A stretch of DNA of 64,000 nucleotides from a virus (lineage: Duplodnaviria > Caudoviricetes), in the IMG/VR virus record IMGVR_UViG_3300001598_000036, positions 32,001-96,000 of that record. One strand, written 5' to 3'. Below the pieces are notes generated by a model. It ran no database searches, was not told where the DNA came from, and was given only the letters and a program-made list of their open reading frames with translations. Positions within the stretch are counted from its first letter, which is position 1, and the number at the start of each line of letters is the position of its first letter. Of this stretch, positions 1-64,000 are shown piece by piece. Position numbers and translations under genes: made by a program.

Positions 1-1
1 T

Positions 2-2533
2 GGTACTAATGGTCCTGAAGTAGTTGATTTACCTAAAAATGCAGTTGTATGACCACATAATCAAACCGAACAGATTCTTAAAGGTGAAAATCATAAGGAA
101 TTAAATAGTAACGCTTTTGGTAGTGCATTTACTGGCTATGGTAATCCTTTTGGCAGTGGTAGTGTAGATGGCAATACCAAAACAACTACTACAAAAACAA
201 CATCATCTAAAAAAAGCAAGAAAAAGAATAAAAAATCTAATGATAAATGAGAAAATCCATATGATAAATATTATAATCTCCAAAGAAAAATAACAAAAGA
301 AATACGCGTACGAGAACAGCTTGAAAATAGATATAATCGTATGCTTAAACAGCGCAATTCATCAATTAAAGACTTAACAAAGAATATAGAAGAACAAATT
401 GCTACTTTAGCTCAAACAATTAAAGACGCTAAGTCTATGATGACTAAAAAAGAAGCTCAAGCTGAAAAAGTAGAAGATAAAGTAATCACCGCTGGATACT
501 CTAAGAGTAGTAAAGGAAAATATGTTAAAAAAGATGATGGCGGATATAGAAAAGCAACTAAAAAAGAATTAAAGAATAGTAAAATTCAAAAATATAAAAA
601 GAATGCTGGTGCTATACAAAAGAATTTATCTGATTATGCTTATTGAGATGAAGAAAGCCATCGTGTAATAATTAATCAATCTAAAATTCAACAGATTGAA
701 ACTAACTCAAAGAAAAAAGGAACGACTGGCAAATATTGAGCAGCATTTGGTAAAAAAGTTGAAAAATGGATAAGTGAATTAGAAGAATACCAAGATGCTT
801 ACGAAGAAGCTGAAGACGCTTTAGAAGATGCTATAGATGATTTAGTAGAAATGGAAAGTGAAGCATTAACTACCATAGCAGATTTAGATGGGCAAATTCG
901 CGATGCAATTATTGATTTGCGTCAACAAGAAATTGATAAATTATCTGATGTAAATGATTCAATTAACACTGCAAATGATAGAATTCTTAAGTCGATTAAT
1001 AAAGCTGTTAATAAATTAAGACGCGATAGAGATAATAAAGAAACAGAAACTGATTTAGCAGAAAAAGAAAGACGTTTAGCATATTTAAAACAAGATACTT
1101 CTGGCGCGAATGCTTTAGAGATTAAACAGTTAGAAGAAGAAATTAAAAATGCAAAACAAGATTATCAAGATGAATTAGTCGACCAAGCAATAGAAGACTT
1201 TGAAGATGCTAATGAAGAAGCTTCAGAGCAAAGAGAGAGAATGATTGAATTGCTTGAGGATAAACTTGATGCAGATCAAATGAATGGCGTTATTAATTCT
1301 ATGATTGAACGACTTAAAAATGAGAGTATTATTGATGGAGAATTTAGTGAAGATTCCAATTTAGGAAAATTATTTAAGAATACTACTAATTATTTGCGTG
1401 GAACTGATAACGAACGAACAAAACAATTAAATGATATTATTTCTGCTATTAAGGCAGCTTATGTTGCTCAGACAATTACTTTACCGCAAGTTGCTATACA
1501 AAACGCTTTAAATTCTTCTAGGGAAAATGGTGGAAAACCTGCTAATATTGCTGGCGCAACTGATAGTAGTGGTTCTGCTAAAGGAGTACAAGCTGTAGCA
1601 GGTTCTAGTGGAAACTATTTATTACAAGATGGAAAAGCATATTCCACTGATGCATTAACTCAAGATTCTAGTGGTAATTGAAATTTAGATACTTCACAAA
1701 CTTATCAGCGAACTGGAGCTGATATGGGAATAGATGGTACTGTAGATGATGAAAGATTTGGATTTGTTACTGCAGATGGTCAAGAACGCTGAGGTCAATT
1801 AGATACTAAAAATAATACTATTACAGTTGGTAATACTACATATAAAGATATAAAAGAAGTAGGAGAAGGAGATAATGTTAGTATTGTAAGTTCTACTAAA
1901 ACTTTTGGCAACGGAAAAGCTCCATGAGATTATACTTCTACAGGAAAAATGTGGAATAATAATACTTACAAACGTATAGCTTCAGCTCAATATTTATATC
2001 GTGATTTAGGTTATTCTTCTGATGTTTCTGGTAAATTAAATGGTGTAAAAACATTTAAAAATTACGCTTCAAAAGCAGGATTAACTATATCTTCTGGATC
2101 AGCAAAAAAGAACAAAAAAGACAAAAAGAAAACTGCTTATATTAAAGGAGCAAGTTATTTAAATCAATTCAAAACTCTTCAAGGAAAAACTATTGGTAAT
2201 GATGGAAAAATTTATAAAACAGGCGGCCTTGCTGATTATACAGGCCCAGCTTGGATTGATGGCACCCCTTCAAAACCAGAATTAGTACTTAATGCAAAAG
2301 ATACTTCTAATTTTATTCAATTAAAAGATATTTTAGCCGATATAATGAAAAATAATGGAATATCTACTAATACTGCTAATACAACAACTACAAATGATAC
2401 ATTTAATATATCAGTAAATGTAGATAGCATAGCAAATGATTATGATGTATCAAAATTAGTAACTCAAATCAAAAAAGAAATTACCAAAGAATCAAAATAT
2501 AGAAATGTAAATCAACTTCATCGTTTAAGATAG
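2..2533 (+). CDS. Tail tape measure protein, C-terminal part (5' partial; TGA=Trp)
   Basis: ORFs 341, 851 and 1949 are in one frame and separated only by TGA; coiled-coil sequence; C-terminal TGGLADYTGPAWIDGTPSKPELVLN motif typical of tape measures; lies before the distal tail gene. Confidence 0.85.
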
Positions 2534-2555
2534 TATACTAATTTACGAAAAAAAT

Positions 2556-2570
2556 TACTTTATATTAGAA
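2556..2570 (+). promoter_or_regulatory. Putative late promoter motif (variant TACTTTATATTAGAA)
   Basis: Variant of the CTACTTATANATAGAA motif repeated before structural and endonuclease genes. Confidence 0.45.
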
Positions 2571-2641
2571 TAATGATATATGTAATATGCGGCCGATATA
2601 TTTGCGGTCGGCCGCAGAATACATATAAAAGGAGGAAATAA

Positions 2642-3640
2642 ATGGCAACTACAATAACTGGTGATTTCATCGGTTTTACATATAATAATATTCATTCTAC
2701 TGAATTTGGTGTTATTAGAACAAGTAATGGAGATAGATATGAAAATTCTTTAATTCCCGATTTTGAAGATCAATCTACACAAATTCCAGGAAAAGATGGA
2801 AGTTATTATTTTAGAACAGATTATTCTACAAAAACTTTTAGTATACCAATAGCTTTTGATACTATTTCAGAAGAAGATTTTAGACGTTTTAATAAACATT
2901 TTGGCGATAAAAAATTACATTATTTAACTTTTGATGAAGCTCCTTATAAATCTTATCATGTAAAAATAGCTTCTGCTCCATCTTTAGAATATTTATGTTT
3001 TGAAGAGGGAAATAATAAAAGAGTATACAAAGGAGAGGGAACTTTAGAGTTTGTTGCTTATGAGCCTTTTGCAATAACTACAATTGGAAATAATGGAGGA
3101 TTTAAAAAATACTTAGACAATTATACAGAAGAAAATAAATTAGAATGAGCTGCAGCAAGTGGTATGCTTGAAACAAAAGGAGATTATGATAAATATAAAT
3201 TAGGTGATACAACTGGAAAAGGATATTTTAAAATTTTAAATCCAGGAGATTTAGATACTCCTTTCGGATTAAAATTAGATTTTGTTGATAATATTATTGA
3301 ACAAACAGAAATTAGTATTTTTAAAAATGGTATAAAAGATAATACGAAAGTTTTAAATATTAATAAAATTAAAAAATCAGATATAACCACTGATGTAGAA
3401 ATTAAAAGTATATATATAGATAGTAGAACTCATTTAATATATGCTTTAGACACTAATGGAAATAATACTAATATTTTATTAAATAAATATATTGGATTAG
3501 GAGATTTTTTTAATTTACCTATTTGTCATCAATCTGATGAAGCAGTAATTTTAAATATTGCTTCAAATACTTCTTGAACTGCTGGAGAAGGTAAAGATAC
3601 TGATAAATGTGTTATAACTTATTTTTATCGTTATTTTTAA
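2642..3640 (+). CDS. Distal tail (Dit)-like protein, 332 aa (TGA=Trp)
   Basis: ORFs 2642 and 3164 join through TGA and end at TAA 3638-3640; FTYNNIHSTEFG...IPGKDGSYY...LTFDEAPYKSY pattern; follows tape measure; SD AGGAGG. Confidence 0.8.
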
Positions 3641-3652
3641 AGGAGTAAAAAT

Positions 3653-6600
3653 ATGACAGAAAATTACATTAATTTAAAAAAATACGAAATAAGTTTATGA
3701 GAAGATACTATTGCTTTACGCGATGGAGTAGAATTTTTTAAAGAAAATAAACTATTCGTTATAGGTAGTGATGTAATGAATACTCAGAATTCTGTTTTTG
3801 CACCTAAATTAACGAAAAATGTAAATGGTTCTAAAACTTTAGAATTTAGTATTCATTCTAGATATTATAATGAAAGAGATGGTAAAATTATTGATAATCC
3901 TTTTATTAATTATTTAACAAATGAACGAAAAATTAAATTATATTATAAAAATGAATGATATGATTTTTTAATTAAAAATGTTAATGAAGGTTCAGAAGAA
4001 AATACTTTTATTTATTCTTGTGAAGATTTATATATAAATGAATTATCTAAAATTGGTTATAATTTACAATTTAATACTGAATTAGAAAATAATCAAGGTA
4101 GTATTACTCAATTAACAGAAAAAATTATAGCTGATACAGATTGAACTATTAATTATGATAATACTGAAACAATTCAACAAACAAAAGATGAACCTTTATA
4201 TGATTTATTGATTAGTAATATAACAAAAAATGGTCAACAAATTACTACCTTTCCGGCATTTAAAACAACAGATTTAACGTCAACTAATATTACAGTTTCT
4301 TATGAAGGAAGTGTTATAAAAAATCATTTTTATGTTATCTATAGTTCTTCTACAGAAGCAATTCCAGAAGATACTCCTTCTTTAAAATTTTTTCAATTTA
4401 TTTGTAAGGATGGTAGCGATACTTTTGTTACTGACGATGATAGAATTATTACAGATGCTGATGATTTATTTTTAAGAAATGTTAAAGTAGAAAAAAATAG
4501 TGAAACAAAAGTATTAACTAAATTATCTTGAACTACAGATAATAATGATAAATATATTATTACTTTTAACACTAATAGTCCTGGTTTAATTTATAATCTT
4601 AAAGGGCGTCGTCTAGTACGTAATCAATTATCTACTTTTGATACTGTAGCGAATCGTATGGTTAATATATATGATAAGTCTGAAAATGATACTACTAGTT
4701 ATAAATCATGTGCAGATACTTATTCAGAAGTATCTATTACGATTGATGCTTTTAATATAAATAAAACTAGATATTGAATTAAAGAAGGAAATAATTATAT
4801 TCAATGCACAGAAAGTAGTATTTTTGATAATACAAAAACTTATTATATTAAAATAATTATAGAATATAATAAAGAATGAGATTATTATATTTTACAAAGT
4901 GGGCAATATATAAAACAACAAAAAACTAATCCTACTGAATCTAATTATATAAATAAAACAATTTATGATTCAAATAGGAATATATATCTATATAAAATTA
5001 TTTATTATGGATATACCGAATCTGATTATGTTTCTCCTATTATTTTAGGAGATTTATTAGGTAATGATGATTGTTTATTAGCTTTAGATAATGCTCAAGG
5101 AAGAAAAATTGGTATAACTTCAATTAGTGGATGACAACCTGTATCAGGAGATACCGTAGAACAAAATATGTATCCTCAATATGATTACGGAAGTGGAAAT
5201 TTAATTAATTGATCTCCAACTACTGGCTCTATAATTTTTCATCCACATGAATCAAATTCACCAATATTGAATAGTAAGGTAACTGGAAATAGTATTTTTT
5301 CTACTTACCAAAAAAGTCATAAATTAACTTTACGATTAAATTTATATAAAGCTGATAGTTATACGGTTGAAACTGCTAATAGAGATGATTATATTACTTC
5401 AGAAAACCCAGTTCCAACTCAAAAATGATATAAATATGGAGATAAAATAGATTTATCCTCTTCTAATATTTTTTCTGCATATATTGGATATTATAGAATT
5501 AATGAATATGGAGCAATTATAGAAGAAGATAAAGAAAAATTATATACTTTTAATAATTTTAGATCTGGTAATGATGGATTATATTATGCAGATGCAGAAT
5601 GTACAACTTCTTTATCAGAAGAATGAGTTAAAGAAATGATGTCTGGTTTAACAGATAGTCTTCAAATTGGATTTTTTATTAAAATAGCAGGAAATGATTA
5701 TTATTTATCAGATGCTATGCAGTTATACGAATATCAGACAATGGATGGTAATCAAATATATCCAGGACAAACACCAGAAGCTAAATCGATTACTTGATAT
5801 TGTTATTATCCTTATGACGCAACAATTAAAGAAGAAAAAGATATAGTTTTAGAATATCGAAAGACAGAAGACTCAAATAGTTATATACCTAGATATAGTA
5901 CTTTTTATGAAAAAGTCAGAAGTATTGAAGGTTCAGAATCAAACTGTTTTAATTTAATTCAAACTTTATGTGAAACTTTTGAATGTTGAGCTAGATTTAC
6001 AGTTTGACATAATCCAGAAACTGGAGAAGTAGATAGAGATATAAATAATGAATATATTCATCCTAATAAACAAATAAGTTTTCATAAATATGTAGGAAAA
6101 GATAATGATGTTGGATTTATTTATGGAATAAATTTACAATCTATTGAAAGAACATTGGCTACAGATGAAATAGTTACTAAATTAATAGTAAAAGAAAATA
6201 CTAATGATTATGCAACTGATGGATATTGTACTATCGCGCGTAGTGAAGCAAATCCTACAAAACAAAACTTTATTTTTAATTTTGATTATTATACAAATAA
6301 AAATTTATTAAATGGAACTCAAGTATATAATGATTTATATAAAGAATATGGAGATTATTATTTAGGATATTATCCTAAAATGAAAAAAATATCTAATGAA
6401 GAATTATCATTAATAAATCAATTAGCTAATATAAATATTGATATGATTTCATTAGAAGCTAATTTAGAATCTTCTTATACGATATATAATAGTGCTTTTG
6501 AAACCTATTCCTCTTTTCAAAATGATTTAATGGTTCAACACGGAATTTCTTATGAACAATTAAAAGATACTTCAACAATCGAAGGAGAGAAAAAAACTGA

Positions 6601-9600
6601 AATACAAACTTTATTAAAAACCGATACTTCTTTTAGACAAAGATTATCAGAAGTAGAAACTGCTTATCAAAAATATTTAATATACAAAGGCAGATATGAA
6701 AATTATCATACTTCTCGTGTTTCATTAAAAGAAAAGTTATTTAGCACAGAAGATAGTTTAAAAACTATTTCTTCACAAAAAAGTGCATTAAATAAAGAAT
6801 TATTTGAAAAATATTCTCGTTATATTCAAGAAGGAACTTGAAATGATGATAGTTATATGGATGATACTTTATACTATTATGACGCTGAAGCACTATTATA
6901 TGATTCAGCATATCCTAAAGTTGAGTATAATATTAATGTAATAGATATTAGAGAAATAGACGGTTATGAATGTTATGATTTTGATGTAGGAGATAAAACT
7001 TTTATACAAGATACAGAATTTTTTGGTTATATCAGTAGAAATGATAATGAACCTTATACTCCTAGAAAACAAGAAGTAATTGTTTCAGAAATTACTTGGA
7101 ATCTTGATAATCCTATAGATAATTCAATAACAGTTCAAAATTATAAATCTCAATTTGAAGATTTATTTCAGCGTATAACTGCTACAGTTCAATCAGTAGA
7201 TTATTCTACTGGACAATATGATAGAGCTGCAGCTACTGTAGTAAATGGAACTTTTGATTTAGGAGTATTTCAAGAAACTTTAGATGAAAATTCTATTAGT
7301 ATTATAAATCCTAAAAATAAAGCTGTAATTTTTGATGAACATGGTATTACTTTACGAGATTTAAATGATCCAACAAATTTTGTTAGATTAACTAGTGGAG
7401 GAATTTATACTAGCGCAGATAGTGGTAATACTTGAGGAGCAGCAATTACTGGTAATGGTATTAATACTAATATGCTTACTAGTGGTAATATTAATACTGA
7501 TAATATTACAATTGGCGGAATAAAAAATTATACTTTTTCTTGAGATAAAAAAGGATTAAGCGCTTATGACTTTAATGAATTTTCTAAACAAGAAGATTTA
7601 ACTGAAGCGCAATTTAATGCTAATAAAACTTTATATTATATAAAAAGAAAAGAACATAATTATGAACGTTGTACTATAGAAAGTATTTTTAGTAGCACTG
7701 AAACTTATTATATTAAAACCGATGATATTTGTGAAGTAAATTATAATAAATTTGTTCGCTTTGATAAATATGGCTTATATGGTATTAAAAATATTAATAC
7801 TTCAAAATGAACTCCTAGTTCTATTAATGAAATTAAGAAAAAAGGATATTTTGGAATAACTTGAGATGGATTTTTTATACGTAGTTCTCATTTATCTGGC
7901 GGCCGAGTAGAAATTACTGACGAAGAAGATATTAAAGTTTATGATAAATTTGATACACCAAGAGTCGAAATCGGTTTGATTGGGGAAGATACTTCTTTAA
8001 ATAATGTATATGGAATAGTACTTCGTAAAGAAGCTGTCCCTGGAGAAGATAATAGAATTTTTTATACAGATAATGAAGGTAATTTAACAATTACTGGAAT
8101 TATTCATGCTACTGGTGGAAAAATAGCTGGATTTAATATTATAGGAGAAACTTTACAAGCCACTAATGATAATAATACAGTATTATTAAGTCCATCAGAA
8201 ATTATACTTGGTAAAACTGGAAGTCCTAGTTTTAGAGTTGCTGCTGATGGTTCTTTAACTGCGACTAATGGTAATTTTAGTGGTAAAATTACTACTTCTG
8301 TATTAGAAGCTGCTACTACTCGAATGGTCGGCGGCGCCATGATTTATAAAACTGCAGAAATTATTGATAAAATTACTGAAGCAATTGTTGAATTAAAGAG
8401 CAAAGATTATAGTCATTTTTCTGTTGGAGATAGAGTTTGTATTGTTGAATCGGATAAAACTTATGGCAGTAGTGAAGCTGAAGATTTAACAGTATATAGT
8501 ATTATTGCAAAAACAGCTACTTCTATTACGTTAAATGCGGCACCATCATATTCTAGCAATAAAGATTGTTTATTAGTTTATATAGGTAGCGCGCAAGATG
8601 CATCAAACAATAAATGAGATTGATTGATTGCTACTAATTCTACTAAAAATAGAAGAAACTTTAATAGTTTACCAAATGCAATTACTTTTAATGAAGTTAA
8701 AGTAGAAAATGATAAATTAAAATTAAATCCTAATGTTATTATTGGTGATTTATCTGAGTTAGGATTAAATTTATCTAATGGGTTATACGCAGAAAATGCT
8801 TATTTAACTGGTTCATTTTATGCTAATCAAAATAGTACTGATGCTTCTATGAAATTAGATAAAACTGGATTTAATTTAGGAAATACTTTAACTTATAATA
8901 CTACTACTAAAGAATTAGATATTAATGCTCATTCAATTAAAATTGGAGGAGTGCCTATTGGTTCAGGTAGTACAGTAGAAGATTATAATGCTTATTATAT
9001 ATTAACTTCTGGAGAGCCTACAAAAAATAATACTACTTTAGATAGTAATAATAAACCTGTATCAGATGGAAGTTATAGAGGATATAAAGGAAGTATTTGA
9101 AATACTGAAATGCCGAAAGCTTCTGATATTATGAATGCTTATGCTGGAGATACTACTTCAGAGCCACCAGAACTACCTTGTCAATTATATATAGTTAATG
9201 TTAATAAATTAGCTGATGGTTCTTATTATTTAATGACTCCTAAATTAGTAGGATCTAAAATAGAAATTTCAGGAGTATCTACTTTTAAAGGGTTGGCCGC
9301 AGATCATGGTGAGACTACGATTTTAGGCGGTTATATTAAAGGAACTAATTTAGAATTAGGAGGTAGTAATTCTGGTAGCGGTTCTATTATTATTAAAGAT
9401 TGAAAAGATAGAACTAAAATTCAATTATCAGCAGGCTCTGAAAGTTCTATAGGATATTCTTTTAATCTTGGAAACGCATTAACTTATAGAACTATTGATA
9501 GTGAAACTGATAATGATATATTAGATATTAGTGCAAATACTATTAATATTGGTAAAAAAACATTAAATCAATACATTAATGATAGTACGCAAAAACAGTT

Positions 9601-10039
9601 TGTTTATGTTAGATATGCATCTACTGATAATCCACAAAGTTTAGAAGATATATACTTAGTTCCTAATCCAGATTGAAAGGCTTGATTTATTGCTATTTTA
9701 CAATCTAATAGTAGTGTAGAACCTAATAATGTAGATAGTTATAATGGATTATGAACTAGATTAAAAAATTATAATGATACTGTAATATATATAACTTCTT
9801 CTAAAGGAACTAATTTTATTAAAGAAAATATAGATACTATATTAACTGCTCATGTATTAAAATACATAGGACAAGAAAATACTACTGAATTAACAATTAA
9901 TCAAATAGGAACATTAGGACAATTAAATTGATATTTAAACAATATAAAAATAAAAGAAAATACAAATACATTAACTGTTGTAGATGAAACTACAGGGAAT
10001 AATACTCTAAATTATATTGTTAAATTAGAGGATAATTAA
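3653..10039 (+). CDS. Large tail/baseplate hub (Tal-like) protein, ~2128 aa (TGA=Trp)
   Basis: Seven ORF fragments (3776-9403) share one frame and are broken by TGA; SD GGAG plus ATG 3653; TAA 10037-10039; YPKVEYNINV...VGDKTFIQDTEF motif of phage tail endopeptidase-type proteins; not every codon of the gaps was checked. Confidence 0.75.
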
Positions 10040-10050
10040 AGGAGGAAAAT

Positions 10051-12462
10051 ATGACTACTATTAATGTTGGTAAAATTAAACCAATACGTGAAGTCGATTA
10101 TTGAACTGAAGAGGATAAAGGAGAGATTTTTAGCGATGTTACAGAATACATGGAAGATCCTTTACATATAGAAACATTTAGAGGACGTCCAGCTCAAATG
10201 CAATTTACAGATGCGGTTACTGGAGAGCCAGGAAGTCAAGTAATAGTTCAAAATTTAGGAACTGAAACACAACCTATTTTAAAATTAACTATACCTCAAG
10301 GATTAAAAGGAGAAACAGGAGATCCTTTTACTATTGATTATGTATATCATTCTATAGCAGAAATGAAAGCAGATACTAGAGAAATTCCCAATGGAAAATT
10401 TGCTATTATAGGAACTAATGAGGAATCAGTAGAAAATGGTATGTTATTCTGTAGAGATAATACTATATCCGATCCAGATTATGGTAAATGAGTATTTATT
10501 GCTGATATATCTGGCGCGCAAGGTATTCAAGGCCCGAAAGGAACTATGGAAGTTATTTCTACAGAAACTATTACTCCTGGAAGTCCCGCTAGTGTAGTTG
10601 ATGTTTCAGAAGAAGAAGGACATGCAAAATTAAAATTTTATATTCCTAAAGGTGAAAAAGGAGATCAAGGAAATGCAGGAGAAATTATTTCCGCAACTGC
10701 TTCTACTTTAGAACCTGGTAGTCCAGTTGAAATTGAATTAGGCGGAACTACTTCACAAAGAACAATGAATTTTAAAATTCCACAAGGTATCCAAGGAGAA
10801 GCCGGAGAAATTCTTAGTGCTACTGCGACCAAAATAGCACCAGATCAAAATCCTGAAATAGTACTCGGTGGAACTACTTCTCAAAGAACAATGGAATTTA
10901 AAATTCCTCAAGGTATTAAAGGAGATACTGGTCCTTTACCTACTATTTCTATTGATGGAACTACTACAACTACAGAAGAGCCTCAGGTTGAATGAATTGA
11001 AACTGCTACTGGTGGAAAATTACACTTTTGATTAAAAACTGGTCCGAAAGGAGATAAAGGAGATACTGGTAATGGATTTGTATTACATGGATTAGTTGCG
11101 ACTCCTGAAGAATTACCAGAAACAGGAAAAGATGGTGATGCTTGGGCAGTAGGTACAAAAGATTCGAATGAAATTTATATTTGAGATATAAAAGCAATTC
11201 CTAATCAATGAAGAAATATTGGCACTATGAGCAGTACTTGGAATAGTATTACTGGAAAACCTGATACTTTTCCTCCTTCTAGTCATAGTCATACAATTAT
11301 AGATTTACAAGATTCAGAAAATCCATATCATATTAAAAATTTAAAAGTAGCGCAAAATCAAATAGATAATTTTTCAAGTCATACACATATAAAAAATCAA
11401 ATTACTGATTTCGCACACAGTCATGCTAAAGGAGATATTGTTGATTTTAATCAACACGAACATACTATTTCACAAATTACTGATTTAAATACTCAATATT
11501 ATACTAAATCTGAAGTATATTCTAAAGAAGAATCAGATACTAATTATTATAATAAAGAATATTTATATACAAAATTGGAATTAGATGCAAAAATTCCTAC
11601 AGCAGAAAAAATGAAAGAGTGAGATGAAAAATCTAAGTTAACAGAAGGAACTGATTATTTAAATCCAACTCATATTCAAACAATTAATAATTTAACAAAT
11701 TATTATACTTCTACTCAAACAGATGCTGCAATTGCTTACGCTATTTCTCAAATACCTAAATTTAGTATATTAGTAGTAGATGTATTACCTAGTTTAAAAG
11801 ATGCTAGTATGACTACTTTTTATTTGCTTAAAGTTGTTGATACTTCTGGTAAAACCAGTTATGATGAATATATATGTGTTAAATTTTATACAGAACAACA
11901 AAAAACAGATTCAACTAAAACTGATACATATATTAATGAATCAATTTTTAATAGTAGTAAAACTTTATATGCTATAAAAGTAGGAGATAATTATCAAGAT
12001 TGTACTGAAGAAAGCATTTATGATCCTGGTAGTACAATATATTATAAAAATAGAAAATGAGAAAAAATTGGTAATTTATCTATTGATTTAAGTGGATATG
12101 CTACAGAAGATTGAGTGAGAAATCAAGGATATGCTTTACAAAGTGATTTAAATGAAAGTAAAACTAGAATTACTACGTTAGAAACTGAAACATGTGTTAC
12201 AAAAATACTTAAAAATTATTCTGTAGATTATACAAAATGAAATACCAGTACTACATACGCGGAATATCCTTGATATTATTCAGTCCCATTTGAGGGATGT
12301 ACTACTGATTACTATCCAGAAGTTATTTTTGATATTAATAATGATATGAGACTTTTAGCTCCTGTATCAACAACTGGAACAAATGTTGTTTATATTTATG
12401 CTAGCGAAAAACCAACTATAAATATACCAATTTCAGTAGTAAAAATTTGAAAGATGAGATAA
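10051..12462 (+). CDS. Tail fibre protein with collagen-like and His-repeat segments, 803 aa (TGA=Trp)
   Basis: Single frame through TGA; GxKGDxG repeats; HSHT/HTHI/HSHA/HEHT repeats; WEKIGNLSIDLSGYAT motif. Confidence 0.8.
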
Positions 12463-12474
12463 AAGGAGTAAAAT

Positions 12475-15393
12475 ATGAATCAAATTTTAGCAACAGGAAG
12501 TATAGTTCTTACAAGAACAGATGGAACTATTACTTATGCGCATATAAGATATTCTCCTAATGCCGATGGGAGCAATATGACAGAGAAACCAAATGACGCA
12601 ACTCGATATATAGGAGTATGTTATAATTCTTCTTCTGAACCTCCTACAGATAAAAATAATTATACTTGAAGTTTAATAAAAGGTAGTAATGGAGAAGACC
12701 CAAAAGAAATTGAAAAATCAGCACCAATATATAAAATATTAGATAAATTTAAAACCATATCTGTATCGGCTTCAGATTGATCTACTAAATATAGTAGATA
12801 TTATATATTAGAAAATAATAGATATAGACAATGTACTATTAATGATGCATGAAGCTCTATTGAAACTTATTACATTATAGATACAGAAGCTCCTATTGCG
12901 CCCACTACAGAAGTTAAAGCTAATAGTCCAGTAGATGGATGAAGTTTAGAAATTCCTACTTATATATATGGTAAACAATATTGAGTATGTTTACAAACAG
13001 TATTCCAAAGTTCTGGAAGTATACCTAATACTGATGACTCTATTACTGGCATGTATTTAGATGAAAATTCTGATACTATAGTTAATACTATAGATGATGA
13101 AAGTATAATAGATAGAACATATTTTGATGCTAATGGTAATTTAATTATTGAATTAAAGGAAGGAGAATATGGAAAACATGAAGACCCAAATGATAATGAA
13201 TATATTAATTCTTCTTATGTAGATGATAATGGACAATTAGTATTAGTTTTAAATAAGTCAGAGATTCCTATATATGAAGATGTGATATGAAGTGAAGTAG
13301 TATTACACGATGGATTAAATGAAGCTAATGAAAAAGCAGCTCTTGCAAAAGATACTTCAGATGATGCTTATACAATGGCAAATGGTTCAGTTGATAAAAT
13401 TATTTATTGATACTGCGCCGCCACTTATGGAGATAATGAAAAATCACCTCGCGCGCCAAATAATACAGCAGGATGATTTAAAGATCCATCTAAAACAGAT
13501 TTTGGTAAACAGATTAAGATTAATAATGAAGTTCAAAAATATAATTATTTGTGAATATATCCTGTTTATTATTATAGAAATGGTACTAATTCAAATGGAA
13601 TTAATCCAAGTACTAGTACAGAATTAAGTAATGATAAAATACAAATTTATGCATCGGTTAGTAATACTATGCTTGGGTTATGAACTTTTTTAGCTGGAGA
13701 TTCTATAGGTGAAGGAGCTACTACTATTAACGGAGGAAATATTACTGCTAATAGTATTACTGCAACTGAAATAGGAACTTTTGGTAATTTTACGATAGAT
13801 ACTGATTCTATACACAATCCATCCACTAAGAATACTTTTGATAATAATGAAGAAGGAATTTATATTAGTGGAACTAATGGAATTAAATTAAATGCTCCAA
13901 ATAATATAGAATTTTCAGTAAATTCTTCTACTGGATTATTAACGGCTAATAATGCTAATATTATAGGAAATTTATATGCAGATAAAGGATATATTGGTGG
14001 AAATAATGGATTCATAATTGATACAAATAAAATATATAGAAATAAATCTACATTAAAAAGTAGTGATGGTGGTATTTATTTAGGAACAGATGGTATTAGT
14101 GTTACTACTAGTGGTACATATTCTTATAATAATATTAGTGGATATAGTAGTAAAAGTTTTATAAAAGATGGAGATTATTATAAATCTAATTTTACTTCTA
14201 ATTCTACAGATTTTACAATAGGAAAAATTTCTTTATCGGAAATATCTAGTGGTGATATAATTACAGTTTTTTATGAAATTTGTGGAGATAGTAATAGCAC
14301 TGCTATTTTTGGTAATTTAGGAGTTAATAGTGGAACTGGTAATAATACAATAAAAACTAATACTACTATTGATAGTACCCAAATTTGTACTCAAGTAAAT
14401 TGTAGTTCTGGAGGAAGTGTTAAAACTGGTCAAATATCTTATACCGCTGTTGAAAATGCTAATTATAATTTTTTTATAGTAAAAATAGTAGGAAATAAGA
14501 ATTCATATGTAAAGTTTACTTTATCTGTTGGAGTTACAAATCAAGAATATACTACAACAATTACTAATGGGATACTTTATACTAATAAAATAATTGCTAC
14601 TGATTGCGAATTTAGTGGTAATATTAATGTTAACAATGGAGTGTTTAAAGTTGATTCCGCGGGTAATTTAGTTGCACAAAAAGCCACTATTACTGGAACT
14701 GTTAATGCTACCAATGGAGTCTTTAATAATTGTACTATTGGAAATAGTTGTACGATTAATGGTGATATAACAGCAAATCAAATTACTAGTGGAACTTTAA
14801 ATTGTGGTAATTTAACAATTAGTAATTTAACTGCGGATGATATTAAAAGTGGAACATTAGATTTAACAGAAGGAATTGCTATTGGAGGGAAAAACTGCGC
14901 TACTACTATTAATCAAAATTCAATTGTTTTTGATAATGGTTCATCTTATACCGGAATAGGAGTATCTGGATTACAAGCTAGTATTAGAAAATGATCTAGT
15001 GTTACCATTAGTGATGGTGGAAGTAATGCAACATCTAACCCTCATATACTAGCTTTTCAAAGTTTCGGACCTATTATATTTATCAGAATATATGCTACTT
15101 TTAATAAAAATAGTTATAGTGCTTCTACATGATATCATGTAGCTACTATAAAAAATGCTCCTTTACCAAATACTACTTATTATAGTTGTACTAAAAGTGG
15201 AACAAGAATAATGAGATATTATATTAATTCATCAGGACAAATTTATGCTAGTCCTTCTGGAAGTGGTTATACTACTAAAAAAGCCGTTACTAAATATGCA
15301 AATTTTTGATATTTTTCTAATGATATAGCTTCTAAATATCCAATATCCTTTGATGACGGAGAAGAAGATGATGATGATGATGAAACAGAATAA
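12475..15393 (+). CDS. Tail fibre/spike protein, 972 aa (TGA=Trp)
   Basis: ORFs 12475, 13051 and 14641 share a frame; YAHIRYS...YIGV...YTWSLIKG and TTINGGNITANSITA tail motifs; acidic C-terminus; TAA 15391-15393. Confidence 0.75.
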
Positions 15394-15447
15394 TATATAG
15401 TCAAAACTATTCTAACCCAAACCTCTATACTGTTCTCTCTCAAACGC

Positions 15448-15462
15448 CACTTATAAAAGGAA
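15448..15462 (+). promoter_or_regulatory. Putative late promoter motif (variant CACTTATAAAAGGAA)
   Basis: Partial match to the repeated motif, ~25 nt before the start of 15486. Confidence 0.4.
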
Positions 15463-15485
15463 TAAAAAAAAGGAGGAATTAATAT

Positions 15486-15818
15486 ATGTTAGCACGCGGA
15501 AACACTTGTTTCAAAGCAATTCCTATTCCAGATTTCGATGCTACAATTGAAACACTCTACGTAACTTTTGTCCAAAATGATTATGTAGTACTCGAAAAAA
15601 ATCTAAATGATGTAACATTTGATAAGCTGGAAACAGACACAAATCACGTTATTGTACGTTTAGTACAAAGTGAAACATTAAAATTTAAATATACTGGAAT
15701 TCCTTCTAAAGATGCAATAAAAGTACAATTACGTCTTAGGACTGATGATAACGAAGCATATAGTAGTTCGATAATGGTAGAACAATTATATGATGCATTA
15801 AAAGGAGGATTAGTATAA
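15486..15818 (+). CDS. Baseplate upper/BppU-like small structural protein
   Basis: ORF with SD; LYVTFVQ...LVQSETLKF...VQLRL pattern; tail context. Confidence 0.55.
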   Translation: MLARGNTCFKAIPIPDFDATIETLYVTFVQNDYVVLEKNLNDVTFDKLETDTNHVIVRLVQSETLKFKYTGIPSKDAIKVQLRLRTDDNEAYSSSIMVEQLYDALKGGLV

Positions 15819-15982
15819 TGGCTAGTGAAATTACTTTTGATAAAAATAGTCACGTATTTCAAACATATATGAAAAACGGAACATACAATCCTGTTGGTGA
15901 TATGATAGTTTATGATGGCGGTTCTGTAACCGATGAAGGACCGGAAGATATTTACGATGGCGGCAGCGTCACTGATGAATAA
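15818..15982 (+). CDS. Small hypothetical protein (54 aa) with duplicated YDGGSVTDE
   Basis: TAATG coupling, SD GGAGG; internal 9-aa repeat. Confidence 0.6.
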   Translation: MASEITFDKNSHVFQTYMKNGTYNPVGDMIVYDGGSVTDEGPEDIYDGGSVTDE

Positions 15983-15992
15983 GGAGGAATAA

Positions 15993-16373
15993 ATGGCTAC
16001 AAAAGTTATTAAAGCGACTCTACGTTTTAAAAGAGGTACCGCCGCAGAGTGAATAACTATTAATCCAGTTCTCAAATTAGGAGAACCTGGATATGTAACT
16101 GACTTAAACAAATTAAAAGTTGGTAATGGTCAAGATGTTTGGACTGAATTACCATATTTAGCTGGTGGTGGAACCGAATCAATCGCGGCAGATAATAAAT
16201 CACTTGAAATTTATTTAAATGATGATACACCTACGCTTCGTATAAAAGATTTTAACGAAGCTGAAGCAGGAGAAATCCCGCAGAAAACAGTTGGCGGAAG
16301 CATCGAATGGGTAAACATAAGTGATTTTATGGGAACTATTAGCGAAACTGAGATTCGCGAAATTTGTCAATAA
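15993..16373 (+). CDS. Mtd/hyaluronidase N-terminal-like domain protein (TGA=Trp)
   Basis: KRGTAAE[TGA=W]ITINPVLKLGEPGYVTDLNKLKVGNG..W.ELPY, a known phage fibre-attachment motif whose conserved Trp falls on TGA. Confidence 0.75.
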
Positions 16374-16394
16374 CCAAAAGGAGATAATGCAAAA

Positions 16395-16802
16395 ATGGCT
16401 GAGAAATTTTTGAACAAAGAAGGATTATCTACCCTTTGGTCGATAATCAAAGAAAAAGACCTTAAATTAGAAGGCGATATTAAACAGATTGTAAATCTTG
16501 GTTATTTTTATGAGAATGAATTCTATACTGACCAAGAACATTTACATAAATATGTACCTTATTCGTATAAATTATATATTGAGATTAGTACTCACGTAGT
16601 TTATGCGTATATAAATAATCAATACGTAGCAGTAGGCTCTATGCCTGGGCAGGCAGATGAAACTCATGCTGGTATTGCTAAATTATATGACGCGAAAGGT
16701 GCTAATACTGATGGATCAATGACACAAAAAAGTGTTACTAATTATATCAATGATAAAGTAGGCGCAGAAATTCAAGAAGAACTTCTCGTCTTAACACGTT
16801 AA
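16395..16802 (+). CDS. Structural/fibre-associated protein
   Basis: ORF; FLNKEGLSTLW and AGIAKLY..GANTDGSMTQK motifs common in phage fibres. Confidence 0.65.
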   Translation: MAEKFLNKEGLSTLWSIIKEKDLKLEGDIKQIVNLGYFYENEFYTDQEHLHKYVPYSYKLYIEISTHVVYAYINNQYVAVGSMPGQADETHAGIAKLYDAKGANTDGSMTQKSVTNYINDKVGAEIQEELLVLTR

Positions 16803-16838
16803 TACTTTAAAAAATTTTTTAAGGAGATTAAATTAATT

Positions 16839-18212
16839 ATGGCTGATATTAGTAAAATTAAGATTGGCGAAGGTGATGCGGTCAATTTAAAGGACGCTGC
16901 AGCTAGAGGAGATATCTCAACTCTCGTTGGAAGCCATTCAGTTGCCGCTCTTGGCGATGCTGCTTGGAAGGATATTGCTAGTGCTATTACTACTACAGAA
17001 ACAGGTCTCGCAACTGGTAAACAGGTTTACGATGCTATCCAAGGTATTGGACAGGCTCTTCACTTTGTTGGTATTGCTACTCAGCAAGAAGGCGAAACCG
17101 AACTTCAGGCTGTAGAAAGAACTTTCCCTGCTGCTCAGCAAACAGCTGGCGCAATCGCTATCTGCGGAGAAAAAGAATTTATCTGCGCTGGAAATGGAAC
17201 GGGCGGCGCAATGAAGTGGAATGAATTTGGTGATGTAAGTGCTTATGAAACTAAGGCTCACGCTGAAGCTACTTATACTCCAATGACAAGAACAATTGCA
17301 GGAGTTGATTTAGCAGATAATATCACTGCTACTGAAATGAAGACTGCATTAGAACTGAAGGGCCTTGCTTTTAAGGATAGTGCTTCTGGTTCAATTTCAA
17401 CTGCTGACAGTGGTACTGTTTCAGTTGGTAAAGCTGGAGATTATAATGTAAGCGCTCAGACAGTTGATGTTCCTGATACTTACAATGCTCTGGATGTAAC
17501 TCCTGCTGGTACAGTTGAAGTTACTAAGTCAAGTGCTGCTACTGCTTCATACAAGAAGACAACTGGTGTTACTGTAAGTGGAGCTACTGCAACTGGAGAA
17601 CAAACTCCTAACTATACTCCTGCTGGAACAGTTTCAAAACCAAATGTGACTGCTTCACTGACTCTTGCTGAGGGTTCAGTTGCTACTGTAACTGATGCTG
17701 GTACAGGATACTCATTAAGCGCTGGTAAGATTGAAGCTGATTCTGATACAAAAGCTAAATTCGTACAGGAAGCTGTTGTAATGCACGTTGGTGATACAAC
17801 TAAGTCAGAAGATGCAGAATGTCTGTATGTAGTAGCTGCTGAAAAGGGTGATGCTGTTACTGCTTCAAAAACTTGGACACTTACTAATCCAACTCTGAGC
17901 GGATCACTTCCAACATTCGGTTCAAAAGACGTTGTTATTAAAACTGGTACAAGTGTTGCTGCTGAACTGGCTGCTGCACCTACATTCACAGGTTCAGGCG
18001 CGGTTCTGAGCGCAGAAGCTGTTCTGTTAGATGCTGATGCAACTGTTACAGATGCTGTTTATACTGCAAGCTTCAGTGGTACTGCTGCTAAAGTTACTCC
18101 TTCAGTTAAGACTACTAAGAGTGGTGCAGTATCAACTGGTAGTGTTACTGTTGATAGTGAAACTGCAAACGTTACTCTGAGCACAAGTGCAAAGACTGTT
18201 ACTGTTTCTTAA
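16839..18212 (+). CDS. Abundant fibre/decoration-like protein (Ala/Thr/Ser-rich), 457 aa
   Basis: ORF; TPAGTVS/PTFTGS repeats; codon usage of a highly expressed gene; Trp only as TGG; followed by a terminator. Confidence 0.7.
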   Translation: MADISKIKIGEGDAVNLKDAAARGDISTLVGSHSVAALGDAAWKDIASAITTTETGLATGKQVYDAIQGIGQALHFVGIATQQEGETELQAVERTFPAAQQTAGAIAICGEKEFICAGNGTGGAMKWNEFGDVSAYETKAHAEATYTPMTRTIAGVDLADNITATEMKTALELKGLAFKDSASGSISTADSGTVSVGKAGDYNVSAQTVDVPDTYNALDVTPAGTVEVTKSSAATASYKKTTGVTVSGATATGEQTPNYTPAGTVSKPNVTASLTLAEGSVATVTDAGTGYSLSAGKIEADSDTKAKFVQEAVVMHVGDTTKSEDAECLYVVAAEKGDAVTASKTWTLTNPTLSGSLPTFGSKDVVIKTGTSVAAELAAAPTFTGSGAVLSAEAVLLDADATVTDAVYTASFSGTAAKVTPSVKTTKSGAVSTGSVTVDSETANVTLSTSAKTVTVS

Positions 18213-18232
18213 TCCGAACAATAATGTGTTTT

Positions 18233-18261
18233 ATGAGAGGAATGGAAACATTCCTCTCTTT
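18233..18261 (+). terminator. Intrinsic terminator
   Basis: GAGAGGAATG-GAAA-CATTCCTCTC followed by T-run. Confidence 0.7.
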
Positions 18262-18276
18262 ATTTAGGAGAATATT

Positions 18277-18411
18277 ATGGATATTTCAAAGATTCAAATG
18301 CCTAATGGAGAAGAATATAATATTAAAGACGCAGAAGTGCGCCATATGATAGCAGTTTTATTAGGTCAAGAATCTAATGAAACTAATGAAGATAAAGGAG
18401 AAGAAGAATAA
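18277..18411 (+). CDS. 44-aa protein consisting mainly of the shared DISKI..Y.IKD N-terminal module
   Basis: SD AGGAG; MDISKIQMPNGEEYNIKDAEVR; stop overlaps next ATG. Confidence 0.65.
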   Translation: MDISKIQMPNGEEYNIKDAEVRHMIAVLLGQESNETNEDKGEEE

Positions 18412-19550
18412 TGGCTGATATATCGAAAATTAAATTACCGGGTATGACCGATGCGTATAATGTCAAAGATACAACAGCTAGAACTAATGCAGCAACTGCT
18501 CAATCAACTGCAGAAGCAAAAGTAGCTAAATCTGGCGACACAATGACTGGCGCATTAGTACTTAGTGGAGCGCCAACAGAAAATCTTCACGCTTCAACTA
18601 AAAAATATGTAGATGATGCAATTGCTGGAATTTCTGGCGGAATGATATTCAAAGGTACTTTAGGTACTGGTGGTACAATTTCTACTTTACCTGCTGCAGC
18701 TGCCGCAAATAAAGGACATATGTATAAAGTAATAACTGATGGTACATATGCTGGAATTGCTGCTAAAGTAGGAGATTTATTTATTTCAGATGGTAGTACT
18801 TGGGTTCATATTCCATCTGGTGATGAACCAAGTGGAACAGTTACTAATATAGCAACTGGAACTGGATTAACAGGTGGTCCTATTACTACTAGTGGAACAA
18901 TTGCTATTGATGAAAATGTAGTAGCTAAAAAAGGTGATGGAATTACAGGTACTGTAACTCCATTAGGTTCAAATGCTGCTTCAAGTGTATCATTTAGTGG
19001 TACTGTAGCAAGCGCAAGTTCATTAAAGACTGCTGGTTCAGCTGGTACTATGGCCGCCATAGATGTTTCTAAGTTTAATGGAGGTACCCCAACTGCCGTT
19101 ACAATGGCTACTATTGATACTACTAAATTTAGTGGCGGTTCATTAAGTGCTGGTTCATTTAATGGTGGTTCTGGTTCATTTACACAAGGAGCTGATGAAT
19201 ATCAAACTACTACTTATGATGTAACCAATGAAGTATTGACGATTACTGCTGGCTCATTTACTCAAGGAACTGATAGTCATACTCATACTGCGGCAACCCA
19301 TACTCAGGGTACTCTTACACCAGCTGCACTTGGGACTGGATTCTACACTGCTGGTTCAGTTACTGATGGTACTGCTGCAAGTCTTGGAGCTGGATTCTAT
19401 ACTGCTGGTACTGCTCCAACAATGCCAACATTTGATACTATTTCAAATATTGTTACTAAGAATACAACAGCTACTGCTGCTGCTCAAACATTTAGTGGTT
19501 CTGAAAGTACTGTTAGTGGTACTATTAATCTTCCACCTAGTATTGAATAA
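18411..19550 (+). CDS. Fibre/decoration-like protein, 379 aa
   Basis: KVAKSGDTMTGAL..HASTKKYVD and GTVTNIATGTGLTGGPITTSGTI fibre motifs. Confidence 0.7.
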   Translation: MADISKIKLPGMTDAYNVKDTTARTNAATAQSTAEAKVAKSGDTMTGALVLSGAPTENLHASTKKYVDDAIAGISGGMIFKGTLGTGGTISTLPAAAAANKGHMYKVITDGTYAGIAAKVGDLFISDGSTWVHIPSGDEPSGTVTNIATGTGLTGGPITTSGTIAIDENVVAKKGDGITGTVTPLGSNAASSVSFSGTVASASSLKTAGSAGTMAAIDVSKFNGGTPTAVTMATIDTTKFSGGSLSAGSFNGGSGSFTQGADEYQTTTYDVTNEVLTITAGSFTQGTDSHTHTAATHTQGTLTPAALGTGFYTAGSVTDGTAASLGAGFYTAGTAPTMPTFDTISNIVTKNTTATAAAQTFSGSESTVSGTINLPPSIE

Positions 19551-19559
19551 TAATTTATG

Positions 19560-19592
19560 AAGAGATTGGATTTATTTCCAATCTCTTTTTTT
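19560..19592 (+). terminator. Intrinsic terminator
   Basis: AGAGATTGGA-TTTATT-TCCAATCTCT followed by T-run. Confidence 0.75.
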
Positions 19593-19721
19593 ATTTCGTT
19601 GGCGGCCGTCACAAAATTATGTACGAATTGTAGCCTATGTTTAGGACGTAGCGATCGGCCGCACCCAACGTAATTCTACTACATAAAACAATAAAAAAAT
19701 ATACGCATATAAAACTAATTC

Positions 19722-19737
19722 CTACTTATAAATAGAA
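19722..19737 (+). promoter_or_regulatory. Putative late promoter CTACTTATAAATAGAA
   Basis: Identical 16-mer on the - strand at 52893-52908 and close variants elsewhere. Confidence 0.6.
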
Positions 19738-19866
19738 GATTTGAAAACGATAATCTCAATTAAAATTCTTTTTACCTTTGGAACTGATTATGCGTAGAAG
19801 ATATATACACTACAAATGACATTATAATTCCAAAGGATAATAATGTCTTTTTTTATAGGAGAAATT

Positions 19867-20106
19867 ATGGCAAAGAATATAAAAACATATAAATCTGATA
19901 TAGTTGAAAACTGAGAAAAAGCAAAAAACTTTAGACCTAAACCAGGAGAACTAATCTGTTATTCTGATATACAACAATTTAAAATCGGAGAGCAAGATGA
20001 TACAAAAGAAGAAGGAATAGGAAAATTACTATCAGATTTAGAGTTTCTAGTTAAAGAAACAGAATATAATTATACAGTTAAAGAAAATATATTAATTATT
20101 AAATAG
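19867..20106 (+). CDS. Small Mtd-N-like structural protein (TGA=Trp)
   Basis: DIVEN[W]EKAKNFRPKPGELICYSD...FKIG motif; SD AGGAG. Confidence 0.65.
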
Positions 20107-20116
20107 GAGGAAAATA

Positions 20117-20596
20117 ATGGCAAATATATCACAAATTAAATTGCCTAATAATGATACGGTATATGATATAAAAGATGCAAATGCCATTTCAAAGAATTTA
20201 GGAATAGCGGCAGGAGATATAATTTATTTTACTAATACTTCTACTCCTGCTCGATTACCAAAAGGCACTAATGATCAAGTATTAACTTTAAAAAATGGTT
20301 TACCTGCTTGAGCAAATTCTACAGGAGGAGCTCAAGTTATAACATTAACTAATTTAACTATTACTACTAGTGATTGAAGTAGTGATTTAACATATGCAGC
20401 GTATCCTTATAAAGCTACTATTAATGCAAGTGGAGTGGATAATACTTTTACTCCAGAAATTATTTTATCAGTTGATGATGCTACAGAAGGTATTATTGCA
20501 CCAGTAGCATTAAGTGGAAATAGTAGTGTATCTTTATATGCTTCTGAATTGCCAACTAAATCTATAACTATAGCTACTGCGTTATTTATTAAATAA
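20117..20596 (+). CDS. Fibre-associated protein, 159 aa (TGA=Trp)
   Basis: AGDIIY...PARLPKGTNDQVL...PA[W] motif; shared N-terminal module; C-terminus resembles that of 10051-12462. Confidence 0.7.
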
Positions 20597-20607
20597 AGGA
20601 GAATAAA

Positions 20608-21444
20608 ATGTTAGGAGATGTTTCTACTTTTAATATTTCTGAAAAGAGATTAGTTAAAATATTAATCACTAATTTACCGAATAAGACTAATTATATTCAT
20701 GGAGAAATATTAGATTTAACAGGATTAGAAATTAGAGCATTATATAATTATGGTTCTTCACAAATTATTAATAATTATATTACTTCTCCAGCATCGGGAG
20801 CTTCGGTATCAACTAATGATACAAAAGTTGTTGTAAGTTATACAGAAAATAATATTACGTGTACTGCGGAATTTAATATTAATGTAAGACGACAGTTGAG
20901 TAGTATTCAATTATCTGGAACATATACTACATCATATTATGCTGGAGATGAATTAGATTTAGATGGGTTAGTAGTAACTGCTTATTATAATAATAATACA
21001 TCTCAAATTGTAACTAATTATACTTCTTCTCCAGTAGAAGGTACTATATTAACTACTTCTACAACTAATGTTATTATTTCTTATAGCGAAGAATCTGTTA
21101 CTAAAACAGCTCAATATAATATTACAGTAGAAGATCCAGTTAGAACAATTACTATTTCAGGAACAGGAAATAGTAGTTATTGTTATGTTAGTATTGATGG
21201 GTCAAAGAAAACTGCTTCAGGAAGCTATACAGTGGATAAAGGAGATACAATTATTTTCGGTGTATATGGTAGAAGCAGTACTTATTATGGAGAAGTAAAA
21301 ATTGATGACACACAAGTACTAAAAGTTACTAATCAAACAACTAAAACTTATAATTATATAGTAAATAATAATTTAACAATATCTTTATCTTATACTTCTA
21401 GTAGTTCAACTCGAAGAGGAAGAATTACTGTAATAACTTCATAA
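20608..21444 (+). CDS. Bacterial Ig-like domain protein
   Basis: Two P.KT.Y..GE.LDLTGL.V.A.Y repeats (Big_3-like). Confidence 0.75.
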   Translation: MLGDVSTFNISEKRLVKILITNLPNKTNYIHGEILDLTGLEIRALYNYGSSQIINNYITSPASGASVSTNDTKVVVSYTENNITCTAEFNINVRRQLSSIQLSGTYTTSYYAGDELDLDGLVVTAYYNNNTSQIVTNYTSSPVEGTILTTSTTNVIISYSEESVTKTAQYNITVEDPVRTITISGTGNSSYCYVSIDGSKKTASGSYTVDKGDTIIFGVYGRSSTYYGEVKIDDTQVLKVTNQTTKTYNYIVNNNLTISLSYTSSSSTRRGRITVITS

Positions 21445-21457
21445 AGAGGAGAAAACA

Positions 21458-23515
21458 ATGATAGGAAGAACAAACGCAGGAGGAAATGCAGCAAATACTA
21501 TTACTAGTATAATTATTACAACTCCTCCTACTAAAACAGTCTATAATGCTGGAGAAACAGTTGATTTAACTGGTATTATAGTAAAAGCAAATTGAAAAGA
21601 TGGCTCGCAAGAAACTATAACAAATTCTTGCACTTTTAATCCAGCTAGTGGTACAGTTATTTATGAAACAACTACTTCTATTGATATTTCATACTATGAT
21701 AAAATTACAGGAGTAACATTTAGAGCTTCACAAGATATTACTGTAAATAGAATACCTAATTCATTAGTAATTGTTTCAGAACCCACTAAAACTGAATACG
21801 AAGCTGGAGAAACTTTAGATTTAACAGGATTAATAGTAAAAATAATATACAACTCAGGAGCAGAAAATACTACAAGTAATTATACAACAAGTCCTGCAGG
21901 AGGAAGTGAATTAACAGGCGGTACAAGTAGCGTTTTAGTTAGTTATACAGAAAATAGTATTACAGTAAGTAATAGTTTTAATATTACTGTAAATATTGGT
22001 ATAGCTTTATGGAGTGATCCAAATGCTACAACAGCTGATTTATTAGCTACCATCGCAAAAGCAGAAAGTGGAAAAATTGATTTGTCTACTTATTGAAGTA
22101 TTGGTGATACGAGAACAGTTACACTTCCGGCGATTTCGACTACTTCGGGTACTTATGATGGTATTAATTGAAGTGTTGGAGAGACTCATACTTCGCAAAA
22201 AATTGATTTAGTATTGATGGATTACTTGCCTAATGGATTTAGTATTGATGGTTATAAACCATTGTATGTAGTAGGAATGAAAGATTCATTAGCTACTAAG
22301 GGATATATGAATTCATCAGACACTAATACTGGTGGTTGAAATTCTTCTAAACGTAGAGGATGATGTAATCAAGCATTTAAAACTGCTATTGATTCTGTAT
22401 TATCTGGAATTTTTAAACAGTTTAGTTGACAAACTGGTATTGGTGGAGGGGCATCTTCTGGATTGCAGAATGCTTGTAGTGATTATTTTGGGTTAACGCC
22501 AGAAAAATGTATATTTGGTTCTAGGAGTTATTCTATTACCGATGAAGCGAACTTATTTAATCAATGAGAATATTATACTACTTCATCAAATAGGATTAAA
22601 AAATTAGGTAAAACTGGTTCCACTACCAGTTGGTGAGAGTGTTCTCCTTCTTCAGGGAACTCCGACCGTTTCTGTTATGTCGACTACAACGGTTCCGCCT
22701 ACGGTTACATTGCGAGCGGTGCTAGTGGCTTAGCGCCTTTCGGCTGTATCGGCAAATCTACTACGATTGCTCCAAAATCATTCGCAAGTGCTACTGACGC
22801 AGAAATCACTGCGATGGTCGCCGCCCATGACGCTGGCCAAATCGATTTAACAGAAATTTGAAGCGTTGGTGACCAACGTACAGTTCAACTTTCTGCTATG
22901 ACAGCTACTGGCGTTGGAGAATCGCATGTAGCACAAAGTCAGACATTGGTGTTGATGGATTCTACATGTGATGGATTTACGATTACAGGAACGAATAAGA
23001 AACCAACTTTTATTGTTGGATTGAAGAATTTTTTAGCGAAGGGAACTAGTGAAGAATATGGATATATGAATTCAACCGATACTAATACTGGAGGATGAAA
23101 TTCTTGCGCTAGAAGAACTTGGTGTAATAATGTGTTTAAAAATGCTTTACCAAGTGCATTATTACCAGCATTTAAACAATTTACTTGGCAAATAGGTAGA
23201 GGTGGAGGAGCTACTTCTGGATTAATATCTTCTGATGATTATTTTGCTTTACCTCCGGGAAAAGCAATATTTGGTAGTACAACCCATTATGCTCAAACTG
23301 ATGAAGATAATTTATTTAATCAATGAGAATATTATACTACTAGTGCTAATAGAAAAAAATATCCAGGAGACAGTAGTACTTCCGCTGACTATTGGTGAGA
23401 GTGTTCTCCTTGTTCAGGGGACTCCTACGGTTTCTGTTATGTCGCCTACACCGGTGGCGCCGACTATTACTATGCGAGCGATACTAGTGGCTTAGCGCCT
23501 TTCGGCTGTATCTAA
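21458..23515 (+). CDS. DGR target: two Ig-like domains plus two tandem C-type-lectin-like domains each ending in a VR, 685 aa (TGA=Trp)
   Basis: One frame through many TGA codons from ATG 21458 to TAA 23513-23515; duplicated GYMNS.DTNTGGW...WWECSP...GLAPFGCI domains. Confidence 0.85.
22619..22750 (+). repeat. DGR variable repeat VR1 (internal)
   Basis: Aligns without gaps to 23381-23512 and 24032-24163; differences mainly at codon positions 1-2 of NNC/NNT codons. Confidence 0.85.
23381..23512 (+). repeat. DGR variable repeat VR2 (C-terminal)
   Basis: As VR1; ends immediately before the stop codon. Confidence 0.88.
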
Positions 23516-23527
23516 AATCTACTAAAT

Positions 23528-23543
23528 CTACTTATACGTAGAA
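23528..23543 (+). promoter_or_regulatory. Putative late promoter (CTACTTATACGTAGAA) for avd-TR-RT, overlapping a small hairpin 3' of VR2
   Basis: Match to the repeated motif; TCTAC-ttatac-GTAGA inverted repeat. Confidence 0.5.
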
Positions 23544-23588
23544 AATAAATTCGTTATAACTTATTAAAAAGCAATATAAATCTAAATT

Positions 23589-24014
23589 ATGACTGTACCT
23601 ACATATAAAAGATCTGTTTCTCCAGCCCAATTTATAGAAGAAACACGACAATTAAATATACGATTAGGACAAATTATTATGAATTATCCTACAAAATATA
23701 GACAAAATTATGGTGATTTTTTAATTAAATCAGCTTTAAAGGCATTACAATTACTTCAAAGCGCTAATAAAATATTTATAACTAAAGAATTACCAAAAGA
23801 ATTAAAATTAATACGTTATAAAAAAATCATAGAAGCAGAGGGGATAATAGAGAATATTTCCTCTAGCTTTTCAATTTATGCAGGCCTTCTATCTAATAAA
23901 GATGGAATTAATAGAGAGAAATTAGCTAATCAAGAAGTAGAAATAGGAACACAATGTTTTAATATTATAAATCTTCTCGATGGCTTACAAAAAAGTGATA
24001 AAAAATATCACTAA
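23589..24014 (+). CDS. avd: DGR accessory variability determinant (Avd-like)
   Basis: 141-aa basic helical protein between target gene and TR/RT, the canonical position. Confidence 0.7.
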   Translation: MTVPTYKRSVSPAQFIEETRQLNIRLGQIIMNYPTKYRQNYGDFLIKSALKALQLLQSANKIFITKELPKELKLIRYKKIIEAEGIIENISSSFSIYAGLLSNKDGINREKLANQEVEIGTQCFNIINLLDGLQKSDKKYH

Positions 24015-24031
24015 AGGTTATTTACTGCTAA

Positions 24032-24163
24032 ATCGCTAGCGTTTGGTGAGAGTGTTCTCCTTGTTCAGGGTACTCCTACGATTTCTGTTATGTCACCTAC
24101 AACGGTGACGCCTACACTATCAGTGCGAGCTATACTAGTGGCTTAGCGCCTTTCGGATGTAAA
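24032..24163 (+). repeat. DGR template-repeat position (TR), but adenine-depleted
   Basis: Non-coding third copy between avd and RT; divergent 3' end GGATGTAAA vs GGCTGTATC (IMH*/IMH-like). Confidence 0.75.
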
Positions 24164-24311
24164 ATGTAGGTAGAAGAGTAGTATATATGAAATTATACCA
24201 TTAAAAATAATTAAAAATATTTTTATATTTTACAGGAGTGAATAAACCCAGTATTTATACTAAATTAGATTCATGATTTATATTGCTTTAACGTCAATTA
24301 TAAATATACAC

Positions 24312-25343
24312 ATGATGACTCAACCAACTTTTGAAGAAGTATTTACTCCATCTCATTTAATGGAGGCCGCGCATAAATGTTGTAATAACGTTAGATGAAA
24401 ACGTTCTACACAATTATTTGAATTAAATCAATCTATTGAAATTGCTAAACTATATAAAGAATTAATGAATGGAACATATATTTCTAAAGGATTTAATAAA
24501 TTTAGTATTATTGAAAGAGGTAAAAAACGTAATATTCAAGCAGTTCATATTACTGAACGAGTTGTTCAAAAATGTTTATGTACTTATTTTTTAAGACCTC
24601 TATTAGAACCAAAATTAATTATTGCAAATGCAGCTAGTTTACCTGGAAAAGGAACTGATTATAGTATTAATAGATTAAAAAAAGATTTAATTTCACATTA
24701 TAGAAAATATGGAAGAGAAGGCGGTATTTTATTATTAGATTATAAAGATTTTTTTAATTCTATTCCTCATATAAAAATTTTAAATATGTTAAAATATATG
24801 ATAGAAGATGAAAAAATTTTTGATTTAACTTCTAATTTTGTAACTGCTTTTAAAGGAGAGAAAGGATTAGGATTAGGTAGTGAAGTATCACAAATGTTAG
24901 CCATTTATTATCCTAATATTATAGATCATTATATTAAAGAACATTTATATATTAAAGGATATGGTAGATATATGGATGATAGTTATTTAATACATCAAGA
25001 TTTAAATTATTTAAAATATTGTTACAAAAAAATTTATAATTTAAATCAAGATTTACAATTATCAATGCATAAATGTAAAATAGTTAAATTTAATCAATAT
25101 TTTACTTTTTTAAAGAAAAAGTTTTTTATAACCAAAACAGGAAAAATTATTATAAATATAAAACGTCAAAATATTACACATCATAGAAATAAATTAAAAA
25201 AATTATATAAAAAAAGAGTAAATCCTATTCATTCCCATCAAGCGTGAAAAGGATATGCTTTAAATTACAATAGTTACAATACTGTACAAAAAATGGATTT
25301 ATTATATAATAATCTATTTACAGAGGAGGGAAAAAATGACTAA
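24312..25343 (+). CDS. DGR reverse transcriptase, 343 aa (2 TGA=Trp)
   Basis: VR[W]KRS, ERGKKRNI, LLDYKDFFNSI, GLGLGSEVSQ and YGRYMDD motifs; adjacent to the repeats. Confidence 0.92.
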
Positions 25344-25515
25344 CGACGATAGATATGAAGTTATGAAAATGATTAAACAAGCAAAAGACGAACTTCGTAG
25401 AGAATTTTGAGATGAATCAAATAAAAATTGGGCTGATAAAGCCGAAACTAAAGAAAATGTTAATGATAATACTGATGCTATACTCGAACTCGCAGAAATA
25501 GTAGGAGGTAATTAA
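25336..25515 (+). CDS. Small tail-module protein (TGA=Trp)
   Basis: SD GAGGAGG; ends NTDAILELAEIVGGN, typical of the partner of CD1375-like genes. Confidence 0.6.
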
Positions 25516-25517
25516 TA

Positions 25518-25658
25518 ATGGCTAGTGCAATAGTAAAACTTTATGTAAAAAAAATAACGAGTGGTGCAATTAATGAAACAACAGGTCTTCCATGGACTAT
25601 TGAAGATGTACCAGAAAGATGGCGTGAAGAAGTTCGTAAAGAATTAGAAAATAGATAA
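25518..25658 (+). CDS. CD1375-like small protein
   Basis: LYVKKI..G...WTIEDVPERWREEV motif. Confidence 0.7.
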   Translation: MASAIVKLYVKKITSGAINETTGLPWTIEDVPERWREEVRKELENR

Positions 25659-25663
25659 TAAAT

Positions 25664-25700
25664 AAGAGAATACATTTTATATGTATTCTCTTTTTCTTTT
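25664..25700 (+). terminator. Intrinsic terminator ending the structural/DGR operon
   Basis: AAGAGAATACAT-tttat-ATGTATTCTCTT followed by T-run. Confidence 0.7.
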
Positions 25701-25708
25701 TGTAAAAT

Positions 25709-25737
25709 TTGACTTCTTCTAAAAAATCTAGTATAAT
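25709..25737 (+). promoter_or_regulatory. Sigma70/SigA-type early promoter
   Basis: TTGACT-17 nt-TATAAT. Confidence 0.75.
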
Positions 25738-25764
25738 AAATATATAAAATCAAAGGAGGAATCT

Positions 25765-26157
25765 ATGAATATCCAATTAACAAAAGTAATAAACTTTAAT
25801 GAATTTCTTACAAAAATACAATCATACGAAATGTCTATTTCTCTCGCTTATAAAATCTATTCAATGGCAGAAGAAATAGATAAAGAAAATAAATTTTATT
25901 ATGAAAAATTACAAAAAATCATAAGCGAATATGCTAAAAAAGATGACGAAGGTGAGTATCAAATGTCCGAAGACGGAACTCAAATTCTAATCAAAGAAGA
26001 ATGTATTGAACAATGCAACAAAGAAATGGAAGAATTAAATACTTGTGAAGTAGAATTAAATATCCAAAAATTACAACTCAAAGAATTAGAAGCCATACCA
26101 GAATTAAAATTAACTCTCGCAGAACTCGCAAGTATTAAAGACTTTATCGAAGAATAA
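25765..26157 (+). CDS. Hypothetical acidic protein
   Basis: ORF with SD AGGAGG and its own promoter. Confidence 0.75.
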   Translation: MNIQLTKVINFNEFLTKIQSYEMSISLAYKIYSMAEEIDKENKFYYEKLQKIISEYAKKDDEGEYQMSEDGTQILIKEECIEQCNKEMEELNTCEVELNIQKLQLKELEAIPELKLTLAELASIKDFIEE

Positions 26158-26191
26158 AAAAAGAACTCTTTTAATAAGAGTTCTTTTTTTT
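26156..26191. terminator. Bidirectional intrinsic terminator between convergent modules
   Basis: A-run AAGAACTCTT-ttaat-AAGAGTTCTT T-run. Confidence 0.8.
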
Positions 26192-27980
26192 ATTCTCATT
26201 CTACTATTTCTGGAACAGATAGAACTGATTCACTCATATATTTTCCAATACCAATAGCATCTGCGACATCTTCATTTACACTTATATCATATCACTGTTT
26301 AATTAAATATTGAGTACTTCGTTTTTTATCCACCCTTGTATTATGAGTAACAATATAATCACCTACAAGAAATAAATGTTCTGGATTATCAACTAAAAAA
26401 CAAGTCATTTCTTCTTGATAATTTAAATATTCTATATTAATAATAGGATTATATTTAAATTTATAATTATTTATTAAATTATTTTTTTTATAATCTATAG
26501 TTACTAATTCTTTTTTTATATTTGGATTTCCATATAATGATACAATATATGATATTTGTTTCCCAAATCCTCTTGGCTGTACTAATTGTATATTACTACT
26601 TAATCCTAAACTAAAAACTATTTCTTGCACTTGATAGGCTAATGTTTTACTAATAGTAGTAAAACGCATTCTTCCACCACTCGTACTTCCATCAGTATCA
26701 ATTAAACCTTGTAATATCTGTATTCTATCTTCTATACTACTAGTTAAATACATTTGAGGTATAAATTTATTTTGAGAATTAGTATTTATTAATTCAGGAA
26801 ATTCAGATAAAAAATCTTTTATTTGTACATTTTTATGACCATATTTTTTTATTATTTTTTTATCTTTATAAGAAAAATAATAAGTATAATTTAGATTACC
26901 AGATTTTTTAATATCTCAATTCATTATAGAAGCAATTTTTTTAGGAAGAAAATCGTTTTTACTACTGAATTGTAATACTCGATTTTTATCTTTTCCTAAT
27001 CTAAAACTACCATCTCCAAGCATACATCCTAATATATATGGTAATATAGGTAATTCTTTTTTAGTATACTCAACTGGATAACAATAAGGAACTAATATTT
27101 TGTATTCTTTTCTAGAAGATTTAATTCCTATATTTATTATTTCTTCACAAGTTTTAGTTTTAAATTGTCTATTTTTTTTTGCTAGTTCTCTTTGTCTTAA
27201 AGTATTAAAACTTCATAAATGATCTTTACTACAATATATAAAACGTCCATCTTTAAAAGTAATTTTTACTACATCTAATTTACCCTGCGGATAAACAGCT
27301 AGTACTTTTGTTGGTTTACCTAAAGCGTCAAATAGTATATCATTAGTAGTAATTTCTCCTACAGTTTTTCATCCATTAATAGTAGGTATTTTTGTTGAAT
27401 TTGTAATACTTCTTCCTTTAACTCCACAATGATGTCTTCATGTATTCGTAGGACATATACTATATTTATATCCCAAATCGTAGCATAATTCTAGTAGAAT
27501 ACCTTGTAGGCGCGCGAGCTTCTCAAACGTAGTAACACCAAACGACTGTTGATACTGTATACCTTCAATACCAATATAATCTGGTTTCCATGCATCAAGC
27601 ATCGATATCAATCATACTTTTACTTCATGGTCGCGCGCAACATCATCAGCTAATTGCGTTTCAAAAGTTCCATAAGTAATTAATTCATCATTATCAAAAA
27701 CAGAGTATCCTGTTATTTTAGTAGATTGATCGAGCGCAAGTATTCGTTTTGCGCCCGACTTCTTTTTCCTAATTTTTGTATTGATATCTTTATACTGATT
27801 TGATGCACAAACAGGACACTCGCGCCGAGTACGTATTTTACCTCATGTAGAATATACTCGATGTCCTTCTTCACACACAAATACTAAAGGTTCATTTAAA
27901 TTTTTATATGTTTCACTAATACACTTTCAACCATATTCTTTTAATTCTTCGTTTATTGTATCTATTGAATATTTAGCCAT
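26190..27980 (-). CDS. RuvC-like Holliday junction resolvase with N-terminal Zn ribbon and an intein (596-aa precursor; TGA=Trp)
   Basis: Frame open through TGA; C..GH...CPVC, ILALDQSTKITGYS, IGIEG, LARLQG and DVADAIGIG motifs. Confidence 0.8.
26340..27410 (-). mobile_element. Intein (357 aa) with LAGLIDADG endonuclease in the resolvase
   Basis: Starts SITNSTKIPTING[W]KTVGEI, ends FLVGDYIVTHN with +1 Thr; ILGCMLGDG and LQGLIDTDG motifs. Confidence 0.85.
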
Positions 27981-28897
27981 TAGAATTGTCCTGACGAACC
28001 GAATCCGCCACCCCTATCTCCTTCGATTTCTCCAATATTTTCTACTTCTAACCAATTGACACTTGGTACTTCGACTAAACGCATCTGCGCAATACGCTGC
28101 CCTTTTTCAATAGTATATGGTTTTCCGTGTTCGATTGATTTTACTACAATCTTTCCACTTTCTAAAAAGTCATATTGTATATCTTGAATTGGATGTTCGA
28201 TATTTTCTACAATAATACCAATTTCATCTCTATATCCAGAATCAATAAGTCCTGGTGTATTAGCAATACGAAGTTTTGTTTTTACTGATTGTCCACTGCG
28301 CGGCTGAATAAGTAAAGCATATCCTTTTGGAATCGCAGTTTTAATTCCTGTTGGAATAATTTTAGTTTCTCCTGGAAGTATTTCTACTGTTTCAGTAGCA
28401 TATAAATCCATTGCGGCGTCACCGTCGTGCGCATATGAAGGAAGTTGGATTTCTTCACTAGTTTTTTCTATTGGAATAGTAATAATTGCTTTTGCTGTTC
28501 CATCGGCTTCAAGAAAAGTATTAGTAATAATAGTCATCATTCTTTTTAAGAAATCTACTTTATTTTGTGGCATTTCATCGCTTAAATTATTATCAATTTC
28601 TTCTAATACTTCTTTTTGTAACTGCGCAAAATCTTGAGTTGTTTTTCCCATTTCTCTCATTGTTTGCTGAAGAAGAATTCTATCTGCTGGAGTATTCATA
28701 GCTTTTTCTAATTCTTCTAAAAAGAAAGGGGCGAGAATATTAAATTCATTATCTGGCATAGAAAGAATTGCGCCAATTGATTCCATTCCAAATTGGTCAT
28801 CTCCTTCCATAGTGCTAAAAATATCCATTATTTCATCAAGTTTTGTTTCTTCTACTTTTTCTTCTAAATGTTCATCTATATTAATAATATCACTCAT
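27980..28897 (-). CDS. dut: dUTPase with ~135-aa acidic N-terminal extension
   Basis: AAMDL, QPRSG, GLIDSGYRDEI, RIAQM and RGGGFGSSG motifs. Confidence 0.9.
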   Translation of the reverse strand: MSDIINIDEHLEEKVEETKLDEIMDIFSTMEGDDQFGMESIGAILSMPDNEFNILAPFFLEELEKAMNTPADRILLQQTMREMGKTTQDFAQLQKEVLEEIDNNLSDEMPQNKVDFLKRMMTIITNTFLEADGTAKAIITIPIEKTSEEIQLPSYAHDGDAAMDLYATETVEILPGETKIIPTGIKTAIPKGYALLIQPRSGQSVKTKLRIANTPGLIDSGYRDEIGIIVENIEHPIQDIQYDFLESGKIVVKSIEHGKPYTIEKGQRIAQMRLVEVPSVNWLEVENIGEIEGDRGGGFGSSGQF

Positions 28898-29160
28898 TAT
28901 TTATTTCCTCCGCATTTACATTCAGTATTTGAATGAGCTGTTGTTGTTACACTAGGATAATCTACGTAGTGAGTATATGACGGACTGGTAATAGTATAAT
29001 CTTTAGTAGTTTTAATAGGAGAATTCCATTTAATTGGAATATCTAATGTTCTTCTGCCATCGTTATATCCACCTTCATATACTTCATTAAGAATAGCTTC
29101 AAATTCTTCTTGTGAGAAATGAACTTCGCCATATTCATCTGCATAAAATACTTTAAACAT
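28897..29160 (-). CDS. Hypothetical protein
   Basis: ORF; start moved to MFKVFY (TAATG coupling). Confidence 0.6.
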   Translation of the reverse strand: MFKVFYADEYGEVHFSQEEFEAILNEVYEGGYNDGRRTLDIPIKWNSPIKTTKDYTITSPSYTHYVDYPSVTTTAHSNTECKCGGNK

Positions 29161-29381
29161 TATTCGTCTTCCTCCCAAATATCATTATGAATTTCTACAC
29201 ACTTACAAAGCCAGGCCTCTCCCACTATTTCTCCTTTTCTTTTTTTCGATTTATAAGTATAGCCAGCCGCGCCAACCATATATCCTTCTTCGTTTGCGCG
29301 AGTTCTAAAAGTTTCGCAAAAGTCTTTTGCTTCTTCTTCGCTATAAGCTCTTGATTCAATTGTTCTCTTAATCAGTTTCAT
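29160..29381 (-). CDS. Hypothetical protein
   Basis: ORF with SD in operon. Confidence 0.65.
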   Translation of the reverse strand: MKLIKRTIESRAYSEEEAKDFCETFRTRANEEGYMVGAAGYTYKSKKRKGEIVGEAWLCKCVEIHNDIWEEDE

Positions 29382-29382
29382 T

Positions 29383-29628
29383 TTATTCTCCTTTATAAAT
29401 TTTTCTAAATTTTTCTTTGTTCCATCCGAATATATTATCTAATACATATAAAGTACACTCTTGTACTGCATCTATTTCTTCTTTAGTCATATATGGAAAA
29501 CACCAGTTTTCTTCTGTTCTATGCCATTTATCTATCCAATCTTCTTGTCCTTCTTCATATTCTAAATATCTATTTAGTAAATTTTCAAAAGCGTGTTCTA
29601 CTGGACTCATTCTTTTTTCTCCAAACAA
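29383..29628 (-). CDS. Hypothetical protein
   Basis: ORF in operon; start uncertain. Confidence 0.55.
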   Translation of the reverse strand: MFGEKRMSPVEHAFENLLNRYLEYEEGQEDWIDKWHRTEENWCFPYMTKEEIDAVQECTLYVLDNIFGWNKEKFRKIYKGE

Positions 29629-30242
29629 ATTAATTCTTCTGCATAAGGTAATTCTCTAATTTTAAGACAAAATTCATACCATTCTTGAAGTTTATGTTGC
29701 TTGCGCGCGAAGTAGATATTTCTCAACGTCTGATAATTAGCAGTCCAAGTTCTCATTTGATTAAATGATTCTGGAAGCAATTGTATCATCGCGCGCCAAT
29801 AACGTTTATCTCCTGTGTTTAAATATAATTGTCTTAATTGTTCCAAATCACTTATTATCATATCCATAAATACATTTGGACTTCCGGTTGGATCGATTAA
29901 TTCTAAATCGCCATATCCATCCCAACTAAACATATCTTTTGTAATTGGTTTTTTTGTTAGTGTATGCATTGTACTTGTACTATTTGCAACTGTCGCTACT
30001 TTATACGTAGACATCTCTTTCCAAAAGTACAAACTGCTAGTGATATCCATAGTCACAAATATTTGACGCATAAATTTCGAATGGTCAGTACCGGCGCTAA
30101 TAAGTTTCTGCGCCAGTACCATATCCTTTTCACCTATATTTTCTCCATCACTATCAGAGAATCTCCAGCTATCATATGGATTTCTCATTCCTCTAATAGC
30201 GCCTTCTATATTAAATACTTTTATATTATCTATTTGAATCAT
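29607..30242 (-). CDS. ThyX-like (flavin-dependent thymidylate synthase-like) protein
   Basis: HSKFMRQI...W.EMSTYKV..VANSTSTMH...QLLPESFNQ...NYQTLRNIY..RK.HKL.EW pattern; nucleotide-metabolism cluster. Confidence 0.55.
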   Translation of the reverse strand: MIQIDNIKVFNIEGAIRGMRNPYDSWRFSDSDGENIGEKDMVLAQKLISAGTDHSKFMRQIFVTMDITSSLYFWKEMSTYKVATVANSTSTMHTLTKKPITKDMFSWDGYGDLELIDPTGSPNVFMDMIISDLEQLRQLYLNTGDKRYWRAMIQLLPESFNQMRTWTANYQTLRNIYFARKQHKLQEWYEFCLKIRELPYAEELICLEKKE

Positions 30243-30447
30243 TCTGTGCCGCCTCCTTGCCTTCTAAATATCCAGTCATATGTTCATCTTGTAGTGTTTT
30301 TTGAATATTAGACCAAATAGAAGGAAAGCAACTTGCGCAAATATATTCAAAACTTACGTCCATATCGTTTACGCCTACATCGCGTCTTAATTTTTTAATT
30401 ACTTTCTCAAAATGGGAAAGTTTTGTGCTATCTATTTTCTTATCCAT
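30226..30447 (-). CDS. Hypothetical protein
   Basis: ORF; likely start MDKK just after the nrdJ stop. Confidence 0.55.
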   Translation of the reverse strand: MDKKIDSTKLSHFEKVIKKLRRDVGVNDMDVSFEYICASCFPSIWSNIQKTLQDEHMTGYLEGKEAAQNDSNR

Positions 30448-30448
30448 A

Positions 30449-33400
30449 TTAATCACATTTACTCCATCCACAAGATTTACATATATTACATCCGCCTTCA
30501 AAAATTAATGGCGCTCCACAACTTGGACATTTTGGTTCCCATACTTTTTCATCATATACTACGGGATTTATTTTATACTTTATATCTTCTGAAAGTTTTA
30601 TTGACTTTTCTGATTTAGTAAAATTTTCTTTTGGTTTTAATTCTTTACCTTGAAAATCTTCCCACATTTCTTTAATTGCATATCCAATAGCCATTGGACA
30701 ACAAGAGCCTTTACTTGTATCTTTTTGTATTGCCGCACGTCTTGCATATGATGGACAAATTCCAGTTGACATAAGTTGGTCATATATATCTGTTACTGAT
30801 ATACCACCTCGCGCAGATAACGACATCATTCTTGAAAGTGCAATCATAAAATTGTTACAACCACCAGTAGAACCTTTACTAAGATATAATTCTACCAAAT
30901 CGCTACTATCTGCATCAAAAAAAGCAGTACAGTGAAGGGAACCGCATCCTGTCATAAGTTTACGCTTTAAACCAATAACATTATCGTGTGCTGATTTGAT
31001 TTCTCCTCTCTTAAATATATGAGTTTCACCAGAAATCATTTCGGTATATTCTTCTGTTTCTTCGGAATCTGCTACTAATATTGCCGCTCTCTTACATCCT
31101 GAACGGAAAATAGTAATTCCTTTCAATCCTTTTTCCCAAGCATACAAATATAAGTCGTATATTTCTTCAAGAGTAATTTCTTTTGGAAGATTAATAGTTG
31201 AACTGATAGCTGTATCTACGTGTCTTTGCATTATAGCTTGGATATCAATTCTATCTTTCCATTTTAAATCTGAAGAACAGACAAAAAAGTCAGGAAGTTC
31301 GAAATCTGCATCAGCATCTAATCCTAATATACTCTTATAATCAGTAATAGCTTTACTTTCTATATTATAACTATCTTTAAGGTTATCTGTATTTCTTGTA
31401 TAGTATAAACTAAACTCCGGTTCACATCCTCCAGTTACACCAAGCATCGTTCCTATCGAACCAGTCGGCGCGATACTAAGTAAGCTACAATTTCTTAATT
31501 TTCTATGTTTTAAATGTTTGATTTCCTCAGGAGTAAAATTGTCTTCAATAATCTTACTATCCCATATTGATGGATTGAATCCAGGAAATGCTCCTCTTTT
31601 TTCTGCTAAATCAGTATCATAAATTACTGCTGTTCTAAACATAAAGTCAAATAACATTTCTGTAAACTCTTTAGCTTCTTTAGAACCGTATGTTATTCCT
31701 AATTTAAATAACATATTAGCATATCCCATTACTCCAAGTCCAATATTTCTATACATCTTAGATGCTTTTTTCTGTTCTTTTAAAGCGTGTCTTTCAAGAT
31801 TTTCATCTATAATTGTATCAAGACCTTCTATTGCTATTTCTATTGCTTTTTCAAAAGAAGGGAAATCAAATTTAGCATCTGGTTGATATGGATTAATTAC
31901 GAATTCATTTAAGTTTAAACTACCAAGATTGCAACATCCATTTTTCATTAATGGTTGTTCGCCGCCGATACCACACTTAGTTTCCTAAGCCGCATTGCTG
32001 CGTTGTAGTCTGGACTATATCTTCCTTTATTCTATCGAAGAATAAAGGGTGCGCACTTATTTTGATAAAAATATTATTATATGTTTCTGAAACAAATCCT
32101 CGTTTTTGCAACCCTTTTCCTCTATATCCTAAATCCATTTTATATAATAGAGAAGGAAAATAATCATAAAAGTAAGTATAAATTAGAGATATTAATTGTT
32201 GTCCATCTTTAACAGATATTTGTATTCTGTATTGATTATTACGACATCGATTAATTATTTTTGTTTCAAAATGTTTGGTTATTTCTAATTCTTGTTTTAT
32301 TTTCAAATGTTCTTCATAAGTAAAATTATCAGTACAAAATTGTATTCTACGATTTTTTGCTCCTCCGTCAGTTCCAAGCCCTTTTTGAACTAATACGGTG
32401 GTTCCATCATCAGCATACCACATAGCGTATCCTAAATTAGTTAGTTTTTTAACTGTATTTAATGGGTAAATTTTTTTTCCATTATGATAAAATAGTTTTT
32501 CTAATTTATTAATATATGGATGCGGCCCTGCTATTAATTTATATGCTTTTTTATGATGAACACCTTTTTTATCGGTATATTCTGGTTCTTCATTAATATA
32601 AACCGCGCAATTAGGTAAATAACGTTTGATAAAATTAGCTTTAAAATCTATTAAATCTTTGGATATTTGATGAGAACAAAAACGATGATTGTGTATGTCT
32701 CCATCTCCCAATAAACACCCATAAAAAAAACTTCTTACTTCTGTATGATTAATTTTCATATTATTTTCGTTATACTATAGTATAACGCCTCCTTTTTTAT
32801 CAAATTAGTCTCTGAACGTTTTTCCTTTTCAGGAAACTTCGCTGCTGATTGCCCAATTTTTATATTTTTTAAACATTCAAGCTTATTCTTACGAATTACT
32901 TTGTAGTATATAAAACTTAAGGGGTTTCCAGCAATTCACGCACTTTTACATCCGCACTTAATTTACGGATTAGTAGTTTCAACTACATAATCTTTTACGT
33001 GTTCCATTAAATTATAATTTCTTAATTTATTTGTAAATAAACATCCTGGTTCTCCATAATCATATGCAGATTCAATCATTAATTCATATAATTTTCTAGG
33101 ACAAATCTCATATTCAATAGTATGTCCTTCATATTCCCTACAAATTGTATAAGTATCATAGGTATCATTTTTTAATGAGTTTCTAATTTTAAACATAAAA
33201 TCATTATCTATTTCAAGTGAAAAATTAGCTGCATTAAATTCTTCCAAATCAGTTTTCGCTGTAATAAACATTGATGCTTCTTTGTGAGTAATATCTAATG
33301 ACATCATTAATGCACCTTTTCGCGCCCCTCCTTGAGATACTCCTTGAGTAGTAGTATTAAATATTCTCATAAAAGGCAAAATTCCATCTGATACGTAGTC

Positions 33401-33754
33401 TTCTCCAACTTGTGTGCCAGATGGCCTAATCTTCGTAAGAGATATGCCTTGACCACCTTGCGCTTTATATGTAAGAGCAAGATTCGTATTTGTTTGCATT
33501 ATATCTTTAAGACTATCTTTTACGTATCCGCTTGAATAACAGTTAAACATTGAGCCTTGTCTATCAGTACCTCTATTTGAGAGCGCACGACCGCCAAATA
33601 AGAATTTTCTTTCTTCAATAAGCTGTCTTAATTTTTCATTACCGCCGCTAACTCTATCAAAAAATTCATCAAGCGTTTCGTTATGATACTGATATTTTTC
33701 TTTGAATATATCTTGTCCTACTTGATAATCGCCTAACCATTCTTGTAAATTCAT
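30449..33754 (-). CDS. nrdJ: Class II (B12-dependent) ribonucleotide reductase, spliced (exons 33754-32965, 31965-30449; 768 aa)
   Basis: Joining restores TNPCGEQPL; CNLGSLNL, RNIGLGVMG, IAPTGS motifs; C-terminal Zn ribbon CGWSKC. Confidence 0.9.
31966..32964 (-). mobile_element. Group I intron in nrdJ (999 nt)
   Basis: Exon ends in U with P1 AUCCGU/GCGGAU; intron ends in G; P7 GACUA/UAGUC; splits the TGC catalytic Cys codon. Confidence 0.9.
31977..32759 (-). CDS. Intron-encoded LAGLIDADG homing endonuclease
   Basis: FYGCLLGDG and AMWYADDG motifs; no in-frame TGA. Confidence 0.85.
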   Translation of the reverse strand: MKINHTEVRSFFYGCLLGDGDIHNHRFCSHQISKDLIDFKANFIKRYLPNCAVYINEEPEYTDKKGVHHKKAYKLIAGPHPYINKLEKLFYHNGKKIYPLNTVKKLTNLGYAMWYADDGTTVLVQKGLGTDGGAKNRRIQFCTDNFTYEEHLKIKQELEITKHFETKIINRCRNNQYRIQISVKDGQQLISLIYTYFYDYFPSLLYKMDLGYRGKGLQKRGFVSETYNNIFIKISAHPLFFDRIKEDIVQTTTQQCGLGN

Positions 33755-33954
33755 TAGTCCTCCTTAATTGAGTAGCAATACTTACATACTCCATCTTCAT
33801 CATAATCGTGTACACATTCTGCTCTTAATCTATCATTTTCTTCCATTAACGATTGTATTCTTTTATCTAATACAAATCCAGTAGGATCAAACAAACTTTC
33901 AATAAGTTCATTATTCATATCTATTTTTGTTTTTATTTGCATTGGTGTTAACAT
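33754..33954 (-). CDS. Hypothetical protein with C-terminal C.H...C..C
   Basis: ORF coupled to nrdJ. Confidence 0.65.
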   Translation of the reverse strand: MLTPMQIKTKIDMNNELIESLFDPTGFVLDKRIQSLMEENDRLRAECVHDYDEDGVCKYCYSIKED

Positions 33955-35102
33955 AATTCAAAGTTACCTCCTTTCAGTTTTACCATATGACATTCATAAA
34001 AGTCACAAAATAAAGGATAGCATTTTTCTTGTAAGAATTTGAATACTTCTATTCCTTCTTTTTGACTCATTCTTTCATTTTCTGCGGAACTCCAATGTAC
34101 TTTATAATCTATATCTATATAGAAATATTTTACAAAACTATACATTGAATCAAATGGTTCTAATCGTCTAAAGAATTCTTCATCTGCGTCAAGCGCAAAA
34201 TGATAATAATGAGTTATTAGACGAAGAACTTGTATCCACATTTTATCTATAAATAAATTTTTATCATATCGAAGTAAAATGCGTTTGCGCTTACTTCGTA
34301 AATAAACTAATTGTCTAAAAATTTTAGGTAATCGTTCTATAAATTCTTCTTCTGTTTTACATCCATAAGTAACTAAATATTCAGTTTGATTAATCATAGA
34401 TGTTCCTAATGTACGCTGATAAAAATATACTAAATCTTCATCTTTCATAAGACCATTATATCTTAAAAAATAAAATTGTCCCATTGGATAAAATTGCGCC
34501 CATTTAACAAGAGTTTCTGTATCGTATGTATTCACAGGAAACTTCATACCAACAAATTTTTTAAACTTTTTATTAAAACTATTTTGTAAGTCTAGTATGA
34601 CTTCGGCGGCCTCTGGTATTTGACCTAAATCATAATCGTGTAAGATTAGAGTTTTGTTGTGTAATCCTTCTACTAATTGAGAAGTATAATTATTCCAAAT
34701 AGTTTTTCCATCTAGTGATAGACGTAGATGTTGCGCCCGCATCATTTGGTCAAAAATATTTGTCATTTTTCTATTAGTAGAAAAACGATTTCTAACTGAT
34801 TCATAAATATATCTATCTCCTCTTAATCGCTCTATTTCATCTGGAAGCGGAACGTATTTATCTGCCGAGAAGGCGCGGCCGCCGAATTCGATAGACGAAT
34901 CAGTTAGACAACTATCAAAAGTACCATCGTAATAATCTTTTCTATATATAATTTTAGAATATCTTTCTAAATCTAATTCAGTTATAAGTTTTACTAATTG
35001 TCTTTTATTTTTATAATAAGTAGACAATTTCATCAAATCAAGATTGAATAATACGTGATTATATTTTGCCATATCGGCGTCATATAAACCTATCGTAGCC
35101 AT
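33948..35102 (-). CDS. Hypothetical protein (N-terminus resembles phage radical-SAM-like family, no CxxxCxxC)
   Basis: 384-aa ORF; IGLYDAD...NLDLMKLSTYYK...FGG. Confidence 0.55.
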   Translation of the reverse strand: MATIGLYDADMAKYNHVLFNLDLMKLSTYYKNKRQLVKLITELDLERYSKIIYRKDYYDGTFDSCLTDSSIEFGGRAFSADKYVPLPDEIERLRGDRYIYESVRNRFSTNRKMTNIFDQMMRAQHLRLSLDGKTIWNNYTSQLVEGLHNKTLILHDYDLGQIPEAAEVILDLQNSFNKKFKKFVGMKFPVNTYDTETLVKWAQFYPMGQFYFLRYNGLMKDEDLVYFYQRTLGTSMINQTEYLVTYGCKTEEEFIERLPKIFRQLVYLRSKRKRILLRYDKNLFIDKMWIQVLRLITHYYHFALDADEEFFRRLEPFDSMYSFVKYFYIDIDYKVHWSSAENERMSQKEGIEVFKFLQEKCYPLFCDFYECHMVKLKGGNFELC

Positions 35103-35287
35103 TAGATAATTCCTATAAGAAATAATCCAAATAAAACTACTCCTGAACCAAACATTATAGAATAGAACAATTGCGCTCTATCAAAACTAGCTTTATCTGG
35201 TGTCTTGAAACTGTCATATTTTTTAAATGAACAGCCGCAGAATAAAATTAATACAATAATTAACCAAACAATAAATAAACCTTTCAT
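35102..35287 (-). CDS. Small membrane protein
   Basis: Two hydrophobic segments. Confidence 0.55.
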   Translation of the reverse strand: MKGLFIVWLIIVLILFCGCSFKKYDSFKTPDKASFDRAQLFYSIMFGSGVVLFGLFLIGII

Positions 35288-35288
35288 A

Positions 35289-38200
35289 TTATTCAATCTC
35301 CATTCGTTCTTCTTTTGTTATTATAGTTCCATTTTCTTTTATATCTGTAATAAGTTCAACTAAATGATACGGAGTTCTACTATATTTCTTACCTACGAAC
35401 ATTTCTCCACGTCTTATTCCAGTTACAATAATTTTATTACCTCGCGCGAGCCATCCTTTTTCAAGAACGTGCTTTTTACCATCAGCTCCTTTTTCTGATA
35501 TTTGTCTATCATACTGATTAAATACCGCACCAAATATTTTCACTGTAACCACTCCTTCAAGAGTTAATAAAGTTACTATTCCTTTATTTTTATCTTTATC
35601 AAGAATAGTTCCTGCTATTCTATGAATCTTATATAAAGGAACTTGTTTGCCTTTAATAGGAATATATCTATCAAGTATTGGTTCATCTGGAAGATTAAAG
35701 AAGTTTACTACGCCGTGACTCATTAAATCTGCATTTATTAATTCGTGTTCGTGTAGATAACAACTTATAGAGTCCATTTCCCATTTACTTAAACTACCAT
35801 CACAATATTTATTCCATAAATCATTAAATAGTTTATTATTTATTGATTCTAATAATTCTTCACTATGCTCTTTAACAAAAGGTCTTAAATTATCTTTTAC
35901 TTTATCATAGTGTTTGTCCCATACAGTTTGCTTAATCTTAAAATCAAAATCGCCTTCTGCTGGATATAATTCATCTATATCATAATTCTCACTAAAAAAT
36001 CTATAACTATTATCATCTAATAAATAATAATCATCACATTTAAATTTCTTTAAATACTTATTAAAATTAAATATCTTACAATCTAATTCATACTCTTGCG
36101 GCATTAGTCCAAAATCAATTAACATCTTCATATTTTGAAGTGTTACTCTTTTCTTTTTCTCACACGCTATATCTATATATTGTGTCATAGATTCCAAGCG
36201 GTCGCCGCAGAGTTCGTCAAAAGCACCAGATTTAATTAAGTTTACCATCTGCGGCTTATTGACTTTTACTTTATTCAAAAAATCTTCTACACTATCAAAA
36301 GGTCTTTTAGCAATAATATCTTTTACTATGTCTTCTCCTATTCTTGTCATTCCACTTAATCCATATTGTATTACATTATTCTCTACATCAGGAGTAAAAG
36401 TGAAGTCTGACTTATTAATATTTGGAGATATAATCTCAATATTTTGTGATGTCATTTTACCTATTGCGGTTGCTATTTTTCCAAAGTTTGTAGTTTTAGC
36501 TTTCTTCTTTTTCTTTCCATCTTTCATTACTACAACTTCTGACGGATAGCTATCTACATCTTCTTCATCATAACCATCTACAATATCATCTTCAGAATCA
36601 TCACTACTAAAATCTTCTATTTCTTTTGATATTGGATTAAGATTTTCTTCAATTTCAACTTCAAGTTCTTCTATTTCATCGCTTTCGCCACCACCGCTAT
36701 CAGCAATAAGACAAGCACAATTCCAATAAATAATTGGATAACGATAAGCAAGATTTAATTCTTGAAGTCCAATTAATGAATATGCAAGTGTATGTGAGGC
36801 ATTGAATCCATATCCTCTACTCATTGCAATAAGTACATTCCATACATACTTACATAAATCTTCATTTAATTCTTTTTCTCTAACTGTCTTTATATATTCT
36901 TTTGTTAGTTCTTCATATGCGGCTGGATTCTTTTTTGCTATTGACTTACGAAGTTTATCTGCCCAAGTCAGATTGAATCCGCCTAATTCTGGAAGTTGTA
37001 CTAATTGCATAAACTGCTCTTGGGAGATACACAAACCATATGAAAGATTCAATACTGGCTCTAATATATCTTTTGCATCTTTGCCCAACCCATACTGCGC
37101 GAGTTCTGCATCCCAACATCTTTTATCAATTTTAAATCTTGCTAATTTTTGAAGAGGAATCTCTGCTCCTTTCTCTTGCGCCATCAATCTAATTACTGAG
37201 TTCAAAATTGCAAGTTCGTCTACTGATGTTGGCTTTAATGCTGCAATACCTTGGATACCACTTTGTTGTTCCATTTGAAACAAATTCATTACTTCGTGAT
37301 TCCAACACATATGCCACATATCTTCTGCATCTCTTTCAAGATTATATATACCAATTGTATTCTCATACATCTCTTTTAAAGTATCACCTTCAATTCTCTC
37401 ATCTTTCTTCAATAAATCCAAACAATTATGGATTCTATCAAGAGCTTCTACTGAAAGAATATCATACTTAATAAGAGAAGCATCTTCACAATCGTGTAAG
37501 TCAAATTGTGTTATAATTTCTCCTTTTGGAGAACGCATCAATCCTGTTGTGTTAGGAAACGGTTCATCTACAAATATTACTCCACCTGCGTGAACTCCAA
37601 CACGACATATTAATCCTTCTATTGCTTGTGCCACTTCCCATAAATCTGGATAGTTTTCGGTCATTTCGTGCTGGAATGATTTATTCGGCGCGAATCCATT
37701 TTCTTCATCACCATAAAATGTTTGATGAAGCGTTCTTATTTGTCCTCTATCAGATACAATCATACCGGATAGATATTGAGCTATATCATTATCAATTCCT
37801 AATCCTCTTGCCGCAGTTAATATTGCTGCTTTTGATTTTTCAGTACCAAGAGTTAATACATTTGCTACTCTATCCTCTCCATAAATCTTTCTAAAATTAT
37901 GAAGTACGTCTGCTCTGCGGCCGCCCTCGATATCTACGTCAACATCGAGAACTGATACTCTCTCTGGATTCAAAAACCTCCAGCGATACGTTTTCGTCTT
38001 TTCTCTCAAAGGATTAATTTGAGTTATTCCTAATATATATAAAAGAATAAATCCTACTCCGGAACCACGACCGCATCCTACGAGTGTTCCACTATCCCAA
38101 CAAGCATCAATTATATTCTGTAAATTAAGAAAATATGCTGACCATCTTGAACCATTTACTTCTGATGATATCCAAGTATCTTCAAGACAAGCATTTATTT

Positions 38201-39316
38201 CATTATATGTTTCTTGATTATCAAATTCTTCATCATCTTTAATTCTATCAATAATTATTTCTGCCAATCTTTTATCTTCTTCATAATCTGATAGATAAAA
38301 GTCCAAAAGTTTAGGAATATTCTTAAACCATTTATCTTTTTCTGATGTTGATATATATGATGCTTCTTTCCAATTAAGACGAGGAATATTCAGCGGTTTC
38401 ATTAATGAAAAATCTTCGCACATATCTTTTATTCTAACAATATTCTGATAAGATTTTTCTATCCATTCAGCTCCGACTACATCATCCATATATTTATGAA
38501 CTTCTTCATCAGTCATTAAATAAGTGGTCTTATAAAATGAATCTACCTCTCTATCTCCTTCTTTTGAATTGAGATATGCTTTATGTATCTTTCTATTCTC
38601 CGGTCTTAAATAATGAGCATCATTTGTTATAGTTGTCGGAAGATTTAATTCTTCTGCCAGTTCTATAATTTTTTTATTTACATAAATTTGTTCTTTATCA
38701 TTTGAAGGTTGCATCTCTAAAAAGAAATTACCATCTCCAAATAATTGACTCATTTGCTGACACCAATATTTAATTTTCTCAAATAATTTTTCGTCTTTTG
38801 TTTCTTTATAACGAAGAAGTTGAGTACCTAGCGCGCCACCTAAACAAGCAGTGCATCCAATTACGTGTCCTGGATTCGCGCCAATAACGTCAAATAAATC
38901 GCTATAATATGTTGGAACTCTTTGCATACGTCTTTCAGTGAATGCTCGCATCCACGCGCGAGTTGAAAGCTCTCTTATTTGACGATGTCCTTCAGCGTCT
39001 TTTGCATAGATGCAGAAATGAAAGTATCTATCTACTTCTTTATTAAAATTTTTAGCATTTAATCCATTTCGACATAAATAAATTTCATTTCCTAAAATTA
39101 ATTTAAATTCTGGATTCTTTTTTTTAATTTTTTTATAATATTTTTCTGCTCTTAATGAAGATGCTATTGTTTCATGTTCAGATATTCCTACAATAGTATG
39201 TCCAAGTTCTATTGCTTTATCTATTAATGTGTCTACTTTATTGATGCTGTCTCTGAGACGGAAGTTAGACCTCAAGAGAAGTCCGTGTGATTATGCAAAC
39301 TACCCGGATACTTCAT
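35289..39316 (-). CDS. dnaE: DNA polymerase III alpha (DnaE-type), interrupted after codon 14 by an 8-nt insertion containing TGA
   Basis: PHP HNHTD only in the upstream frame from ATG 39316; GRGSG, LDVDVD, HAGG, KYDIL and YGFNASH motifs in the main frame. Confidence 0.9.
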
Positions 39317-40176
39317 TAGGCCTCACCCCCTTCTAAAATATTTTCAAGAAATAAATCACTTTTAGTATTAGTTTTAATTTTAAATTCCTCCCACTCTGTC
39401 CAAGTCATATCTCGTTTTGCCAAATTTTCAAATACAGTAAGAACTTGTAAATTATCAATTTTACTAGTACCTCCTTTTGATTTAGGTATTATATGGTCTA
39501 ATGATGGTTTTGCTAAATCATAAAAAGTACTTGATAAATTATTATTTTTTTGCCAAAAATTATATATTAAATTAAATTGCTTATCATTATATAATTGTTT
39601 TAATGCTTTTTTATATTCATTAATATCACATTCTAAATTATAATAATCATTAGCAGTTCTAATTAATATTTTATGTATATATAAAAATTTTTCAAAATCA
39701 TCTTTAAATTCTTCTAAAAAATCTTCATCTAAATTATCTCTACTAGATGCTAAAAATGCTCTCATTTTTCTATTACAACCACAAGTTAATTGATTATAAT
39801 TGCCATTATCTGATAAATAAGTAAATCTAACTTGTACATTCTTTTTCCCACATCTTAAACAATCACAATACATTATAGTTCCTTTATAATTTTTATCAAT
39901 TCTTTCATTTTTAGGAACAATTCCTGTAATATATAATTGTCCTTTTGTTAATCCTATATAATCTTTTGGTTGTTGTTTTTGACTTTTTAATTTTTTAATA
40001 TATTCTTCGCTATTAATATATGTTTTAAATTCATCAAAATTATAATCATATTTATTATTAGTATTAATAATAGCAGTAACTTTTCCATCTTTAATCCATT
40101 TCGACATAGTACTACGTGGAAAATCTTTTGCATAAATACTTTTATAATAATCATTAATTTCTTTCCAAGTTGCCAT
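39316..40176 (-). CDS. Free-standing HNH homing endonuclease
   Basis: PSLDHIIPKSKGG..IDNLQVL...N..K motif; CDC..CG segment; stop overlaps dnaE ATG. Confidence 0.85.
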   Translation of the reverse strand: MATWKEINDYYKSIYAKDFPRSTMSKWIKDGKVTAIINTNNKYDYNFDEFKTYINSEEYIKKLKSQKQQPKDYIGLTKGQLYITGIVPKNERIDKNYKGTIMYCDCLRCGKKNVQVRFTYLSDNGNYNQLTCGCNRKMRAFLASSRDNLDEDFLEEFKDDFEKFLYIHKILIRTANDYYNLECDINEYKKALKQLYNDKQFNLIYNFWQKNNNLSSTFYDLAKPSLDHIIPKSKGGTSKIDNLQVLTVFENLAKRDMTWTEWEEFKIKTNTKSDLFLENILEGGEA

Positions 40177-40211
40177 AATTCACCTCATATTAACACAATC
40201 TTATTTCCTCT

Positions 40212-40227
40212 ATCTATTAATAAGTAG
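40212..40227 (-). promoter_or_regulatory. Putative late promoter (CTACTTATTAATAGAT)
   Basis: Repeated motif ~35 nt before the HNH start. Confidence 0.55.
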
Positions 40228-40274
40228 TTTTTTATGAATAATGATTATATTAATTTCATTTTTATTCTATATAT

Positions 40275-40303
40275 ATTATACAAAAAATTTTTTTTCTTGT
40301 CAA
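40275..40303 (-). promoter_or_regulatory. Sigma70-type early promoter
   Basis: TTGACA-17 nt-TATAAT. Confidence 0.8.
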
Positions 40304-40328
40304 ATTTAGATTAAAAAGAGTAGATATA

Positions 40329-40556
40329 CTACTCTTTATCTGTTTCTACTATTACGTGTAATAAATTGCAAGTTTTAGTTGTACATTCTTTCACTTTTTC
40401 ATCAAAAATTACAGAATGTTCTTGTACTTCGCAAGCAGCACATTCTTCTTTTATGCAAGGCATAAATTCTTCTGTTGACATAACTGGCGCGGGATGACCT
40501 TGACCAAATATTCTATTTTCATAATATACTTTTTTTCTAAAAGGACAGTTTACCAT
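40329..40556 (-). CDS. Hypothetical Cys-rich protein
   Basis: ORF with SD; CPF...C..EECA. Confidence 0.6.
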   Translation of the reverse strand: MVNCPFRKKVYYENRIFGQGHPAPVMSTEEFMPCIKEECAACEVQEHSVIFDEKVKECTTKTCNLLHVIVETDKE

Positions 40557-40565
40557 ATTTATCTC

Positions 40566-43231
40566 CTAAAATACTAATAAATCATTAACTAATTCATAAC
40601 TATCTATAAATATCTGCGGCGTCACTCGACCTCCCCATTCGTTAAGATTAGCTCTACCAATAACTTCTAAATTCATTTCATCTTTTCCAGTTAATTCTTC
40701 AATCATATCTTTTGCGTGAAATTTCATATATGCTATTCCACCATATGTAATCTTTAATGTATCTTTTCTTGCGCCCATTATTTGAATATTAGTCTGATTT
40801 ACTTTGATATTCTTTACATAAATCATTGGCTCTGGAACATTAGTTCCCCAAATTCCTTTATAGTTATCTACATCTTTAATTAAATCTTCTAAATCATCGT
40901 CTGCGGCGTTTCGTATAAAATGTACGTCATATACTGATTCATTAAAGTCCATATCTTTGAGTATTTCATTAGCATAATTATGAAGTGAATCTAAATTATC
41001 ATCTTTAATTGATATGCCTGCTGCGTTATCATGCGTGATTCTTATAGTTTCCTATAAGCCTGACTATTTTTTACTCCTATAAAGGAGAACACCCATTTCA
41101 AACTGCGTACCAATAGCAGTCTTACTCTTCAAAATGAAGATAGTCGATACAGGTTTCTTGACTTAATATATTATAATTATATTCTTTGTTATTTCTAATT
41201 GGATATTTTAGACGTTCATCAAAATGATTTTGTCCTTGATTAATCATTTTTGCACTACTGCGTCCCCATCCAACTAATGCGCCTAATTGATTTAATGGAA
41301 TATCTGAAGAGCAACATTTCCATTGAATATATAAGGCTTTGTAATTATCTAAAACTTTTTCTTGAGGACGCAATGGATATATCAAATTATCTTGTCTCCA
41401 TGATGTTCCCTCATTAATGTGTCTAATAATATCATGTGTAATTTTATTATTATGTATAATTGTTTTTCTTGGTATTTTCCAATCTAACAATTGCTTAATA
41501 ATATTATTTGCTATATCAGAAGAAATTTTAGATGCTGGGTTTAGTTCTCCATTATAGTGTGGCGGCTCTTCTCCGCCTTGTGCAATATTATATCCATATG
41601 GAACCAAGCTATTATATAATTGGATAAATTCTTTTTCTTTTTCATTATAGTCCTCATACCAACCTAATATTTCAAATGAAAAATTTTGTTTTCCATATTT
41701 TACTAATGCTTTATGAATTAATGATTGGTATTTTTCGTTTTTAACAAGATGTTGTTGAAAACGTTTACTTGGATCAATAGATTGTCCTATATAAATTTTA
41801 TGATTTATAAGATTTTCAATTTTATAAATTGCTTTTTTCATATTTCCTCTTTTCCGTTAAGATTATTATTAAGTCAAGTTTCCCACGAGATTACCATATC
41901 TATGTAGACTTAGGTTTCCTCGTTAGCCACAATTGTGACCCCACTGGTTAGTGGAAAAGGTGTTATGGGCCATGGTCTTAACCCTGAACATATTCACATA
42001 ATTTACTATCCGTCAGTAATTGTTTAAAGGAAAATAATCCACTATTATTGAGTCCACGAATACTTCCTCTATCAAATCCTTCTCCATTTAATCTTGCTAC
42101 AATAGTTGGCTTTTTATACTTTGCCGCGAGCTTCATAGCAATTAATCCATTTAATACAGGAGGAAAATCTTCTTCATCAAGTCTTACAAAAAGAATTTTA
42201 TTTTCAAGCAAATCATATTTAAATATTTTTACTTCGAGTTCTTCTACTGCTTTATCCATCGCTTTATTTTGATGCGCGCGAGCATTAGTACATTCTCTCG
42301 CTGATTCAATAGCAAGAAGTTCATCTGTTCCTTTTGCGCCACGCTTATTACTTGGGACAATTCTTTTTCCATCTATAAAAGCACCAAAAAGTCTTTCTTT
42401 TTCTTCCATTGTACCTACACGAATCATTGCATTAATTAGCGGAACGATATAAAATGCTACGCTGATTGGATTTACTTCGCCGCCCATTGAATATGACTGC
42501 TTTTCAATAAGTGATTTAAAAAAGAAATTTGATACATTTTCAAAACCTTTTTTAATAATATATCTATTTTCAATATTTAAAAGACTTCCCATATCGCCAT
42601 CTATACCGAGGGCTGCCAAGTCGATAAAATCATCAGCATGAGTACATCCGTATGTTTTATCTATATATCTGCAAAATTGATATACAATTCCAGCTCCAGT
42701 TAAGTCTTTATTTTTATATTTTTCGCTTAATTGATTATTAATTATATAAGTATTATCACTAATTGGAACATCTGTTAAATGATGGTCTAATACTAAACAA
42801 GGAATATGTAATTTTTTTAATCTTTCATGATAATCATAATCATTACTACTTGAGTCTGGACATATTACTAATCCGTAATCTGAATGTTCTTCTATCCAAT
42901 CAATATGGTCTTCAAGACCGTGTTGTTTTCCTTCGTGTAATCTATAATCAATTTCTATTGAAGGATATAATTTTTTTAGATATAAATATATAATCGCTGC
43001 TGATGTAAATCCATCCACATCGCTATCAACAATAAGCAATAATTTTTCATTATTTTCGCATTTATATACTAATAATTCTGCGCCACCTTGTATATTATCT
43101 AAATCAGCAGGATCTTGTATATCTGATGGTAATGGATTTAGATATTGATTAATATTATCTATACCATAACTATGTAGTAGATTTTCTATATAATTTTCTG
43201 TAAAATTTTCATTAACTAAATGTGCTTTCAT
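40566..43231 (-). CDS. recJ: RecJ-like ssDNA exonuclease, spliced (exons 43231-41981, 41033-40566; 572 aa)
   Basis: DSDVDG, LDHH, GSIR motifs; joining restores QGHDNAAG (DHHA1). Confidence 0.88.
41034..41980 (-). mobile_element. Group I intron in recJ (947 nt)
   Basis: P1 GGGU/GCCC, terminal G, P7 GACUA/UAGUC. Confidence 0.88.
41122..41841 (-). CDS. Intron-encoded GIY-YIG homing endonuclease
   Basis: AIYKIEN...YIGQS...GYN motif; no in-frame TGA. Confidence 0.85.
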   Translation of the reverse strand: MKKAIYKIENLINHKIYIGQSIDPSKRFQQHLVKNEKYQSLIHKALVKYGKQNFSFEILGWYEDYNEKEKEFIQLYNSLVPYGYNIAQGGEEPPHYNGELNPASKISSDIANNIIKQLLDWKIPRKTIIHNNKITHDIIRHINEGTSWRQDNLIYPLRPQEKVLDNYKALYIQWKCCSSDIPLNQLGALVGWGRSSAKMINQGQNHFDERLKYPIRNNKEYNYNILSQETCIDYLHFEE

Positions 43232-43233
43232 TT

Positions 43234-44283
43234 TTACCTCACTCGTACTCGTTTGTCTAATAACTGTTTAAATGCTAACTCTCCTCTATCAAAAGGTGAT
43301 TCTTTCATATCTAATATATTTTCTCTATCATATATAAAACTTATATTTGTATAATTCTTATATTTAGAACACATATTCCATAATTTATTGAAATATATAT
43401 CTTCTCCTGGATTTTCTTCTTTATCAAAGCAAATTACTATTTCCTCTGGTTGACAATATTGTAATAGTAGTTTAATTTGATATATATTTATTTGACTTCC
43501 GCACACGGCGGCCGTTATATTCGGAAAACTAAACGATTCTGCTTGGAGTACAGACTTTTCTCCTTCCGCAAGAAAACACGTTTTATACCAAAACATATTC
43601 TCCCAATTTTTATTTAATCCATATAAGTTTAGTGATAGTTTATGTTTATATGTTATATCCTCTACTTTTATTGGCGCATATTTTGCATACGCAATATCTG
43701 AATCATTTAGCGCGCGACCTCTAATTCCTACTAATCTATCATTCATATCATAATGAGGAATAACTATTTTATTCTGTGATATAGAATAAAGTATATTAAA
43801 CTTATCCATAGCATCTTTTGATATATTATCATTTAACCATTCCGGTGGATAATACTTAATAAAAGTATCAAGTACATTCTCCGAATATGCCGCTAAATCT
43901 ATGGTCGGCCGCCTACGATATTTATCACTAACTCTTTTATAGCGTTCTAACTGTTCTAAATCATTACAATAATTAGAACAATTTTGTGCTACTTTTAATA
44001 CATCTTTCGCCCAATTAAAATTATAATTTCTAGTATTATAATAGTTCTCTAAAAATTTAAATATTGACATTCCTGAGCAAGAAGTAAAACAATAGAAGAA
44101 ATGATTATCTTTATAATAATATAACTTCATACTTGCTTCTTCTGCTTTATCATTGTGACATATAGTTGGAAAGATTATACAATTATCACGCTCTTCGTGA
44201 CGGTCGGCGCCGAGTTTATACATCAACTGTATAATATCTTCGTCTCTCAAATTATTTACTATTTCTTCATAATTAATACTCAA
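43234..44283 (-). CDS. dnaG: DNA primase
   Basis: Zn-finger CH...C..C, GIRGR, LYGL, EGEKS and FD TOPRIM motifs; next to helicase. Confidence 0.8.
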   Translation of the reverse strand: MSINYEEIVNNLRDEDIIQLMYKLGADRHEERDNCIIFPTICHNDKAEEASMKLYYYKDNHFFYCFTSCSGMSIFKFLENYYNTRNYNFNWAKDVLKVAQNCSNYCNDLEQLERYKRVSDKYRRRPTIDLAAYSENVLDTFIKYYPPEWLNDNISKDAMDKFNILYSISQNKIVIPHYDMNDRLVGIRGRALNDSDIAYAKYAPIKVEDITYKHKLSLNLYGLNKNWENMFWYKTCFLAEGEKSVLQAESFSFPNITAAVCGSQINIYQIKLLLQYCQPEEIVICFDKEENPGEDIYFNKLWNMCSKYKNYTNISFIYDRENILDMKESPFDRGELAFKQLLDKRVRVR

Positions 44284-45868
44284 TTATTTCACCTGTTATA
44301 ATATCAACCTTTCTATTATTTAATTTCTCTAATAATAATTCAATATCTGATTTTTCATCATCATCCCAAGTTTGAACTACAATATCAGGATGTTCAAAAA
44401 ATTCTTCAATCGGTTCCATTCTATTATCGGTTAAGAATAAATCTTCTTTTCTCAAAATACCTAAATCCATATTAGACCAAATACGAACCTGCGTCCATTG
44501 ACCATCACGAACTTTGAACATATCAGTTACCAAATTCGGCTCAATCATATTTATTTTTCCAATATCTTTTAATATTTCGAGTTCTTCTTTTGTAGGTCGC
44601 GCCATTACGCAACCATAATCTGCTTTATTAATTGTTGAACGACCACCAGCTAATACAGATTCATTTCTTATATTTGTGTTATCATCTGCTTTTGCATTAA
44701 CTTGAGTTGAAGTCATCATACATATATCTAATTCCACAGCCAAATCTTTTAATGCTGTTGCAAACATTAATAGTACTTCATCATTTCTTATTGCATATCC
44801 TTTAAACTCATTTAATAAACTTGGAGATATAAAGATATAATCGAAGAATACGTATTCTGCGCCGGTCATTATACAATTCTCACGAACTACTGTTTTTACT
44901 AGTTCAATAGTTGGATTAGGCATCTTAATCAAAGTTAAATTCTCTTTAAAAATTTCCATAACTTCTCTTGCTTGACGTACTAATTCTTCTTCTTTATCAT
45001 TCAAATCCCAATATTTAAATCGTGATTCATTAATTCCTGTTAGATACGCAAGAATCATTTTTCTAATTTCTTTAAAGCTCTGTTCAGTTACTATATAAAT
45101 AACTTTCTCATTATGTCCTGTCGGCTCCCACATCCAAGTCTGTTGATTAAATCTAATCGGAAACGCAAGATAACAACAATCTCCTACTGCATTTCTTGAC
45201 TTTCCGACACTACTGGCCGCAGAACGAATCGTTAAAGTTCCTTTCTTTGCGCCGCCAATAACTTCGTTAAATATATGTCCTTGAATTGATATACCAACAT
45301 CTTGTCTTTCTTTTAATCCGTCAAAGAAATCATCTAAATCATCTGCAACAGATTCTACTTCTACTTCTTCTGTTGCTTGATATTTATTTTCCAAATGAAT
45401 CATTTTCTTACGAATGGCGTCTATAATATCTTTCGCATCTAATGATTCAAACTTTTTGTTAATTTCTATTGCTTCATCAGAGAAATAATCCTCGACATAA
45501 AAATCACTTACATCAAATCCATCTTTCTTTAAATCATTTAATAGATTAATCTTCTTCAATCTATTATAATAATAAGGAAAATTCTCTACTTGAACCAATT
45601 CTTGAATATCTAACAAATATTCAATTCCGTTTTCTTTTTTAAATATATCTGCGGCAGTCGCATCAGTACTTAAAAAATTCTCTACATCAATAGGAGTTAT
45701 ATTAGTGGCGCCGCCTTGATACAAACCTGATATCGCCATAAATATATAACACTCAAATCTACTTGAGAAATCTGCTATCGTCAAATTATACTTATCAATT
45801 TCACTTAAATACTGCGGATGCAACATAATACTGCCTAATACTTGTCTATTTACCGCTTTATCTATCAT
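44273..45868 (-). CDS. dnaB: DnaB-like replicative helicase
   Basis: AASSVGKS Walker A, FFDYI, STQVN and KADYG motifs. Confidence 0.85.
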   Translation of the reverse strand: MIDKAVNRQVLGSIMLHPQYLSEIDKYNLTIADFSSRFECYIFMAISGLYQGGATNITPIDVENFLSTDATAADIFKKENGIEYLLDIQELVQVENFPYYYNRLKKINLLNDLKKDGFDVSDFYVEDYFSDEAIEINKKFESLDAKDIIDAIRKKMIHLENKYQATEEVEVESVADDLDDFFDGLKERQDVGISIQGHIFNEVIGGAKKGTLTIRSAASSVGKSRNAVGDCCYLAFPIRFNQQTWMWEPTGHNEKVIYIVTEQSFKEIRKMILAYLTGINESRFKYWDLNDKEEELVRQAREVMEIFKENLTLIKMPNPTIELVKTVVRENCIMTGAEYVFFDYIFISPSLLNEFKGYAIRNDEVLLMFATALKDLAVELDICMMTSTQVNAKADDNTNIRNESVLAGGRSTINKADYGCVMARPTKEELEILKDIGKINMIEPNLVTDMFKVRDGQWTQVRIWSNMDLGILRKEDLFLTDNRMEPIEEFFEHPDIVVQTWDDDEKSDIELLLEKLNNRKVDIITGEIIEY

Positions 45869-46418
45869 TAAATTCCATCCTCTCTATCGCCGCGAAGTCA
45901 ACAGTCTTTCCTTTCTTTTTCTTTTTCTTTTGTACTACTAATTTTTCCCTATCCAAACTCTGCTTAACTTGTTCTTCTATTTGAGCAAGAATATGATCGC
46001 CATTACGTTCTCTCTTACACCAATATTCACTACTCTCAACATAAACATAGTCAACTATTCCAATACCACCCTGTGCTTTGGAACGGTCGCCTTTTTGAAC
46101 AATATAAAAATACCTCAAAGCAAAATAAATACCCTTTGGGGTTCTTCCTTTTTTCTTTAAATTCTTCCATTGACTATTAAATTTTTGGAAGTCTACTTTA
46201 ATATATAAATCTCTTTGAAGAAATTGATATGCCGCATCCTTCCATAAATCTTCGTCAATATCATTCGTTTTAACATTGTCTTTTTTTGACTGCCAATCGT
46301 TATAACATTTTATATGATAATAACGTCTATTTGAAGGCATTATCCATTCAGTTTCGTCTAAACTATTAGTATCAAAATATTCACCACATACTCTACATTT
46401 AACTAAGTGTTTTGCCAT
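45858..46418 (-). CDS. Zn-binding replication-associated protein (possible helicase loader)
   Basis: CRVC...HIKC; directly upstream of dnaB; start at MAKH after SD. Confidence 0.55.
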   Translation of the reverse strand: MAKHLVKCRVCGEYFDTNSLDETEWIMPSNRRYYHIKCYNDWQSKKDNVKTNDIDEDLWKDAAYQFLQRDLYIKVDFQKFNSQWKNLKKKGRTPKGIYFALRYFYIVQKGDRSKAQGGIGIVDYVYVESSEYWCKRERNGDHILAQIEEQVKQSLDREKLVVQKKKKKKGKTVDFAAIERMEFNDR

Positions 46419-46439
46419 AAAGCCTCCTTTCTTAATTAT

Positions 46440-46468
46440 ATTATAACAAAAAAAGGAAAATTTGTCAA
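46440..46468 (-). promoter_or_regulatory. Sigma70-type early promoter
   Basis: TTGACA-17 nt-TATAAT. Confidence 0.8.
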
Positions 46469-46508
46469 ATTTAAAAGACACAATCTAAATATAGATTGTG
46501 TCCTTATA

Positions 46509-48570
46509 TTATTTACTAGCTAATTCTCTCATTTCGATTACTACCAGTTCAAGTATTGAAGCCTGGTCTTCAGTAATCTCCGAAAGTTTAATCTGTCTGC
46601 CAAAGTTCATTTCTAATTTTTTAAGGATAACGCGAGCCATCTCTTCATCGCCATCTTTTTCTGGATGGACGAGTTTAGTCCAAAGTTCTTTTGCTTCAGT
46701 CATTAAAGCGTCATAATTCGGGCCTTCGATTTCCTTTACTTCCACTTTATCAACAACCCGCGCGCCGTGTGATTCGGCTTCATCGATAGCTTTTGAAATA
46801 GCCTCAACGAGTTGCTGATATCCAAATTCAATCTTTGGTGCGAGATACTTAAATCTTGAACCAGCAAAGAGAGTTGGAGTTTCTCTTGTATAGAGCCATC
46901 TCTTATATTCACCGTCTACATATTCGTTTCCGATGTATCCAATAATATCTACGATACCATTGCATATTTCTGCGGCTCTCTTTGGAAGGTCAGGTGAGAT
47001 AATTTCAATCTCCTGTCCATCTGCTGTTTTTTCAATTCTTGAAGTGTTGTGAGCAATTAATACTACACCATAACCAAGCTGAGTGATTTTACGAAGAGCT
47101 GATTCAAATTCCTTCTTTGATGCGGAATAACCACCCAATTATGTTATCATTAAGTTTTTTATCTTAATTTCTTATACTTGTTATTCGTATAAGTTCAGCA
47201 TATCTTTTCAACCTCCTCCGAGGGTGTAGAAGTCTCGTGCGATTTTATTTCATTATAATAATTCATTCCAACGATTAAATTTTCGTTGTAAAAATAAGGA
47301 ATTGGGAGTATATAATATATTATATATTAATTTAGCTTTTTCTCCATAACCATATAATCTATAAAGAGTTAATTGATTAAATCTGGCGTGTCCTACACTT
47401 AATTCTAATTTGATATTATAATATTCTAATAAAAATTTTTGTATATCTAATAGAAATTGTTTATTAACTGAATTTAATTCAAATGTAAGACTTGTTGTTT
47501 TTTTAACACAACCATCTCCATCAAAAAATCCTCGTATATAATCTATCCAGTATTCTTTATTTAATTTATAAGGAGCATGAAAATCTTCTGAATATGTTTT
47601 ATTAGGTACTATACCATATTCAGCCATCTTTTTTTTAATTTTAGATGACCAAAAATATAATTTACTTTTATGATTTCCATTGATGCAAGAGTAATATTTT
47701 ATAGGACGTTCTGAATTTAATTCTACTCTTATTTTTTCCAATATTTCAGCATCTTCTTCTTGTAATTCTAAATCCAATCTATTTTCAGTAGAATGAACAT
47801 TACCATCAGCCGCCCAAAAACCCAATATATAAGCCATATTAGGAGATTCTGTATCAAAATAATCATCATTTATTAAGAATTTGCGCTTATTGGTCTGTTG
47901 TATTTGTCTAATTTCAATATTATTTTTTAATAGAATTCGTTTTATAACACTTTCTGAAACATTGAACTCTTTACGAAGTTTATTTTTACTAATACCTTTA
48001 TTATAAGAGTCAATTATATATTGTTCTTGCTGTTTTGTAAAGTTCTTCATCCGAAGCACCTCCTTATATTTAATTATAATGTTTAATAATCGTATGCGTT
48101 GCACGTGTTAAGGCTTTTAAACCAAAACTTCCGTTCGGGTTGCCATTTCAGGGTTTCCCGTTTTTACTTCTATTTTTTTAAGTAGTTTATACTACAGAGG
48201 GGCAGTGGTATAATTTACCCCAAGGAATATCAGCAATCTTCTGAACTGAATTCTGTGAGCAAATAAACTGTTCACATAAATCCCAAGCAATAGTGATAGT
48301 ATCAATGATAATTGTTTCGTACATCTCTTTTGCTTCTGGTTTTTCTAACTGACGCAGAATTAATTTGAAATCACTCCAACGAGTAATGTCTGCGGCGCGA
48401 ACTCCGCCAATAGCATTATATCCTTTCTCGAACGCACAAAGAAGTGAGTTCGGGAAAGAAGTTGCTGCGGTAGTCTTGCCGCTCTTTGGCTTACCATAAA
48501 GAAGTACATATTTACCCCTTAAATCTCGTGAAATAACTGACGGTTGAATACCTAAAATATCAATTGCCAT
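46509..48570 (-). CDS. Phage AAA/P-loop ATPase (Sak4-like recombinase), spliced (exons 48570-48217, 47135-46509; 326 aa)
   Basis: YGKPKSGKTT, IIIDT and LIAH motifs; joining gives DIPWGGGYS; adjacent to SSB-like gene. Confidence 0.8.
47136..48216 (-). mobile_element. Group I intron in AAA ATPase gene (1081 nt)
   Basis: P1 GGGGU/GCCCC, terminal G, variant P7 GCAUA/UAUGC. Confidence 0.85.
47253..48050 (-). CDS. Intron-encoded LAGLIDADG homing endonuclease
   Basis: AYILGFWAADG and YIRGFFDGDG motifs; no in-frame TGA. Confidence 0.85.
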   Translation of the reverse strand: MKNFTKQQEQYIIDSYNKGISKNKLRKEFNVSESVIKRILLKNNIEIRQIQQTNKRKFLINDDYFDTESPNMAYILGFWAADGNVHSTENRLDLELQEEDAEILEKIRVELNSERPIKYYSCINGNHKSKLYFWSSKIKKKMAEYGIVPNKTYSEDFHAPYKLNKEYWIDYIRGFFDGDGCVKKTTSLTFELNSVNKQFLLDIQKFLLEYYNIKLELSVGHARFNQLTLYRLYGYGEKAKLIYNILYTPNSLFLQRKFNRWNELL

Positions 48571-48586
48571 TTATATCACCTCCAGA

Positions 48587-49489
48587 TTAAAATCCCAGAT
48601 CGCTACCAAGTCCTGACTGTGTTGGAGTTGCCTTTGTCTTTGTTCTGGACATATCCTTTTCTTTTCTTGCTTCAAGGTCTGCCTTTCTTGCAGCAAGAGC
48701 TGATTTGATTTCATCCATATTAAATGCAAAGTCGCCTTCCAGTGGAGTCTGACTTCCTCCTGTGATTACCAAATCTGATACGTTAATTGTCTTAACCTTT
48801 TCAATTGGCTCACCAAATCCAACTTCTTCGTGTACAATTTCAGTCTGTGAGCTGAAGTTCAGCTTACCACTTGCCTTAACTGTGTCACCTTCGTTCCAGT
48901 AATTTGAAACTGCATCGATAACTCCTGCGCTCTCTGCGAAGAAAGGAATGATGTCTACCTTATCTCCCCACTGAGGAAGGATGCCATTAACTCTATATCT
49001 TCCAGTTTCTACTCCGTCTTTATCTACTTCTGCAATCTTGTTTGCTACTACAAACTGTACTTCAAAAGTAGCTCTTGGATTAAGTTCATCTTTCTTTACT
49101 TTTGAAACGAATGAAGCATTTACTCTTGGATATGAGATGAGCTGCTCATTCTGTCCCCAATATTCATTCATTCTAAGCTGTCCTGATGTGATTCTTACTC
49201 TATCAGCATCATCTTCGCCTACTGCGGCGATTGACTTATATTCGTTCATAATTCTTTCGATTGATTCGAAAGCTGGATTCTTAGTTCCTTTATTTGTAAG
49301 TTCACTTGCGAACATCTGTACAGGAATCTCGAGCTGTTTTTCAACTTTATTAATTTCCTGTGTTACTCTAACCTTGATGTTGCCACCAATTGACTTCATC
49401 TGACTTCCATTCTTATTGAATGAGCCGAGCTTGAGGTCGATTTCGCTAAGAATACCTTCGATTACTACTTTGTTTTCTGCCTGATTCAT
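48587..49489 (-). CDS. Single-stranded DNA-binding-like protein
   Basis: N.V.IEG.L start, acidic/aromatic C-terminus DLGF, highly expressed codon usage, next to the AAA ATPase. Confidence 0.6.
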   Translation of the reverse strand: MNQAENKVVIEGILSEIDLKLGSFNKNGSQMKSIGGNIKVRVTQEINKVEKQLEIPVQMFASELTNKGTKNPAFESIERIMNEYKSIAAVGEDDADRVRITSGQLRMNEYWGQNEQLISYPRVNASFVSKVKKDELNPRATFEVQFVVANKIAEVDKDGVETGRYRVNGILPQWGDKVDIIPFFAESAGVIDAVSNYWNEGDTVKASGKLNFSSQTEIVHEEVGFGEPIEKVKTINVSDLVITGGSQTPLEGDFAFNMDEIKSALAARKADLEARKEKDMSRTKTKATPTQSGLGSDLGF

Positions 49490-49576
49490 AATTTTTCTCC
49501 TTTAGTTTGTTCATTTAAAATTTTAAAAAAAGTAGGGCTTCCGAAGAAGCCCATATATCTTCTTTTTGTTTATTGC

Positions 49577-49825
49577 TTATTTGTCTTCCAGTGCGTCAAA
49601 TGCAGCTTCCCAATCTGGAGTCAGAACTACATAAGTAACTTCTTCTTCGCCATTCTTTTCCTTCTGTCTTTCAGCAATCTTCTTCTTTGTCAGGTCTGTT
49701 ACGTTAGCGCCAACACTTCTTGATGGTCTGTTCAGTGCTTCGCACAGTTCAGGGATACTAACCTTTCCACCTGCGTTCTTTACATATTCGAATACTTCTG
49801 TTGATTTTTCTGTAAGCTTTGCCAT
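49577..49825 (-). CDS. Small winged-helix DNA-binding protein
   Basis: VSIPELCEALNRPSRSVGANVTDL helix-turn-helix pattern. Confidence 0.6.
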   Translation of the reverse strand: MAKLTEKSTEVFEYVKNAGGKVSIPELCEALNRPSRSVGANVTDLTKKKIAERQKEKNGEEEVTYVVLTPDWEAAFDALEDK

Positions 49826-49911
49826 AATTTTTTTCTCCTTATAATTAAAATATTTTTTGTTGCCAATTCGGCTTGACTTCTTAAGGTTTTCTCTCTTAAC
49901 CTTATATATAT

Positions 49912-49940
49912 ATTATAGTAGAAATTTGGTTATTTGTCAA
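49912..49940 (-). promoter_or_regulatory. Sigma70-type early promoter
   Basis: TTGACA-17 nt-TATAAT. Confidence 0.8.
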
Positions 49941-49963
49941 AATTTTCCACCATAATTTTTAAA

Positions 49964-52900
49964 TTAAAATTTAGAAATTCCTACTATTTTATCTTTTTCT
50001 GAAATTTTCATTGAGCGTGTTCCTACTGCTCCTCTACCTAATAGAGAAATTTCATTTAACTTAAGTTTGATTTGAGTTTTACTTGCTACGATTACTATTG
50101 ATGATTCGTTAGTAATAGGTAGGAAATCTACTAATTTTTCTTCTTTTGCTTTATGGAGTTTTACTCCTTTGGTGTTTAAATTAGTAGTTGATATGTCGTT
50201 GGCGGCCGACCGTTTAATATAGCCGTCGCTAGTGATTGAAACATACTCTCGTGTTTCCGCTGGAATAGCATCGGCCGCAACCAACGTATCTCCTGCGTTA
50301 AGCTTCATTCCAATTCTTCCTTTGGCTACTCTGCCGAGAGGGCGAATATCTTTTGTTTCAACTACGATGAATTGACCTTCTGCTGAAAGCATACCAATCT
50401 TTTCTTCGTTTATGAAGAGAACGCTACATATTTCATCATTAGCAGCCAATTCCATTGCTTTTACTCCGCCTTTGCGGTTTGTATTATATTCGCTGATTAA
50501 ACTCTTTTTAATCATTCCTTGTTTAGTGCAGAATACGATATACTTCTTTGAGTTCTTCTTATCAATCGAAGTAAGCGCGCATACTACATCGGAATCTATA
50601 TTAGTAAATGATTCAATTGGAATCTTTTCTCCAATAGGAAGGTTCTTCATAGGACAGTTAAATACATTTCCTCGTTTAGTAAACATCAGCATTATCTGTG
50701 TATTTGCGCCGGATGTTGTTGATACGATGTATTCACCTTTATTGAGTTTAATCTTTGAACCTACATTACCACGAGTCTGTGTATAGAGTGAAGATATTTC
50801 TGATACTATCAGATTATTCATATTAGTTAATGAAACTTGATATGCTTTTTCTTCTGTTGGTTCATCATCTTCGTTCTCTATATTGAGAATACGTGTACGG
50901 CGCGCGTCTCCAAATTTTGTAGCAACTTCTTTCAGTCCTTTTTCAATTTCTGCTTTAAGAAGTTTCTCATCATTTAGAATCGCTTTTAAATCTGATATTA
51001 ATTGAAGTAAATCAACTTTTTCTTTTTCGAGTTTCTGTACTTCCAAATGTGCTAGTCTACTCAATTTCATATCAAGGACTGCTTTTGCTTGCGCCGCATC
51101 AAGTAAAAACTTGTAGCATAAATTTTTAGCAGCGGCCGCAGTCGACGTAGAACTCTTAATTGTATCTACGACTTCATTAATTGATGCCATACAAATCAAT
51201 AATCCTTCTACGATATGAAGTCTTTCTTCTGCTTTCTTAATATCAAATTCATATCCTCTAGTATATACCTCAATTTCGTGATTGATATGCGCTTGCAAAG
51301 CCTCTTTCCAAGAAAATACTCTTGGAAAGCGACCATTCTCAAGCATTGTCATATTAATACCATAGTGGTATTGAAGGGAGGTATTTTTATAAAGAAAACG
51401 CAGAACTCTATCAGGATTTGCGTTCTTTTTTAAATAAATTTTTATCAGTGGCGTTTCGCCCGTTAAATCGTTGAATCTATCTACTCCTGGATTTTCATCA
51501 TCTTCAAGTATTGATTCTAATTCTTTACAAATAGTATTAGTATAAACCGAATAAGGAATTTCAGTAACTACTAAACACTTATCTTTTGAATTATAATCTA
51601 CAACAGCACGTAACTTACACGCTTTACCATATCCATCTTTTAATGAATCTTTTACTTCGTTCTCATTTAAAAGCATCGCGCCAGTTGGAAAGTCGGGCGC
51701 ACAATAAATATCATCAAAACTACAATCTGGATTCCAAAGCAAATGAATTAACGCATTATTCACTTCAGTAAGATTAAATCCTGGAATTGATGAAGCTGCA
51801 CCAACCGTGGTGCTCCATTATTTCTAATGGCACAGACTATATCTTAATTATTTAATATATATTAAATAACGATTACCGTTTCGAACTATGTACCAATAAT
51901 AGTCCTACTCTCCCGTTCCGGAGATAGTCGTTACAGACTTTTTAGAGCCGCGATTTGGATAAAAGTTTCGTATTGGATATTTTTCATTATTTTGTTTATA
52001 TCTTTTACCTTTATTAATATCGCTAATTGTATCATAACTACAGTTAAAATGTTTTCCTATTTCTTCTAATGTATAATTTGGATTTAATAATTCATTCTTT
52101 ATTTGTTGTATTTCTTCTTGTGTTAATCTTATACTTTTTCTTGTTTTTCTTAAAGGAAAAGATAAAGAAATATTTTTACAATATGGATGTTTACCAGTAT
52201 TAATATTAGTAATAGTTGAAACTCCTATACCAGTAATATTACTAATTTCTTGTCTTGATTTATTAGTAGTGTTTAATAAAAATATTGCCTGTTCTAATTG
52301 TTCATTAGAAAAACTATTATGTTTTTCAGTATATTCTTGTTTACCTTGTCCAAGTCTAATTGGATAAGTTAATGAGGAATTATAATATGTTTTTCCTTGA
52401 TTAATTCTACCAATAGTATCTGGATGTACATTGTAAATATTACTAATATATACATTACTATATTGTTTTTCCAATAAAGAAATAATATTATTTATATCAT
52501 CTTGTGAAAATTTGGAAGCACTATTATTAACACCATAATCCGCTCCATCTCCACCTTCTGAAATATTATAACCATATTCTGAATTATTAGAGTGTTTAAG
52601 ATTGATAAAATATTTTTCTAATTCACACTGCTCTTTAAAATTATATTGTTCTTGATTATATAATATATCAATATCTATATCCTCATAAGAATTAAAATAT
52701 TTTTTTAAAGCAGATTGACATAAAGTATAATCAATTTTAGAATAATGTTCTCAAATTCTATGTTTAATATCTATTGAGCGTCCAATATAAATTTTATTAT
52801 TAGGAAAATTAATTTGATAAATACCACTTATATGTGGTAAAAGTTCTGTATATTTCATGATACTACCTCTCTAAAATTTCCACGGAATTGCCTTCTATTT

Positions 52901-54655
52901 ATAAGTAGAAATTTTATTAAATTCCTATATTAAAATCAAGTTTTTCATAAAATTTTATAAACGGTCAGGTTTCTCCGTTAGCCGCGAATGCGACCCCGCT
53001 GGTTAGCGGAAAGGTAATAACACAGGCTATATTACTAACCAATTCCCATAGTTGGATTAACTATATTATAATAACCTTTTGATGATAATACCATTGGATA
53101 CTGTTCAGTATCATCATAATTATCTTTCCATTCTTCAATAGTATCTTTCTTAATATCTTTAAATAGATATTCAGCTAAAGGAGAAAGTCTTGAGCTAGTA
53201 TATCTCGCGGCTGACCAATTACCCGGCGCCATAAGATTACCATACGAACCTTCTACTTCTACCAATGGATATCTCATCGCAAAAGGCTGACCAGCACGCA
53301 TAATAACTCCTTCGCAAGAACTGTCCAATAGTTATTAACTGTAAGCTTTTTATCTTACACTCTGGAGATTTCTCTCATTTTCATCGGTTAGTTAATTCTA
53401 ACCCAGTTTAGCATATCTTTTTAATTTCGTCTGCCAACTTCTGTTTTCTATCAAGTGAAATACAATTATTATATCATAAATAATTTGCTATTTTTTTTCT
53501 ATCTGATTTAGAAGTATATTCTATACGATATATAACACCATGTTTCCCTATATTTTTTGGAATAATATCTAATGTTTGATAAAAATGTTGTTGTATTTTA
53601 TACAACAAATCATAACTACCTATTAATCCTATATTAGATAAATTTTGTTTTATATATCCATCTCCATCATAATAACCTCTAATAAAATCAGTAGGAAAAT
53701 CTGTTTCTATTCACTGTTCTTTTCCCGATTTTTGTGGTTTAATACCTAAATTAAATAAATCTTTATGAGTTTCACTACAACATAATTGTATATGAGCTAA
53801 TTTATTACCTGTCGTTGGATGTGTAGTAATTTGTACTATATCTTGTTGTGCCTCAACAAAATTAGCAAATTTATATAAATGTTTTTTATCTTCTGCACTA
53901 ATATCAATAGAGAAATGTCCTATAAAACTATTTTTATTTGTTAAATGTAAACATCCATCTGCTAAGATAAAACCTAATCAATAAGCTTTTTCTGGTGTAT
54001 CAATAGTTTTAAATATTTCTCTATTTCATCCAACATTATAAGTTTTTCTTTGAACATCATTTCAATATAATTTTTTAATTTGCAGAAAATCTTTTTCTTC
54101 TATATAATATGGCTGTCCATGTTTATAATTTTCTTGTATATTTAATCAACCTTTTTTAACTCATTTGCAAATAGTTTGTGAATTAATATTGTATTTTTTT
54201 TGTAATTGTGAAGTTGTCATTTTCATTATATCTTTCTCCTATTTGTGTCTATATTTAAGTAGAAACTTATAGATGTAAGATATAATTTTAAAAAATTATT
54301 GGGGCCTCGTGGTAGGATTATATCTTTTCACCTACTATGCGTTGCGGCTGGAATAATTTTATTATTCCTTCACCTCTGATTGGCATATCGTTAGACTTAG
54401 CTTCCCAGATTTTTTCCCCAATTTAGACACGGCAACTTATTTACCGTGTATATACATACGCATAGCTGAACCTATTGCTTTAAGAGTTTTCTTGAATGGT
54501 TTATTATGTACGAACTTATCTGTTTCCAAACAATAAAAGATTTGACGTGCTGATGGTTTAAGACAATCACGTGCATCTACAAGTGCGCGCGATTGAAGCA
54601 CGGCTCCAGCATAAGCTGTAAAACTATCTTCAATTATAGGTTTTAAATTACTCAT
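49964..54655 (-). CDS. gyrA: Type II topoisomerase subunit A, three exons (54655-54443, 53325-53038, 51805-49964; 780 aa)
   Basis: RALVDARDCLKP, HG|DSS, AARYT (catalytic Tyr), GIG|VGAASSIP, PDFPTG, C-terminal pinwheel repeats. Confidence 0.9.
51905..52858 (-). CDS. Intron-encoded GIY-YIG endonuclease, 317 aa (TGA=Trp)
   Basis: SGIYQI...IYIGRS..IKHRI[W]EH; frame continuous into ORF 51905. Confidence 0.82.
52893..52908 (-). promoter_or_regulatory. Intron-internal putative late promoter CTACTTATAAATAGAA
   Basis: Identical to 19722-19737; ~35 nt before the endonuclease ATG. Confidence 0.6.
53408..54226 (-). CDS. Intron-encoded LAGLIDADG endonuclease, 272 aa (7 TGA=Trp; absent from ORF track)
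   Basis: EKAY[W]LGFILADG and FIRGYYDGDG motifs; SD AGGAG. Confidence 0.85.
54247..54262 (-). promoter_or_regulatory. Intron-internal putative late promoter (CTACTTAAATATAGAC)
   Basis: Repeated motif just before the endonuclease SD. Confidence 0.5.
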
Positions 54656-55098
54656 ATCTCTTCTCCTAAATATTTTTTTATTACATCGTTAAAGCATCCT
54701 CTATTTTTAAATGCTTTTTTCATAAAACACATAGCAATACCTTTTTCTGCATCGAATTCATCTTCGGGATGGCATTTAACCATTGTTGTTCCACCAGACT
54801 TCCATACTATTGTAACGATTTTTTTCTTTTCGTTAATATGGATATGTTTTACATCTCCATCTGGTTTTTTCGGCGCTTTAATTAACTTAGCATCAGTTAT
54901 CTTTCTTACTGAATTATAAGAAGCACCTTTAATACAATCAACTATGACTACGGAATTATTATATGTAGTAACATTATCAGCTACTATATCATAAACTCCA
55001 CCTCTGATAAAATCAAGAGTTGATGCATATTCATAAACTTTACTATTTGGATTTACTGTTTTGTTTTTATTAGTGAATGCTACAAAAACTGTGTTCAT
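54652..55098 (-). CDS. Hypothetical phage protein
   Basis: ORF; TIVW..G.TTMVKC...DEFDAEKGIAMC..KK motif common in phages. Confidence 0.7.
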   Translation of the reverse strand: MNTVFVAFTNKNKTVNPNSKVYEYASTLDFIRGGVYDIVADNVTTYNNSVVIVDCIKGASYNSVRKITDAKLIKAPKKPDGDVKHIHINEKKKIVTIVWKSGGTTMVKCHPEDEFDAEKGIAMCFMKKAFKNRGCFNDVIKKYLGEEI

Positions 55099-55132
55099 TA
55101 AAAATATCTCCTTTCGTTTATATTATATATTA

Positions 55133-55161
55133 ATTATAACTAAAAAAGAAGAGAAAATCAA
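55133..55161 (-). promoter_or_regulatory. Sigma70-type early promoter
   Basis: TTGATT-17 nt-TATAAT. Confidence 0.7.
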
Positions 55162-55179
55162 ATTTCTCTTCTTTTAATT

Positions 55180-58066
55180 TTATTCCCTCAATTCTGAAAA
55201 ATCAATTTGATTAAATACATATTTTCTTCTTGGCTCTATATCTGCACCCATCAGTTGTTCAAGCAACACCAAACTATCACTATCAGGCTTCAATACTTCC
55301 ATTCTTTGATACTCTTCCGAAAACATCGAATTCTTCGCCTGTGCGGCAGACAATGCACCAAGTCCCTTATTACGCTGTACTTCTCCTTTTACAGTTCCTC
55401 TATTATTAAATTCTTCATCGGTAAAATAATAGAGTTCTTTCTTATTCTGCTTAATAATATACAACGGAGAACGAAGCCAACATAATCTTCCTTCGTTCAA
55501 AAACTCAGGTGCTAAATATCGTAATGCGGCCATTATTAAAAGACCTATGTGCGAGCCATCACTCAGTTATTCCATTATTTCTAATGGCCTAGACTATATT
55601 TTACCCAATAGGGAATGCTCTTTCCCAATACGTATCAATAGTATCAGTACTCCCGGTCTCACCCAGGATAGTCGTTACAGGCTTCTCTTATCAATCCATT
55701 CTTTCTTTTTCTTACTATAAACTGGTAAATGTTTATAGTGTCTTCCTCATAAAATCGCTTGTAGTGTTTGATATTTTAATCTATCTTCATAATTTTTATA
55801 AATATCTTTTGCTGATTCATTTACATATCTTCTACGACATTCCATAACTTCCTCATCAGTAAGAACTGCCATTTCTGATGCACCGCCATTAGTCGCTTGA
55901 TACATATAATATTCTTTATTTTCTTTGGTATAAACTTCTGATCTAATATCTTTTCACGTTGTTCCATCTCATATAGAAGCAAACGCTCCAAAACTAATTC
56001 TATCTTTGAATAATTCATAAATTTCTTTTCTACGTTTATGTTGGTTATAACAATCTCTAATATATTCTACATCTTTATTAGTTAAATTAGTTCGTCCGTT
56101 ATTTTCTCCTCGACTATCTCCTCCGCCAGGATTACAATTATAGCCAAATCCTTTATATGTGTTATAATATTCTATTCAATAGATTTCTTTTTCATCTAAT
56201 TCTTTCAAAGAACATTCTTCAATAGTTTCATATGTAAAAGCGTCTATACCATATTTACGAATTGCTCTATCGATTGCTAAATCAGTTTTATTTTGATGTT
56301 CTGAAATTCTTCTTTGAATATCATTAGATTGACCAATATAAGCTTTTCCATTTTCTTTTTTAGTGATTTTATATATTCCTATCATCACAGCACCTCCTGT
56401 AATAATAAGAATGGATTGATTTAGATTCCCACGGTATTACCATATCCTTATAGGACTTAGGCTCTCTTACCACCTTAATCTTTCGATTTAGTTGACCGTT
56501 AGCCTACTCTATATGCTACCCATCCTTACATATATAAGTAGACCCTCTTGATAAAGAGTAAAGCATTTTAGGACAGTTTCGTTAAATTCTATCCGCATCT
56601 GTACAAATAGCAATACGCCCGTACCGCAGTTTATCACTACGGTACTTGCCGGGGACTATATTCATCGCCGACATAAGCGTTTTAATTTCCTCATTCTGAA
56701 ATATCTTTTCTTCTGGATGTGCAAGACAATTCAAAATCTTACCTTTAATAGCAAGTATTCCATATTTTGATACATCGCGCGCCATCGACATAGAAGCTGC
56801 AGCGGAATCTCCTTCTACAATCAACAAAGTAGAATTCTGCCCAAGAAATTCAGCATCTTTCAGTTTATCCGAACTAAATACTTTCTTCTTCTGATTCTTC
56901 TCTATATCTTTTGTCGCGTTCAGTATATTCTGCCTAGCTCGTTCAGCTGCGGCTTCTGCTCTTGCGACTTTATTTAATAATTCAATTACTTTATTAAAAT
57001 CATCTTTGTATCTAATAGCAAAATCTTTTAATGCATCGCTAATTGCGGTAGATGTTGCGCTTCTAGCTTCTGGATTAGCCAAAGCAGTTTTTTGTTGATT
57101 AGTAAATTGTCCCATTTTTACTTTTACACTTACATAACCATCTAATACATTACGAATAGTATCTCCATCGTATTTAGATTTTGCAAGAGAATTAAAAGTT
57201 CTTGTTAAAGAAGATTTAAATCCACTAATAAAAGCTCCGCCATCTGGCATATATAAATTATTAGCATATCCTCTTATTTCTCCATTTTTACTAACCCATT
57301 GTAAAGCTAAATCTACTTTACAATCATCAGTTTCATAATGATAACTAAAAGGTTTGGAAAGAGGATTGGGATTACATAATCCATCTGCTAAACCATTTTT
57401 TGAATAAAATTTTTCTATTTTTTTATTATCTATTTTTAATTCTATTGATAATCCAGTAGAGAACATAGACATTTCTTTTAAAGATTGTTTTAATGATTCT
57501 ATATCAATAAATACGTCACCATATACTTTAGAAGAAGGAACATATTTTATTAAAGTACCTGTTTGATTATTTTCTCTTTCTCCAATTTTTTCTATAACTT
57601 CAGAAGTAGCTCGCGCGCCTTCTTCGTCAGATATAAATTTTTGAGAATATATTTTTTTATCTCTCCATACAGTTACTTCTAACCAATCAGCAGTATGGCA
57701 TACAATTTTATTACCTTCTCCATTAATACCTACAGCACTGCTATATACTCCTTCTTGATGCTTTCCTCCTGAATGAGGGACAAGAAATGCTGCAGTTAAT
57801 GAATTCATTCCATCTTCTCTAATTCCTACTGGGATTCCACGCATATTGTCTTCTACGGAAATTTCTCTAGTTTTAGTATTTAGAGAAATTCTCATATATG
57901 GATTTTTTGGTTTGTATACTTCATATTCATCTTGAACATTTACTATTAATTCTCTTAATCCAAGATTTATTGCTTCTTGTCTATCTGCTGATAAATACAT
58001 TCCAATTTTTTCTCTAAATGCTCTACCAGCTGATAAAGATACGATATCATTAGCAGTATAATTCAT
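55180..58066 (-). CDS. gyrB: Type II topoisomerase subunit B, spliced (exons 58066-56591, 55563-55180; 619 aa)
   Basis: EDNMRGIP, HSGGK, VEGDSA, KGKILN; joining restores DADSDGSHI; RNKGLG. Confidence 0.9.
55564..56590 (-). mobile_element. Group I intron in gyrB (1027 nt)
   Basis: P1 GGAU/GUCC, terminal G, P7 GACUA/UAGUC. Confidence 0.88.
55675..56385 (-). CDS. Intron-encoded GIY-YIG endonuclease, 236 aa (4 TGA=Trp)
   Basis: IGIYKI...YIGQS...EKEIY[W]IEYY...GYN. Confidence 0.83.
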
Positions 58067-58121
58067 CTACAATCTCCTTTAATTTTTCTTCTATATTATC
58101 TTTGTCCGTTTTAATAATTTT

Positions 58122-58150
58122 ATTATACACAAATTTTTTCTATAAATCAA
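58122..58150 (-). promoter_or_regulatory. Sigma70-type early promoter for gyrB
   Basis: TTGATT-17 nt-TATAAT. Confidence 0.7.
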
Positions 58151-58182
58151 ATTCTAAATAGTAGACTAATCAATTAAAAATT

Positions 58183-58198
58183 CAACTTATATATAGAA
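58183..58198 (+). promoter_or_regulatory. Putative late promoter (CAACTTATATATAGAA)
   Basis: Repeated motif before the 58311/58517 operon. Confidence 0.55.
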
Positions 58199-58310
58199 GA
58201 ACGCGGGAGTACTCCTACGGCGCAAGCCACTATTTGTTCCTAAACAATAAACTATGGGAGTACTATATCGTTTTTCAGATATAGTATTTTTTTATTGGAG
58301 GTAACAAATT

Positions 58311-58505
58311 ATGGCAGAAAACTATACATTAGCAGAATCATTCCATAGAGCAAATATTCAAGATAGAGTATACTATGTAATGGCTGATACAGATTTAACA
58401 ACTTTAAAAGAAAAAGAACATTTAGTGTTCGGAGATAAAGTATTATCACTCGCAAGCAAAAAAGTATTTGTAATGGGTAACGATAATCAATTCTACGAAA
58501 TTTAA
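58311..58505 (+). CDS. Small hypothetical (probably virion) protein
   Basis: ORF with SD GGAGGT. Confidence 0.65.
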   Translation: MAENYTLAESFHRANIQDRVYYVMADTDLTTLKEKEHLVFGDKVLSLASKKVFVMGNDNQFYEI

Positions 58506-58516
58506 GGAGGAGTATA

Positions 58517-59716
58517 ATGGATATATTAGAATATGCTTGACTAAAAAATCACGCTGGAGGCGGTGGTGGCGGCACTGACGCTAATGCTGTTCATTATACT
58601 GCTGAAACAAAAACAGATGCACAAAAACAAATAGCAAGAGAAAATATTGGCGCGCAGAAAGCATTAGATGGCAATTCAACAGTAACAGTTGGTATATTAA
58701 CTGTTGATGATGCTCTCCAAGTAAATGCTTATAGTCCTTTATCACTTGGTAGAGAAGACTTTAGTCAGATTACTAATACTGGTGGAATTGATTTACAAGA
58801 AGTATTAGATGGAAAGCAAGGAATACTTACTGCTGGAACTAATATTACTATTGAAGATGGTGTTATTAGCGCAAGTGGTGCTGCGCCGGATACTACTTCA
58901 ATTATTCTTGATGATAATTCGAAACTCGCAGTAAAACCTGATTTAACACTTAATAGTTTAGTATCTACTAATAATATTAATGCAGTTGGAAATGCTATTC
59001 GTTTATATAAAAGTACAGAAGGTGAAAAACAACCAACGGTTAGAATCAATGGCGCGCTTGTAATGAATTCAACTCAACTTGAGAATAATATTGCTGAAAA
59101 AGGAGTTGCTCTTGGATATAATTGTTTAATTCAAAACCAAGCAGCTTTTGCAAGTGGAGTGGGGACAGCTGCGAGAGGAACTGCATCCCATGCAATCAAT
59201 AAAGATAATGTAGCCGCAAATCAATTCTCATTTGCAAGTGGTATCAATACAGTGGCCGCTGCAAATATGGCATTTGTTTCTGGAAATGCTACTATTGCTA
59301 AAAATGCAAATGAAGCAGTATTTGGTATGATGAATATTGTGGATAATGGCGAAACAGATCCAAGATTATTAGTAGTTGGTAATGGTTATGAAGAAAATAA
59401 AGCGTCTTTTAGTGTTGATGAATTAGTAGGTAAATATTACGATAGTGGTAATAAGACTGCTGATAGATATATATTAATTACCAATGACAATAAACAAGCA
59501 GTAAAGGATAATAGCTCTATCACAAAAGTACAAATTAGACAAAATGCTTTTTCAGTTACTAAAAACGGAAAGATTACTGCAACAACTCTTAGTGATGGTT
59601 ATTATGAAAAGAGTATTACAGAAGTAATTGAAGGCGCACTTCCTCCACATACAGAATTTGATGAAGGCGCAGTATTAAAAATAGTTGATGGACAACCTAC
59701 TTGGACATTTGACTAA
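58517..59716 (+). CDS. Adhesin/fibre-like protein with YadA-head-like repeats, 399 aa (TGA=Trp at codon 8)
   Basis: SD AGGAGG; AQKQIARENIG, LTAGTNITI and repeated A.ASG..T.A segments; frame continuous with ORF 59063. Confidence 0.7.
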
Positions 59717-59732
59717 TATAGATGTTTTATAT

Positions 59733-59768
59733 AGTTGACGGTCGTTGCTTAGATGACCGTCAACTTTT
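59733..59768 (+). terminator. Intrinsic terminator
   Basis: AGTTGACGGTC...GACCGTCAACT followed by TTT. Confidence 0.65.
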
Positions 59769-59776
59769 ACTAAAAT

Positions 59777-59805
59777 TTGACAAAATTGGAAAATTTTTAT
59801 ATAAT
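59777..59805 (+). promoter_or_regulatory. Sigma70-type early promoter for the ORF-tRNA unit
   Basis: TTGACA-17 nt-TATAAT. Confidence 0.8.
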
Positions 59806-59832
59806 AAATATATAATCAAGGAGGTCTTATAT

Positions 59833-60024
59833 ATGACTTTTAGTAAAAATAGAGTTAAGTTATATTGTGATGCTAGTGTATTTCCAGAAATTGAGATGTT
59901 TTTATTTGGACAAGAATGGACTGAGAAACCTAGTATTGATTATATAGATATAGAAACTGGATATGAAATTTATTCTTATCGTATTATGCGCGAAGGAGAT
60001 AAATATTATATTGTGGTTGATTAA
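59833..60024 (+). CDS. Small hypothetical protein (63 aa) co-transcribed with the tRNA
   Basis: SD AGGAGG; start downstream of the promoter; stop 3 nt before the tRNA. Confidence 0.65.
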   Translation: MTFSKNRVKLYCDASVFPEIEMFLFGQEWTEKPSIDYIDIETGYEIYSYRIMREGDKYYIVVD

Positions 60025-60027
60025 TAC

Positions 60028-60324
60028 AGGGGTGGCTGTAAGACAGGGGCTGGTCTTCAACCAGTTTAGGATTGTCTAAATAATTGGTGCTTTATATTGG
60101 AAACTTTATAAATGTACGCCGCTAATTCGGGGAAGGCTAAGTTTTTTAATATGCTAATCCCGAGCTAGGACGCAATTCGCGACCGAGTGTAGAGACTTTA
60201 CACGGCGCGCCTAAGTCATAAGATATGGCGAAGAGAAAGTCCAGACTACAAACAGAAATGGCTATGAAAATAGTAGTAGTAAGCAAAACCAATCTACGAG
60301 GAGCGTTACCTTGCACCCCTGCCA
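60028..60324 (+). tRNA. Intron-containing tRNA-Trp, predicted anticodon UCA (opal suppressor); exons 60028-60057 and 60284-60324
   Basis: Perfect acceptor stem AGGGGTG/CACCCCT, G73, encoded CCA; spliced arm TGGT-CT-TCA-AA-ACCA; 5-bp T stem; resembles the Bacillus-type tRNA-Trp frame. Confidence 0.8.
60058..60283 (+). mobile_element. ORF-less group I intron (226 nt) in the tRNA anticodon
   Basis: P AAUUCGGGGAA / Q AAUCCCGAGC, P3 CGCCG/CGGCG, R GUAGAGACUUU, S AAGAGAAAGUCC (P7 GACUU/AAGUC), terminal G. Confidence 0.88.
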
Positions 60325-60347
60325 AGAAAATAATAAAATTAATATAA

Positions 60348-60380
60348 AAGAAAAGACGAGTATTTCTACTCGTCTTTTTT
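60348..60380 (+). terminator. Intrinsic terminator after the tRNA (possibly bidirectional)
   Basis: AAAAGACGAGTA-tttc-TACTCGTCTTTT followed by Ts. Confidence 0.75.
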
Positions 60381-60525
60381 CGTATAATTTGGAGGAACAT
60401 ATCTATCCGCAGGCCGCCAACGCCATCCTTCATTATCCCAAACTAAGAAATAAGTCTGGTGAAAAGTTGGCTCGCAATATGTATCTAATACTTGATAGAT
60501 TTGTCCACTGTCTATTCTCTTTACT

Positions 60526-60993
60526 TTAAACATTCCACTTCATCTGTATAAATTTATCTCTTTCGTCAAACGCGCTTTCTTCTAACTTTTTACAATTTGC
60601 TAATAAGTCTAAAGATATTTTCCAAATACTATCTATTGATTTTTCTTCGTTATCTTCCGCATACATTAAAGCATTTTGTAAGGCGTCGCATCCACTACAA
60701 CTTCCATAATGTATTTTTGTATAGATATATTCATATGATGCTGGTTGATATATATCATATGGTATTATAAATAATAGAGTTCCTTGATATTCTCCGTTAT
60801 CTATTACTGTTATATTTTTAGTATCTAATTTTTGATAAGTATCTTCTTCTTTATTATATACAAAATCAATTACCGAAGTCAAAAGTTTTGTGTAGTTTAT
60901 GTTACTATATAAGAAAACATCTTTATTCTCTTTTAAATATTCTTTATACGCATTAGCATTTTTACCCCATAAATATCCAAAAATTTCAAACAT
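60526..60993 (-). CDS. Hypothetical phage protein (YGSCSGCD motif)
   Basis: ORF with SD; GEYQG...YGSCSGCD. Confidence 0.7.
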   Translation of the reverse strand: MFEIFGYLWGKNANAYKEYLKENKDVFLYSNINYTKLLTSVIDFVYNKEEDTYQKLDTKNITVIDNGEYQGTLLFIIPYDIYQPASYEYIYTKIHYGSCSGCDALQNALMYAEDNEEKSIDSIWKISLDLLANCKKLEESAFDERDKFIQMKWNV

Positions 60994-61002
60994 TTATTTC
61001 TC

Positions 61003-61524
61003 CTACATATCTAATATATCTTGAATTCTTTTTCCAGTTACATCGTAATATTCTTCGATAAAAATATATCCTTTATGCTTATCTTCTACTTCAATTTCTC
61101 TTCCTTCGTTTATCTCGTCAATACAAGGATCACACCACGGACATATCCAATCTTTGCTTATCCACTGAGCAGGAGCGCCGCAATTAATACATATAACCTG
61201 TGATTTTAATTCGTATTTATCCATTAAACTAATCCAAGCATCTCTCATTCTAATTGGATAGTCAGCATAGATTCTTAATGCACCGAACTTTTCTTTTATC
61301 TGTTCAAAAGTAAATTCATCAAATGCATCATAAGTAACTAAAATCTGATTCAATTCTTCCATCATTTGTTCGCCAAATGCATTCCACCAACCAGTTGGGA
61401 AGTCGTCTACCCAAAGAGTCCATTCATCTTCGGATACTTTTTTACCTGTATACCAATCTACTTTTCTAATAATAAAAGGAAATTTTTCTTTTAATCTTTT
61501 TTCTTCTTCTTTTGTAAAGTTCAT
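61003..61524 (-). CDS. Hypothetical phage protein (QIKEKFGALRIY, CxxC)
   Basis: ORF with SD; recurrent phage motif. Confidence 0.7.
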   Translation of the reverse strand: MNFTKEEEKRLKEKFPFIIRKVDWYTGKKVSEDEWTLWVDDFPTGWWNAFGEQMMEELNQILVTYDAFDEFTFEQIKEKFGALRIYADYPIRMRDAWISLMDKYELKSQVICINCGAPAQWISKDWICPWCDPCIDEINEGREIEVEDKHKGYIFIEEYYDVTGKRIQDILDM

Positions 61525-61536
61525 TTCGGCTCCTTT

Positions 61537-61716
61537 CTATACTATAAACATTAGGAATGAAAGTAGGAATATTATTATTACTGAAGTAAGAATAATTGCT
61601 ATTCCGTGCTTTCTAATGAATTGTGCAAATTTACTATTTGATACTGCTTGATAGCTATATGTTCCATACATAATTGTAAGTATTAATATTTGAATTAGTT
61701 GAATTATTTCTACCAT
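61537..61716 (-). CDS. Small membrane protein
   Basis: SD AGGAG; two hydrophobic segments; promoter TTGATT-17-TATAAT at 61740-61768. Confidence 0.55.
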   Translation of the reverse strand: MVEIIQLIQILILTIMYGTYSYQAVSNSKFAQFIRKHGIAIILTSVIIIFLLSFLMFIV

Positions 61717-61769
61717 TTTATACTCCTTTCTATAATATTATTATATAGAAAATTTTATTTAAAATCAAT

Positions 61770-62837
61770 TTATTCCCAGTTAGTTATTTGCGCTCTCTTT
61801 TTCTTTGGTGGTGTAGATGTCCACACTAGAATTTTTTTAGCTCTAGTTGCAGCCACGTATGATATACACTTTTCTTCTTCGTTATAGAACTTTTGACCTA
61901 CTACTACTACGTAATTGGCGGCCAGTCCTTTACTAGCGTGAATCGTTAAAATTTTAATAGTATTTGATTTCATTCTATTATTTAATTCTTTATTGGTTAA
62001 ATCAGAACGCTTGAAAGTATCACAAGGAATATTATTATTACTTAAATATTCAAATATTTTATCTACTTGTGCATTTGTTCTACAAAGAATAAACCATTCA
62101 TTATAAGTATGACCTTTTTCAATAGAAGTGTTAACATAATCTAATATATTTTTTTCATTATATGTTATTTCATATACTTTTCCTTCTTCTTCTGATGCCC
62201 AAATAGAATGATCGACATATTTTGGTCCAAGCGTTTTTACTATTCTTTTTGCAAAATTTAATATATTTAATCCGCATCTATAATTATAAAGTAGTGGATA
62301 TGTTACCACTCCTTCTTTTTCTATTTGTTTAAGTATAAGAGTTGGATCTGCTTTTTTCCATCTATATATAGATTGAGAAATCGAAGCAAATACCATATAT
62401 TGTTTTGGATTTATTGTTTCAAAAATAAATTCCCACTCTAATACTCCTGTATCTTGTCCTTCATCTAATAAAAGATATTTTACTTCTTTAATACAATTTG
62501 GATATTTTCTTACTTTTTCAAATAATTCATCATATTTTTCTTTTTCTAATAAATTAGAAGTATCATATCCAGCTGATAATAGAAGCCAATTAGCATATGA
62601 GTGAATAGTACCTATAAAAATACCATACCCATCTTCTCCTAATCGTTCTATCATTTCTTCAGCGGCCGCAGTCGTAAAAGTAATTGCGACAATTTTTTCT
62701 TTATCCATACCTTGATGAACTAAATATCGTATTCTTTCGATTAGTGTTGCAGTTTTTCCTGCGCCGGCCGCAGCGTTAATAATAACGTGTGGTTCTTCTG
62801 TTATAATAATTTTTGTTTGCATTTCATTGAAATTCAT
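61770..62837 (-). CDS. Compact UvrD/Rep-like SF1 helicase
   Basis: AAAGAGKT, ITFT, TIHS, DEGQD, QSIY, NYRC, TIHASKGL and YVAATRA motifs. Confidence 0.85.
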   Translation of the reverse strand: MNFNEMQTKIIITEEPHVIINAAAGAGKTATLIERIRYLVHQGMDKEKIVAITFTTAAAEEMIERLGEDGYGIFIGTIHSYANWLLLSAGYDTSNLLEKEKYDELFEKVRKYPNCIKEVKYLLLDEGQDTGVLEWEFIFETINPKQYMVFASISQSIYRWKKADPTLILKQIEKEGVVTYPLLYNYRCGLNILNFAKRIVKTLGPKYVDHSIWASEEEGKVYEITYNEKNILDYVNTSIEKGHTYNEWFILCRTNAQVDKIFEYLSNNNIPCDTFKRSDLTNKELNNRMKSNTIKILTIHASKGLAANYVVVVGQKFYNEEEKCISYVAATRAKKILVWTSTPPKKKRAQITNWE

Positions 62838-62870
62838 TTTCGCCTCCACCCGGAATGCACTCGGGATTTT

Positions 62871-63875
62871 CTAATATTTTTTAAAGCTTCAATAAAAGCC
62901 TTTAGCCTTTTTTGTTCGTCCATTACATACATCACTAATTGAAGAAGCACTTTTTAATCCAACTGATTTAGTAGCTTCCGCAATAGATTCATATTCATTC
63001 AGCAATACCCAATTTGTATTATATTGATAAACTTTTTTCTTATTTTTATTTTCTATATTTTTTATTTTTTCTTTTATAACTATTTCATTAGAATCAAAAC
63101 TTCAAATATATCCTCCTGAACTTGGATATTCGTTAGAACAAGCCCGAGAAATACCTGAACGATTAATTCCAGTATTTTCTGATGCTTCTTTAATACTATT
63201 AAAACTATTAATTAATTTACCTTGTAAACTATATTGATAAACTATTTTTGTATTAATAGGTTTACGTTTTTTTAAAACATCACTTTTTCTTTGTTTAATT
63301 TCTTCATCACTAATTCCTAAATTATTTAATCTTTTATGTAGAGTATTACCACCATATATTTTATATATTTGATATACGCCTTTTCCTTCTTGCCATAAAG
63401 ATAATAATTTTTCATCGCTTATTGTATAACGATTTTGAAAACTTCTATTTTTTATTTCATCCGCAGATATATTTAAATCATATTTTAAAATTTTACTAAT
63501 AGAAGAAGCATCATTACCAGTAGTTTTTATAATTTCTCCTTCTGACAATCCTAAATCTCATAATTCTTTAATATATTTTCTATCAATTCTTATTCCTTTT
63601 TCTCCACCTAAAGTAGAATTATAACCATTATTATAGGAATCATAATAATTGATTCAATAAATTTCTCGTTCATCTAAAATATTATTCTCACATTCTTCTA
63701 ATAATTCTATATAAAAATGTTCTGCTCCGTATTTACGTATAGCTCTATAAAAATGTAAATTTAATCTTTTACTATCAGATAAATGTTTTTGGAATCTTCT
63801 TTTTAATTGTTGTACTGTTTGTCCTATATATACTTTATCATTTATATCATTTTTAATTATATAAATATAACCCAT
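62871..63875 (-). CDS. Free-standing GIY-YIG endonuclease with two NUMOD1-like repeats, 334 aa (4 TGA=Trp)
   Basis: GYIYII...YIGQT...REIY[W]I...GYN; two VYQY...SI.EA...IS..C....GY/F.[W] repeats. Confidence 0.82.
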
Positions 63876-63876
63876 A

Positions 63877-63999
63877 TTATCCTCCACTATTCATATTATA
63901 TCCATATTTATCTGTTTCAAAAAATTTAATATAATATTTTTCCTTTTCTGACAATTCTTCTTTATCTACTATTTCAATTATTGAAAAAGTAAAATTATC
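63877..63999 (-). CDS. GIY-YIG-like protein, C-terminal part (5' partial)
   Basis: NFTFSIIE...EKEKYYI...YGYN..SGG. Confidence 0.6.
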   Translation of the reverse strand, partial: DNFTFSIIEIVDKEELSEKEKYYIKFFETDKYGYNMNSGG

Positions 64000-64000
64000 T

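Follow-up and report, generated by a model that had tools for sequence, protein, structure and literature searches.

How can the tail genes of a phage depend on TGA being read through when its core replication genes avoid this codon? The question is raised by a 64,000-nt stretch (the window; positions 32,001 to 96,000 of IMG/VR record IMGVR_UViG_3300001598_000036) of an uncultured phage genome of 126 kb, with a GC content of 31.5% and a CheckV completeness rating of 100%. Gene calling on the + strand of positions 2-25515 with table 11 gave only ORFs of 100-460 aa, whereas table 4 gave long genes of 843 (5' open), 332, 2128, 803, 972, and 685 aa. The coding density of the late region increased from 0.64 with code 11 to 0.95 with code 4, and was 0.67 with code 15. 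The 15 genes in 2-25515 contained 78 in-frame TGA and 18 TGG codons, and no in-frame TAA or TAG. These results agree with an earlier note on this DNA, in which the tail genes were described as unbroken only with TGA readthrough. The five motifs named there were all present, and every W cited was encoded by TGA. GTAAEW (16035), VRWK (11619 and 24390), and WWECSP (22631, 23393, and 24044; WW is TGG then TGA) were located within 2-25515 as reported, but KAYWLGF (53989) and (R/K)EIYWI (56187 and 63665) were found on the - strand outside this range, in homing endonucleases.

In positions 2-25515, the TGA-bearing late genes lie on the + strand. The C-terminal 843 aa of a tape-measure-like protein with a PhageMin_Tail match (2..2533) contained 7 TGA; the whole gene of 3951 aa (genome positions 22678-34533) had a TGA:TGG ratio of 34:4. 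It is followed by the distal tail protein Dit (2642..3640; 2:0), a 2128-aa tail protein (3653..10039; 26:1), an 803-aa minor tail or fibre protein (10051..12462; 12:2), a 972-aa tail protein (12475..15393; 13:0), and a 126-aa protein with a tail-fibre N-terminal domain (15993..16373), whose single TGA is that of GTAAEW. Three small tail-associated genes (19843..21444) encode proteins of 87 aa (1 TGA), 159 aa (2 TGA), and 278 aa (Big_3 domain, no Trp codon). A putative diversity-generating (DGR) target protein of 685 aa with Big_3 and DUF6273 domains (21458..23515; 12:5) has two variable-repeat ends reading WWECSP, and the DGR reverse transcriptase (24273..25343) had a ratio of 2:0. The lysis cassette, comprising a GH25 muramidase, a Peptidase_C39_2 protein, and PG_binding_1 proteins, was also rich in TGA.

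Over the genome as a whole, the genes for packaging, tail, DGR, and lysis together contained 147 TGA and 39 TGG codons, compared with 4 and 118 in the replication block (Fisher p=9e-45). Of the 68 genes that contain three or more Trp-type codons, 36 had a TGA share of 0 and only 1 had a share between 0 and 0.2. The late-gene share of 0.78 is near the A-ending share of the other NNR codon pairs (0.84-0.95), indicating that TGA is used almost like an ordinary synonymous codon. The early replication and nucleotide-metabolism block (27980..62849, - strand) encodes dUTPase, split NrdJ, DnaE, a DHH/RecJ-like protein, primase, DnaB, split GyrA, split GyrB, and a UvrD-like helicase, and its replication genes had no in-frame TGA. 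Per-gene counts confirmed exclusive use of TGG in each core gene for which it had been proposed: DnaE (0:20), DnaB (0:6), primase (0:5), DHH/RecJ-like (0:1), the NrdJ pieces (0:6 and 0:1), GyrA (0:2), GyrB (0:3), and dUTPase (0:1). The lack of in-frame TGA is true by definition for any standard-code ORF, and the choice of stop codon is the informative point. The stops of the 36 early genes were TAA (28), TAG (6), and TGA (2), so that all but two of them end in TAA or TAG, the stops named in the earlier note for the core genes checked there. TGA stops are found in about 17-23% of genes in relatives not recoding TGA and in 24 of 106 in a sister phage, G001. Early genes thus shun TGA both as a codon and as a stop, and would yield an identical protein under both codes.

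The overall claim that late genes need TGA and replication genes avoid it therefore stood as a partition, with two kinds of exception: TGA-free late ORFs, and TGA-rich endonucleases and a RuvC-like gene within or beside the early block. Four head genes (genome positions 14544-18203) had no TGA. Across the family, recoding spares the genes for the scaffold and the major capsid protein (MCP) and one further abundant virion gene. These abundant virion genes had 0 TGA and a distinct, expression-type codon usage, and in 16 TAG-recoded relatives they contained 0-3 stops per 2400-5400 aligned aa. TGG is probably kept in the scaffold, MCP, and neighbouring genes because suppression is never fully efficient. 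Three further TGA-free ORFs of 135, 457, and 379 aa (16395..19550, +; 0:5) form a GC-richer island (0.38 vs about 0.29); no orthologues of them were found in G001, and a short stretch of the last one matched tail fibres. This island is probably a recent gain from a standard-code source. Recoding affected half of the homing endonucleases located within early genes. On the - strand, TGA was found in GIY-YIG homing endonucleases between the gyrA pieces (51905..52858; 1:0) and between the gyrB pieces (55675..56388; 4:1), in an endonuclease (phrog_4645) between the gyrA pieces (53408..54226; 7:0) that holds KAYWLGF, and in a GIY-YIG/HNH homing endonuclease (62871..63920; 5:2). The RuvC-like resolvase with a LAGLIDADG intein (26190..27980, -) had a ratio of 9:1, and its G001 orthologue was intein-free with 6 TAG.

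We scored the genetic code of 59 of 74 relatives' loci, those of at least 8 kb. Standard code was assigned to 39, TAG recoding to 16, and TGA recoding to 4, with a fifth borderline. The closest relatives (69-70% MCP identity) use the standard code. G001 recodes TAG, which was present in 13 of 13 orthologues of TGA-bearing genes (p=3e-5), and 20 orthologue pairs were clean in both genomes. On these codon counts, the partition, and the same partition with TAG in the sister phage, can be regarded as established. Suppressor tRNAs are encoded by recoded relatives themselves. G001 carries a tRNA(CUA) and another relative, G007, a Trp-type tRNA(UCA); in both, the nt 34/35 site of tRNA(UAA) is occupied by a homologous intron. 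Neither tRNA(CUA) nor tRNA(UCA) was found in the closest standard-code relative.

A canonical suppressor tRNA, RF1 (PF00472), and TrpRS (PF00579) were absent from the contig. The only candidate UGA reader found in the phage was an intron-split tRNA-Trp(UCA)-like gene (60028-60324, +). A perfect (12/12) sigma-70-type promoter (59777..59805; TTGACA, 17 nt, TATAAT) precedes a standard-code 63-aa ORF (59833..60024), which is predicted to be co-transcribed with the tRNA gene, and an intrinsic terminator (60349..60380) closes the unit. The 5' exon (60028..60057) runs from the acceptor AGGGGTG to U34 and the 3' exon (60284..60324) from C35 A36 to CACCCCT-G73-CCA. Between U34 and C35 lies a 226-nt group I intron without an ORF (60058..60283; RF00028, 56.4 bits against a gathering score of 50, E=2e-13). 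The joined exons have A1-U72, G73, CCA, and the anticodon loop CUUCAAA.

These findings suggest a two-dialect, SPbeta-like, Agate-type 126-kb phage of a walled standard-code Firmicute, with a phage-borne split-tRNA UGA reader, and we consider this explanation very probable. Genes needed as infection begins (those for replication and nucleotide metabolism, and small early ORFs), with TGG for Trp and TAA/TAG stops, would yield the same protein with or without UGA suppression. The genes for packaging, tail, DGR, resolvase, and lysis, together with half of the homing endonucleases (intron-borne or free-standing), have TGA for about 80% of their Trp codons and would be translatable only once UGA is efficiently read as Trp. 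The reader would be the split tRNA, encoded in a standard-code unit behind a consensus promoter. The outcome would be a switch in time, as opposed to suppression throughout infection. The consensus promoter means that the tRNA may be made from the first minutes, which weakens the case for a sharp temporal switch.

Recoding could instead be real but passive: AT pressure would turn TGG into TGA wherever a suppressor makes this harmless, nothing would be regulated, and clean genes would be those working before the tRNA accumulates or needing very high output. This possibility is a serious one, although we give it somewhat less than an even chance. It is favored by the late TGA share, which is close to what composition predicts for A-ending codons, by the near-absence of recoded stops from abundant virion genes here and in the 16 TAG-recoded relatives, and by the constitutive appearance of the tRNA-unit promoter; low GC and stop-codon loss have also been proposed as an evolutionary route (Borges et al., bioRxiv 10.1101/2021.08.26.457843). 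Against it, orthologous genes are recoded in lineages using different codons, and the recoded genes include lysis genes and homing endonucleases, which would do harm if expressed too early, as a regulatory model predicts. The recoding of orthologues and of lysis and endonuclease genes also fits passive tolerance, and the two readings are inseparable from sequence alone.

A second question is whether the split tRNA gene does the decoding. UGA might be read without it, by a phage factor acting on host tRNA-Trp(CCA) or RF2 or by an unassembled canonical suppressor, and 60028-60324 would then be a decaying relic hosting a selfish intron. No member of its family is further from canonical form than the copy in this phage, which has a length of 71 nt, a D loop reduced to about 3 nt that lacks G18/G19, and a T loop reading AGCGTTA. 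ARAGORN accepted it in mitochondrial mode only, and bacterial tRNA finders rejected it. The P1 pairing, drawn by hand, has A-U at the predicted 5' splice site rather than the usual G.U. The phage keeps 6 canonical tRNAs, compared with 23-38 in relatives, and the contig is linear without terminal repeats, so a canonical suppressor could sit in unassembled sequence. However, all four tRNA stems are retained though loops are altered, and a consensus promoter and a terminator serve this element alone with its 63-aa ORF. Seven homologous copies were found in metagenome contigs, and the five full-length ones, spliced in silico, gave 75-nt tRNAs with anticodon UCA that ARAGORN accepted in bacterial mode. 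In the alignment, 87.8% of cells were paired, compared with at most 49% with partners slid; compensatory changes affected 3 of 5 T-stem pairs and pair 28-42, and exons and splice junctions were kept in at least 6 sequences. A C.A mismatch occurred at acceptor pair 6-67 in three homologues, and pair 27-43 was never paired. In an unrelated phage, G011, which is TGA-recoded over most of its length and has 38 canonical tRNAs, this split gene is again the sole tRNA with anticodon UCA. In addition, about 190 essential TGA codons, 34 of them in one gene, need efficient decoding, for which a leaky tRNA-Trp(CCA) would be insufficient. The RF00028 match and the alignment firmly support a real intron with conserved, covarying exons, and a relic appears unlikely. 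The UGA reader is most probably phage-borne, namely this split gene, which would be spliced, charged with Trp, and active in UGA decoding.

The host itself might read UGA as Trp, as a Mollicute or other code-4 bacterium; the phage would then switch nothing, and TGA-free genes would reflect ancestry or chance. The contig's lack of a canonical suppressor tRNA, RF1, and TrpRS and its low GC, like that of code-4 bacteria, fit such a host, and two scans of bacterial genomes gave no host link, with no prophage or endolysin relative detected. Yet 118 TGG against 4 TGA in 36 early genes would be impossible without selection when late genes of equal GC are at 78% TGA, the nearest relatives use the standard code, and the sister phage has TAG recoded in the corresponding genes. 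Mollicutes have no cell wall. The lysis cassette encodes three proteins that hydrolyse or bind peptidoglycan; these need a walled host, and together with three perfect Cheo-type (Firmicute) LexA boxes and two perfect parS sites in the genome they point to a Firmicute-like host rather than a Mollicute. A code-4 host is thus very improbable. The earlier proposal of a standard-code host in which the phage switches code is indirectly supported by these signs, the standard-code kin, the TAG-recoding sister, and the suppressor tRNAs, and we infer that the host code is standard.

Residues aligned to 44 TGA sites covered by relatives were W in 703 of about 1160 cases; at many sites W occurred in all 41-57 relatives, and Y and F were the next commonest. 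These alignments firmly indicate that TGA encodes Trp. Glycine (code 25, as in Absconditabacteria/Gracilibacteria phages) or selenocysteine can be dismissed, although gut data sets do include code-25 phages (Borges et al., bioRxiv 10.1101/2021.08.26.457843) and ARAGORN labels UCA tRNAs 'SeC', since G was the majority at 0 of the 44 sites with no Gly signal, the candidate tRNA has the Trp identity elements A1-U72 and G73 but neither a long variable arm nor 8/5 acceptor/T geometry, and the number of sites, about 190, is much too high for selenocysteine.

Late-biased stop recoding had been cited as known from gut phages, and Borges et al. (2021/2022, bioRxiv 10.1101/2021.08.26.457843) indeed describe the same arrangement. 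Compared by description, their Agate clade shares a genome of ~127 kb with TGA read as Trp, standard-code replication machinery, several recoded modules that hold the structural and lysis genes, an early gene harboring a group I intron endonuclease rich in TGA, few TGA stops, the co-occurrence of standard, TAG-recoded, and TGA-recoded members, and animal-gut or rumen-type samples. Unlike the present phage, where only an intron-split, non-canonical tRNA was found, the Agate representative has a suppressor tRNA detected by tRNAscan, and the capsid-gene exemption is not mentioned in that paper. Suppressor tRNAs were reported in only 35% of code-4 genomes (same source). The Jade code-change operon (their Fig. 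S6) is likewise a standard-code unit supplying UGA decoding to a TGA-recoded Firmicutes phage, but consists of a suppressor tRNA, TrpRS, and RF1 instead of a 63-aa ORF and a split tRNA. TAG-recoded crAss-like phages also show recoding confined to late genes, standard-code hosts, and their own suppressor tRNAs, with proteomic proof of code 15 (Yutin et al. 2021, PMC7886860; Peters et al. 2022, PMC9523058); they differ in phage order, host phylum (Bacteroidota), and codon (TAG to Gln). Bacillus phage SPbeta is similar in genome size, and its YorL-type DnaE polymerase was the best GenBank hit, with 38% identity over 95% of the protein, but it uses the standard code throughout and the relationship is distant.

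According to PMC3984707, citing Xu et al. 1990 and Zaug et al. 1993, group I introns of cyanobacterial and plastid tRNA-Leu(UAA) likewise lie between nt 34 and 35, with exons pairing in the anticodon stem; the host gene here is instead a suppressor-type phage tRNA(UCA). A 2014 review placed all phage group I introns then known in protein-coding genes. The proposed code switch is a published kind of phage arrangement, and what is unusual here is that the sole predicted UGA-reading tRNA is split by a self-splicing-type intron.

The late genes on the plus strand were fragmented when called with the standard code (table 11) and formed long genes in table 4, where TGA is a sense codon. Coding density of the late region rose from 0.64 in code 11 to 0.95 in code 4 and was 0.67 in code 15, where TAG is sense. 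As the earlier note had claimed, these genes are contiguous only when TGA is read as sense. The 15 genes at 2-25515 of the window contain 78 in-frame TGA and 18 TGG codons. Genome-wide, with spurious ORFs excluded, we counted 129 TGA and 30 TGG codons in the packaging, tail and DGR genes, 18 and 9 in the lysis cassette, and 4 and 118 in the early minus-strand block. Late and lysis genes together (147:39) thus differed from the early block (4:118) with a Fisher p of 9e-45. The TGA share per gene was bimodal among the 68 genes with at least three Trp-type codons: 36 had no TGA, and only 1 fell between 0 and 20%. One code-4 ORF with 13 TGA codons (48830-49918, plus strand) was rejected as spurious, since it is antisense to a real gene and relatives have R, I and G at the TGA positions.

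Because the absence of in-frame TGA is definitional for ORFs called in the standard code, stop codon usage is the informative measure for the early genes. Early-block genes end in TAA (28), TAG (6) and TGA (2), whereas TGA stops end 17-23% of genes in relatives without TGA recoding. The early genes are purged of TGA both as sense codon and as stop, so they give an identical product in both codes, which bears out the view that the replication genes can be read either way. These results show that structural and lysis genes are recoded and that replication genes keep the standard code. The observation in the earlier note is thereby confirmed. Its rule that late genes need TGA and early genes avoid it holds for the class totals, but four head genes lack TGA, and the eight homing endonucleases of the early block divide evenly into TGA-rich and TGA-free ones, four of each. 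Likewise, all five motifs that it cited are present with TGA at each cited W, but two belong to homing endonucleases encoded on the opposite strand, outside 2-25515.

The genome is a single IMG/VR virus record of 126,454 bp (GC 31.5%), with a CheckV completeness of 100% and no terminal repeats at the contig ends; the window covers its bases 32001-96000. Tail and DGR genes occupy the plus strand as far as approximately 26 kb of the window and include the last 843 residues of a tape-measure-like protein (3951 aa), a Dit protein and tail proteins of 2128, 803 and 972 aa. The diversity-generating retroelement (DGR) occupies 21458-26157. Besides the reverse transcriptase (24273-25343), it has a small accessory ORF (23589-24014), a phrog_1401 ORF (25765-26157) and a repeat whose three copies (22631, 23393 and 24044) all end in WWECSP. 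The first two copies are inside a 685-aa Big_3/DUF6273 tail protein, the putative DGR target, and the non-coding copy at 24044 is probably the DGR template. The minus-strand block (27980-62849) encodes replication and nucleotide metabolism: dUTPase, NrdJ, a DnaE-type polymerase, a DHH/RecJ-like protein, primase, DnaB, GyrA, GyrB and a UvrD-like helicase. The best GenBank match of the DnaE was YorL of Bacillus phage SPbeta (38% identity). Several genes of this block are split by homing-endonuclease insertions. NrdJ (30449-33754), GyrA (49964-55098) and GyrB (55180-58066), all on the minus strand, are each in two to three pieces, and the spacers are LAGLIDADG, GIY-YIG or other endonuclease genes; Rfam called no group I intron at these splits at the gathering threshold. 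GyrA (779 aa) and GyrB (619 aa) are uninterrupted in G001, a TAG-recoded sister phage. A sigma-like gene, terminase, portal and head genes lie 5' of the window; a ROOL RNA, the lysis cassette and six tRNA genes lie 3' of it. The ROOL RNA is full-length (genome 103345-103964, L003:9345-9964; RF03087, 287.5 bits) and is situated between the early block and the lysis cassette.

To identify the residue encoded by TGA, proteins with TGA masked as X were aligned to 74 related loci, which covered 44 TGA sites. W accounted for 703 of approximately 1160 aligned residues and was the majority residue at 19 of the 44 sites, with Y and F next; many sites had invariant W in the relatives (41/41, 55/55 and 57/57). 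TGG codons were aligned to W at a rate equal to that of TGA codons. Reading TGA as glycine (code 25) was rejected, Gly accounting for 20 of the approximately 1160 residues and for the majority at none of the 44 sites. The alignments indicate that TGA is read as tryptophan, and the position of TGA at conserved Trp residues, as previously proposed, is upheld. TGA makes up 78% of the Trp codons of late genes, and the A-ending share of other NNR pairs is 84-95%; TGA is therefore nearly a free synonym.

Some late genes depart from the rule. Four head genes (genome 14544-18203), encoding a phrog_3313 protein, a scaffold-like protein, an MCP-like protein and the product of the gene after it, have 0 TGA and 6 TGG codons (p=8e-5 vs other late genes). 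With the gene at genome 20933-21664, which we guess may be the major tail protein, the count is 0 TGA and 7 TGG (loci L001 and L002). This five-gene group also differs in codon usage, with an AAA share of 0.55 vs 0.86 and a CAA share of 0.36 vs 0.84. In 16 TAG-recoded relatives (L068-L113), in-frame stops numbered 0 in 5415 aligned residues of the MCP, 1 in 2873 of the scaffold-like protein, 2 in 2417 of the product of the gene after the MCP and 3 in 3017 of the homologue of 20933-21664. Neighbouring late genes of these relatives have 1.1-3.1 stops per 100 residues. The phrog_3313 homologue is only partly spared (31 stops in 6752 aligned residues). The most abundant virion proteins are thus exempt from recoded stops in both the TGA and the TAG lineages, which points to a real cost of suppression. 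Three further TGA-free ORFs (window 16395-19550) form a GC-richer island without an orthologue in G001 and are probably a recent import.

On the minus strand, the gene at 26190-27980 carries 9 TGA codons, and its G001 orthologue carries 6 TAG codons. Pfam and tblastn identified it as a RuvC-like Holliday-junction resolvase with a LAGLIDADG intein, and the terminase identity suggested by PHROG names was rejected; the names "terminase", "helicase" and "primase" on this ORF are intein matches and are misleading. The sigma-like gene that heads the late region is also recoded, and heavily so in TAG relatives (15 TAG in G001). If it encodes a late sigma factor, one may speculate that late transcription lies downstream of the code change.

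An MCP-based search gave the 74 related loci, many of them in contigs of 100-135 kb; a UvrD-based search found no relatives. Coding density was used to assign a code to the 59 loci that are 8 kb or longer: 39 were standard, 16 TAG-recoded and 4 TGA-recoded, a fifth TGA case being borderline. The relatives nearest in MCP sequence (69-70% identity) have the standard code, and no suppressor tRNA was found in G006, the closest of them. The sister phage G001 (114.9 kb) is syntenic, with a DnaE 64% identical, and carries a tRNA(CUA). In the table of orthologues shared with G001, each of the 13 genes that bear TGA has a counterpart with TAG, and 20 pairs are clean in both phages (p=3e-5). G007, a TGA-recoded relative, has a Trp-type tRNA(UCA) adjoining a tRNA-Trp(CCA). 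The UCA suppressor of G007 (L140:8092-8187) is 96 nt long, with an extra segment of 22 nt in the variable region. This segment resembles an additional anticodon arm, bearing CCA, as though a tRNA-Trp had been partly duplicated. This family context argues for phage-driven recoding linked to gene function.

One alternative is that the host itself uses code 4. The free-living bacteria known to read UGA as Trp, Mycoplasma and Spiroplasma, are wall-less. The lysis cassette (genome 104717-108166, 18 TGA codons) encodes a GH25 muramidase, a Peptidase_C39_2 protein and a protein with two PG_binding_1 domains. These genes, and the early block with its 4 TGA and 118 TGG codons, make a native code-4 (Mollicutes) host very unlikely. 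The non-coding left end of the genome (396-3024, L001) contains three perfect Cheo-type LexA boxes (CGAAC-N4-GTTCG) and two perfect parS sites (TGTTTCACGTGAAACA); relaxed LexA sites numbered 5, with 1.1 expected from shuffling. A search of 185,579 species genomes with the MCP alignment and the GH25 endolysin found no relative. Judged from the peptidoglycan hydrolases, the LexA and parS sites and the standard-code close relatives, the host is very probably a walled Firmicute with the standard code. The interpretation in the earlier note, that the phage switches code within a standard-code host, is supported indirectly.

We then consider what could read UGA in such a host. ARAGORN (default, intron and relaxed settings) and the Rfam tRNA model found no canonical suppressor with a UCA anticodon on the whole contig; relaxed ARAGORN matches with a tca anticodon lay inside coding genes and were taken as noise. 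The only canonical tRNAs are six (Thr, Gln, Leu, Lys, Ser and Met), and RF1 (PF00472) and TrpRS (PF00579) gave no match in the genome. A full-length group I intron (RF00028, 56.4 bits vs a gathering score of 50, E=2e-13) was detected at window 60028-60324 on the plus strand. Joining 60028-60057 to 60284-60324 yields a 71-nt RNA with a 7-nt anticodon loop (CUUCAAA), a perfect 7-bp acceptor stem, A1-U72, G73, an encoded CCA and a 5-bp T stem. The intron would lie between U34 and C35 of a tRNA-Trp(UCA)-like gene. The unit runs from a perfect sigma-70 promoter to a strong terminator, includes a 63-aa ORF and is in the standard code throughout; neither this ORF nor a 399-aa ORF beside the tRNA had a PHROG or Pfam function. 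The copy in this phage is atypical, with a D loop of approximately 3 nt and a T loop of AGCGTTA, and was accepted by ARAGORN in mitochondrial mode only.

A search pattern combining the 3' splice junction with a Trp-type acceptor end recovered seven homologous copies from metagenome contigs and one IMG/VR record. In all five full-length homologues the intron begins with CAACC and ends at GTAAG|CAAAACC. In silico splicing of these copies yields 75-nt tRNAs, which ARAGORN accepted in bacterial mode with a UCA anticodon, three of the five at the default threshold and all five at ps90. In the alignment of six sequences, cloverleaf pairing held in 87.8% of cells vs at most 49% with slid partners, and two-sided changes were seen in three of the five T-stem pairs and in pair 28-42, so covariation supports the stems. 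In a hand analysis of the P1 and P10 pairings, P1 had an A-U pair in place of G.U at the splice site, which is predicted only tentatively. An exact 21-mer over the 5' splice site matched nothing in the metagenomes, and a scan of viral contigs with an acceptor and anticodon-arm pattern gave chance matches only.

The IMG/VR record among the sources is G011, a phage of 146.5 kb without a portal match to the present one. Most of this genome is TGA-recoded (at 90-100 kb, for example, density rises from 0.55 to 0.93), and it has 38 canonical tRNAs, none with UCA; the split gene lies within its tRNA cluster. In the first 10 kb (1-10000, L151), density was 0.26 in the standard code, 0.26 with TGA as sense, 0.42 with TAG and 0.67 with both, and this part may be doubly recoded at TGA and TAG. 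Two unrelated TGA-recoded phages without a canonical suppressor both carry the split gene, and no other evidence argues as strongly for its role as decoder. UGA is probably read by a non-canonical tRNA, split by an intron, that escapes standard tRNA finders. A homologous group I intron with an HNH endonuclease ORF occupies the same U34|N35 site (anticodon loop U34|A35) in the tRNA(UAA) of G001 (L043:8360-9185) and G007 (L140:10310-11150); the HNH ORF in G007 contains in-frame TGA.

We tentatively go further, with a proposal that we hold at slightly below an even chance. The present phage and G011 would switch code through a new tRNA-Trp(UCA) family in which a self-splicing group I intron splits the anticodon between U34 and C35. 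The amount of suppressor available would then hinge on ribozyme splicing, as would translation of the tail, lysis, resolvase and homing-endonuclease genes. The family would also explain part of the code-4 phage genomes, roughly 65% of the total, that have no identified suppressor tRNA.

The codon counts and the conservation of the tRNA gene are direct observations; the splicing, charging, decoding and timing of the split tRNA are predicted from sequence. Early genes would be translated in the standard code by the host machinery. The phage would supply its own UGA-reading tRNA-Trp, which must first be spliced. Once the level of this tRNA is high enough for it to win out over RF2, translation would become possible for those packaging, tail, resolvase, lysis and homing-endonuclease genes that bear TGA. 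TGA stops are avoided genome-wide, so the phage's own genes would not be read through. Recoding could instead be merely tolerated in genes expressed once the tRNA has accumulated, rather than act as a gate. Sequence alone fits both readings. A sharp switch is made less likely by the promoter of the tRNA unit, which is a consensus promoter of early type.

Recoding of late genes at stop codons in gut and rumen phages of standard-code hosts is a published phenomenon, and the published Agate phages have genomes of ~127 kb recoded at TGA, standard-code replication genes, structural and lysis modules that are recoded, an early gene that harbours a TGA-rich intron endonuclease, and a clade that mixes standard, TAG and TGA members (Borges et al., bioRxiv 10.1101/2021.08.26.457843). 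The present phage and its family match this picture, as described in that paper, on all of these features. The partition itself is therefore already known, and this genome adds a well-resolved example. Capsid genes are unmentioned in the preprint text (Borges et al., bioRxiv 10.1101/2021.08.26.457843). According to a 2014 review, the phage group I introns then known were all in protein-coding genes, and no later report of such an intron in a phage tRNA came up in a limited literature search. Two details are possibly new: the sparing of abundant virion proteins and the family of suppressor tRNAs split by an intron.

The split tRNA as probable decoder, the sparing of virion proteins and the three codes within this one family go beyond the literature consulted. 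Genomes of such phages need mixed-code gene calling and are otherwise badly mis-annotated. A single family with standard, TAG- and TGA-recoded members, in which the same genes are recoded, is a good system for studying the evolution of code change. If the split tRNA is the decoder, it would explain the apparent lack of a suppressor in most code-4 phages and would provide a testable molecular timer.

Follow-up and report, generated by a model that had tools for sequence, protein, structure and literature searches.

The window analysed in this work (the whole 64,000-nt stretch of phage DNA) is contained in a metagenome-derived record of 126,454 bp from an uncultured phage. A gene coding for the alpha subunit of DNA polymerase III (dnaE) is located on the minus strand of this window, and its reading frame is interrupted close to the start. 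The sequence runs from an ATG start codon (39316-39314) through 14 codons, MKYPGSLHNHTDFS, up to a TGA stop, and the coding sequence goes on in the -1/+2 frame. This first segment, termed mini-exon 1 (39275..39316, minus strand), carries the HxH residues of PHP motif I and ends with a TCT codon (39277-39275), the putative take-off codon. The coding gap that follows (39267..39274, minus strand) consists of 8 nt, namely TGA (39274-39272), GG (39271-39270) and a second TCT, the putative landing codon (39269-39267), and it is missing from uninterrupted relatives. The main body of dnaE, delimited from Pfam domains and open reading frame lists, resumes at AAC 39266 (NFRLRDS...) and occupies positions 35289..39266 of the minus strand. 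When the 8 nt (39274-39267) are left out, the translation reads HNHTDFSNFRLRDS, which is the N-terminus of at least 90 uninterrupted relatives. The coordinates and the arithmetic of the 8-nt removal proposed in an initial annotation of this DNA proved to be correct when the minus strand was read again. In the alignment with homologous phage dnaE genes, the 8-nt insertion was absent from the uninterrupted relatives, whose N-terminus corresponds to the product obtained by removing it.

The long open reading frame of dnaE extends from TTG 39275 to 35289 (1328 aa) and is intact. It was identified as Pol III alpha by the PHP, DNA_pol3_alpha, finger and HHH_6 domains found with Pfam, and according to the open reading frame lists its main body has no in-frame TGA. 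The Pfam PHP match of this long frame begins at profile position 4, without the HxH residues, which are supplied by the mini-exon. In the uninterrupted relative L166, the sequence LHNHTDFS aligns with LHQHTQFS, the start of the PHP domain of Taq Pol III alpha (2hpi), and therefore the mini-exon encodes PHP motif I. Only one copy of Pol III alpha (a single PF07733 match) is present in the 126,454-bp record, and no family A polymerase (PolA) was found by domain search in the same record.

Directly upstream of dnaE lies a gene for an HNH homing endonuclease of 286 aa (39316..40176, minus strand; Pfam HNH, E=1.8e-5), the TAA stop of which (39318-39316) overlaps the dnaE ATG as TAATG. This upstream gene was absent from the initial annotation. 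A Shine-Dalgarno-like element, GGGGGTGAGG, was recognized by sequence reading at 39321..39330 (minus strand), upstream of the dnaE ATG and within the 3' end of the HNH gene, and related cassettes carry equivalent GGAGGTGATG elements. Decoding of the gap UGA in frame 0 leads to a dead end (39233..39274, minus strand) that reads W-GLTSVSETASIK and finishes at TAG 39235-39233 after 12 more codons, as had been previously noted, so that read-through yields a dead-end peptide of 27 residues.

Conservation and variety of the gap

A first scan covered 40 related dnaE loci (54-74% identity), a profile scan provided 80 further loci of more than 546 relatives, and pattern scans were added, which resulted in about 125 dnaE loci overall. 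The gene was uninterrupted in 35 of the 40 loci of the first set and in 57 of the 80 of the next one, the remaining 23 loci of the latter being interrupted. Uninterrupted relatives of the first set read M..YPGSLHNHT(D)(F)SN(F)RLRD(S), the product expected from the 8-nt deletion, and LHNHT(D)(F)SN(F)RLRD is also read in the 57 uninterrupted loci of the next set.

The 11-nt element TCTTGAGGTCT was found identical in independent contigs from other samples (L043, L045 and L297), beside a homologous HNH gene, and another locus (L172) displays the gap TGA-AG-TCT. In the 12 codons before TCTTGAGGTCT, the comparison of L043, L045 and L297 with the window revealed 7-8 synonymous changes and no non-synonymous change. 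No metagenome contig matched an exact 31-nt stretch used to look for alleles nearly identical to that of the window. Assembly error is excluded because contigs from other samples share the 11-nt element with synonymously diverged flanks.

The mini-exon is clearly under purifying selection. Its codon differences among nine Ser-site variants amounted to 182 synonymous versus 57 non-synonymous, and between the window and L169 there were 8 synonymous changes and no non-synonymous ones. The motif I residues HNH (of LHNHT) are invariant in all the gap-bearing and gap-less genes compared. The take-off serine is encoded by TCT in the nine Ser-site variants of the first set (9/9), and for another serine, located four codons into this mini-exon, four different codons are used across variants; in 78 distinct uninterrupted genes, the serine at the take-off position was encoded by TCT in only 2 cases and by AGY in 51. 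In addition, complete genomes, DTR genomes among them, encode no Pol III alpha other than the interrupted dnaE. An assembly or sequencing artefact, which the metagenomic origin of the record would allow, is thus countered by the occurrence of the same element between diverged flanks in other samples and by related gaps in complete DTR genomes having dnaE as the only polymerase, and a dead gene is countered by the intact 1328-codon body and by the selection acting on the mini-exon; both explanations are considered extremely improbable.

About 30 different gaps, 4-12 nt long, were found in the approximately 125 related dnaE loci, at three sites in PHP motif I. All the lengths from 4 to 12 nt (4, 5, 6, 7, 8, 9, 10, 11 and 12) are represented, covering the three frames and including gaps that keep the frame (6, 9 and 12 nt), and the gaps of two loci (L168, 8 nt, and L173, 9 nt) differ by a single base. 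In every variant found, a stop codon (TAG, TGA or TAA) lies directly 3' of the take-off codon, the codon just before the point of resumption equals the take-off codon, is synonymous with it or is near-cognate, and the hop product gives back LHNHTxxSNxxLRD. The take-off/landing pairs are TCT/TCT, TCT/TCA, TCT/TCC, TCT/TCG, TCG/TCA, AAY/AAC and CAT/CAT, with AAT/AGC and CAT/CAA as near-matches.

The Ser site, between TDFS and N, includes TCT TAG TCT and TCT TAG TCA (6 nt each), TCT TAG T TCT (7 nt), the window's own TCT TGA GG TCT together with TCT TGA AG TCT, TCT TAG CG TCA/TCG and TCG TAG CA TCA (8 nt each), TCT TAG GTGA TCC (10 nt) and TCT TAG CGAAA TCT (11 nt). At the Asn site, between HN and H, the gaps are AAT-TAGC (4 nt), AAT-TAAAC (5 nt), AAT TAG G AAC and AAT TAG G AGC (7 nt), AAC TGA GG AAC and AAT TAG GG AGC (8 nt), AAC TGA GGA AAC (9 nt) and AAC TAG GGTG AAC (10 nt). 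The His site, between LH and N, shows CAT TGA CC CAA and CAT TAG TT CAA (8 nt) and CAT TAG TTTATT CAT (12 nt).

Routes to full-length DnaE

The arrangement of the locus suggests that ribosomes produce full-length DnaE through a short translational bypass, hopping from UCU to UCU over UGAGG in competition with RF2, and a probability of about three in four is given to this reading. According to the proposed mechanism, the ribosome would pause when UGA occupies the A site and peptidyl-tRNA-Ser is paired to UCU (codon 14), this tRNA would unpair while the mRNA slides by 8 nt, and decoding would restart at AAC, producing ...HNHTDFS-NFRLRDS..., the conserved PHP motif I. The bypass reading is supported by the fact that the approximately 30 gap variants, with 4-12 nt in all frames, give back the conserved motif solely via a hop from take-off to landing codon. 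A frame-independent re-pairing of the P-site tRNA would fit the whole gap set, and this is supported by the comparison of the sequences, since no single frameshift, read-through or re-initiation would account for all the gaps. The initial annotation had interpreted the matched UCU/UCU codons flanking a stop as the signature of a hop, and the comparable variants of the relatives, about 30 in number, strongly sustain this interpretation. The imperfect landing codons (AGC for Asn and CAA for His) indicate either that pairing is looser than in gene 60 of phage T4 or that a second mechanism contributes.

Known unstimulated stop-hops are inefficient, at about 1%. A hairpin is predicted by RNA folding in the window (GGACUUC-UCUU-GAGGUCU; 39267..39284, minus strand), with the take-off UCU in the loop and the UGA and landing UCU in the 3' arm. 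This 7-bp hairpin is not more stable than those of shuffled sequences (z=-0.6), and L043 prefers a different hairpin of 12 bp (z=-3.2). Folding of the Asn-site loci revealed no hairpin, and no stimulatory RNA structure or Shine-Dalgarno-like element is consistently conserved across the gap variants; GAGG-like bases after the gap stop are common among the variants, not universal. The nascent chain has only 14 residues at take-off, and consequently a nascent-peptide signal of the gene 60 type is unlikely.

The initial annotation had also considered a -1 frameshift as an alternative route. A programmed -1 (or +2) shift at UCU-UGA would generate ...TDFS-LRS-NFRLRD..., with three inserted residues, and the arithmetic of this L-R-S insertion holds, the downstream frame being -1 relative to that of the ATG. 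A hairpin can be drawn close by, and a stop codon in the A site is a known stimulator of shifting, as in prfB. However, no slippery heptamer of the type X XXY YYZ is present (C TTC TCT TGA in the window and T TTT TCT TGA in L043), and the site is not conserved, the -1 codon for the serine tRNA being CUC in the window and UUC in L043. The gaps of 4-12 nt in three frames found in relatives, together with the pair of 8 and 9 nt, exceed what any single shift could resolve, and a +1 shift at the Asn site would insert residues within the H-x-H motif. A frameshift is therefore regarded as very unlikely.

Termination at UGA could also be followed by re-initiation at the overlapping TTG 39275 (TTGA), which would produce a DnaE without PHP motif I and a 14-residue peptide that might be discarded. 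The window, L043 and L172 share this overlap of TTG and stop, and the PHP domains of some bacterial DnaE proteins are catalytically inactive. Against this possibility, no Shine-Dalgarno-like sequence precedes the TTG at a distance of 5-10 nt, the downstream frame of most other gap variants lacks a start codon near the stop, and both the purifying selection on the mini-exon and the invariant HNH residues are unexpected if the peptide is not joined to the body of the protein. Re-initiation is thus improbable, and bypassing is retained as the preferred reading.

Stop codon recoding and the gap

The phage reads TGA as Trp in its late genes, as deduced from the increase in long-ORF coverage from 0.57 to 0.80 and from the alignment of TGA mostly with W in relatives, and its replication genes avoid in-frame TGA. 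A stop-codon-recoding lytic switch of phages has reportedly been described by Borges and co-workers in 2022. The initial annotation had proposed that the gap UGA is an OFF switch coupled to the code change, so that DnaE would be produced by hopping while UGA remains unread and would be turned off once a UGA-reading tRNA-Trp appears late in infection. The recoded late genes and the lack of in-frame TGA in the replication genes agree with such a switch, as do the dead-end peptide of 27 residues that read-through would produce and a group I intron (60064-60265; Rfam, 56 bits) placed inside a candidate tRNA(UCA). Nevertheless, the suppressor tRNA postulated in the initial annotation was not recovered, since ARAGORN called no suppressor tRNA or tRNA(UCA) in the window or in the 126-kb genome, nor any tRNA from trial-spliced joins around the group I intron.

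The genetic code was typed in 12 gap-bearing genomes from whole-contig ORF statistics. The TGA-recoded phage of the window (G000) has a TGA gap. Among the TAG-recoded phages, the gap stop was TAG in G001, G002, G007 and G012 and TAA in G010, and among those with the standard code it was TGA in G003 and G008 and TAG in G005, G006, G009 and G011. The assignment of G003 as TGA-recoded was ruled out, because its homologue of the 2010-aa tail gene is open in the standard code. A search of the relatives' genomes with the 972-aa late ORF as query gave no match. The proposal that the gap stop is always the recoded stop was ruled out by nine further genomes, and across the 12 gap-bearing genomes the gap stop is not coupled to the recoded stop of the phage.

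The gap stop coincides with the recoded stop in 5 of the 6 recoded phages examined, which would favour the switch, but this match is not significant given the frequency of TAG gaps (estimated p ~0.16) and the cases are not independent. Furthermore, the TGA cassette of the window is also found in G003 and G008, the late genes of which use the standard code, four other phages with the standard code have TAG gaps, and the gap of the TAG-recoded G010 starts with TAA. Within dnaE, two TAG-recoded relatives (L020 and L007) have an in-frame TAG where a Gln is conserved, and therefore a suppressor is needed to make DnaE, which also speaks against the switch. The OFF switch as the reason for the gap was consequently not supported, since phages with the standard code also have TGA gaps and the gap stop does not follow the recoded one, and it is a doubtful explanation.

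In the phage of the window, where TGA means Trp, a switch is possible as a side effect of the gap and not as the cause of its existence. The gap UGA would be the sole in-frame UGA met by ribosomes in the replication module, and a candidate intron-interrupted tRNA(UCA), once spliced and charged, would divert ribosomes and lead to the self-shutoff of DnaE, in such a way that an immunity gap might have been co-opted as a code-switch timer; this proposal is tentative and rather unlikely. If bypassing is confirmed, hopping, release factor and suppressor tRNA would compete directly at one codon in recoded phages such as that of the window.

Homing endonuclease genes and known bypass systems

The HNH protein of the window shares 45-50% identity, across about 215 aa, with the products of HNH genes of about 210 aa that abut dnaE in L043/L169, L158, L160, L188 and L227. 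Used as query for related loci, this protein retrieved only one truncated relative, and the other HNH relatives were drawn from the dnaE scans. Among the loci listed, full-length HNH genes of the window type adjoin dnaE only at Ser-site gaps (window, L043/L045/L169, L158, L160/L161, L188 and L227), and GIY-YIG genes of the L024 type adjoin it only at Asn-site loci (L024/25, L006, L019, L173 and L193) or at the His-site locus L217. A separate GIY-YIG + NUMOD1 family adjoins uninterrupted dnaE genes. In a quick DnaE tree, the 7-nt gap appeared in at least 5 well-supported clades that also contain gap-less sisters, and the gap-less L001, L004 and L005 separate the window from L043. In L090, L085 and L056, the GIY-YIG gene has been lost, and about 45 nt of its 3' end have been kept together with the mini-exon and the gap. 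The best explanation for these observations is that the gap arrived with, or is kept by, the HNH gene located directly upstream. The gap would break the endonuclease target in the motif I DNA and make the carrier allele immune to its own nuclease, a proposal based on the strict correspondence between endonuclease family and gap site and on the analogy with MobA and gene 60 of phage T4.

In gene 60, according to the account given in PMC5009743, a 50-nt bypass lies within a MobA (HNH) homing endonuclease element (Huang 1988; Bonocora 2011, as cited in PMC5009743), and the gap protects its carrier against MobA and outlives the nuclease (10.1101/2022.08.31.505936). Both systems share a coding gap in an essential replication gene, a stop straight after the take-off codon with a matched landing codon, a homing endonuclease gene just upstream, a patchy distribution typical of mobile elements, and a gap that outlasts the loss of the endonuclease, the type of which can be swapped (HNH or GIY-YIG). 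They differ in gap length (50 nt in gene 60, and 4-12 nt in dnaE, with 8 in the window) and in the gene affected, topoisomerase II in T4 and dnaE here. MobA splits its host gene into two ORFs, whereas the HNH gene of the window lies upstream of the dnaE start and does not split it. Take-off at codon 11-16 leaves no room in dnaE for the nascent-peptide signal of gene 60, and no conserved counterpart of the take-off stem-loop or forward-slippage barrier of gene 60 was found in the dnaE gaps. Nuclease protection has been described for gene 60, whereas for the dnaE gap it is a deduction, and no sequence homology was seen between both cassettes. The dnaE cassette is an analogue of the MobA element, not a member of it.

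Synthetic stop-hops function in E. coli when a stop is placed between matched codons (Weiss, Dunn, Atkins & Gesteland 1987, as reviewed in PMC5009743). The dnaE gaps resemble them in the matched codons around the stop, in the short distances (+5, +6 and similar) and in the proposed frame-independent re-pairing at the P site, and the in-frame variant TCT TAG TCT has exactly the synthetic architecture. The synthetic constructs were engineered and of low efficiency, whereas many phages naturally carry the dnaE design, in their only polymerase gene. As described in PMC5009743, no natural in-frame stop-hop is known, and shorter counterparts of bypassing have long been expected.

In the mitochondria of Magnusiomyces capitatus, essential genes contain numerous short mobile byp elements (Lang 2014; Nosek 2015, both as cited elsewhere), which are bypassed via matched take-off and landing codons beside a codon that is slow to decode. 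These byps have 27-55 nt, are GC-cluster-like, belong to a eukaryotic organelle and have no endonuclease partner, whereas the dnaE gaps have 4-12 nt, begin with a stop, occur in phages and are linked to endonucleases. The +1 frameshift of prfB (RF2) at CUU UGA is also similar, because an A-site UGA contending with RF2 drives re-pairing of the P-site tRNA, with GAGG (SD-like) bases near. However, prfB shifts to an overlapping codon by one nucleotide and its SD lies 3 nt upstream, whereas in dnaE the tRNA would have to reach a codon 8 nt away that does not overlap the first one, and SD-like bases are found inside the gap. No description of short endonuclease-linked gaps in phage dnaE was found in the literature searched.

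To our knowledge, natural bypassing that is put to use is essentially limited to T4 gene 60 and its homologues, on the one hand, and a single lineage of yeast mitochondria, on the other. Within a large group of rumen and gut phages, a minimal design (take-off codon, stop, 0-6 nt and landing codon) appears repeatedly in dnaE, the gene for their only replicative polymerase, and the dozens of natural gap variants constitute a ready-made mutational series. If bypassing is confirmed, hopping would be efficient enough to supply an essential enzyme without the elaborate signals of gene 60, and dnaE would be a second, independent case in which a homing endonuclease goes together with a repair, at the level of translation, of the lesion that renders its own allele immune. 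Confirmation would also account for many dnaE genes that appear frameshifted or truncated in annotated phage genomes.

The replication module of the window is crowded with endonuclease genes, since a GIY-YIG gene also separates the DHH part of a RecJ-like gene from its OB part and a LAGLIDADG gene lies between two parts of the ribonucleotide reductase gene.

Apparently interrupted genes in the window

A RecJ-like gene on the minus strand (40566-43231) appears to be split: a GIY-YIG endonuclease gene (41122-41841), itself free-standing, lies between the DHH part (41978-43231, minus strand) and the RecJ_OB part (40566-40952, minus strand). The counterpart in relatives such as the phage carrying the dnaE locus L024 is a single unbroken ORF, over 544 aa long. 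The ribonucleotide reductase large-subunit gene (30449-33754, minus strand) was also found in two pieces (32963-33754 and 30449-31948, both on the minus strand), separated by a LAGLIDADG endonuclease gene (31977-32759), an arrangement that could represent an intron or a split gene. The gyrA-like region (49964-52858, minus strand) is possibly a further split or recoded replication gene. Its gyrA-like ORF matches the DNA_topoisoIV profile only from profile position 161 onward, and an upstream ORF (51905-52474), which reaches 52858 when one TGA is read, may encode the N-terminal part of the protein.

Endonuclease genes and insertions at dnaE of relatives

At six related loci in which dnaE is uninterrupted, lacking the short N-terminal coding gap (L222, L226, L228, L235, L236 and L159), upstream GIY-YIG + NUMOD1 endonuclease genes overlap the dnaE start. 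These belong to a different family from the L024-type GIY-YIG genes that adjoin gap-bearing dnaE genes, and the dnaE products of these loci carry an unusual N-terminal extension (..MDIIGNT.NK..). Larger inserts were located at about codons 437-556 of dnaE in L009, L012 and L040; those of L012 and L040 hold GIY-YIG-like coding sequence and may be introns or endonuclease inserts. The dnaE of contig G007 is an unbroken frame of 1640 aa with the polymerase domain in split form, and its insertion may be an intein.

Recoded stops and suppressor tRNAs

In two TAG-recoded relatives, an in-frame TAG occupies a conserved Gln position of dnaE (codon 663 in L020 and codon 145 in L007; CAG in sisters). Since dnaE is an early gene, the recoded stop is therefore not strictly absent from early genes in these phages. 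In the window, a candidate tRNA-Trp(UCA) region (60028-60324, plus strand) encloses a group I intron (60064-60265, plus strand; Rfam RF00028, 56.4 bits). The candidate has atypical-looking D and T arms, and ARAGORN called no tRNA in any trial splice of this region. G007, the TAG-recoded contig of locus L171, encodes, according to ARAGORN, a tRNA(CUA) and also a tRNA with the ochre-suppressor anticodon UUA (12177-12251).

Follow-up and report, generated by a model that had tools for sequence, protein, structure and literature searches.

The window analysed here is a stretch of 64,000 nucleotides, bases 32001-96000 of a 126,454-bp IMG/VR virus record. The record has 31.5% G+C and is rated 100% complete by CheckV. 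A compact transcription unit in this window holds a small ORF and a predicted tRNA gene whose anticodon is interrupted by a group I intron. The features of the unit are listed below by window position.

59777..59805, plus strand: sigma-70 consensus promoter, TTGACA-17 nt-TATAAT, with 12/12 consensus matches
59833..60024, plus strand: 63-aa ORF, transcribed together with the tRNA and equipped with a GGAGG ribosome-binding site; it ends 3 nt 5' of tRNA nt 1
60028..60057, plus strand: predicted tRNA 5' exon (nt 1-34), with acceptor strand AGGGGUG (60028-34), D hairpin (60036-39/60043-46, loop AAG), anticodon-stem strand (60050-54) and C32 U33 U34 (60055-57)
60058..60283, plus strand: group I intron of 226 nt with no internal ORF, last base G, recognised by its RF00028 match and family structure
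Within the intron, plus strand, 5' elements: L1 hairpin 60065-69/60076-80; guide sequence 60084-89; P2 60091-112 (GAAA loop)
Within the intron, plus strand, helices: P3 60117-21/60203-07; P4 60127-32/60158-63; P5 60135-37/60153-55; P6 60165-69/60183-87
Within the intron, plus strand, 3' helices and end: P7 60192-97/60238-42; P8 60208-11/60227-30; P9 60261-65/60270-74 (GAAA loop); terminal G 60283
60084..60089, plus strand: internal guide sequence, UUG followed by GUG, placed by homology in a 17-sequence alignment
60284..60324, plus strand: predicted tRNA 3' exon, with C35 A36 A37 A38 (60284-87), anticodon-stem strand (60288-92), variable loop UCUA, T stem (60297-301/60309-13), T loop AGCGUUA (60302-08), acceptor strand CACCCCU (60314-20), G73 (60321) and CCA (60322-24)
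60349..60380, plus strand: intrinsic terminator; the terminator signal is readable on both strands

The first-pass annotation of this DNA had given the unit its own sigma70 promoter and terminator, and both were recovered at 59777-59805 (12/12) and 60349-60380. Its coordinates for the acceptor strands, G73, CCA and the 226-nt insert ending in G were all right. Perfect promoters of the form TTGACA-N16-18-TATAAT occur 12 times in the 126 kb genome, the promoter of this unit among them. They are grouped in the early region, in the replication region and near the right end, and A-rich spacers follow most of them. When 80 related loci were searched for synteny on the gyrB side, the promoter motif alone recurred.

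The insert had been taken for a group I intron from its P/Q/R/S elements, and Infernal with the group I model agrees. A sensitive Rfam run on the region matched RF00028 (Intron_gpI) at 60064-60265 over the full model, 1-253, with 56.4 bits against a gathering cut-off of 50 and an E-value of 1e-13. The match at the locus was reproduced in a genome-wide covariance search. A whole-window Rfam run at the gathering cut-off did not detect the group I intron, probably due to speed filters. The structure was further examined in a family alignment of 17 pre-tRNA cores, in which pairs were counted against the structure drawn on this phage's sequence. Across the 17 sequences, 90.5% of the cells were paired, compared with 71% in shuffles and less than 41% when the partners were slid, and compensatory changes were found in 36 of the 50 pairs. 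Paired cells amounted to 96.5% in P3, 93.5% in P4/P5, 100% in P7, 100% in P8 and 92.9% in P9, with changes on both sides in most pairs; P6, a variable region, was paired in only 54% of cells. Positions 60058-60283 are a real group I intron. Its core is that of an ordinary small group I intron, with no ligand- or protein-binding addition visible, and self-splicing would be expected of it.

The splice sites were read from the pairing between the guide sequence and the exons. The wobble at the 5' splice site is U60057.G60087, and U.G is present at this place in 16 of the 17 sequences. On the other side of P1, G60089 pairs with C60055, and U60088 faces U60056 as a mismatch. P1 is thus 3 positions long with a central U-U mismatch, a trait common to the whole subfamily that counts against the reading preferred below. 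In P10, UUG at 60084-86 pairs with CAA at 60284-86, the first 3 bases of the 3' exon. The pair between the +1 base and the guide covaries with the host gene: 13 tRNA(UCA) hosts have C-G there, and hosts of the Leu(UAA) and CUA kinds have A-U or G-U. Some columns of the alignment were set by the search patterns; the guide base was free in L122, L125, L126, L127 and L131. Because the guide/exon pairing of the 17 sequences supports them, the splice sites are placed between U60057 and C60058 and between G60283 and C60284. Joining U60057 to C60284, as was proposed from the letters alone, gives the 7-nt loop CUUCAAA with anticodon UCA, and both sites are fixed by the alignment. The guide base thus follows the anticodon (G goes with C35, U with A35), which shows that the introns have adapted to suppressor tRNAs and are not dead insertions.

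The first reading had carried a caveat of its own, that the best P1 seen by eye would move the wobble one base earlier. This is settled for the proposed site: U60057.G60087 is supported by homology, and GGUCUU/AGGAUU has no family support. The by-eye P1, GGUCUU (60052-57) with AGGAUU (60068-73) and the wobble at U60056, was 53.5% paired, the same as shuffled and slid controls, and its segment belongs to the variable hairpin 60065-69/60076-80. A 5-bp P10, UAAGC/GUUUA, which joins U60056 to U60280 and leaves a 10-nt loop, was dropped along with it. A hairpin that mimics the anticodon stem, in which the 5' strand pairs with intron nt 3-7 (CUGGU/ACCAG), was 74.6% paired, a value reached by 3 of 500 shuffles; this is weak support. 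A protein-coding host for the intron was also considered. The upstream ORF has its stop codon at 60022-24, ahead of the splice site, and the spliced frame would add only about 25 codons. The protein-coding host was rejected and the tRNA preferred because of the family evidence.

The joined exons form an RNA of 71 nt with anticodon UCA, A1-U72, G73 and an encoded CCA. Its 5' half runs through the acceptor strand AGGGGUG, a G, the D hairpin CUGU-AAG-ACAG, GGG and the anticodon arm CUGGU-CUUCAAA-ACCAA. Its 3' half continues with the variable loop UCUA, the T arm CGAGG-AGCGUUA-CCUUG, the acceptor strand CACCCCU, a G and CCA. The geometry is that of a tRNA, with cloverleaf stems, a 4-bp D hairpin, a 7-nt loop with U33 and purine 37, and a 3' CCA. 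Among the pairs fixed by geometry in the acceptor, anticodon and T stems, 16 of 17 are standard. This pairing is not due to chance, since no exon shuffle in 300,000 exceeded 15. A sequence profile built from canonical relatives gave the spliced RNA 10.3 bits, compared with a maximum of 6.5 in 5,000 shuffles.

Several features of this RNA count against its being a functional tRNA. The D loop AAG lacks G18G19, the T loop AGCGUUA lacks T-Psi-C, and C60050 stands opposite A60292 at the top of the anticodon stem. The cloverleaf has a free energy of -20.7 kcal/mol against -22.7 for the minimum-energy fold, and the fold z-score is -0.33. ARAGORN reported no tRNA here in the window, in the genome with the intron option, or in any spliced combination tried. 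RF00005 gave no match at the locus, as is expected with the intron in place.

Comparison with related tRNAs places these oddities in a family. The acceptor AGGGGUG/CACCCCU-G-CCA is identical in 6 related contigs, which have ordinary D and T arms. The T stem differs from these canonical same-acceptor relatives at nearly every position and is still paired, which indicates selection for pairing. Similar unusual traits are found in L124, another intron-split tRNA(UCA) gene, which has D stem CCUGU/ACAGG, a small AG-containing loop (UUAGA, or UAG with an extra U-A pair) and T loop GGCAGUA. Compensatory changes separate the acceptor and T stems of L124 from those of this tRNA. From these comparisons we argue that the spliced RNA would be a working though odd tRNA, not debris. 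In a pattern scan for the D arm, nearly all matches were chance matches in coding regions, and the exact 3'-exon pattern had 0 matches in IMG/VR. The host gene is not a tRNA-Leu(UAA): its 3' exon begins with CAAA and not AAAA, its variable loop is short, and it has A1-U72 and G73. A separate intact tRNA-Leu(UAA) is present in the phage genome.

The genome has a use for a tRNA with this anticodon. Coverage by ORFs of at least 150 aa is 0.57 when the standard code is used, 0.80 when TGA is sense and 0.60 when TAG is sense. When ORFs with X at TGA were aligned to the standard-code relatives G002 and G003, in-frame TGA stood opposite W 78 times, and the next residue classes were mostly off-frame noise. 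These counts show that the phage reads TGA as Trp, as the initial reading of the late genes had supposed. ARAGORN and RF00005 found six ordinary tRNAs in the record. An uninterrupted tRNA(UCA) was not found in the record by ARAGORN, RF00005 or a scan for YUUCARN hairpins, so that the intronless suppressor elsewhere in the genome, which the first-pass annotation had named as evidence to be sought against its claim, did not appear. A weak RF00005 match at genome positions 31929-32008 lies within a coding region and was set aside. Neither a phage TrpRS gene nor a release-factor gene was found in the genome. The split tRNA is the only candidate UGA decoder that the genome offers. The record is linear and without terminal repeats, so that a second tRNA past its ends is possible, and this is counted against the preferred reading.

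The use of TGA varies among the genes around the unit. Three free-standing homing endonuclease genes (LAGLIDADG_3 and two GIY-YIG) lie near it on the minus strand at 53408-54226, 55675-56388 and 62871-63920, with 7, 4 and 5 in-frame TGA codons in that order. The gyrB and UvrD-like helicase genes beside the unit have 0 in-frame TGA. GyrB proteins that are 77-80% identical occur under three codes: TGA is sense in this phage, TAG is sense in G001, which has a tRNA(CUA), and the code is standard in G002 and G003 (L104-L121). Many further relatives are TAG-recoded in appearance.

The amino acid carried by the tRNA was considered from its identity elements. The determinants for a Bacillus-type (B. 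subtilis) TrpRS are G73, A1-U72, G5-C68, C35 and A36, and all of them are present in the spliced tRNA. Charging with Trp by the host TrpRS is thus predicted. The gene had earlier been matched to Firmicute tRNA-Trp; the acceptor features are indeed Trp-like, but the whole is not a normal Firmicute tRNA-Trp, as the D arm and the T loop are strongly reduced.

The upstream 63-aa ORF helps to place the unit. A homolog was found in phage G036 (L137 7445-7615, minus strand), with 30% identity over 50 residues and a pairwise E-value of 1e-11. No more than 2 nt after the homolog comes an uninterrupted tRNA(UCA), and then a terminator. The order of promoter, small ORF, tRNA(UCA) and terminator matches that of the present unit, and this layout indicates that the same module exists without the intron. 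The G036 homolog has an in-frame TGA that aligns with a TGG in the ORF of this phage. The tRNA of L137 scores 42 bits with RF01852 (tRNA-Sec) against a gathering cut-off of 47, and ARAGORN draws it with a Sec-type structure. Eight more homologs of the small protein, of 50-70 aa, were found in public data. The model of the 63-aa protein has a pLDDT of 92 and consists of one strand, a helix and then three strands. The protein matched no Pfam family, no GenBank phage and no PDB fold. Other intronless tRNA(UCA) genes are present in phage contigs and metagenomes. A search of IMG/VR for an intronless allele of the CAAC-loop subfamily gave no match; metagenomes do have intronless tRNAs with the same loop, but these may be unrelated or come from organelles.

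The intron belongs to a family that is spread over other phages. Homologous introns, 74-82% identical over the 3' half and 75-82% over 60187-60290, are present in LR756501, a 735-kb phage, and in eight relatives found through gyrB; all of them lie in tRNA anticodon loops and end in GUAGUAAG before the 3' exon. IMG/VR was scanned with two patterns for the intron family followed by CAAA/CAAC, or preceded by GGUCUU, and the intron-plus-tRNA(UCA) pattern was matched in 13 and 19 contigs, respectively. When the relatives were spliced at CUU/CAA, ARAGORN called a tRNA(tca) in 15 of 18. The survey of other phages that had been suggested for the same split tRNA thus gave about 30 other phage contigs with the family in tRNA(UCA) genes. 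Most of these contigs are TGA-recoded: in the examples, ORF coverage is 0.41-0.66 under the standard code and about 0.9 when TGA is sense.

The same intron family is also present in class II tRNA-Leu(UAA), in class I UAA tRNAs and in tRNA(CUA) amber suppressors (L097, L098), and HNH endonuclease genes lie inside several intron copies. Because of the several host tRNA types and the internal HNH genes, the intron family is judged to be mobile, with the behaviour of a homing element. In L098 37-249 (G006) and L097 1488-1679 (G009), the spliced loop would be CUCUAAA with anticodon CUA, and the split falls after nt 35; one of these CUA tRNAs is class I and the other is class II with G73. Among the intron-split tRNA(UCA) genes, many (L122, L126, L127, L131, L124, L130) have a long variable arm and G73, and A1-U72 is present in all three tRNAs that were parsed by hand (L124, L126, L137). 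Several split tRNA(UCA) genes have the T loop AUCGUNA, in which A54/U58 are swapped with respect to the usual T54/A58.

The likely explanation of these results is an intron-split tRNA(UCA) that splices itself, is charged with Trp and reads UGA, with the intron as a mobile passenger and not as a regulatory device. Host RNA polymerase would transcribe the small ORF and the split tRNA gene from the consensus promoter. The intron, whose family is known above all from tRNA-Leu(UAA) and which is seated between anticodon nt 34 and 35, would then splice itself out and join U60057 to C60284, which would release the 71-nt tRNA with anticodon UCA, A1-U72, G5-C68, G73 and encoded CCA. The host Trp-tRNA synthetase would charge this tRNA, and the charged tRNA would decode in-frame UGA in phage genes as Trp. 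Most likely, the intron itself is a mobile passenger with a guide sequence adapted to this anticodon loop, and its practical effect is to conceal the gene from tRNA finders. In this account we infer the splicing, the Trp charging and the function of the reduced tRNA body on the ribosome.

The locus could also be a decayed relic, in which the tRNA gene is nonfunctional and UGA is read by a host tRNA, by a near-cognate tRNA-Trp(CCA) or by a tRNA beyond the contig ends. This is suggested by the 4-bp D hairpin with its 3-nt loop, by a T loop without T54, Psi55 and A58, by the failure of ARAGORN, by the fold z-score and by the lack of terminal repeats in the record. However, all four stems are paired (16/17 and a perfect D hairpin) in spite of the divergence of the T stem, which points to selection for pairing. 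In addition, the perfect promoter, the terminator, the encoded CCA and an intact, well-scoring intron have all been kept, the unusual features and compensatory differences are those described above for L124, and the essential late genes need UGA decoding. A relic is unlikely on this evidence. A working tRNA could also insert an amino acid other than Trp, for instance through Sec-like or Ser-type descent. The RF01852 match and Sec-type structure of the G036 counterpart, the long variable arms with G73 in many family members, and the D stem CUGU/ACAG, which resembles those of L124 and L137, lend something to this idea. SerRS needs a long variable arm, and with a 4-nt variable loop and a 7-bp acceptor stem this tRNA has no arm of that kind. 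The 78 alignments of TGA with Trp in standard-code relatives are far above the count for any other residue, and the full set of Bacillus-type TrpRS determinants also argues against a different amino acid, which makes such a tRNA highly improbable.

The first-pass annotation had proposed that the intron is a timer for a genetic-code switch: the transcript would be made early, the ribozyme would delay or condition maturation of the tRNA, and the late genes that contain TGA would be translated later. It fits this proposal that the split tRNA is the sole UGA decoder proposed in the genome and that the CAAC-loop subfamily had no intronless allele in IMG/VR. The promoter is of the same perfect sigma-70 class as those of the early and replication regions, and for this reason the transcript is probably early. 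Neither the missing intronless allele nor the promoter class, however, is evidence of a delay. Against the proposal, the matching G036 module has no intron, and intronless tRNA(UCA) genes exist elsewhere in phage contigs and metagenomes. The same family also sits in Leu(UAA), class I UAA and CUA tRNAs, and the HNH genes in several copies are the signature of a homing element. No ligand- or protein-binding addition, nor any other regulatory feature, was found on the ordinary small core. The group I introns of tRNAs need only seconds to minutes to splice in vitro, little time compared with an infection cycle. The timer was therefore not upheld and is regarded as improbable. In another reading, which is quite unlikely, the reduced tRNA and the upstream protein belong together as a dedicated suppressor module, in which a semi-orthogonal UGA decoder has its own helper and the intron may add a further layer of control. 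The helper may act, for example, in charging, in delivery or in competition with release factor 2, and the small AG-containing D loop, the RGCNNUA T loop and a Sec-like tRNA(UCA) descent as in L124 and L137 may be traits of such a module.

The closest known intron is the group I (IC3) intron of bacterial and plastid tRNA-Leu(UAA), class 'Leu.3Ug', with the pattern CUU/a...g/AAAA (Williams 2020, bioRxiv 10.1101/2020.01.27.920355). Like it, the present intron is inserted after CUU between anticodon nt 34 and 35, has a U.G wobble at -1 and a terminal G, and is small (about 200-250 nt) with GAAA-capped P2 and P9. Its 3' half is 74-77% identical to those of phage tRNA-Leu(UAA) introns, and it can be aligned with them along the whole length. 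It differs in that the host tRNA reads UGA, with C35 in place of A35, and the guide base that faces +1 is correspondingly G instead of U. It also has the U-U mismatch in the middle of P1, an extra hairpin between the 5' splice site and the guide sequence, and a phage with a recoded stop codon as its carrier.

TGA- and TAG-recoded phages with suppressor tRNAs have been described, including the TGA-to-Trp 'Agate' clade, and group I introns are mentioned there in protein genes only (Borges et al., 10.1101/2021.08.26.457843). Similarly, the present phage reads TGA as Trp in late and structural genes with its own predicted tRNA(UCA), and its close relatives use the standard code or TAG recoding. 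Unlike the suppressor tRNAs of that study, the gene here is interrupted in the anticodon and missed by tRNA finders, and its tRNA body is strongly reduced. Theta (HDV-like) ribozymes adjoin phage suppressor tRNAs and have been proposed as triggers of a code switch (PMC10879173, 2024). Here too, a recoded phage has a ribozyme physically linked to the maturation of its suppressor tRNA, but the predicted reaction is group I splicing inside the anticodon loop rather than self-cleavage beside the tRNA. With tRNA-Sec (RF01852), the spliced RNA shares UCA in the loop CUUCAAA, G73 and a D-arm hairpin with a small loop. In tRNA-Sec the acceptor has 8 bp, the D stem has 6 bp and a loop of 4 nt, and the variable arm is long; the spliced RNA differs by its 7-bp acceptor, its 4-bp D stem with a 3-nt loop and its 4-nt variable loop, and TGA here means Trp.

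The suppressor tRNA that recoding calls for is often missing from surveys of recoded phages, and in some of these phages it could not be found (PMC12386605, 2025). A group I intron in the anticodon offers an explanation for such recoded phages with a missing suppressor tRNA, because ARAGORN and the Rfam tRNA model are blind to the split gene and the intron model with default filters can miss it. An intron-split suppressor tRNA was not described in the literature searched. If the tRNA is functional, the phage would depend on one whose D arm and T loop are much reduced, which is relevant to tRNA biology and to the engineering of orthogonal suppressors. At L010 1363-1660 (LR756501) there is a clear intron-split tRNA-Leu(UAA) that ARAGORN did not detect, nor did Rfam when 3 kb were searched at E 0.1; counts of intron-split tRNA genes are probably too low in general.

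A second group I intron was noticed in the genome. It matches RF00028 with 41 bits at 32804-32936 and splits the gene for the large subunit of ribonucleotide reductase (window 30449-33754, minus strand) into the exons 32963-33754 and 30449-31948, with a LAGLIDADG endonuclease ORF at 31977-32759 within the intron.
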